Assembly: GCA_963796275.1 (NCBI GenBank)
Contig: CAWCKY010000003.1
Location: 928,001-992,000, forward strand
Source: an uncultured Acidobacteriota bacterium
Lineage (GTDB): Bacteria; Acidobacteriota; Blastocatellia; RBC074
Length of the DNA: 64,000 nt
Direction: 5' to 3'
The position numbers and the translations under genes are program-made. Position 1 is the first letter of the stretch. The number at the start of each line of letters is the position of its first letter. Under the pieces are notes generated by a model that worked only from the letters and a program-made list of their open reading frames with translations, was not told where the DNA came from and made no database searches. Of this stretch, positions 1 through 64,000 are shown in pieces.

Positions 1-25765: not shown

Positions 25766-26800
25766 CTACAAGTGGTCGATGATAACGTTTACCATTGCGG
25801 ATGTCTTGGCAGACCCTCCCAGGTCGGGGGTGACGGTGCGGCCCTCTTTGATGACCGTTCGCACGGCATCGCGGATACGCTGAGCGGCCTCGACCTCGCC
25901 CAGATAGTCGAGCATCATTGCACCCGAAAGTATGAGCGCAGCCGGATTGACTCTGTTCTGTCCGGCCAGATCCGGGGCGGCGCCATGCGCGGCTTCGAAG
26001 ATCGCGACTCCCTCGCCAAAACATGCTCCGGGCGCCAGTCCGAAACTGCCGACCAATCCCGCGCATAAGTCTGAGATGATATCCCCGTATTGATTGGACA
26101 TCAGCAGAACATCCCAGCCTTCGGGCTGGGATGCGAGCTGATAAACGCACGAATCGATCATTGCGTCATCGCATTTGATCTTCGAATAATCGCCGGAGAC
26201 ATCGCGCACCGTACGGAGAAATAGACCATCGGTCAGTTGCAGTACATTGGCTTTATGAATCACGCTCAGGCGCTTGCGACGGTGCCGCACCGCATATTCA
26301 AAGGCAAACCGCGCGACCCGTTCCGATGCTTTGCGGGTCGTAATTTTGACAGCCTCGGCCGCGTCCTCGCCGATGCGGTGTTCATAGCCGCTATAAATGT
26401 CTTCGGTCAATTCGCGGATGACGACCACGTCGAGTTTCGGCGCGTGCGCACGAACACCTTCGAAAGCGCGCACCGGGCGTACATTGACGAAAGCCCCGAG
26501 CTCGAGCCGCAATGCCGTATTGACGTTTGAATATATGCGCTGGGTATGATCATCTTGCGCGATTACGACTTTGCTGCCCATCTTTTCGATAATTACCGGG
26601 CTTTTGAGCACAACGCCGCTGTTGCGAATCTTCGCGATAGATGCGGTAGGCAGCGGGTTTCCGTACTCCGCCTCTGCCGCCTGGCCGATGAGCGCATGGT
26701 CGAACTCGCATTTGATGCCGGTCGCCTCAATCACACGAATCGCGGCATCACTGATTTCAGGACCTACGCCGTCACCGCGAATGACTGTGATCTTATGCAT
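25766..26800 (-). CDS. Isocitrate/isopropylmalate dehydrogenase family (NAD-IDH-like)
   Basis: GDGVGPEI, IRELTEDIY, HKANV, NQYGDIISD, FEAAHGAAPDLAG, NP. Confidence 0.92.
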   Translation of the reverse strand: MHKITVIRGDGVGPEISDAAIRVIEATGIKCEFDHALIGQAAEAEYGNPLPTASIAKIRNSGVVLKSPVIIEKMGSKVVIAQDDHTQRIYSNVNTALRLELGAFVNVRPVRAFEGVRAHAPKLDVVVIRELTEDIYSGYEHRIGEDAAEAVKITTRKASERVARFAFEYAVRHRRKRLSVIHKANVLQLTDGLFLRTVRDVSGDYSKIKCDDAMIDSCVYQLASQPEGWDVLLMSNQYGDIISDLCAGLVGSFGLAPGACFGEGVAIFEAAHGAAPDLAGQNRVNPAALILSGAMMLDYLGEVEAAQRIRDAVRTVIKEGRTVTPDLGGSAKTSAMVNVIIDHL

Positions 26801-26965
26801 AAATTGTTATCGGTCGGCCAGGCAATAAGAAAACAGATGATAAAAAGGTAGGAGAGTTTCGCAATGTGCATATCTCCCCTTCTGTCTCCATGTTCTCTGG
26901 ACTCTCCGTCTCACTATTCCTTACCCTCTTCCCCCTTGGCTCCTCGCCCCTTCACTCTTCCAATT

Positions 26966-27718
26966 TTATCTTTTGCGTAGCGCCTGCCGAATCGCGGAGT
27001 CCGCCAGCGGAGCCATTAATTTATATCCCTCTGCATTGGGGTGGAGTCCGTCGTTGGCCAATTCGATTCTGAGCATGCCTTTATCATCGACCATCTTACT
27101 GAAGTAGTCGAGGTGAACGTATCCATTTTCGGCGCAATAATTCTTGATCCACTGATTGAGTTGCAGTATCTGCTCAGGCGAGCGGCGCTCGGTGACTTTC
27201 GTCTTTCCGTAATCGTGAACCGGCAACACTGAAGCGAACACGATCTTGATGCCGTTGGCCCGCGCGAGCTCTGCCATAGAAGCGTAGTTGTCCTGGATCA
27301 TCTCGTTCGTCATGGGGCCGGTGTTACCCGCAATGTCATTGGTACCGGCAAGAATCACAACCACCTTCGGTTTGAGCGCGATGACGTCAGGTCGGAAACG
27401 AATAAGCATCTGCGGTGTCGTCTGTCCGCTGATGCCACGATTGATATAAGGTTGGTCTGGAAAATATTCGGCCAAATTCCAGCCATCGGTGATCGAATCG
27501 CCGAGGAAGACGACTCGATTTTCGTTCTTCGCAGCGGGTGGTACTTTAGCGTTGGCATCGCGATAGCGAGCGAGCTGTGGCCAGTCCTGTGCGCGTCGTT
27601 GCAATATTTCTATACGATTTTTCAGCACATCCGGCGAATCATTCGTCTGGTTTTGCGCAGAAACCATGACCGGTAACGACAACAAGATTATAAGAATGAG
27701 ATGGGGGCGTTGTTTCAT
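26966..27718 (-). CDS. Secreted SGNH/GDSL hydrolase
   Basis: GDSIT, NRGISGQ, GTND, DGLHP; signal peptide. Confidence 0.95.
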   Translation of the reverse strand: MKQRPHLILIILLSLPVMVSAQNQTNDSPDVLKNRIEILQRRAQDWPQLARYRDANAKVPPAAKNENRVVFLGDSITDGWNLAEYFPDQPYINRGISGQTTPQMLIRFRPDVIALKPKVVVILAGTNDIAGNTGPMTNEMIQDNYASMAELARANGIKIVFASVLPVHDYGKTKVTERRSPEQILQLNQWIKNYCAENGYVHLDYFSKMVDDKGMLRIELANDGLHPNAEGYKLMAPLADSAIRQALRKR

Positions 27719-27867
27719 AATGAAATTTCCCTCTGGGTAATAACCTGCTCTTCTAACTAAGTCATTTGATTTTTATATGGCAGTCAATTTCGTATAAGCA
27801 CCGCAAGCCCTAGCCAATGGTGCTTTTAATCGGATCGATCTATGTCATATAGCTTCTTGCCGTCAAC

Positions 27868-29721
27868 CTAGTTATTCTGAAGTTTCATCCACACGCTATA
27901 TCGGCTGCTCGCCGCAGCGAACGGCACGAGACGCAATGTGCTTCGGCCGGTTTTCTGATTTTCTATTTCAGTCTCGTATACCGGTAAACCATCCGCATCG
28001 CGATATGTCGCACTCGGTTTGAGCTGTGGCTGGCTATTAGACAATGCGATCGCAGTGAGGTTGGACAGACCGGAGTTGTATAGCTCGTCTACCGCTAAAA
28101 CCTGTGGGCCTCGGGCGATCGCGATCTTCCCGGAATTACTACCTTCTCCAGGAATAATGCGGACAGGGATGTCGAAATCGAGTTTGATCGTTTGCGTGCG
28201 GCTCCAGGTTTGTCGCAGCAGCCAGTAATCTCCCGGTTTCACCTTCAGCCCATCGATCTTCGACCAGGATGGGACGCGTACGCGCAATCCGAACTTCATC
28301 GGCTTGGGGACAGTCACTGTGATACTTACGGCTCCATTTAACGGGAACAAGGTTTCCTGTCTTACGGTCACCGTCTCGCCATTGATTTTCAGGGAAGCGC
28401 TGCTCGACGTCAGAAAATTTATGACGATGCCATCATCGCTCGTCATATAGGCGAAGGTCGGTAGCAGAGCCCATCCGCGCGGTCCGCTCGATGTACTGCA
28501 GTTCTGTTCAGTCAGGTAGTTTTTCTTCCCGTCGAGGGCGGTGAAGTAAGACCATGCCGAGCCGTCTGGTTTCTGCGCTGCGGCCAGATGGTTATAAAAA
28601 GTCTTCTCCAGTTCCTCGGCATAACGCGGATCACCGGTCAGCCGCAAAAGATGGTTCGTCAATTGAATCCAGCTTACCGTCACACAAGTCTCAGCCGTAT
28701 TGTCATTCGCGCCGCTCAGGAATTGTCGCGGAGAAGTCCAACACTCACGGCTGCTGCCGCTTCCGGTGATCAAAAGCTGATTGGCGGCGATGTCTTTCCA
28801 GGCGTTGATCGCCGGGATGAGATAACGCTGCTCTCCGGTTGCCCGATGCAGCTCACACAGCCCGACGATGCACGATAACATCTCGTAGGCTTTTCCATCG
28901 GCCGTCAGTTTCACCGATCCCTTCTCCGTCAACGTGCTGATTATCTTTGGTCCGTTGTTGGCCTCCCAATGATCGGCGATGAACCGGGCGAAACTGAGAT
29001 ACTTTTCATTGCCAGTCGCGCGATAGAGGAGCACCATAGGTTCGAGGACGCTCCCGGAAGCCATTCCGACGTTCGTGCTGCGTTCATTTAAGTCGAGCCT
29101 CATCCCCGATTCACCGTTTAGGCTGAATGTTGAGACGAGCAGGTCGCCGATCTTCTTCGATGCTTCGAGCGATGCTTGATCTCCCGTATGGATATGATAT
29201 GTGAGGAGACCCAGCAAGATGTATTTATGCACCCATACGTCCCACTGCTGATCCTTATTCATTCCCCAATGCCCGCCGTCGACATAGGTTCCCAGATAAC
29301 CGTCTTCCTGCTGTGCTGCGATGAGCCGGGAGACGACCCGATCGAGTTTCACGCGCAGGGCCTCGTTCTTTGTGTTGGCCCAGGTGAGCGTAGCGGCATG
29401 GAGCCATTTGCCCACGTGATGGCCGACATAAGGTTGTTTTCCAGGACGGTTTTGAAAACCGCTGAGCATCTCATCCTCGTTTTTCGTCAATAAGCGCGCC
29501 ATCTCATTCTTACGATATCGGTCGCCGAGGATCCCTTGCAGCTTGATATCGCCCGGAGCCGATGGCACGAAGCGGTCGCTTACTTTATCGATGGTACGAT
29601 CGGTAGATTGTGATACGTCGAGTTGATAAATCTGATGACTGCTCTTCTCAATAACAAATGTAGGTATCGCTGACACCGAAATAATCTGCAGTAGTGATCT
29701 GCGTGAGATTTTTTCACCCAT
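27868..29721 (-). CDS. GH127-like (beta-L-arabinofuranosidase family) glycoside hydrolase with Tat-like signal
   Basis: ISRRSLL, QQEDGYL, GKAYEM, ETC, YNHL, LRVRVPSW, RGPQVLA. Confidence 0.88.
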   Translation of the reverse strand: MGEKISRRSLLQIISVSAIPTFVIEKSSHQIYQLDVSQSTDRTIDKVSDRFVPSAPGDIKLQGILGDRYRKNEMARLLTKNEDEMLSGFQNRPGKQPYVGHHVGKWLHAATLTWANTKNEALRVKLDRVVSRLIAAQQEDGYLGTYVDGGHWGMNKDQQWDVWVHKYILLGLLTYHIHTGDQASLEASKKIGDLLVSTFSLNGESGMRLDLNERSTNVGMASGSVLEPMVLLYRATGNEKYLSFARFIADHWEANNGPKIISTLTEKGSVKLTADGKAYEMLSCIVGLCELHRATGEQRYLIPAINAWKDIAANQLLITGSGSSRECWTSPRQFLSGANDNTAETCVTVSWIQLTNHLLRLTGDPRYAEELEKTFYNHLAAAQKPDGSAWSYFTALDGKKNYLTEQNCSTSSGPRGWALLPTFAYMTSDDGIVINFLTSSSASLKINGETVTVRQETLFPLNGAVSITVTVPKPMKFGLRVRVPSWSKIDGLKVKPGDYWLLRQTWSRTQTIKLDFDIPVRIIPGEGSNSGKIAIARGPQVLAVDELYNSGLSNLTAIALSNSQPQLKPSATYRDADGLPVYETEIENQKTGRSTLRLVPFAAASSRYSVWMKLQNN

Positions 29722-30118
29722 TAAGCCTCCGTTGAGAAAGCATAAACTTTATCGGTTAATTATAGCGGGCACTTGAGTTAGTAAAAGTTAGCATGCCCTC
29801 GTCTTGTTGGCGAGCGCCACTAGTCTATGAAATGTATCATCACCGAGCGAGTAGATGCAAAAAAGTTGAGCACCAACTTGGATAGTGATAAAAGCTGTCG
29901 TACGGTTTGGATAACTTTTTGAAAAAACGGTTTTTTGAATTCAGGATTGGCTGCTGAGAACCCGTTGCTGAACCCTCGCAGGGTTATTAAGACTGTCTAT
30001 CATGACCGATTGGCTGAGGGAGGCTCAATCGAATAATCAGCAGGAACGAAGCGACCGCGCCGCGAAGATCGAGGTAATCCGGCGTTGCATTATATAAATT
30101 CCACAAGAGGAGTCGTTC

Positions 30119-30883
30119 ATGGCATCACAAAAGATGAGAATCCTTTCTAGTTGCATCCTTATTACAACCGCTATTTTGCTGGCTGCGCTGGTTTCCGGGG
30201 CGGAGCAAAAAAGATCTACCGCGATCGTCGAAGAGCCGATAATTACCGGCTTCAAAAAAACATACACGGCATCCGTCTCCGACGCAGTTGAACTGGTTAC
30301 GGGCAAGCGAGGCTTTATGTCCCACGATATGCGACCTGTGGTCTCGGGACAGATCGTCGGGCGTGCCGTAACATCACTGGTCAAACCTGCGTCTCCCGAG
30401 AATGCCACACCTACGCTCTCCACCAAGCATTCGGTCGAGATGATCGATAATGCAAAGCCAGGTGAAGTGGGGGTGATAGTAATGGAAAATGGGCTGGACG
30501 TTGCCGCCATTGGAAATCTGATGGCGACGGCGGCGAAAGAGCGCGGCATGGCCGGGATGGTTCTGGATGGAGGAGTTCGTGATGTTGACGATCTGCGCAC
30601 GATGCGTTTGACCGTCTACGCGCGTTCAGTTGTGCCTTCTACGGCGGTCGGCCGGTTCGCCACAGTAGCCCGGAACATTCCGGTCGAATGTGCAGGTGTA
30701 ACGGTCAGACCCGGCGATATTATAGTGGCGAACGATGACGGCGTGGTCGTTGTGCCGCAAGAGCGTGCGGAGGAGGTGCTCAAGCGCGCGCTCGAGATCG
30801 ACGAGCGCGAGAAGAAGATGTATCCGCTCATCCGCAAACATAAGGGGCTTCAGAAAGCGATCGAGACATTCAATCGTATTTGA
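30119..30883 (+). CDS. RraA/HMG-aldolase family protein with signal peptide
   Basis: TASVSDA, GNLMA, DGGVRD, VRPGDIIVANDDGVVVVP. Confidence 0.9.
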   Translation: MASQKMRILSSCILITTAILLAALVSGAEQKRSTAIVEEPIITGFKKTYTASVSDAVELVTGKRGFMSHDMRPVVSGQIVGRAVTSLVKPASPENATPTLSTKHSVEMIDNAKPGEVGVIVMENGLDVAAIGNLMATAAKERGMAGMVLDGGVRDVDDLRTMRLTVYARSVVPSTAVGRFATVARNIPVECAGVTVRPGDIIVANDDGVVVVPQERAEEVLKRALEIDEREKKMYPLIRKHKGLQKAIETFNRI

Positions 30884-30886
30884 GCG

Positions 30887-32194
30887 CTACCATCGAACTT
30901 TGTGCTGGTCCTGTGGATATTTGGGGTCCCATTTTTTCAACAGCTCATGGCGTGTCTTGATGCGCGGTATATTTTCCCTGAGCGCGGCCATCTTGTCGGA
31001 ATCTATTTCGACGCCGAGGCCGGGGCCCTCAGGCAAACGCATCTTTCCGGCTTTGAACTGCAACATTGGCCCTTTGATGATGTCCTGAGTCGTCCAGGGA
31101 TAGTGGGTGTCCGCATGATAGTTGACGCGCGAAATGGCGCAGTTCATGTGCGTCATCATCGCCATCGAGATGCCGAGATGGTTGTTGCTATGTCCCGAAC
31201 ATCCCCAATTCAACGCTTCACAGATCGCCGCCCAGTATCGCACGTTGTTCAATCCGCCCATGTAATGGTTGTCGAGGAGGACGATGTCGATTGAACCCTT
31301 CTGAACGGCGGGGATGATATGTTCCATCCTCGTCACTACCATATTGGTGGCAAGCGGAATTTTCGTTTGTTTGCGGACAGCGGCCATGCCGTCGAGCCCC
31401 GGTGTCGGGTCTTCCAGATATTCCATCTCCAGATTCTCGATTGCCCTGGCGACGCGCACCGATGTCTCCACGCCCCAGGCTGCGTTCGGATCGATGCGTA
31501 GTGGGGCTTGGGGGAATGCGGTGCGCATCAATCGCAATGCCTCGATCTCTTTATCCGGATCGAGCACGCCGCCTTTGAATTTGCATGACGTGAAACCGTA
31601 TTTCCTATTGAAATCGGCGAACTCGCGGGCCACCGCTTCGGGCGTTGTGATATCCGGGCCGTCAGGGACTGGCATGACGAAGAAGATGTATGCTGAATAG
31701 GGAGCCTCCTCCCGGTAAGCGCCTCCGATCAGATCGACCACTCGCCGATCGATAACTCTGCCGATGATGTCGAGGCAGGCGACCTCTACCGCGCCGAACG
31801 CATTGTTGTTCTTGATATTCCGGCGGAAGTATTCGATCTCGAACGGATCGCGTCCCAGCACTACGTCGCGTGCAGCCTCGATCTCCTTGATTTGCGGGCC
31901 TATCTCGGCGATGCCCTTGTAACCATTATCGGTTTCAAGCTCGAGAATTGTGCGTTTGAAATGCGAATCGTGCACGTTCCAGGAGTTAAGCAGCGCATAA
32001 TCGGGCGAAGCTACGAGCGTCGCCGTCATCTTGCTGATCTTCATCTTGCTGCGCGGGGGCAATGCGCGCGGGTTGCCGCTGCGTTTTACACCGTAGGCGT
32101 TACGATCGAAAGCCAGGACCATGTCTTCGATACTGCTGAGTCCGGTTACGCCAGCCGCTGTAGCTATCCAGTTGCGACGACTCCAATCAGTCAT
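30887..32194 (-). CDS. Glucarate dehydratase-like enolase-superfamily enzyme with Tat signal
   Basis: SRRNWI, KFKGGV, RIDPN, YLEDP, LATNM, HSNNHLGIS, DTHYPW, PGLGVE. Confidence 0.9.
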   Translation of the reverse strand: MTDWSRRNWIATAAGVTGLSSIEDMVLAFDRNAYGVKRSGNPRALPPRSKMKISKMTATLVASPDYALLNSWNVHDSHFKRTILELETDNGYKGIAEIGPQIKEIEAARDVVLGRDPFEIEYFRRNIKNNNAFGAVEVACLDIIGRVIDRRVVDLIGGAYREEAPYSAYIFFVMPVPDGPDITTPEAVAREFADFNRKYGFTSCKFKGGVLDPDKEIEALRLMRTAFPQAPLRIDPNAAWGVETSVRVARAIENLEMEYLEDPTPGLDGMAAVRKQTKIPLATNMVVTRMEHIIPAVQKGSIDIVLLDNHYMGGLNNVRYWAAICEALNWGCSGHSNNHLGISMAMMTHMNCAISRVNYHADTHYPWTTQDIIKGPMLQFKAGKMRLPEGPGLGVEIDSDKMAALRENIPRIKTRHELLKKWDPKYPQDQHKVRW

Positions 32195-32217
32195 GGTTGC
32201 TCCTTGGGAAATTGTTG

Positions 32218-32284
32218 GGAGTTCCGCCTTCAGGCGGTCAGGAAATCATGCGAACAGAAAAAGACCGCGTAAACGCGGAACTCC
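32218..32284. repeat. REP-like doublet (GGAGTTCCGCCTTCAGGCGG...CCGCGTAAACGCGGAACTCC)
   Basis: Two inverted palindromic arms with GGAG feet. Confidence 0.65.
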
Positions 32285-32305
32285 AAACGCGGTATCACAT
32301 GCTCT

Positions 32306-33067
32306 TCAGGTCCGCATGGCCTGCAGATAACTGCGACAAGCCGAGCTCAATAAAGACTCAAGACCGATCACGATGTACTTCGCACCGCGCTCTCTCCAGG
32401 CTTGGGCAGCCTGAACATTAGACACAAGCACACCGAGCGCTTTGTCGGATTGATTAACGGCAGTGATGATGCGATTCAGAGCGGCGTGCATCGTCGAATG
32501 CTCGGTATCGCCCGGCACGCCGAGCGAATGCGACAGGTCGGTCTGCCCAATGAAGATCACGTCGATATCCGGCACTTCGATGATCTCGGCGATCTGTTCG
32601 GCGGCGGTGCCGGTTTCAACCTGGGCAATAACCATCGTTTCCTTGTTGGCTTGTACGACGTAGTCTTTAAATGGTTGGCGTTGCGCATAATCGTCCGCCC
32701 GCACTCCGGCTAATCCGCGTACCCCGCGTGGATGATATTTGACTGCCCGCACTGCGGCCTCTGCCTCCGCCTTAGAATTGATCATCGGGATTTGAGCGCC
32801 CTGGATGCCTGTGTCGAGGTAACGAAGAATTATGGGCGGCTGGTTGGTCGTTACGCGCACGAGCGTCGTGATATCGTGCAATTCAGCGGCACGCGCCAGA
32901 TTCTCGCAATCGCGCGGTTCAAGCGTGCCGTGTTCGCCGTCGAACAGAATGAAGTCCCAGCCCTGATAACCGAGAACATCTACGATGCCGGGTTCAGGGT
33001 ATCGGTAAAAGCAGCCGAACACAGTCTCACCCGCAGTTAGCTTTGCTTTAGTCTTGTTAACTCGCAC
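32306..33067 (-). CDS. HpcH/HpaI aldolase family protein
   Basis: FDGEHG, LVRV, YHPRGVRG, AQVET, FIGQTDLSHSLG; GTG start. Confidence 0.93.
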   Translation of the reverse strand: MRVNKTKAKLTAGETVFGCFYRYPEPGIVDVLGYQGWDFILFDGEHGTLEPRDCENLARAAELHDITTLVRVTTNQPPIILRYLDTGIQGAQIPMINSKAEAEAAVRAVKYHPRGVRGLAGVRADDYAQRQPFKDYVVQANKETMVIAQVETGTAAEQIAEIIEVPDIDVIFIGQTDLSHSLGVPGDTEHSTMHAALNRIITAVNQSDKALGVLVSNVQAAQAWRERGAKYIVIGLESLLSSACRSYLQAMRT

Positions 33068-33186
33068 TCTAACCTCTCATATCCGGGGGGAACGCCAGTT
33101 TCATTATGACTTGGAAATGATTGTTCGGCGGATAGACTAAGGCTGAATCGGGTTATAGCACAAGGCCCGATGATGCCATTGACAAT

Positions 33187-34134
33187 TCAGTTGTCAAAAA
33201 TACCGTTCCACAGAGCGCGAATATAGGCTGCATTGCATCCACAACACCCGCCAAGATATCCGATGCCTTCGGCCTTTGCCATACGGCCGATATCGGAGAA
33301 CTCTTTTCTCGCCACCTGAATCGTCTCCATCTCGTCCGGGAATTCAGGGAGACGGGTGAAGCATGGGGTTTCATCCGTAGTTCGGAAGGCCGCAGGCTGA
33401 GCTGCTAACGGGATATCGACTGCTGAACGCATCTCGCGCAAAACCTTCAACATTCTATCCGGCTCCTGCTCGCAGTTCGCCCCCACGAGGTGGGCGCCGG
33501 CGGCGTTCATTTGCCGGGCGCACTCAGCCGGCGAGTGCCCATCGTTCGATTGATCCAGGCGGGGCCGGAAGCTCATCGTGGCGATCAGCGGCAGCCGGCT
33601 TCCGCGCGCGCAATCGAGCGCGATCAACATCTCTTCGAGATGGAAGAAAGTTTCGAAGATCAGAAAATCCACGCCGGCTTCGGCCAGAAGGCGTACCTGC
33701 TCGGTCAGCAACTCACTCACATAAGCGGCTGCACCGCGCCCTTCGCGCTCGAAGAGCTGTGTGCGTGAGACCGATCCTGCCACCAGGGCTCTCCCGGCTG
33801 CCGCGTCGCGCGCGATCTCTACCGCGGCCCGATTGATCGCCTCGGTCTCACCCCCGTAGCCGGCCCGGGTCAGCTTCTCTCTGGTGCCGAAGAAAGTCAG
33901 CGCCTGTAATACCTGAGCCCCTGCGTCTAGAAATTCGAGGTGCAACTGGCGTAAAGCCTCGGGGTGTTCAATAGCTACTTCGGGCGTAAATTGCCCGCTG
34001 CCTCGTCCTGTCCCCACTTTCTCGCGCTTCGAGCCGCTATCGACATAGCCGCGCCGTTCGAGTTCGATCAGATACCCGCCGTCTCCAAGTACGATCCCCT
34101 GCTCTTTGATCAGGCCTAAAATATCTGCTCTCAT
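33187..34134 (-). CDS. Homocysteine S-methyltransferase family protein, BHMT-like
   Basis: GDGGYLIELERRGYV, TPEVAIEHPEALRQLH.EF, GANC and GGCCG zinc ligands. Confidence 0.92.
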   Translation of the reverse strand: MRADILGLIKEQGIVLGDGGYLIELERRGYVDSGSKREKVGTGRGSGQFTPEVAIEHPEALRQLHLEFLDAGAQVLQALTFFGTREKLTRAGYGGETEAINRAAVEIARDAAAGRALVAGSVSRTQLFEREGRGAAAYVSELLTEQVRLLAEAGVDFLIFETFFHLEEMLIALDCARGSRLPLIATMSFRPRLDQSNDGHSPAECARQMNAAGAHLVGANCEQEPDRMLKVLREMRSAVDIPLAAQPAAFRTTDETPCFTRLPEFPDEMETIQVARKEFSDIGRMAKAEGIGYLGGCCGCNAAYIRALWNGIFDN

Positions 34135-35072
34135 CTATTCTCCTTCATAGAATCATGATGGCGCCAAAAGTTCATGGCGGCGCCGATCACGCCATTCTCA
34201 GCAAGCGCGGCGTGTTGAATGGGAAGATTGCGTCTGGCGTCCGCCCAGATGTGTTCGCGTGTCGAGCGGACGAAGCAATCCCAATATAGTCCTTCGCAAA
34301 GCCCCAACCCGCCGCCGACCACAATTGCTTCCGGATCGAGCACATTAACCAGTAACCCCGCAGTCACGCCCAGCGCGGCGCCCCCGGTGCGGAGTATTTC
34401 GCAGGCCCACTCGTCGCCGTCTGACGCGGCTTTGATAATTTGCTCAGCCCGTCCGATCTTCTCTGAAGCATAAGGTTGATAACGCCTGGCCAGGGCGGGG
34501 CCTGAAGCATATTCTTCAAGTGTGATTTGGTTGCTTGCTCCACATTCCGCGCATATTGAAGTCAGCGGGCTGTTGGCGCAGACCAATGCGTCTCCATGAG
34601 CGCCGGCATAAGGCTGCTTGTCTTGCACTAGACAGCAACTGATGCCAGTTCCGACCGTGAGATATAGGAAAATCTCGTACTCTCGGCCCGATCCGAGCAT
34701 CGCTTCAGCTAGCGCGGCGGCGCGCACGTCTGCTTCGACTGTTGTCGGAGCGATCTTCGAGAGGCGTTGTTGAACAGGCCGCCCGCACCACTTAATAATA
34801 TGGCCGCTCGTGACATTACCCTGCAGATCGACCAATTCGGCCACACATAGCCCAATTCCCGCGACCTTCAGCCTCGATTGACTAGCCCTTTTTATCAGTT
34901 CGACTGAGAGCAACTCGACCTCTTGCAACAGTGCCTCACCACCGCGCTCGGCGCCGGTGGGAATCAGGCAAGGGAACAGAACGTCACCCGCCTGCGTCAC
35001 CACTCCTGCGGCGATCTTGCTTCCTCCGACATCAATGCCGACCGCGCAAATTGAGGTCAGGTCTTCAAGCAT
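34131..35072 (-). CDS. ROK family sugar kinase
   Basis: GIDVGGSKI, EADVRAAALAE, YLTVGTGIS, LEEYASG, PEAIVVGGG; 4-nt overlap with the methyltransferase. Confidence 0.92.
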   Translation of the reverse strand: MLEDLTSICAVGIDVGGSKIAAGVVTQAGDVLFPCLIPTGAERGGEALLQEVELLSVELIKRASQSRLKVAGIGLCVAELVDLQGNVTSGHIIKWCGRPVQQRLSKIAPTTVEADVRAAALAEAMLGSGREYEIFLYLTVGTGISCCLVQDKQPYAGAHGDALVCANSPLTSICAECGASNQITLEEYASGPALARRYQPYASEKIGRAEQIIKAASDGDEWACEILRTGGAALGVTAGLLVNVLDPEAIVVGGGLGLCEGLYWDCFVRSTREHIWADARRNLPIQHAALAENGVIGAAMNFWRHHDSMKENR

Positions 35073-35084
35073 AGGAGCCCCCAG

Positions 35085-35219
35085 ATCATTTGTCATTCGT
35101 CATTTGTCATTCGTCATTTGTCACTTGTCACTTGTCATTCGTCACTTGTATCGAACCGGTCAATTTCTCTGCAATGACAACTGTTAAATGACAAATGACA
35201 AATGACAAATTACAAATGA
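35085..35219. repeat. Heptamer inverted tandem repeat (TGTCATT/CGTCATT)n...(AATGACA)n
   Basis: Roughly 9 copies facing roughly 5 inverted copies inside the operon. Confidence 0.85.
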
Positions 35220-36320
35220 TTACTGCTCATCCGACGGCCGAGTGTGGTCGTGCAGATGATGCAGATCGCGCCTCTGTTCAATCAAGCTCAGATCGAGGTC
35301 GCGAAAGCGGGAGGAGATCGTCATCCATCGACTTTCCTTGGCAGATCGCTCGGCGGCCTCCACTATCTCGAGCAGATGCAGGTCGTGCGTGATCTCGGCC
35401 AGGGGCGCCCTCCCTTCAAATAATGCAGTGATGGTTTCGGCCAACCCATCAGTCCACATCCATGTCCCCTCCACCGCTTCGTATTCCTCCCAACGGCCCG
35501 CCTCATTCCGCCAGATTTCAAATCCACGCGGATCCCAATCGTCGCCGAGCAGGTTGGCGGTGCCTTCAGATCCGTAGATTTCCAAGGCAGGGCGCCGGTA
35601 TCGCTGGATCGCGTGGCTCGAGACGATGTTGGAAAGCGCTCCCGACTCATGTCGCAGGATGACGTGAGAGACGTCAGGCCCGGGATCGGTTATTTCACAG
35701 GCGCCGATGGATCGCCGTTCGATTGCCGTATGCTCGGCGGCCAGGATTTCAATGCCGGGTCCCAATAGAGATGTGAGGGTCTTCAGATTATATATGCCGA
35801 CTTCCGCCAGCGGCCCGATCCGGCCCTGATGATACCAGTTGGCCCAGGTTGATCCCGCATTGCCGTAGAGCCCGCGCGCTGAATGCGGTTTGCCAATGGC
35901 CCCATTACGAATCTGTTCCCAAAAGGCGCGAAATGTCGGCGCAAGATGGACGAAAGGTGCCGCCATGAGATGAAGACCCCGATTATCAGCCAACTCCGCC
36001 AGTTCTTCTCCTTCGGCGCGAGTCATGGCTAGAGGCTTCTCGACAACTGCGTGTTTGTTATGCTCCAACGCTTGCCGAACTAAGACGGCATGGGTTTCCG
36101 GCGGTGTGATGATAACTACGACATCGATTTCTGATTCCATCACTTGGCCGGGGGATGCAACCAGTTGTAGCCCCGGCCGCCGGCTCTGCAATTCAGCCCA
36201 CTTTTCCCGGCGCCTCGCGCAGACCGGGCCGAGCAGCGCGTAGCCTTTAGGTATAAGGCGATCGAGCGCTCGCAGATAAGCCCACAGTACGTTGCCCGCG
36301 CCGATAATGCCCACCCGCAC
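35220..36320 (-). CDS. Gfo/Idh/MocA family NAD(P)-dependent oxidoreductase
   Basis: VGIIGAG, TPPETHA, VEKPLA, EIYGSEG; GTG start inferred (ORF track extends to 36407). Confidence 0.9.
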   Translation of the reverse strand: MRVGIIGAGNVLWAYLRALDRLIPKGYALLGPVCARRREKWAELQSRRPGLQLVASPGQVMESEIDVVVIITPPETHAVLVRQALEHNKHAVVEKPLAMTRAEGEELAELADNRGLHLMAAPFVHLAPTFRAFWEQIRNGAIGKPHSARGLYGNAGSTWANWYHQGRIGPLAEVGIYNLKTLTSLLGPGIEILAAEHTAIERRSIGACEITDPGPDVSHVILRHESGALSNIVSSHAIQRYRRPALEIYGSEGTANLLGDDWDPRGFEIWRNEAGRWEEYEAVEGTWMWTDGLAETITALFEGRAPLAEITHDLHLLEIVEAAERSAKESRWMTISSRFRDLDLSLIEQRRDLHHLHDHTRPSDEQ

Positions 36321-36342
36321 CGCACGGTTTTCGGGGGCGAAT

Positions 36343-36771
36343 CTATTTTTCTTCTTCTGCCTCATAGGAGAGCATTGCCCCGCCGGCGACGGCGAGCGCG
36401 ATTCCAATCCACTGCCTGAAGGTCAATATTTCAGCCAGAAAGACGCGCGCCAGGACGATAGTGACCAATGGGTAAAGCGCTGTCAGCGGAACTGCGACCG
36501 ATGCTTTGGCGCCTTTCTCCAGCGCTCCGAAGAGAGCCCACGAGCCGAACCCATTAGCCGCGCCACCCAACAAACCGATCATAATTACGTGCCAGCTCAG
36601 GCCGGTGAGATTGCCCTCGCGCCAAAGCAGCGGAAGCAGCGCCGCAAACCCCACTATCAGCCAGATGAGGAGCGAACGCGACGAAATGCGGTTGGTCCCC
36701 AATTTCTGAAGCAACCCGACGACGCCCCAGCAGAGCACAGCAACGCACGCATAGAAAACCCAACTATCCAT
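36343..36771 (-). CDS. Single-domain EamA/DMT transporter
   Basis: 5 TM helices, KASVAVPLTALYP, AEILTFRQWIG. Confidence 0.9.
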   Translation of the reverse strand: MDSWVFYACVAVLCWGVVGLLQKLGTNRISSRSLLIWLIVGFAALLPLLWREGNLTGLSWHVIMIGLLGGAANGFGSWALFGALEKGAKASVAVPLTALYPLVTIVLARVFLAEILTFRQWIGIALAVAGGAMLSYEAEEEK

Positions 36772-38377
36772 CGAATCGCCTCAAAACGAGAGGATAATGA
36801 TGGCGGCCAGCGCCATTACCATACCCGCAGCCTGAACACGGTTGATCCGTTCGCGCAGGATCACAACGGCGAGCGCTATTGTCAGCAGCGGGAAGAGAGC
36901 CGTGAACGGACCGACGATTGACGCTTTGCCCCCTGATAACGCTGCGTAATAGGCCAGCATCCCCAATCCAGTGAAGACTCCGTTCAGTATTCCATAGATC
37001 GCTCCGCGTCGATCCGTCTCGACTCTGAATCCGAGCTGAGCCCAGGCCAGCAGCGAAGGCGGTATGATTCCAACGGTGAAGAGAATCTGGAGTTGTTGCG
37101 GCGATACCCGATCTGATCCAAGTTTTGATAAAAATCCCCAGATGCCCCACCATACAATGCAGAGGAGGGCATATAGCAACCATGTTGAACGAAATCGAGG
37201 TGCCAATTTCGACTTCGACGATGCGGCCTTTTCTTCGATCATGATGCCCGCCCTTTGTTACCGATGCATTCCCGGCCAATCGAGATTCTTTATCGTCCCG
37301 CAATATCCCGCCTTCCTGCTCGACAATATATGAGCAGTACCGTAGAGAATCGCAGTCTACCCCGCGTATCCGCGAGAGACGTTCGGCCGCAAGCTGGGAG
37401 GGCATGATGTCGGTGAGGAATTGCCACCCTAGTGGCGATGCCGGTAACGAAAAAACAAGTTCACCCAGCGAGCCGGAGACTTCTTCACCGATCAGCATTA
37501 CTCTAGCCCCGAGACTCTGCAGATCCTTTGCCACTGCCAGGTCTTCAGTACGCAACGTATGCTGATCGAGCCAGATGCAGAAACGCATATCGCGCTTAAT
37601 TACCTCCTGCGGCCCGTGACGAAAGGCCCCCGTCGTCATCGACGTGGCAGGAGATTTGGCAGCCTCTTCCCAAAGCAACCGGGCTCCGTGACAACTGGCC
37701 ACGCTCGCTCCCCGGGCCAGAAAATAGACCGGATGGTCGGATGCGATCCAATCGCTTGCTTCAATCTTTTCGCGCCAAAGGCCAATATCTTCTTGGACGG
37801 AGAGCAGCGTTTCGATCAATGAAGGGCCGAGAGGGGCATCGGGCTTTCCGGCCGCCGCGCCAACCTTCGTACTCGCTGTTGCTCCTATTGTCGCGGTTAC
37901 TACCAGCCCGGCCGCCATAGCCAGTGCCGTGTACATCATCACCGAGACTGCGTGATCGAAAGAGAGATCGACGCAGACCGATGCATCGCTCGCAAGCGCC
38001 AGGGGGCTGTCGGGCGTGTTGGTGATCGCCACGATATTCGCATCATTAGTTCTCGCTTTGTCGAGTAGATTGACGATCTCAACGCTTCGGCCGCTTCGTG
38101 AAATGACGATGATCACCGAACCGGAAGCCAGGTTGGAAAAGTGCAGAAGCTCCGAAGCCTCGATCAGTCCGACCGGAAAGCCCGCCCGGTGAAAAAAAGA
38201 TGCCCCCGCCATCGCCGCGTGCCAGCTCGCCCCGATGCCGGTGAGGTAGATATAATTTGCCTGATTGAGAATGAAAGCCGCCTTGTCGATTGAGGCTCTT
38301 TCTTCTTCCAGGAGGTAATGAAGCGATCTGATCAACTCTCCCGGTTGTCTGAGAATGTCAGCCAGAAATTTGGTCAT
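36764..38377 (-). CDS. Double-SIS domain sugar-phosphate isomerase/deaminase (GlmS C-term/FrlB/AgaS-like); conserved part ends near 37290 but the ORF runs on
   Basis: DILRQP, TGIGASWHA, ISRSGRS, ITNTPDSPLA, LWEEAAK, FRHGPQE; last ~170 aa look like off-frame read-through. Confidence 0.8.
   Translation of the reverse strand: MTKFLADILRQPGELIRSLHYLLEEERASIDKAAFILNQANYIYLTGIGASWHAAMAGASFFHRAGFPVGLIEASELLHFSNLASGSVIIVISRSGRSVEIVNLLDKARTNDANIVAITNTPDSPLALASDASVCVDLSFDHAVSVMMYTALAMAAGLVVTATIGATASTKVGAAAGKPDAPLGPSLIETLLSVQEDIGLWREKIEASDWIASDHPVYFLARGASVASCHGARLLWEEAAKSPATSMTTGAFRHGPQEVIKRDMRFCIWLDQHTLRTEDLAVAKDLQSLGARVMLIGEEVSGSLGELVFSLPASPLGWQFLTDIMPSQLAAERLSRIRGVDCDSLRYCSYIVEQEGGILRDDKESRLAGNASVTKGGHHDRRKGRIVEVEIGTSISFNMVAICPPLHCMVGHLGIFIKTWIRSGIAATTPDSLHRWNHTAFAAGLGSARIQSRDGSTRSDLWNTERSLHWIGDAGLLRSVIRGQSVNRRSVHGSLPAADNSARRCDPARTDQPCSGCGYGNGAGRHHYPLVLRRFDG
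36781..37242 (-). CDS. Single-domain EamA/DMT transporter
   Basis: WWGIWGFLSK, KASIVGPFTALFP, LRERIN; paralogous to its neighbour. Confidence 0.88.
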   Translation of the reverse strand: MIEEKAASSKSKLAPRFRSTWLLYALLCIVWWGIWGFLSKLGSDRVSPQQLQILFTVGIIPPSLLAWAQLGFRVETDRRGAIYGILNGVFTGLGMLAYYAALSGGKASIVGPFTALFPLLTIALAVVILRERINRVQAAGMVMALAAIIILSF

Positions 38378-38392
38378 CCTAGCAAAGTCCTT

Positions 38393-39376
38393 TCATTTGG
38401 CAGGGGTCAGCACGATATTCCGATACCAGACTTTTCCGTAATCGCCCTGGAGCATGAGCGGGCCCGGGCTGCCCTCGTCGCTCTCGAGTGCTGCGCCTGT
38501 GATTCCTGGAATCTCTTCATCATCGATGATCGTGACGCCGTTGAGACTGATCGTCACTCTGCGTCCCACGAGTGTGGCGTCGATCGTCTGCCACTTGCCG
38601 GCCGGCCGCGCGGGATTCGTTGCCGGTGTGAGAAAGCCATATACCCCACCTAGGCGATGGCTGTCAGGAGGCTTGCCGAAACTGTCTTCGAGCTCGATCT
38701 CGTAGCGACCGCGAAGATAAACGCCGCTATCGCTTCCCGCCGCTATCTTGAATTCGAGATGGATGCGAAAGTCATCGAACTTTTCCGCCGTCACCAGATT
38801 TGCTCCGCTGGCTTCATTGACCAGAATTCCGTCTTCTATTTTCCACTTGCTCGGTTTGTTCGCCGGGTAAGACATCCATCCGGACAGGTCTTTCCCGTTG
38901 AACAAGCGGATAGATTTGCCCCAGTCAGGCGCACCGGTCCGCGCGAGCGCTGGCGCTCTGGTGGCCCTCCAGCGCTGCTCTTCGCCGCTCCAGTGAGTGG
39001 TTCCGCTCAGCCGGCCATCTGACAGCCTGCCTATAAAAATGAGGTCATGCGGCCAACCTCCTTCACGTGCGATGATGAATTCAAGCTGGCCGGCGTCGAA
39101 GCGGATGCTTTTGAGCGGCTGCGCGGCATCCCACCTCCCGACGAAGCGCCCGGTTAGATGATCGCCGGAATCGGATATTTCGATCCAGCTCGGGTAACTG
39201 CCGTCCTTACCTGTCACGGTGATATCCCATCTGCCAAGAACTGTTTCTATCTGCATCGGCAGAGAAGAAACGGTAGGATTCACCACAAAAATCACAAAAG
39301 TACAAAGAAGGCAGACGAAGGTTCTTCTTTTGTTTTGTCTATTTTTTGCCGTTTTGTGTTCTTTGTGGTGAATCAT
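38393..39376 (-). CDS. DUF1080 (3-keto-glycoside hydrolase/hydratase) family protein, exported
   Basis: LFNGKDLSGW, HLEFK, DSGVYLRGRYE, GKWQT, LNGV, GPLMLQGD, YRNI. Confidence 0.92.
   Translation of the reverse strand: MIHHKEHKTAKNRQNKRRTFVCLLCTFVIFVVNPTVSSLPMQIETVLGRWDITVTGKDGSYPSWIEISDSGDHLTGRFVGRWDAAQPLKSIRFDAGQLEFIIAREGGWPHDLIFIGRLSDGRLSGTTHWSGEEQRWRATRAPALARTGAPDWGKSIRLFNGKDLSGWMSYPANKPSKWKIEDGILVNEASGANLVTAEKFDDFRIHLEFKIAAGSDSGVYLRGRYEIELEDSFGKPPDSHRLGGVYGFLTPATNPARPAGKWQTIDATLVGRRVTISLNGVTIIDDEEIPGITGAALESDEGSPGPLMLQGDYGKVWYRNIVLTPAK
39278..39373. repeat. Palindromic element ATTCACCACAAA...TTTGTGGTGAAT inside the DUF1080 5' coding region
   Basis: Perfect 12-bp terminal inverted repeat; related arms at 50084-50171 and 57904. 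Confidence 0.7.
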
Positions 39377-39387
39377 TTCTCTCAACC

Positions 39388-42300
39388 TCAGAATGTGATT
39401 CTACCCGCAACTTGAATATTGCGTGGCGCTGTCACCGATCCATCCCATAACCCGAAGGATGTGCCCGTGATGTCTGCCCCGAATCCACGTAATGTATGGT
39501 TGTTCCATAGATTGAATGCTTCACCGCGAAGCTGGAAAGTCACACGCTCGGTGATCCGGACATCTTTGAAGATCGCGAAATCCTGGTTTCTGTATCCGAA
39601 TCCGCGATAATTCGTAATCCGTGCGCCGTTTCCATAATATGTCACGGTGCTGAAGCTATCATTGGGCTCAAAGGAATCGATATCAAAGAGCGGTCCACTC
39701 GGATCGAAATTATCCTTACTCTGTGCCCATGGGTTTTTGCCAGGCAATAAGCCCGGGATACAGGCAAGCGCGAATTGACTTGGGACGGTGCAATTGCTCG
39801 AACGGAATGAGAACGGAGTGCCCGAACTGAATCGCAAAATATTGCTCACCCTCCATCCGCCTATCAGGTGATTCACCACTCCGTCTCCACTGAGCCAGCG
39901 TTGCCCTTTTCCGAAAGGAAGATCATAGGTCATCGCTAGCGAAAATGAGTGCGGAATATCATCCAAAGCCAGCCCCTTGCTCCGTCTCTGCTCGAATGGA
40001 GAAATGCCCAGGTTGCCCGGCTGGTTGCTGTCCGCGTTGGTGAGCATCTTTGAGAAGGTGTATGAAGTCAGAAACCACAGTCCACGCGAAAACCGCTTCT
40101 CCGCCTTAAGCTGAAGCGAGTGATATGTCGAGTTGCCGGCATTTTCGTTTATCCCATAGATGTTGCCGCAATACTGGGGGAATGGAAGCAGCGCCTGAGC
40201 CAGCGTTGGCGGGCAGGCCTGCATCTGTTCGACCCAGCCGGCAAATGGGACGGGCACGCCATTCAAACTGGTCTGACCAGGCTCAAATGCTGTCAGGAGC
40301 GCGCTGCCGTATTGGTTGAGAAGCCTCGGGTCGAGGGCATTGAGTGGGTTGATCTGCGAGATCAGCCGCGTCCCCTTGCTGCCTACATACGCGGCGCTGA
40401 CATTGATCGTATTGGTCGCTTGATTCTCGATCGTCAGATTCCACTGCTGCGAATATGGCAACCGGTTCGCATCAGCCGGGCGATAGATCGGCGCATCCTG
40501 CCCATTGAGAAACCCCGAATCGAGGAATGGCGGGCGGGTGAAGTTCTGCGGCACGCCATTGCTCAAAATGAAGGCCGGAACCAGCCCACCCTCGGTGCTG
40601 GAGAATGATGGGTTGGCGTTAAAGCCGTCACTTCTGATGCCGCCTTCCCACCCCGGAATAAATCCTGCGTCGAAGAAGATACCGTAACCGAGCCGCACCA
40701 CCGTATTCTCTCGCGGTGAGTACGCGATGCCGAACCGCGGGGCGAAGGCTTTGAAGTATCTTTTCTCTGGATAGCGTCCGCCGAAGCTAGCGGCCCCTGC
40801 ATCGTTGCCGGCGAATGCCAGACGGCCGGGCCGGTTTCCCGCCGACGGATTCAGTCCGACCGGATCCAGGAACGAGAAGAAATCATGTTTCTCAAACGAA
40901 GGAGCGACCGTCTCCCAACGGAGACCATAATTTAGACTGAGCCTGGGGAAGACTTGCCAGGTATCGCCTGCGTGGGCAATCCAGGAACTCTGCATGCCGA
41001 TCGACCGTGTAGTGTTGCGGATATCGAAATTCGCAGAATCGACCTGTTCGAGCAGGAAGCTGGCGATCGGGCTTCCGCTATTTATTCCGAGCAATCCCGT
41101 GTTTGCCCGGCTGAAATTAAATTCGCCCGCCTCGCCGGTGACCCGAGGGACATTGTTGGTCATATGCCGGTATTCTGCGCCGAATTTAAGCGTGTGCCGT
41201 CCCTTGACCCAGGTCATAACGTTACTGCCTACGACAGCAGGAGCGGGCCAGCTGTTCTCTTCCGCCGATCCCTGGTTAGAGCCATACCCTTCGAATTTGT
41301 CATCAAGGAAGCGAATGGCTGACGGATAGGCGTGCCGCGCCACGCCCTGAATCTTCGGCAGTTCGTCTGTGTAAGGGACATCAATTCCGCCGCCAAAAAA
41401 ATGATCGTGGTTATAACCGATACTGAAGTGATTGAGCAGAGTCGGGCTGAAAGTATGATCCCAGTTCACTCGGTTGATCCATGTGGTTTTGTAATTGAGC
41501 TGACCCGTGCTGATCTGAGGCGGCAGCGTGGTAGTCTCCTGGCGCAGGTTGTTGCGTTTGAAGATGGTGAAGGTGAAATGGTCGTTGTTGCCGAGATACT
41601 CGTCGATCCTCACGTTGAGGATATTGGCGTCGGCGCTGAATCCTCCCGGTAGGGCCGGCGGCAAGTAGTTGTTCACCGCACCCGGAAAGGTCGGCTCCGG
41701 GAGGAATTTGAACCACTGGAGTGCCAGCGAGTTTCTGAGACGGGGGTCGCTCGGACAGATTACGTTCGGGGTGTTTCCGTCGCATCCCATAAACTGATCG
41801 CGGACCACGCGACGGTCTGTCTGCAATGTCTCTGAGTTAACGACATCGACGAACCGAGTCGTAGCCGGATCATATATCGGGATGAGGTTGCCGCTGGCAT
41901 CCACCCAATCGGTGAAGTCCCCCTGGCGATTTTTGAGAGAGGGGATGGAAAGGACCGGACGAACCAAGCCGCCGCGGATCCGGTAACCCTCCCAATTTAC
42001 GAAGAAGAACGTTTTATTCCGCTGCGACCATGCGAGCGGCAATTTGACCGGGCCGCCGATGGCGCCTCCGAAGTTGTTCTGGATGTTTGTCGGCCTGCCG
42101 GGTCGTTCCTCGCCGATGCCGAACTGGTTGGCATTGAAGATAGTGTTGCGATGGTACTCGTATAGACCACCGTGGAATTGGTTCGTCCCCGCCTTGGTCT
42201 CCATAATGAATACCACGGCGCCGGTTGAGCCATATTGCGGTTCATAGTTCCCATTGAGTATCTTCAATTCACTCACCATATCGGGCGATTGTGGGAAATC

Positions 42301-42924
42301 GAATGCCGCCGACCACGTGCCGTTGCCGCCGTTGGGGTTGACCATCGTAACACCATTGAGAATCGCCTCTCCGGCGTATTGTACGCTTCCGTTGAAATGA
42401 GCTCCGATGACGCTGCCGTCAGGCGTGGTGACGCCAGGGAAGAGTGTGGCGAATGAGGCCGACGAGCGTGGGCCGCCCGCGACGATGAGTGGGAGATCGT
42501 TGACGGTCTTCGGCTCGATGCTCCCGCTTTGAGTGGCATCTTCGCGATTTATCGGCGAGACATCGGCGTTAATCTCGACGATTTCACTCGTCGCCCCGAT
42601 CTTTAATTGTGCATCGATACGCGCTTTTTCGTTGAGCGATATCCGCACGCCACTACGGACGTAGCTCTGAAACCCGTCGGCAGAGAACTTGAGTTCGTAA
42701 TCGCCCGCGGCGAGGTTGAGAAAACTATATAGCCCGCCGGCATCGGTCGCGATCTTGAAATCTATGCCGGTGCTGATGGCTCTCAGCGTGACGTTGGCGT
42801 TCGGGATCACGGCTCCGCTCTGATCGGTGATCACACCGTTGATCGATGCGCTGGTGTTCTGCGCTGCAGCTGCTCCGTGAACAAGCGCCAGGAATAAGGC
42901 GGCTGACAGGAAGTGATATTTCAT
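39388..42924 (-). CDS. Oar-type TonB-dependent outer-membrane receptor with carboxypeptidase-regulatory-like N-domain
   Basis: Signal peptide, GVITDQSGAVIPNANV, GTNQFHG, NNFGGAIGGP, LNYGLRWE, APRFGIAY, C-terminal F. Confidence 0.93.
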   Translation of the reverse strand: MKYHFLSAALFLALVHGAAAAQNTSASINGVITDQSGAVIPNANVTLRAISTGIDFKIATDAGGLYSFLNLAAGDYELKFSADGFQSYVRSGVRISLNEKARIDAQLKIGATSEIVEINADVSPINREDATQSGSIEPKTVNDLPLIVAGGPRSSASFATLFPGVTTPDGSVIGAHFNGSVQYAGEAILNGVTMVNPNGGNGTWSAAFDFPQSPDMVSELKILNGNYEPQYGSTGAVVFIMETKAGTNQFHGGLYEYHRNTIFNANQFGIGEERPGRPTNIQNNFGGAIGGPVKLPLAWSQRNKTFFFVNWEGYRIRGGLVRPVLSIPSLKNRQGDFTDWVDASGNLIPIYDPATTRFVDVVNSETLQTDRRVVRDQFMGCDGNTPNVICPSDPRLRNSLALQWFKFLPEPTFPGAVNNYLPPALPGGFSADANILNVRIDEYLGNNDHFTFTIFKRNNLRQETTTLPPQISTGQLNYKTTWINRVNWDHTFSPTLLNHFSIGYNHDHFFGGGIDVPYTDELPKIQGVARHAYPSAIRFLDDKFEGYGSNQGSAEENSWPAPAVVGSNVMTWVKGRHTLKFGAEYRHMTNNVPRVTGEAGEFNFSRANTGLLGINSGSPIASFLLEQVDSANFDIRNTTRSIGMQSSWIAHAGDTWQVFPRLSLNYGLRWETVAPSFEKHDFFSFLDPVGLNPSAGNRPGRLAFAGNDAGAASFGGRYPEKRYFKAFAPRFGIAYSPRENTVVRLGYGIFFDAGFIPGWEGGIRSDGFNANPSFSSTEGGLVPAFILSNGVPQNFTRPPFLDSGFLNGQDAPIYRPADANRLPYSQQWNLTIENQATNTINVSAAYVGSKGTRLISQINPLNALDPRLLNQYGSALLTAFEPGQTSLNGVPVPFAGWVEQMQACPPTLAQALLPFPQYCGNIYGINENAGNSTYHSLQLKAEKRFSRGLWFLTSYTFSKMLTNADSNQPGNLGISPFEQRRSKGLALDDIPHSFSLAMTYDLPFGKGQRWLSGDGVVNHLIGGWRVSNILRFSSGTPFSFRSSNCTVPSQFALACIPGLLPGKNPWAQSKDNFDPSGPLFDIDSFEPNDSFSTVTYYGNGARITNYRGFGYRNQDFAIFKDVRITERVTFQLRGEAFNLWNNHTLRGFGADITGTSFGLWDGSVTAPRNIQVAGRITF

Positions 42925-42956
42925 TTGTGCCTCCTTGCAGGGTTTGGGGGATTGGC

Positions 42957-43068
42957 CTCACGCCCAACGCAAAGGCGCGCAGAGAAGAAGAGGGGAAAAG
43001 AGAAACTGCTTTTTCTCTTTTCTTCTTCTTTCTTTTTCACTCTTGGCGTCTAAGCGCGTTTGCGTGAG
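42957..43068. repeat. Long intergenic palindrome (CTCACGC...GCGTGAG) with purine/pyrimidine arms
   Basis: Imperfect hairpin between the GMC and TonB receptor genes. Confidence 0.6.
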
Positions 43069-43077
43069 ATCTTGAAC

Positions 43078-44766
43078 TTAAGTATGGACGCCGCGTTTTA
43101 AGTTCTCGAAGATGTACTCGCAAGTGCGCAGCGTGAAGGCCATGATCGAAAGCGTCGTCGTCTTATCCGTGGCGAAAGGGAAGATACTCGCGTCGCAGAT
43201 GTAGATATTCGACACGTCGTGGCACTGGGAAAAACCATTGGTGACAGATTTCTTAGGGTCACTGCCGAATCGGCATGCGCCGGTCTCGTGCAGGCTGTGG
43301 CCCGGGGAAAGCGGTTCGGAACCTGTTCCCCAGACTTCGCCGCCCGCTCGTCGAATGATCTCGCTGCAGACATGTTTAGAGTGCTCCCACATCATCAGTT
43401 CGTTCGCCTCCCAGTTGAAATGGAAGCGGGCCACGGGGATCCCGAAGATGTCTTTTGCGTTCGGGTCGAGGTCGAGGTAGTTGCCGGGAGACGGAAGCGA
43501 AGGAGCTTGCAGCAGGAAACTGACCGGAGCCGGGTAATATCGCTTGATGTTGCGTTTGAATTCCGAGCCGAATCCTTCAAATTGATGGTAATGGCCGGGA
43601 AACCCGCCGCACCCGCCGTAAGGATAGACGGAGTACCCGCGAATGAATTTTTCTTCGAAGGGGCTTTTCAAGTTCTGCCAGCGCGGCATCCAGACGACGG
43701 TCGAGTCGGCGACATTGTCGGGGGTCGCGGGTTGCCCCACCAGCTGCGGCAGGAAGCCCCAGGCAGGACTGCCGTAAAGGTGATCGCTGATGTTTCGGCC
43801 GACCTGACCGCTCGAATTGGCGACGCCGGTGGGCCAGTGGCGCGATTTCGAATTCAGCAGAATCTTCGCCGACTCGCAGCACGAAGCGGCGACGATCACC
43901 GCCTTACCGTAGACCTTGACCTCCTGCCGCGTGGAGCGGTCGATGTAGGAAACCCCCGTCGCCTTGCGGCCGTCCGGAGAGACGAGAATGCTTCTGACGT
44001 GCGCATTCGGGCGTAATTCCAATCTGCCTGTGCGCTCGGCTTCCGGCAGGAAGAACATAGTCGGCGAAAAGAAAGATCCGGTCTCACACCCCGTCGTACA
44101 TCCGGCGCAATAATGGCAGGCGGGATGCCCGTTGTGGCTGACCGTCAGTTGGGCGCACCGGTCGTGTACGTAGGGGATACCCATCCGGTCGCATGCGCTC
44201 TTGAGAACGTAATCGAAACAGCGCAGCTTGAAGGGCGGCAGATATTCCCCGTCCGGATTGCTCGGGCGGTTCTGAATAGTGCTAGCCACCCCGATCAGTT
44301 TTTCTATGCGGCTGTAGTATGGTGCGATCTCTTCGTAAGTGATGGGCCAGTCTGCGTCGAACCCATCGAGTGAGGCGGCTTTGAGATCAATCTCCCCAAA
44401 GCGCGCAGAAGAGCGCCCCCAGAAGTTGGCCTTGCCGCCCGTCGCCTTGCATCGCGTCCACGTCCAACGGCTTCCCGGAGCAACGGTGTAAGTTATGTCG
44501 TGTTCAAAGAGGTCGAAGGTGGCTTCCTGCTCGCAGTCGCCCTGGCGCAGATGGCGCGTCTTCGGATTGCCCAGACCGCGATACTGCAGTTCGAATCTGT
44601 GTCGATGATTGCCGTAATCTTTCGCCGGGTCGAGGCGCTTTCCCGAGTTGAGCGCCAGCACTTTGAGTCCCGCCTCGCACAGGAACTTGATCGCGGTGCT
44701 ACCGCCGGCGCCCGTGCCGATGACAATAACGTCGTAAACTTTTCTGCTTTTTTGGAGGAACGGCAT
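43078..44766 (-). CDS. GMC oxidoreductase (glycoside 3-dehydrogenase flavoprotein-like)
   Basis: IGTGAGG, GGKANFWG, DWPITYEEIAPYY, CHYCAGCTTGC Fe-S motif, HETGACR. Confidence 0.93.
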   Translation of the reverse strand: MPFLQKSRKVYDVIVIGTGAGGSTAIKFLCEAGLKVLALNSGKRLDPAKDYGNHRHRFELQYRGLGNPKTRHLRQGDCEQEATFDLFEHDITYTVAPGSRWTWTRCKATGGKANFWGRSSARFGEIDLKAASLDGFDADWPITYEEIAPYYSRIEKLIGVASTIQNRPSNPDGEYLPPFKLRCFDYVLKSACDRMGIPYVHDRCAQLTVSHNGHPACHYCAGCTTGCETGSFFSPTMFFLPEAERTGRLELRPNAHVRSILVSPDGRKATGVSYIDRSTRQEVKVYGKAVIVAASCCESAKILLNSKSRHWPTGVANSSGQVGRNISDHLYGSPAWGFLPQLVGQPATPDNVADSTVVWMPRWQNLKSPFEEKFIRGYSVYPYGGCGGFPGHYHQFEGFGSEFKRNIKRYYPAPVSFLLQAPSLPSPGNYLDLDPNAKDIFGIPVARFHFNWEANELMMWEHSKHVCSEIIRRAGGEVWGTGSEPLSPGHSLHETGACRFGSDPKKSVTNGFSQCHDVSNIYICDASIFPFATDKTTTLSIMAFTLRTCEYIFENLKRGVHT

Positions 44767-44772
44767 AAATAA

Positions 44773-44848
44773 CAGTTTTCAGTTTTCAGTTTTTAGTATT
44801 CAGTGGCTGGCCGACTACCATCTAACTGAAAACTAAAACTGAAAACTA
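44773..44848. repeat. Heptamer inverted repeat (CAGTTTT)n...(AAAACTG/AAAACTA)n
   Basis: Fills the intergenic gap and supplies the TAG stop of the upstream gene. Confidence 0.8.
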
Positions 44849-45481
44849 ATTTGGTGGCGGCAGGCGTTTATGTTCCGGATCGTCGAGGTGAGGGCATCCG
44901 GGAACTTCGCGCCAGTACTTCTTGAGCCCCGGATAGTTGATCTCCTCCATTCCGATGCGCGAAGTGTAGAAACCGATGACTGTGTATTCGCGGATGAGTT
45001 GGAAGAAATCACGCCCATCCTCCTCACCTACACGGTGTCGACCCTTGTAAGCAAGATGAGTGAGCATTTCGATCTGCTCAGCTTCCGCCAGTTCACTGAA
45101 CCGGCTTCCGAATAGATAGCGCGAGTGAGCATCGACCCACTTGATCCCAGAGCGGAAGCGAAATTGCAGGCTCGGGTCGCTCAATACTATGAAGTCGATG
45201 AACTCGCTGACCCCCGCTTCACGCGCGCCCGGCGTGCCATCCGTCGGTATGATGAGTTCGCTGAGCCTCGCGATGATCTCGTATTCATCGATCGTGAAAA
45301 ACTGCGGTTTGTAAATCAACCCCGCCGGCGATTTCTGAAGCGCGGCCGGTTCGATGGGGTTACCGCCATTTTCATGGGAGAGAGCGAAAGCCCAATTCAC
45401 AAACCCTGGGAACCGGGCTGCACCAGATGCAAGCGATAGCGCGCGTAACATCTCACGCCGTTCCAGATTCTGGCCTGCCAT
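44846..45481 (-). CDS. Gluconate 2-dehydrogenase subunit 3 family protein (Tat-exported partner of the GMC enzyme)
   Basis: LERREML, LIIPTDGTPGAREAGVSEFID, GFYTSRIG. Confidence 0.92.
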   Translation of the reverse strand: MAGQNLERREMLRALSLASGAARFPGFVNWAFALSHENGGNPIEPAALQKSPAGLIYKPQFFTIDEYEIIARLSELIIPTDGTPGAREAGVSEFIDFIVLSDPSLQFRFRSGIKWVDAHSRYLFGSRFSELAEAEQIEMLTHLAYKGRHRVGEEDGRDFFQLIREYTVIGFYTSRIGMEEINYPGLKKYWREVPGCPHLDDPEHKRLPPPN

Positions 45482-45516
45482 GAGCGATCTCCGTCAATTT
45501 GATTTGGTTTCTGGTG

Positions 45517-45547
45517 TAGGAAAGCGTTTTCCGAAAGCGCTTTCCTA
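45517..45547. promoter_or_regulatory. Tandem LacI-family operators GGAAAGCGTTTTCC / CGAAAGCGCTTTCC
   Basis: CG-centred palindromes between the operon's putative promoter (TTGACA on minus strand at 45582-45587) and its first ATG; divergent LacI gene. Confidence 0.75.
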
Positions 45548-45591
45548 AAGGTTGAAAAACGGTATCACGGAGCCTAGAATCTGTCAATAAA

Positions 45592-45720
45592 CAGTTTTCA
45601 GTTTTCAGTCGGTTACGGAAGCATACGACTGAAGACTGAGACTGAAGACTGACAGAAGACTGAGACTAAAGACTTAAAAACTAAAAACTAAAAACTAAAA
45701 ACTAAAAACTGAAAACTGAA
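45592..45720. repeat. Heptamer tandem/inverted repeats ending at the LacI ATG
   Basis: CAGTTTT arm, GACTGAA/GACTGA units, then about 6 AAAACT(A/G) units. Confidence 0.85.
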
Positions 45721-46734
45721 ATGGGATATACAATGAAGGACGTGGCTGAGCGGGCGGGCGTATCGCTAGCTACCGTATCACACGTCTTGAATAAGACGCG
45801 ATACACGAGGCCGGAGACCGAGGGCAAGGTGCTCGCCGTCGTCGAAGAGCTCAACTATCACGCCAATGCACACGCACGGCGGCTGGCCATGAAGCAGACC
45901 GATCTTTTCGGGCTGGTTATCTCGGAGATCTCAAATCCCTTTTTCCCGGAGATCGTCAACGGTTTTCAGACGGCCGCATGGAAGGAGGGGTTCGATACTC
46001 TTCTTTGCAATACCGAGCACGACGCTACGCGGTCGACCAAGGCAATCCGCAATATGCTTCAGAGCAGCGTGCGAGGGGTGGCTGTTATGAGTTCGGCGCT
46101 CGACCGGAAAGCGGTCGAGCTTCTCAATGCATCGCGGATCGGCGTTGTTTTTTACAACCTCGGCCCCGCGGAAAAATTGATCAGCAACATACAGATCAAC
46201 TATTCGGCCGGTATTTCACAATCGATCGATCATCTTATGGAACTGGGGCACCGCGAGATCGCGGTTATCTCGGGGCCTCAGACCAACCGTACAGCGGTCA
46301 CTTTGCGAAAGGCCATCGTAGAGGAATTGCAGAACCGCCGCCTGCGCCCATTCCCGATCCTCGAAAGCAACTTCAAGGTCGATGGAGGCGCGTCTGCAGT
46401 TCGCGTAATTATCGCCCAATCCTCGATACCCACCGCAATCTTCTGCAGCAACGACCTGATCGCGATGGGCGCAATGAGCGCACTGGAAGAAGCGGGAGTA
46501 AAGGTGCCGGAAGACGTCTCCGTTGTGGGATTTGATGATATCTACTTTGCACGGTTGTCACGCCCGCCGCTCACCACCGTCCGCATTCCGCGGGAGCAAT
46601 TGGGCGAGCTGGCATTTAAAGCCTTGCACAAAATATCTTGCTCCAAGCGTCAAATGGGTATCAATTACCAGATCGAAACGGAACTGGTGATCCGCAAATC
46701 CACGGCTCCCCCGCCGCATAATCCAGGTAATTGA
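45721..46734 (+). CDS. LacI family transcriptional regulator
   Basis: TMKDVAERAGVSLATVSHVLN, NPFF, NDLIAMG, VSVVGFDD, PPLTT. Confidence 0.97.
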   Translation: MGYTMKDVAERAGVSLATVSHVLNKTRYTRPETEGKVLAVVEELNYHANAHARRLAMKQTDLFGLVISEISNPFFPEIVNGFQTAAWKEGFDTLLCNTEHDATRSTKAIRNMLQSSVRGVAVMSSALDRKAVELLNASRIGVVFYNLGPAEKLISNIQINYSAGISQSIDHLMELGHREIAVISGPQTNRTAVTLRKAIVEELQNRRLRPFPILESNFKVDGGASAVRVIIAQSSIPTAIFCSNDLIAMGAMSALEEAGVKVPEDVSVVGFDDIYFARLSRPPLTTVRIPREQLGELAFKALHKISCSKRQMGINYQIETELVIRKSTAPPPHNPGN

Positions 46735-47164
46735 TTAGTTTCGAAACTTCGGGTGACCTCAATGGGTTGGTTAAGAAACGCAGTTCACCGTATAGGTGTA
46801 TCTCTGAGATTTGACATGTCCGATTGGCTGACCGCCTCGGATTTTGTGGGTGAGGGTATTGGGAAAGCGCCGACGGCACGGGGATGGTTATAGCTCCCGT
46901 AAGTAAAGCTTGTGAGCTCCGTCAGGAGCTGCATAAAAGCATGCATATGCCGTCCCGCTTTAAACATCCCGCCCTGCTGTGAAATACATTGTTTACGATG
47001 CGGAGCCATCACTCCTGTGAGCCACTGTTATCTACACATCAGAGATATTCTGTGCCGTCTCCTGCCATCGAGGGCAAAATCAGAGTTGTAATCAGAGTTG
47101 AGTTGATACCAATGACTACCGAGCCCGGTGAATTTCTATCTCGTAAGAGAAAGTTTCAGTGAAG

Positions 47165-48601
47165 CTAAAACTCGAATCCCTTCCGATATTCTTTACACAT
47201 CTTCGGTGTTGGAACCGCCTTACCCGGGTTGCATAGGCCAAGAGGATTGAAAACATCTTTCACGGAGAGCATGGCGTCGAGCGATGATTGATTGAATATC
47301 AAGGGCATGTAATCGATCTTATCGGCGCCGACCCCGTGCTCTCCGGTGATCGACCCGCCCGCATCGACGCATAACTTCATTATCTCTCTGCTCGCGGCCA
47401 TGACCCGTGAAACTTCTTCTTCATCGCGCCCATCGAAGTTGATGTTCGGGTGCAGGTTGCCGTCGCCGGCGTGGAATACCGTCGAAAGGCGAAGCCCATA
47501 TTTCGCGCCGATAGTATAGAAACCGGCCAGAACTTCCGGCAATTTTGTACGAGGTACTACCGCATCCTGCACGAACAGATCAGGGCTGACGCGGCCCAGG
47601 GCGCCAAATGCCCCCTTACGTCCGGCCCAGAGCTTCTTGCGTTCGCCTTCGTCTCGCGCCTCGCGTACCGAACGGGCGCGGTTTTGCAGGCAAATCTCGC
47701 CGGCGCGCTTTGCCTGAGCTTCTAAACCCGCCCGCAATCCATCGAGCTCGACGATCAAACATGCTGCCGCGTCGCGCGGATAACCGGCGGAGTAAATCGA
47801 ATCCTCGACCGCGTTGATCGTCACTTTGTCTATCATTTCGAGCGCTGCCGGCAAAATTCCGGCGGCGATGATGGACGATACGGCGCGGCTCGCATCGTTG
47901 ATGTCGAGGAAATCGGCGAGCAGAGTGATGACGAATTGCGGCTGGCGGGTCAACCTGATGGTGATTTTGGTCGTGATTCCGAACGTTCCTTCGCTGCCGA
48001 CAAATGTTCCGACCAGGTCATACCCTATCGTGTCCGCGCCGTCTCCGCCCAGATTGATGACCTCGCCGGTAGGCAGCACGACTTCAAGCCCGAGAATATG
48101 GTTGGTGGTCGACCCGTATTTCAAGCAGTGCGGGCCGCCGGCATTTTCCGCCACATTACCGCCTATGGTGCAGGCGTTTTGCGAGGAAGGGTCGGGCGCG
48201 TAGTGATAACTGTGCTCAGCGACAGCCTGCGATAGTCTGATGTTGATCACACCCGGTTGCACGGTGGCGCGGCGATTCGCGTAATCGACTGCGAGTATGC
48301 GGTTCATCCGGGCCATTTCAATGGTGACCGAACGCTGATTCTCCTCGCATCCGAGGGCGAGCGCGCCGGAACTCAAGCCCGTGCCTGCACCGCGCGGTCC
48401 GAAGGGAATCCTGTTCTCGTAAAGCAATTTCACGACACGGGATGTCTCGTCGGTGTTTTGCGGAAAAACGACCGCCAGCGGGCGCGCTTTGTGCATTGCG
48501 ATCGCGTCGCATTCGTAAACCAACAGTTCGGATTCGTCGGCCGTTATGCCGTTTTTGCCGACAATCTCGCGCAATTGAGATATGATGCTATTTTCTCGCA
48601 T
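47165..48601 (-). CDS. glcD: FAD-linked oxidase, glycolate oxidase GlcD-like
   Basis: RGAGTGLSSG, YAPDPSS, TIGGNVAENAGG, GSEGTFG, HAGDGNLHP, TGEHGVG, NPGK. Confidence 0.88.
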   Translation of the reverse strand: MRENSIISQLREIVGKNGITADESELLVYECDAIAMHKARPLAVVFPQNTDETSRVVKLLYENRIPFGPRGAGTGLSSGALALGCEENQRSVTIEMARMNRILAVDYANRRATVQPGVINIRLSQAVAEHSYHYAPDPSSQNACTIGGNVAENAGGPHCLKYGSTTNHILGLEVVLPTGEVINLGGDGADTIGYDLVGTFVGSEGTFGITTKITIRLTRQPQFVITLLADFLDINDASRAVSSIIAAGILPAALEMIDKVTINAVEDSIYSAGYPRDAAACLIVELDGLRAGLEAQAKRAGEICLQNRARSVREARDEGERKKLWAGRKGAFGALGRVSPDLFVQDAVVPRTKLPEVLAGFYTIGAKYGLRLSTVFHAGDGNLHPNINFDGRDEEEVSRVMAASREIMKLCVDAGGSITGEHGVGADKIDYMPLIFNQSSLDAMLSVKDVFNPLGLCNPGKAVPTPKMCKEYRKGFEF

Positions 48602-48740
48602 AATGAACATGATAATCCATGTTTATCTATGTTGCTCTGTTCCATGGTTGATCATGGATGCTGAACTGGCGCATTATTTGCTTTCATCTGTTTTTGTTTC
48701 AGGGGATGGGGGCTGTTAGAATACTAATTGAACTCGCCTG

Positions 48741-49766
48741 ATGGCAAGTAATTTTATGGGAACGGAATCCACTTCAATTTTGTTGAAAGACAGTTATGGG
48801 CGTGCGATTCGAGACCTGCGCATCTCGATAACAGACCGCTGTAACTTCCGCTGTTTCTACTGCATGCCTAAGGAGGCGATGGAATGGCAGCCCAAGGCAG
48901 AGATCCTCAATTATGAAGAGATAGTTACCTTGACTGAAATTTTCGTCAAACTGGGTATCAACAAATTGCGGGTGACGGGTGGCGAACCAATGTTGCGGCG
49001 CGACGTCGAAAGCCTGATCTCACGTCTGGGGAAAATCGATGGCATCGAAGACCTGGCGATGACCACGAATGCGCATTTTTTGCGGGGACGCGCGCAAGGG
49101 TTGAGAGAGGCGGGATTGCAGCGAATCACGGTCAGCCTCGATTCGCTCACCCCTGATCGTTTTGCGCTACTGACGGGCAGAAATGAGCTGAGTCAGGTGT
49201 TAGAGGGTATAGACGCGGCGATCGAAGCTGGCTTGCAACCGGTCAAAGTCAATTGCGTTATGATTCGCGGGATCAACGACGATCAGGCGGAGAAGTTCGC
49301 CGAGTTCGCGCGGCAAAAAGGCGCTCAGGTGCGCTTCATCGAATTTATGCCTTTGGACAACGGGAAAATCTGGCGGCGCGAAATGGTCGTTCCGGGCGAA
49401 GATTTGAGAAAACGAATCCACGAGGTCTTTCCGCTGGAGCGGGTCAAATCGGAGAATCTGAGCGAGACGGCGCGCCGATGGCGATTTGCCGATGGCGCTC
49501 CCGGTGAAATCGGGTTTATCAACCCGGTCACCCAGCCGTTCTGCGGCCATTGCAGCCGCATCCGTTTGACCGCCGATGGGATGATCCGTACCTGTTTGTT
49601 CTCGACGGTCGAACACAGCATCAAGCGGTTGCTGCGCGAGGGGGCTACCCGCGATGAGTTGCGCGATTTCATTGTGGCTACGGTAGAGAAGAAAGAAGAG
49701 CGGCATCACATCAACGATCCCGAATTTGTGCAGCCGCTCAGAACGATGTCGTGTATCGGAGGCTGA
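48741..49766 (+). CDS. moaA: GTP 3',8-cyclase
   Basis: CNFRCFYC radical SAM motif, TGGEP, FIEFMP, FCGHCSRIR...CL, C-terminal IGG. Confidence 0.97.
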   Translation: MASNFMGTESTSILLKDSYGRAIRDLRISITDRCNFRCFYCMPKEAMEWQPKAEILNYEEIVTLTEIFVKLGINKLRVTGGEPMLRRDVESLISRLGKIDGIEDLAMTTNAHFLRGRAQGLREAGLQRITVSLDSLTPDRFALLTGRNELSQVLEGIDAAIEAGLQPVKVNCVMIRGINDDQAEKFAEFARQKGAQVRFIEFMPLDNGKIWRREMVVPGEDLRKRIHEVFPLERVKSENLSETARRWRFADGAPGEIGFINPVTQPFCGHCSRIRLTADGMIRTCLFSTVEHSIKRLLREGATRDELRDFIVATVEKKEERHHINDPEFVQPLRTMSCIGG

Positions 49767-50025
49767 AATTAAGGGCTGCCGAGATCAATCATTCCGGGCC
49801 TATCATCGTTTCCGTGATCGGTTCCGTTTCCCTGTTGAGCTACGAAACCGAGAGCTGGAGGATTATCGCGAGTCCGGGTCACATGGTTAGCACAGAAAAA
49901 GACTTACTCTGATGAAGAGTTATTTCAACCTCGTCGCTTTCTAAAACTCTCGATCAAGGTCAGAGATTGCCGCCGGTCAAATCCCGCAGCGAGGCGACGT
50001 AATAAGTAATTTTCATTTATTTATC

Positions 50026-52153
<2,128 letters not shown>

Positions 52154-52331
52154 AATGCCGGAAGCAATGCCGGGAGCGTACGGCGTGCGCTCCCGCACAT
52201 TTTAAGCAGAAGCTTTAGGGTAGAAGCTTTAGGATTGATACATGTAATGCCCCCAAATGCTTGCAATGCCCCGCTATCAGTTCCTCTCAAACTTAGCACA
52301 AATAAATATCAAAATATTAAGGAGAAAAATA

Positions 52332-52838
52332 ATGGCAACAGTTACATTCAAAGGCAACCCACTCACTTTGCAGGGCGAAGATGTGAAGACCGGTCAGGCG
52401 GCCCCCGATTTCAAAGGACAAAATGCCGCCGATCTGGGGGATTACACGCTCGCGACATCCGCGGGCAAGACGCGTATTTTCCTTTCAGTACCTTCGCTTG
52501 ATACGCCGGTCTGCGATGTGGAAACCCGGCGGTTCAACGAGGAGGCTGCCAAGCTCCCGGGAGTTGAGATCGTGTGTTTGAGTATGGATCTGCCATTTGC
52601 CCAGAAGCGATGGTGTGGCGCCGCGGGAGTCAGTAATGTCATCACGGTCAGCGATCACCGCGATGCGTCCTTCGGCAAGAACTATGGCGTGCTCGTAAAC
52701 GGGGGCCCTCTGGACCGACTGCATGCGCGCGCGGTCTTCGTTATCGGTCCTGATAACAAGATTAAATATGCCGAGTATGTGAAGGAGATTGCCGAACACC
52801 CGAATTACGAAGCTGCGCTTTCCGCCGCGAAAGCTTAG
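52332..52838 (+). CDS. tpx: Thiol peroxidase (atypical 2-Cys peroxiredoxin)
   Basis: VTFKGNP, VPSLDTPVC, SMDLPFAQKRWCGAAG, HPNYE; SD AAGGAG. Confidence 0.96.
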   Translation: MATVTFKGNPLTLQGEDVKTGQAAPDFKGQNAADLGDYTLATSAGKTRIFLSVPSLDTPVCDVETRRFNEEAAKLPGVEIVCLSMDLPFAQKRWCGAAGVSNVITVSDHRDASFGKNYGVLVNGGPLDRLHARAVFVIGPDNKIKYAEYVKEIAEHPNYEAALSAAKA

Positions 52839-52939
52839 GAGCGGGGGGACCGGGAGGTAGGGGGGGCGGGGACTCGGGTCGACAGCGGGAGACGGCATAT
52901 CGTTGCCCCGTTGCCTGCCCATTGCCCCGTCTCTTCGCC

Positions 52940-53389
52940 TCACCCTCCCTCGACCGGAACGCAGATAATGGGGATCTGCGCTCCGCGTAATACTTTTTCG
53001 GCAGTCGAGCCGAAGAGCAGGCCCTCGATAGAACCTTGTTTTTTGCCGCGAATACTCAGCACGATCATCTCGAAGTAAAGGTCGTTCGCGACGCGTAAAA
53101 TTTCGGCAAATGGATAACCGACGACGACCATCGTATCCACCTGAATTGTTGCGGATGGGGTTCGTTTGGCGATTTCTGCCAGGCTTTGCTCCGATTTATT
53201 CCGCAATTGCTCGATAGCGGTTTCGGCCTCGAGAAAACCCGCTTCATTGAGTTTAGCGATGAAATCCGAATCTATTACATGCAGCAGGCAGATTTCACCA
53301 TCTGGCTCGATTAATGAGAAAGCGAATTCAATCGCTCGTAAAGAGCCGGGGGAAAAGTCAACGGGCACAAGGATATCCTTGAATTGCAT
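52940..53389 (-). CDS. Universal stress protein
   Basis: ILVPVDFS, LLHV, LFGSTAEKVLR. Confidence 0.93.
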   Translation of the reverse strand: MQFKDILVPVDFSPGSLRAIEFAFSLIEPDGEICLLHVIDSDFIAKLNEAGFLEAETAIEQLRNKSEQSLAEIAKRTPSATIQVDTMVVVGYPFAEILRVANDLYFEMIVLSIRGKKQGSIEGLLFGSTAEKVLRGAQIPIICVPVEGG

Positions 53390-53467
53390 CTTCATCTCCT
53401 TTCTCCATTCGAGTTTCGAATCTATAATTAACAAACGGATGCAAGCTATATTTTTAGCTCAAATGGG

Positions 53468-55168
53468 ATGCAGAAGCGATATATAAAATTTGAAATCCTG
53501 CTTACAGCTCTCTTTGTCGCGAGCGCTGCCGATTCGGTCGCCCAACCGCTCAAGAGGCAACCGGATTCGCGGCCGGCCAAGGCACATATGCAGAGGGTGA
53601 GGGATCGTAAACCTTTCCCACCCTATCAGCGCGACCCGATACAACTGGTTAAGGAGTTCTACCTCGACGAGGACAGGAAAAAGCTCGCGTTCGATCTGGA
53701 ACTCGCTGTCGCGACAGCCTTGGGTGGAGACGCCTGGGGGAAACTCGACGAAAAGCAGCGAACAGCGGTGGCCAGGGCCTTTGAAATTAAGGTGAATGAG
53801 ATTCTGGAAGAATGGGATCCGGGAAATCTGACCAGCGTCCGCGTCCTGAGGAGCAGGATCAAAGATAATCAAGCCACGGTGATGGTCTTAAGGGACCTCG
53901 AATTGATTCGGTTCACGCTCGCGATGCGTAACGGATTGTGGTTCGTGACGGAACACGAGGTTGTCGATGATGCGCTTCCGGAATTCAGCGACACGATCCA
54001 GGGCGCGCTGCATCCTGGCACGGCCCGAGGACAGGCTTACCAACTGCCGACTGAGAGCGCGCTCAAATATCTTGATGGGTTGATTGCGGTTCAGGGCGAA
54101 AGCCCGCAGCTCCTGCTGCTCAAGTACCGGGTGCTCATATCTCAAAAAGTTGAAGAGGATACGGCGAGATCTGCGGAAGCGCTCCGGATAGCGCTGACCG
54201 GAAGGACTCAGGGGAATGTGAATCGTTTGAGGGAGCGCCGTGGGGTGGAGCTAGAGGATGATCGTGCGCACGAGTTGTTGCTCAAGATAAACAGCCGTTG
54301 GCCAGATTTCGCTCCCGGTTCTTTGGCTCTCGCTTTTGACCTTTTATATTACGGCAATGACGATGCGATTCTAAGTACGGTCAGCAAAAATGCAGAACGC
54401 GCCATCGCGCCGCTCGAGCATTACATCGAGCTCGTTCCTTACGACCCCCGGCCGTGGCGCGATCTGGCGCACGCCTATGCCTTGCTGGATAAAAACGATG
54501 AGGCCGAGCGGGCATTTCGGGCGGCCATCGAGCGGGACCCGACCTACCTCGACCATTACGCGACACTGATTGGCTTCCATTTATTGTGTGATGAGCTCGA
54601 GAAAGCGAAGGCGAGTTTCACCCAGATGCTGGGGGCAGCTTCTAGTCCTGATGAAGCATTCGAGTGGTTTCTCGACGACGAAGGATTCGATCCCGATTAT
54701 GCGGTGCTGCTGGAAAATTTACTCCTTTCATTTCCCAAGGAATTGGAAGGGAGCAGGGCGGGCATGGTTTTGCTAGCGAATGCGAGGGAAGCTCAAAATA
54801 GAACGGGAGAGGCGATCAAGGCTATGCAGAGCGCGGTTGCGATCGAGGGCGAGGCGGACGATTATGAATATCTATCCCAGCTTTATCGCCAGCAACAACG
54901 ATTCGTCGAAGCCTTGAACGCGGCAAATCTTGCGCTCAAATTGGATGACAAATCCGCATCGGCGCAATTCGAGCGCGCTTGTTCTCTCTCGCAGCTTGGG
55001 CGGAAACGCGAAGCGCTCGTGGCCTTGAAACAGATGATGGTGTTGGATCCGGAAATCATCTTCGATCCACAGGAGGCCGATCTGCAGCCTCTCGCAAACA
55101 TGCCTGAATTCAAGTCGATCAAAGAGAAATTGAAGGACGATCCCGAGGAAATGAATAAGAAGAGATGA
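53468..55168 (+). CDS. Secreted protein with MlaC/NTF2-like N-domain and TPR repeats
   Basis: Signal peptide; ALGGDAWGKLDEKQR resembles MlaC; TPR units (AIERDP, ALKLDD). Confidence 0.75.
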   Translation: MQKRYIKFEILLTALFVASAADSVAQPLKRQPDSRPAKAHMQRVRDRKPFPPYQRDPIQLVKEFYLDEDRKKLAFDLELAVATALGGDAWGKLDEKQRTAVARAFEIKVNEILEEWDPGNLTSVRVLRSRIKDNQATVMVLRDLELIRFTLAMRNGLWFVTEHEVVDDALPEFSDTIQGALHPGTARGQAYQLPTESALKYLDGLIAVQGESPQLLLLKYRVLISQKVEEDTARSAEALRIALTGRTQGNVNRLRERRGVELEDDRAHELLLKINSRWPDFAPGSLALAFDLLYYGNDDAILSTVSKNAERAIAPLEHYIELVPYDPRPWRDLAHAYALLDKNDEAERAFRAAIERDPTYLDHYATLIGFHLLCDELEKAKASFTQMLGAASSPDEAFEWFLDDEGFDPDYAVLLENLLLSFPKELEGSRAGMVLLANAREAQNRTGEAIKAMQSAVAIEGEADDYEYLSQLYRQQQRFVEALNAANLALKLDDKSASAQFERACSLSQLGRKREALVALKQMMVLDPEIIFDPQEADLQPLANMPEFKSIKEKLKDDPEEMNKKR

Positions 55169-55214
55169 CGAGAGGAGAGTTAGGGTAATTGATGCCTGCG
55201 CCGGAGAGTGAGAT

Positions 55215-55529
55215 ATGCCGAACTATGATCCAGAACTGGATGACGCGGTAATCACAGAAAGCAAGCAGAAGGTAGAAAAACCGCCGCTATATAAAGTTCT
55301 TTTGCATAACGATAATTACACGACGATGGATTTTGTCGTCGTCATTCTAATCACCGTCTTCCACCACTCGGAAGGCGATGCAATACGTATCATGCTGCAG
55401 GTTCACCATAAAGGCATGGGCGTAGCAGGCGTTTTTACTCATGAAATTGCCGAAACGAAGATCGCGCAGGTTACCGAACTCGCGAAAGAGCACGAATTCC
55501 CTCTCCTCTGCACGATGGAAGAGGAATGA
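55215..55529 (+). CDS. clpS: ATP-dependent Clp protease adaptor
   Basis: YKVLLHNDNYTTMDFVV, MLQVH, FPL. Confidence 0.97.
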   Translation: MPNYDPELDDAVITESKQKVEKPPLYKVLLHNDNYTTMDFVVVILITVFHHSEGDAIRIMLQVHHKGMGVAGVFTHEIAETKIAQVTELAKEHEFPLLCTMEEE

Positions 55530-55590
55530 ATGGGGCGGGTTCTGACTCCGGGCCCCACACCCAGGTGAATTCATATTCCTCCCAAAGCAT

Positions 55591-57855
<2,265 letters not shown>

Positions 57856-58267
57856 GAGCAGGCGTGTCAACTATCCGAGATGTGTGCGCCGTTCCGTATC
57901 GTTATTCACCACCAAGATCACAGAGAACTAATCTCCGCACTCCTCACGATGAAAATCGAATTTGAATCACGACCCAATGTATTGTAACTTCGTCCGGCTT
58001 GATGGTCACTGAGATAACCGGACAAACTCGCCTCCGGACACATTGTGGCTCGTCTATTTGCCCCGGCGTCCTTAGCATTGCAAGAACGCTGTCAAGAACC
58101 GTGCCGGATTTATCTGCCATCTTCAATTTCAGGTGATCTCGTTTGCCCAGATCGACGGACTTTACTATCATCACGCTTCAATTTAACCCTGTCCACCTAC
58201 ACTGCCCCGCTGTTTAGACATTGATAAAAATCTTGAACTTCACGGTCTACCGCTTAGGAGGTCCGAG

Positions 58268-61200
58268 ATGGCAAAAACAAATACACGCTTTTCACCACAC
58301 ATCATCGCAGTATTGATAATAATCGTCATTTGCCTGACAACCAACGCTCTCAATTTCTCTTCGAATGCGCAGCAGATTTCACCACCGGCGGCCGCCCATC
58401 CGCTTAATGGCCTGCAATGGCGAAGCGTCGGGCCTTTTCGTGGCGGTCGCGTTACGGCTGTCGCTGGCGTCCCATCGCAGCCGATGGTCTATTACTTCGG
58501 CGCAACCGGCGGAGGCGTGTGGAAGACTACTGATGGAGGCGTCAATTGGGAGCCGATCTCGGACGGTCAATTAACCACCGGTTCGGTCGGAGCGATCGGC
58601 TTGAGCGAATCTGATCCGAACGTGATCTATGCCGGTATGGGTGAGGTGCCCATCCGGGGTAACGTCTCGCACGGCGACGGCGTTTACAAATCGACCGATG
58701 CCGGAAAGACGTGGAAGAGAATAGGCTTGGAAGAGACGCGACACATAGGCCGCGTTCGGGTGCACCCGAAAAATCCCGATCTGGTTTATGTCGCCGCCCT
58801 GGGACACATCTTCGGGCCGCACGAGCAACGTGGCGTATTTAGATCCAAGGATGGAGGTAAAAGCTGGGAGAAGATTCTCTATCGCAACAACAAGGCGGGA
58901 GCGATCGACCTCATTCTCGATCCGTCCAATCCTAATGTGGTCTATGCAGGTTTCTGGGAGGTTTTTCGGACGCCGTACAGTCTGGAGAGCGGAGGGGAAG
59001 GGGGCGGTCTCTTCAAATCGACCGATGGCGGCGACACTTGGAATGAGATCACGCGCAATCCCGGAATGCCCAAAGGGCTGGTGGGAAAGGTCGGAATAAC
59101 TGTTTCCGCCGCGAATCCGGATAGGGTGTGGGCGATCATCGAGGCCGAAGACGGCGGAGTATTCCGTTCGGACAACGGCGGCCAGACGTGGAGCAAGACA
59201 AACGAGCAGAGAAACTTGCGCCAGCGCGCGTGGTATTACACGCGCATATACGCAGACACGAAAAACGTCGATACCGTATACGTTCTCAACGTGAGTTTCT
59301 CCAAGTCCAATGACGGCGGGCGCACTTTCACTACGATCGGTGCACCTCACGGCGATCATCACGATCTTTGGATTGCGCCCGACGATTCGTCGCGGATGAT
59401 CAACGGCAATGACGGCGGCGCTAACGTCTCGTTCAATGGCGGCAGGACCTGGACGGAGCAGGACCAGCCTACCGCACAATTTTACCGGGTCGCTCTCGAC
59501 ACTGATTTCCCTTATCACATTTATGGCGCGCAGCAGGACAACTCGACAGTCAAGATCGCCAGTCGCTCGATGGGTGCCAGCATAGAGCGAACGGACTGGG
59601 AAGAGACGGCTGGCAGCGAATCGGGCTGGGTTACCCCACATCCCAAAGACTCGAATATCGTTTTCGGAGGCAACTACGGCGGCTATCTATCGCGTCTAGA
59701 TCATCGCACGGGACAGGAGCGCAATATCACTGTCTGGCCGGATAATCCCATGGGTTGGGGCGCTGAGGGGATGAAATATCGGTTCCAATGGAATTTTCCG
59801 ATAGTCTTCTCTCCTCACGATTCCAATACGCTCTATGTCGGCAGCAATCTGCTCTTTAAATCCACCAACGAAGGACAGAGCTGGCAAGCGATTAGCCCGG
59901 ATCTCACTCGTAACGACAAATCTAAACTCGGCCCCTCGGGCGGACCCATAACCAAAGACAACACGAGCGTCGAGTATTACTGCACGATCTTTACGCTGAT
60001 GGAGTCTCCCGTGCAGAAAGGCGTGATCTGGACCGGATCGGATGATGGATTGGTATACGTCACGCGCGATGGCGGCAAAAAATGGGAGAACGTCACGCCG
60101 AAGGAGATGCCCGAATGGATTCAGATCAATTCGATCGAAGCCTCGCCGCACGATGCCGGGACCACTTATTTCGCGGGGACGATGTATAAGTCCGACGATT
60201 TTCGACCGTATCTATATAAAACGAATGATTATGGTAAGACGTGGAAGAAGATCGTCAACGGCATTCCGGAGAGCGCGTTTACGCGTGTGATTCGCGAAGA
60301 CCCCAACCGCCGGGGTTTGCTGTATGCGGGAACCGAAACGGGGATATATGTTTCATTCAACGATGGCGAGAACTGGCAATCCTTGCAATTGAATCTGCCG
60401 GTCGTGCCGATAACAGACCTGGCTATTCATAAACGCGAGAAAGATCTGGTCGCCGCGACGCAAGGGCGCAGTTTCTGGGTGCTCGATGATTTAACCCTGT
60501 TGCATCAGTGGAAAGATACGATCGCCGTTTCGAATGTGCATCTGTTCAAGCCCGAAGATGCTTACCGCTCACCGAATCAAGGTATTTCATCGAGCGCAAG
60601 AATGACGGCCGGCGCGAATCCTCCGGGAGGCGCGGTAATCTGGTACCACTTTAAGGAAAAACCGACCGGAGAGGTTGTTCTCGAAATTCTGGATGGCGCG
60701 GGCAAGCAGGTGAAGAAATTCTCTAGCAAGGCGGAGGACTCTCCTGCCGCGGCCTCTACGGAGGACGGAGTTTCGGCAAGAGGCGGTGGCGCCGCTCGCA
60801 TCCCGATAGAGAAGGGATTGAATAGGTTCATCTGGGATTTGCGTTACCCCGACGCGAGCCGTTTCCCCGGCTTGATTCTGTGGTCCGGCAACACCAATGG
60901 GCCGCGCTCCGTGCCCGGGGTTTATCAGGTCAAACTCACGGCTGACGGTAAGACGATGACCGAGAGCTTTGAGTTGAAGAAGGACCCGCGCATTGCGACG
61001 ACCCCGGAAGATTTTAAGAAACAGTTTGACTTGTTGATAAAAATTCGCGATAAATTGACCGAGGTGCACAAAGCAATCAGCGAAATCCGTGATCTACGTA
61101 AACAGATTGATGATTACGCCACTCGCGCTACAGGGCAGCCGAATTCTCAACCAATCGTCGATGCATCAAAGTCGCTCAAAGCCAAACTAACCTCAATTGA

Positions 61201-61477
61201 AGAAGAGTTGTATCAAACAAAAAATCAAAGCAATCAGGACCCGCTCAATTATCCAATCAGGCTCAACAATAAGCTGGCAGCTCTTGCCGGCGTAGTGGGC
61301 AGCGCCGATGCCGCTCCGACCGATCAGTCTTACGCGGTTTACGAAGACCTGACCGGGCGTATTAACCAGCAGCTCGAGAAACTGAAACAGGTGATGGCGA
61401 GCGATGTTCCGGCTTTCAATAAATTGGCGAGGGACAAGGATGTGCCGGCGGTATTTATAAAACCATCTAAAGAGTAG
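58268..61477 (+). CDS. Secreted VPS10/BNR-repeat (sortilin-like) glycosyl hydrolase
   Basis: [11 protein letters not shown], repeated S.DGG.TW Asp-boxes, QDNS, helical C-terminus. Confidence 0.9.
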
Positions 61478-61678
61478 TTCTCTGAAGAACGGCTAAATTT
61501 AAATGCTACTGGAATCAGGGTTTTCGGCTCTGGAACGCGGAGGCGCGGAATATTCTAGTACTCGATCAGCCAAATCTCATCGATATCCGAACAGCTGGCA
61601 TATCCGGGTTTTCTAGATTTTTAAAGATAACGACTATAATTAACGGATTCGTTAGCTATATTTCGGGGGGATATTTTT

Positions 61679-63106
61679 ATGGACAGGACTACTGAATCGC
61701 CGGTGGAAGACTTCACGCAACAAATGAAACGTGATTGGAATGAACGCGCGAAGGAAGACGCGAGATGGTTCATCAACAGCGTTAGGCATGGACAGACCGA
61801 AGGAGAGTTTGATGAGAGTGGCCGGAGGGATATCGAAGGATGGGTCAGAACGGAACTCCCGATACTCGTGGGTGATCGGGATCCTGCATCGATGCGCGCG
61901 CTCGAGATAGGTTGCGGCATCGGGAGGTTGACCAAGCATCTGGCTGCCATATTTGGAGAAGTATACGGCGCCGATGTTTCCTCAGAGATGATCCAGCAGG
62001 GCCGGGATCGTTTACGGTCTCACCCTAATATTCATCTGCGTGAGACGAGCGGGTCCGACTTCGCCGAATTCCCGGATGAGTACTTCGACTTCATCTTCTC
62101 TGCTTTAGTCTTTCAGCATGTGCCGACAAAGGAGATCATATTATCGAATATACGTGATGCCTACCGAGTGCTGAAACCAGGCTGTATCTTTAAATTCTTG
62201 GTAAGGAGCGTAACGAACGATGAGCTGATGCAGATACAAAAAGATACCTGGATCGGCGCTTCTATGTCAGAGAACGAAATCCGTGAGCTGGCTCGGGGTC
62301 TGGGGGCAAGATTGATCGGCTTGAATGGCGGCGGGACGCTCTACTGCTGGACGCTTCTCCGTAAACCTAGACTAGATGTGAAACCCGGACTGCGTAAGCC
62401 GCCAATACCTCCTTCGATCAACTATATCGGTCGGTCAGATAACATGCAGATAAAAGAAATACCTGCGCGCGGTGAGAAAGCGTGTGTCGGCCTAGTATCT
62501 ACCGGTCTGGAGAGAGACGAAGTCGATATAAACAATTTGATAATAAAACTGCGTGATAAAGAGATAAAGCCATGTTATGCCGGCTCGGCGGGGGATGCCT
62601 CTACTCCGGATGTACAAGTTAACTTTCGCATTCCGGAAGATGATCCGGGCGGTAATGCCAGTGTGCGGTTGCAAAAGATCGAAGGTGAGGCGTCGGAGGC
62701 GGTCACCATCAAAATATTACCACCCCAACCTGTGCCTCCGAAAATTCACTATATTACAAATGCTGTCGATGAGGGACTAGATATATTTACAAGCGGCCCT
62801 AAGTCGATAATTCGTGTATTGACCGAAGGGCTGAATAATCAATCGAACTCTGAGAATGTTCGTGTCAGGGTGGGCGGGAACATTCTCAAACCGGAATCGA
62901 TAATATTTTTGGCTGAAGGTGGAATCTGGCGAGTAACCGCGCATCTGCCGGAATCAACCGTATCCGGGGAGACCAGAGTACAGGTAATCTTTAACGGGAT
63001 TGAGTCGGATGTCGCGCCCCTGCAAGTCAAAGAAGCTGAACCGGCGACGGCGCCGAAAGAAGAACCGCAAACTCTGAGGTCGTTCCTTCGGAGCCTATTT
63101 AAATAG
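61679..63106 (+). CDS. Class I SAM methyltransferase fused to C-terminal beta-sandwich (IPT/TIG-like) domains
   Basis: LEIGCGIGR, ADVS, FDFIFSALVFQH; C-terminal QVNFRIP and WRVTAHLP units. Confidence 0.8.
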   Translation: MDRTTESPVEDFTQQMKRDWNERAKEDARWFINSVRHGQTEGEFDESGRRDIEGWVRTELPILVGDRDPASMRALEIGCGIGRLTKHLAAIFGEVYGADVSSEMIQQGRDRLRSHPNIHLRETSGSDFAEFPDEYFDFIFSALVFQHVPTKEIILSNIRDAYRVLKPGCIFKFLVRSVTNDELMQIQKDTWIGASMSENEIRELARGLGARLIGLNGGGTLYCWTLLRKPRLDVKPGLRKPPIPPSINYIGRSDNMQIKEIPARGEKACVGLVSTGLERDEVDINNLIIKLRDKEIKPCYAGSAGDASTPDVQVNFRIPEDDPGGNASVRLQKIEGEASEAVTIKILPPQPVPPKIHYITNAVDEGLDIFTSGPKSIIRVLTEGLNNQSNSENVRVRVGGNILKPESIIFLAEGGIWRVTAHLPESTVSGETRVQVIFNGIESDVAPLQVKEAEPATAPKEEPQTLRSFLRSLFK

Positions 63107-63534
63107 TCATCAAAATAGCGTTAGTCGCGGGTTCGCCACATTTTTTTATACCGCAATCTCCTCACCTTGCGGGACCCGAATTGGTAAACCCAAATTAGCC
63201 TCTCTGAATTTTGACAGGATTTTCAGGATATACCAATCGGTGTAAATCCTAGAAATCTTTGTAAAAAATCCTGATTTTCCGTTCTATACAGGAGCGACAT
63301 TAGCAATTGAGCGATTTTAAGAAATAGCCACTTTTCCCCCGCAATCCAATTAAAGGCAATGGTTTCTATATGAAACCGCCTTCGCATCTAAGGTTGTCGC
63401 TCCTAAGGTTCTCGTGATAAGGTTCTATGTTAACCCTGTCACTGGCTAAGGGTTTAAAATCGGGGAATTGGCATCAGCCCCATCGGCTCCTGGCTCGAGA
63501 TGTGGAATCGAACGCAAGGTCGGCATCAGTACTC

Positions 63535-64000
<466 letters not shown>

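Follow-up and report, generated by a model that had tools for sequence, protein, structure and literature searches.

Gene organization of the locus

The locus described here raises the question of which genes in a long co-directional run form a functional unit, and on what substrate this unit would act. In the window, that is, the whole 64-kb stretch of DNA analysed (64,000 nucleotides), twelve minus-strand open reading frames follow one another in a single direction downstream of two tandem LacI-type palindromes (Table 1). Their families, assigned with Pfam profiles, and their places bear out a preliminary description of this DNA. That description had also noted that the run holds no classical glycoside hydrolase, cytochrome c or xylose-isomerase-like lyase, and our Pfam profile search likewise detected none of these among the twelve genes. 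Ten genes (45481 to 33187, from the small subunit to the homocysteine methyltransferase, hereafter HMT) plus the LacI gene form the conserved unit, rare and found across phyla, and are referred to below as the module. A GH127 gene is located just beyond the twelve-gene run, at 27868-29721. The same 64-kb window carries an OpuAC-type betaine ABC transporter at 645-2983, and separate YitJ-like and MetH-like genes are present elsewhere in the genome.

Table 1. Features of the LacI-associated locus (window coordinates)
Feature	Position	Strand	Profile matches and remarks
LacI-family repressor	45721-46734	+	Pfam LacI 2e-18, Peripla_BP_3 4.1e-34; divergent from the minus-strand run
Tandem palindromic operators (putative), two of 14 nt, 13 nt apart	45519-45545		
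Gluconate_2-dh3 small subunit, twin-arginine signal	44846-45481	-	PF13618 1.5e-28
GMC flavoprotein dehydrogenase, large subunit	43078-44766	-	PF05199/PF00732 (GMC_oxred_N/C)
TonB-dependent outer-membrane receptor	39388-42924	-	OMP_b-brl_4 PF25183 4.5e-173, CarboxypepD_reg PF13620
DUF1080 / 3keto-disac_hyd protein, predicted exported	38393-39385	-	PF06439 1.3e-43
Double-SIS, GlmS-isomerase-like protein	37243-38377 (SIS matches to about 37290)	-	SIS 1.9e-23, two stretches
Half-size EamA (DMT) membrane protein 1	36781-37242	-	PF00892 9.8e-19, one EamA domain
Half-size EamA (DMT) membrane protein 2	36343-36771	-	PF00892 2.5e-19, one EamA domain
Gfo/Idh/MocA oxidoreductase, predicted cytoplasmic	35220-36407	-	PF01408/PF22725; start codon uncertain
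ROK-family sugar kinase	34131-35096	-	PF00480 4e-40; without DNA-binding domain
HMT, BHMT-like zinc homocysteine S-methyltransferase	33187-34134	-	PF02574 (S-methyl_trans) 2.7e-47; signature gene of the module
HpcH/HpaI aldolase	32306-33067	-	HpcH_HpaI 3.2e-36; adjacent, judged outside the module
Tat-signal enolase-superfamily (glucarate-dehydratase-like) protein	30887-32194	-	MR_MLE_C 4.7e-54; adjacent, judged outside the module

The palindromes GGAAAGCGTTTTCC (starting at 45519) and CGAAAGCGCTTTCC (starting at 45532) each differ by one mismatch from GGAAAGCGCTTTCC, while the seven other matches in the window all have three mismatches. TRF reported a period of 13 with 2.4 copies for the operator region. 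In acidobacterial loci, LacI orthologues with 55-65% identity adjoin the module, and a LacI gene is present within 8 kb of HMT in 16 of 80 loci. Of 18 LacI relatives in related loci, 14 have palindromes of a similar kind upstream, and 6 have them as pairs spaced by 13 nt. Inside the module, the ROK stop and the HMT start share an overlap of 4 nt. The intergenic gaps between the GMC and TonB receptor genes and between the Gfo/Idh/MocA and ROK genes (123-153 nt) leave space for internal promoters; a single transcript could span all ten genes. The small subunit has the N-terminus ERREMLRAL, no signal sequence was seen in the translated Gfo/Idh/MocA protein, and the cellular localizations given for the module proteins are predictions.

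Conserved linkage across genomes

Linkage was counted in about 80 loci carrying an HMT orthologue, with companion genes scored within 8 kb. These loci bear at least six phylum labels (Acidobacteriota, Verrucomicrobiota, Chloroflexota, Planctomycetota, Actinomycetota and Gemmatimonadota), many of them being metagenome bins in which mis-binning is possible. No other member of the cluster is as conserved or as constant as HMT, which shows 69-85% identity across phylum labels. A ROK gene was detected in 69 of the 80 loci, EamA genes, which are paired, in 58, a Gfo/Idh/MocA family member in 57 and a DUF1080 protein in 24. An amino-sugar-6-phosphate deaminase was present in 54 loci, being of the SIS type in 32 and of the NagB type in 22, and no locus carried both types. 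Short contigs are partly to blame for the 11 loci without ROK and the 26 without deaminase; when the count is restricted to the 47 loci whose sequence extends 4 kb or more in both directions, 44 contain ROK, 37 a deaminase and 40 EamA.

The closest locus (L013) has the gene order of the window, with identities of 88% for GMC, 74% for the TonB receptor, 67% for SIS, 82 and 85% for the EamA proteins, 81% for Gfo/Idh/MocA, 72% for ROK and 83% for HMT. GMC orthologues (61-88% identity) adjoin HMT in 11 of the 80 loci, and also in G313, and are themselves adjoined in module loci by small-subunit relatives (36-48% identity). In acidobacterial loci, this GMC/small-subunit pair adjoins the module in four different gene orders, which argues for selection on linkage. 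Relatives of the TonB receptor (59-79% identity) were found in module loci of Blastocatellia, Pyrinomonadaceae and Bryobacteraceae. DUF1080 is absent between the TonB receptor and SIS genes in the nearest Blastocatellia loci, and a cytoplasmic operon of Gfo/Idh/MocA, EamA, HMT, NagB-type deaminase and ROK, accompanied by DUF1080 proteins predicted to be exported, was found in loci L076-L092. The joining of a periplasmic block (GMC, small subunit, DUF1080) to a cytoplasmic one (SIS, two EamA, Gfo/Idh/MocA, ROK, HMT), as first proposed, is a recurrent arrangement, found in several orders and in other genomes. The module was not found in the 40 nearest genomes, and a further 400 genomes from the phylum yielded it once. 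A full-text literature search found no published description of this gene cluster.

Genes downstream of HMT

All twelve genes share a strand, the gaps from HMT to the HpcH aldolase and on to the Tat dehydratase measure 111-119 nt, no divergent gene intervenes, and the preliminary description had counted these last two genes among the members of one pathway. A neighbourhood comparison supports the recurrence of SIS, EamA, Gfo/Idh/MocA, ROK and HMT with the GMC/DUF1080 block, but not that of the aldolase, relatives of which occur in none of the 80 HMT loci. The dehydratase family (MR_MLE) is found in one of these loci (L087, a family-level match), and RraA and GH127 are found in none. L013 and L014, both among the closest relatives whose sequence continues past HMT, have PSCyt/DUF1501 genes downstream of it instead. 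A terminator-like hairpin (32278-32265) separates the aldolase from the dehydratase, and a promoter-like site (33197-33170) is located by the HMT/aldolase boundary.

The dehydratase, whose N-terminus is SRRNWIATAAGV, has orthologues with 66-70% identity and a conserved RR motif in one other genus. These adjoin a GMC/small-subunit pair, which could reflect a general link to periplasmic flavoprotein dehydrogenases, but this GMC protein is just 35-36% identical to that of the window, and HpcH is missing there. A single twelve-gene pathway on one transcript is thus highly improbable, and judging from these gene neighbourhoods, the aldolase and the dehydratase appear to belong to neighbouring units.

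A BHMT-like methyltransferase with an altered donor site

HMT matches rat and human BHMT with an E value of 7e-51 and 35-36% identity, and its AF2 model superimposes on 1LT8 with a TM score of 0.82. It comprises 315 aa, aligned to BHMT residues 14-310, and lacks the C-terminal oligomerization arm of BHMT. Residues D26, E159, C217, C299 and C300 of BHMT correspond to D18, E161, C221, C297 and C298 of HMT, which are invariant; the zinc and homocysteine site is intact. A genuine BHMT relative with this site backs the earlier proposal that a methyl group is salvaged onto homocysteine. The donor site is altered: W44, Y77 and Y160, which we take to be the betaine-contacting residues of BHMT, are replaced by F49, F82 and T162. 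An insert of 13 residues, SGSKREKVGTGRG, adjoins this site. It is mostly invariant in 13 sequences, rich in Arg, Lys and Gly, and has a pLDDT below 50 in the AF2 model; any role assigned to it is conjecture. For BHMT-type enzymes we know only of fully alkylated onium donors, and a simple N-methyl amine donor would, to our knowledge, be unprecedented.

The methyltransferase could be chemically separate from the sugar genes. The module would then serve an ordinary amino-sugar route (uptake, cleavage, phosphorylation and deamination of plain glucosamine or galactosamine glycosides, chitosan-like or GlcN-inositol-like), co-regulated with an HMT using a free small onium donor (S-methylmethionine, betaine or SAM isomers), the linkage being regulatory or nutritional only. 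A transporter, the ROK kinase and a deaminase alone make a complete hexosamine route, the characterized PF02574 enzymes (BHMT, MetH, MmuM) all use free donors, and the window does encode a betaine transporter. We nevertheless regard this explanation as unlikely: HMT is the most constant gene of the cluster and overlaps ROK, its betaine contacts are replaced and its insert is family-specific, the 80 HMT loci contain no conserved onium transporter, and the genome already has its YitJ-like and MetH-like genes.

Another possibility is that HMT is not a methyltransferase, its zinc-thiolate site instead joining homocysteine to a keto or unsaturated sugar that acts as the electrophile, or releasing it from such a sugar. 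Zinc-thiolate alkyl-transfer enzymes accepting non-methyl electrophiles exist (e.g., epoxyalkane:CoM transferase, in the MetE family), enone intermediates would arise in the oxidative route, and the donor pocket is remodelled. Such C-S chemistry would be without precedent in PF02574, however, all characterized members of which transfer methyl, and it leaves the strict pairing with a deaminase unexplained; we give it very little weight.

Putative deaminase and kinase

The double-SIS protein is read as a putative amino-sugar-6-phosphate deaminase/isomerase. Its residues 11-345 align with positions 261-591 of the 601-position NCBIfam GlmS profile, and it scores far under every NCBIfam equivalog cut-off (e.g., 39.8 versus 430 for NagB-II). 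Its frame has no stop where the orthologues end and continues to 36764 (537 aa), crossing EamA gene 1 in another frame; this genome may thus carry a damaged copy. In other phyla the SIS protein is replaced by NagB-type proteins, which score as GlcN-6-P/GalN-6-P deaminases (180-246 bits versus 46-67 for lactonase) and retain the LDxY and GHxGFNEP motifs. This replacement by a true deaminase strengthens the earlier suggestion that the substrate is phosphorylated and deaminated. In the ROK kinases, the usual sugar-contact motif is absent and position 125 is always Arg.

FrlB and GfrE are deglycases, and the double-SIS architecture is common to such enzymes. The SIS/NagB-type protein could likewise act on an N-substituted hexosamine-6-phosphate derived from a Heyns/Amadori-type or opine-like conjugate and release its amino acid or amine, with HMT demethylating the aglycone onium. 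The low equivalog scores are compatible with this, and the atypical ROK motif, Arg125 and the Arg/Lys/Gly-rich HMT insert could accommodate an anionic substituent. Against it stand the NagB-type replacements with their full GlcN-6-P deaminase motifs, as we know of no NagB-type deglycase, and the neighbourhoods of the HMT loci showed no conserved gene by which an amino-acid aglycone would be used further. We consider this reading improbable.

Proposed pathway

We tentatively favour, at a little less than an even chance, a catabolic module under LacI repression whose substrate is an amino sugar in glycosidic linkage that bears a transferable methyl, most likely an N-methylated, possibly quaternary, hexosamine. 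What the computation shows is the set of gene families, their linkage across genomes, the exchange of SIS for NagB-type proteins, a zinc/homocysteine site that is intact and a donor site that is altered; an N-methyl or onium hexosamine as substrate is what we infer from them. The preliminary description had named an N-methyl amino sugar, an onium glycoside or an Amadori compound, all of which are candidates only. The glycoside would be taken up by the TonB receptor, and a sugar hydroxyl would be oxidized in the periplasm by the Tat-exported GMC/small-subunit dehydrogenase, whose large subunit has its closest solved structures in the large subunits of FAD-glucose dehydrogenase and fructose dehydrogenase. 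The exported DUF1080 protein would cleave the keto-glycoside without a classical glycosidase, and the two half-size EamA proteins would import the monosaccharide. In the cytoplasm, the keto sugar would be reduced or re-configured by the Gfo/Idh/MocA enzyme and phosphorylated by the ROK kinase. The BHMT-like enzyme would then form methionine by passing the methyl of the cationic nitrogen to homocysteine, and the double-SIS enzyme would remove the amine and isomerize the sugar phosphate for entry into central metabolism. The order of the Gfo/Idh/MocA, ROK, HMT and SIS steps is tentative.

Against this reading, the module is rare, and the run has neither the cytochrome c subunit nor the sugar-phosphate-isomerase-type lyase that known 3-keto routes possess. 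N-methylated or quaternary hexosamines are also not known to be common in the environment; among the matches listed by a literature search, only inhibitor and analytical uses were mentioned.

Comparison with known systems

Papers on periplasmic or oxidative 3-keto-glycoside routes include PMC8121099, PMC9007349 and 10.1101/2024.03.25.586180. Like these routes (Caulobacter LacA/LacC-type GMC and small subunit; DUF1080; Gfo/Idh/MocA glycoside 3-dehydrogenases and reductases of Agrobacterium and Bacteroides), the module combines a GMC protein with a Tat-bearing Gluconate_2-dh3 subunit, a DUF1080 protein predicted to be exported and an enzyme of the Gfo/Idh/MocA family, and its operon contains no glycoside hydrolase. 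It differs from them by the absence of a cytochrome c subunit, a xylose-isomerase-like lyase or a hydratase from the operon and by its junction to a kinase and deaminase for amino sugars and to a homocysteine methyltransferase, which none of these routes is known to contain.

The ROK kinase and double-SIS protein recall the hexosamine routes (NagK/NagB-II of the Shewanella type; AgaS and AgaI of E. coli), the slot of the double-SIS protein being taken by a NagB/AgaI-type protein in other phyla. The AgaS/AgaI and NagB/NagB-II duality is known, and the swap seen here mirrors it. Unlike in these routes, SIS falls far under the equivalog cut-offs, ROK lacks canonical motifs, there is no NagA deacetylase, and Gfo/Idh/MocA and HMT are obligatory companions. 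HMT shares with BHMT (1LT8, 1UMY, 4M3P) and bacterial MmuM the TIM barrel, the zinc Cys triad and the homocysteine-binding Asp/Glu, and differs from BHMT in its three donor-site substitutions, its insert, its missing arm and its place in a sugar operon. Finally, although the module has a ROK kinase rather than PfkB or PTS, a SIS enzyme replaceable by a true NagB-type deaminase, and a methyltransferase, it resembles the fructoselysine/glucoselysine routes (FrlB/FrlD, GfrE/GfrF) in pairing a kinase with a double-SIS enzyme that acts on an N-substituted sugar phosphate in those routes and would do so here.

Gene organization of the locus

Twelve open reading frames on the minus strand and a divergent LacI gene occupy positions 30887-46734, as the preliminary description had it, and Pfam and NCBIfam searches confirmed the family of each. 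Its statement that no glycoside hydrolase lies among the twelve genes was likewise borne out by a family search. The tenth gene encodes a BHMT-like homocysteine S-methyltransferase, hereafter named HMT; this gene, the nine ahead of it and the LacI gene are referred to as the module. A long hairpin between the GMC and TonB receptor genes could act within the run as an attenuator or terminator, or mark a processing site.

Features of the locus and its surroundings in the window, with genes numbered in transcription order
Feature	Position	Strand	Details
Gene 1, Gluconate_2-dh3 small subunit	44846-45481	-	PF13618; N-terminus ERREMLRAL (RR motif)
Gene 2, GMC flavoprotein	43078-44766	-	PF05199/PF00732
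Gene 3, TonB-dependent receptor		-	1178 aa; CarboxypepD_reg/OMP_b-brl_4 type
Gene 4, DUF1080 protein		-	PF06439, 1.3e-43
Gene 5, double-SIS protein	37243-38377	-	Whole-length alignment to GlmS isomerase half
Gene 6, half-size EamA protein	36781-37242	-	
Gene 7, half-size EamA protein	36343-36771	-	
Gene 8, Gfo/Idh/MocA oxidoreductase		-	No signal sequence
Gene 9, ROK kinase		-	No DNA-binding domain
Gene 10, HMT	33187-34134	-	315 aa; PF02574, 2.7e-47; start overlaps ROK stop by 4 nt
Gene 11, HpcH/HpaI aldolase	32306-33067	-	
Gene 12, enolase-superfamily protein	30887-32194	-	Nearest to glucarate dehydratase; N-terminal SRRNWIATAAGV motif
LacI gene	45721-46734	+	
Candidate LacI operators	45519-45545		Two 14-nt palindromes, starting at 45519 and 45532 (13 nt apart)
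7-nt tandem array	Within 45592-45721		ACTGAAA/ACTAAAA, about 14 copies, reaching the LacI start codon
Inverted partner of the array	45592-45609		CAGTTTT x2.6
Hairpin inside the gene run	42982-43027		Purine/pyrimidine-rich, 19-pair stem, in the 153-nt gap between genes 2 and 3
Promoter-like site	33197-33170		Directly ahead of gene 11; pattern search
GC-rich hairpin, then T-run	32278-32265		Between genes 11 and 12; pattern search
Overrunning SIS frame	36764-38377		About 175 codons beyond the end of orthologues
PfkB kinase, Iso_dh-family dehydrogenase, GDSL esterase, GH127, RraA-like aldolase/decarboxylase	24715-30883		
ABC ATPase and fused permease/OpuAC glycine-betaine-type binding protein	645-2983		About 30 kb from HMT
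Complete rRNA operon	13693-19434		16S, two tRNAs, 23S, 5S
TPP riboswitch	50023-50249		Ahead of thiC

Conservation of the module around HMT

HMT was chosen as the anchor for neighbourhood comparison because it is the odd member of the gene set. Its 120 best database relatives all show 72-92% identity and lengths of 301-399 aa; only a few carry an organism name, and these are from bins of Blastocatellia, Pyrinomonadaceae, Bryobacteraceae, Verrucomicrobia and Chloroflexi. When one genome per species was scanned, 188 stretches proved to encode HMT relatives; the best 80 were taken with up to 10 kb per side. Neighbours were detected by tblastn with the window's proteins and proteins from related loci (E<1e-8, at least 40% coverage).

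Within 8 kb of HMT in these best 80 loci, ROK was found in 69, EamA in 58, Gfo/Idh/MocA in 57, SIS in 32, DUF1080 in 24, a NagB-type gene in 22, LacI in 16 (16-17 in all), the TonB receptor in 12 and GMC in 7 (11 anywhere in the locus); SIS and the NagB-type gene never occurred together (0/80). HpcH, RraA and GH127 were each found in none, and MR_MLE in one (locus L087). The co-occurrence proposed for GMC, DUF1080, SIS, EamA, ROK and HMT holds as a ten-gene linkage that leaves out the aldolase and the dehydratase. Of the 47 loci that extend at least 4 kb in both directions, 44 have ROK, 40 EamA, 37 a deaminase and 36 Gfo, and none has HpcH or MR_MLE. The closest loci, from Blastocatellia bins (L013, L015, L016 and L070), have the same gene order as the window between GMC and HMT, with identities of 67-88%.

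Orthologues of the GMC/small-subunit pair (61-88% identity) are joined to the module in four arrangements: upstream on the same strand, as in the window; divergent, in Terriglobales loci; between HMT and the EamA genes, in four loci (L038, L045, L049, L052); and divergent from a NagB-type operon, in genome G313. Linkage kept through such rearrangement argues for a joint function of the putative periplasmic dehydrogenase and the cytoplasmic operon. The Chloroflexota version (locus L021, 1478-10966) comprises ROK, a CUT1 ABC transporter, two Gfo/Idh/MocA genes, a NagB-type gene, an SDR epimerase/dehydratase-family gene and HMT; GMC and DUF1080 are absent, and ETF alpha/beta and an FAD oxidoreductase come next. 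Proteins fusing HMT to NagB, SIS or EamA were set aside as independent evidence of linkage: each fusion is represented by one sequence, in which the HMT domain is truncated, and is most likely a frameshift or gene-calling artefact of adjoining genes.

The aldolase and dehydratase genes are judged to lie outside the module

The preliminary description had counted the HpcH aldolase and the Tat dehydratase among the pathway enzymes, and both can be excluded. On the 3' side of HMT, L013 and the related locus L014 carry PSCyt/DUF1501 genes and no aldolase, while in L015, L016 and L070 sequence beyond HMT is scant or missing. Of 200 other genomes of the phylum, 4, from a single genus, have a true orthologue of the dehydratase (66-70% identity, alignment starting at residue 2-3); the remaining matches in these 200 genomes reach at most 39% identity and begin to align at residue 29-50. 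In all four orthologue genomes (L093-L096) the gene adjoins a different GMC/small-subunit pair, 35-36% identical to that of the window, and no HpcH relative was found at any of the four. A DUF7133/HEAT protein comes after the dehydratase at L094, the single annotated orthologue locus. The promoter-like site ahead of the aldolase and the hairpin behind it are supporting detail only, as shuffled sequence yields at least as many such pattern matches as the region does. The stretch at 24715-30883 looks like a separate sugar-acid catabolic neighbourhood, with which the aldolase may go; its RraA-like gene, beyond the dehydratase, lies on the strand opposite to the run, and its GH127 gene weakly matches an aceric acid hydrolase. 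On the HMT-locus counts, the orthologue contexts and this separate neighbourhood, both genes are judged to lie outside the module.

The enolase superfamily is normally cytoplasmic, and an exported member would be unusual. The signal of the dehydratase is real, since its twin-arginine motif is kept in two aligned orthologues.

Replacement of the SIS protein and atypical ROK kinases

The SIS protein contains two SIS stretches and aligns over its full length to the GlmS C-domain. Since it scores far below every NCBIfam equivalog cut-off (NagB-II, 39.8 vs a cut-off of 430), it is, by sequence, a distinct double-SIS subfamily. In Verrucomicrobiota, Planctomycetota and Chloroflexota loci and in G313, SIS is absent and a gene for a protein of 240-270 aa occupies the same operon slot. 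These NagB-type proteins reach 145-246 bits on GlcN-6-P deaminase/GalN-6-P isomerase models, and one, which keeps both the LDxY and the GHxGFNEP motif, matches Bacillus NagB (E 3e-42). Identity as 6-phosphogluconolactonase was ruled out, given their lower Pgl scores (46-67 bits vs 180-246 on NagB profiles) and the retained deaminase motifs. Hexosamine-6-phosphate deamination is carried out by two unrelated families (NagB/NagB-II and AgaI/AgaS), and the module swaps the same unrelated pair. This exchange is the strongest evidence supporting a pathway that would handle a 2-amino sugar phosphate, and it lends indirect support to a deaminase role of SIS.

In the window, the SIS frame stays open past the point at which all six aligned orthologues terminate, and it crosses the first EamA gene in a different frame. 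A TAA one base out of frame, about 10 nt ahead of the EamA ATG at 37242 (37240-37300), suggests that a single nucleotide was gained or lost, through an assembly error or a recent frameshift.

ROK sugar kinases canonically carry ExGH and Cys-rich zinc motifs. At the ExGH place, nine aligned module kinases read AGAHG (twice), KGANG, HGAHG, AGARG, AGVRG, LGARG (twice) and SGARG; two of the nine have lost the Cys-rich motif, and the catalytic Asp (D123) is kept in all. The module kinases form an atypical subfamily, compatible with an unusual sugar.

Candidate LacI operators

The tandem LacI operators noted earlier are present as candidate sites: each palindrome is one mismatch from GGAAAGCGCTTTCC, and the pair is located 38-64 nt ahead of gene 1. 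Of 18 LacI upstream regions examined, 14 contain a CG-centred palindrome of this class (e.g. GGAACCGGTTTC), and six have copies paired 13 nt apart, as in the window; chance would give about 0.1 such palindrome per 430-nt region, a figure that is an estimate rather than a shuffled control. Genome-wide, the consensus with up to two mismatches gave 49 sites per strand vs 47 in the reversed control, hence no enrichment and no usable regulon. The LacI gene itself has an unusual leader for a repressor gene, in which the tandem array and its inverted partner form arms up to 100% complementary.

Distribution of the module

No HMT or SIS gene was found in the 40 nearest genomes searched (G004 included), nor a close GMC orthologue (best match 44% identity), and HMT was present in one of 400 further genomes of the phylum. 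The rare and patchy occurrence of the module suggests that its substrate is a niche compound rather than a bulk polymer. In the HMT tree (79 rows; 2 of the 80 loci omitted as short or interrupted matches), the window groups with Blastocatellia and Pyrinomonadaceae bins (SH-aLRT 98). At least 15 changes of phylum label are required on this tree vs a minimum of 6, which fits some lateral transfer, with the reservation that bins may be mislabelled. The GMC large-subunit family is highly expanded, with six copies at E<1e-100 in the window's own genome and one to eight per genome of its family, suggesting many parallel periplasmic flavoprotein dehydrogenases with differing substrates.

Active-site residues of HMT

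The nearest solved relatives of HMT are rat and human BHMT (E 7e-51). Its AF2 model (pLDDT 85) matches 1LT8_A with E 4.5e-23, and the MetH homocysteine domains and MmuM rank next. HMT residues D18, E161, C221, C297 and C298 correspond to BHMT D26, E159, C217, C299 and C300, which we take to be the homocysteine-binding residues (D26, in DGG, and E159) and the zinc Cys triad. Because all five are invariant in 13 of 13 orthologues, HMT very likely carries a zinc-activated homocysteine thiol. Unlike these, the presumed betaine contacts of BHMT, W44, Y77 and Y160, are F49, F82 and T162 in HMT, from which we infer a methyl donor other than glycine betaine. Directly ahead of F49, the HMT family has a 13-residue insert, SGSKREKVGTGRG, which is mostly invariant in 13 sequences, with many Gly, Ser, Arg and Lys residues; the model has low confidence there and at 254-270. 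Conjecturally, the insert may accommodate an anionic group, for instance a sugar phosphate, which would fit the overlap of the HMT and kinase genes. The glycine-betaine-type transporter genes at 645-2983 have no conserved linkage to HMT in related loci.

Proposed pathway and substrate

We put forward, as a speculative scheme that may well prove wrong, a previously unknown type of pathway dismantling cationic, glycosidase-resistant amino-sugar glycosides. Here, oxidative, non-hydrolytic release and phosphorylation would yield an N-methyl (quaternary) hexosamine-6-phosphate from which a BHMT-type enzyme passes a methyl group to homocysteine, so that the amine becomes removable by a GlcN-6-P-type deaminase. 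The glycoside would enter by TonB-dependent uptake, be oxidised in the periplasm by the GMC/small-subunit enzyme, and be cleaved by the DUF1080 protein. The EamA pair, in place of which Chloroflexi loci have a CUT1-type ABC system, would import the product. Reduction by Gfo/Idh/MocA, phosphorylation by ROK, methyl transfer to homocysteine by HMT, and deamination with isomerisation by SIS would follow, the order of these four steps being a guess. By our reasoning, an oxidative route would be used because a positive charge beside the anomeric carbon disfavours ordinary glycosidases, and HMT would be indispensable since a fully alkylated nitrogen is barred from the imine step of GlcN-6-P deaminase until one methyl is gone.

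The scheme has weaknesses: to our knowledge, a plain N-methyl amine is unprecedented as a donor for BHMT-type enzymes, the step order is guessed, and the window's SIS gene lacks a normal stop. The literature searched held no report of a methylated amino sugar of this kind in wide occurrence. The closest solved structures of SIS, ROK, Gfo, GMC, DUF1080 and the Chloroflexi solute-binding protein could be named only at family level and offered no hint of a substrate. Other substrates were considered. O-methyl sugars would require thiolate attack on ethers, which is chemically unlikely, and would leave the deaminase unexplained; S-ribosylhomocysteine or SAM breakdown products, phosphocholine-decorated sugars and betaine-lipid head groups were dropped for want of support.

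The linkage is kept in at least six phylum labels, where HMT is 69-85% identical to that of the window, and points to the use of a defined natural compound. Naming it would give functions to distinct BHMT, atypical ROK and double-SIS subfamilies and a dedicated GMC/small-subunit dehydrogenase, would extend oxidative 'non-Koshland' glycoside cleavage to amino sugars, and possibly would show a new way in which environmental methyl groups reach methionine. If the scheme is true, HMT would be the first sugar-phosphate-dependent homocysteine methyltransferase, and an unrecognised class of methylated amino sugars would be indicated in soils and fresh waters. LacI and its clear predicted operators could serve as an inducer biosensor.

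Comparison with known systems

The literature searched describes no sugar-catabolic operon in which a homocysteine methyltransferase is a fixed member. No paper in the open full-text literature searched linked such an enzyme to ROK, SIS, NagB, EamA or amino-sugar catabolism, and none in the literature searched dealt with catabolism of methylated glucosamines. PMC12478193 deals with a betaine/methionine system that depends on corrinoids; among the best 80 HMT loci, no corrinoid protein is conserved.

With 3-keto-glycoside routes, the module shares the GMC flavoprotein, related to FAD-GDH and fructose dehydrogenase large subunits, and its Tat-signal Gluconate_2-dh3 partner. A DUF1080 hydrolase family is also common to both; solved relatives bear the name 3-keto-disaccharide hydrolase, and the activity is assigned by family only. 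The module differs in having neither the cytochrome c subunit nor the xylose-isomerase-like TIM-barrel lyase/hydratase, both of which, as the preliminary description had remarked, are missing from the twelve genes (30887-46734); the lyase is absent from the conserved neighbours as well. PSCyt1-domain proteins occur in only 5 of the 80 related loci. Pairs of PSCyt1/PSCyt2/PSD1 (DUF1549/DUF1553) and DUF1501 genes adjoin the module in 5-8 of 80 (L013, 11913-16688; L045, 3852-8634; L051, 438-5510), and in those genomes the cytochrome-c-like PSCyt1 domain might fill the missing electron-acceptor role.

The predicted regulator resembles LacI/GalR repressors in its N-terminal HTH, its periplasmic-binding-protein-like core and a CG-centred candidate palindrome near the promoter. 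Compared with the hexosamine kinase/deaminase route (NagK and NagB-II, AgaS/AgaI), the module kinases lack the canonical ROK ExGH motif. HMT and BHMT have the PF02574 TIM-barrel domain in common (TM 0.82 to 1LT8_A), whereas the C-terminal oligomerisation arm of BHMT (about 320-406) is absent from HMT, which aligns to BHMT 14-310 only. The locus combines three known kinds of system: oxidative glycoside cleavage, a hexosamine kinase/deaminase route and BHMT-type methyl transfer.
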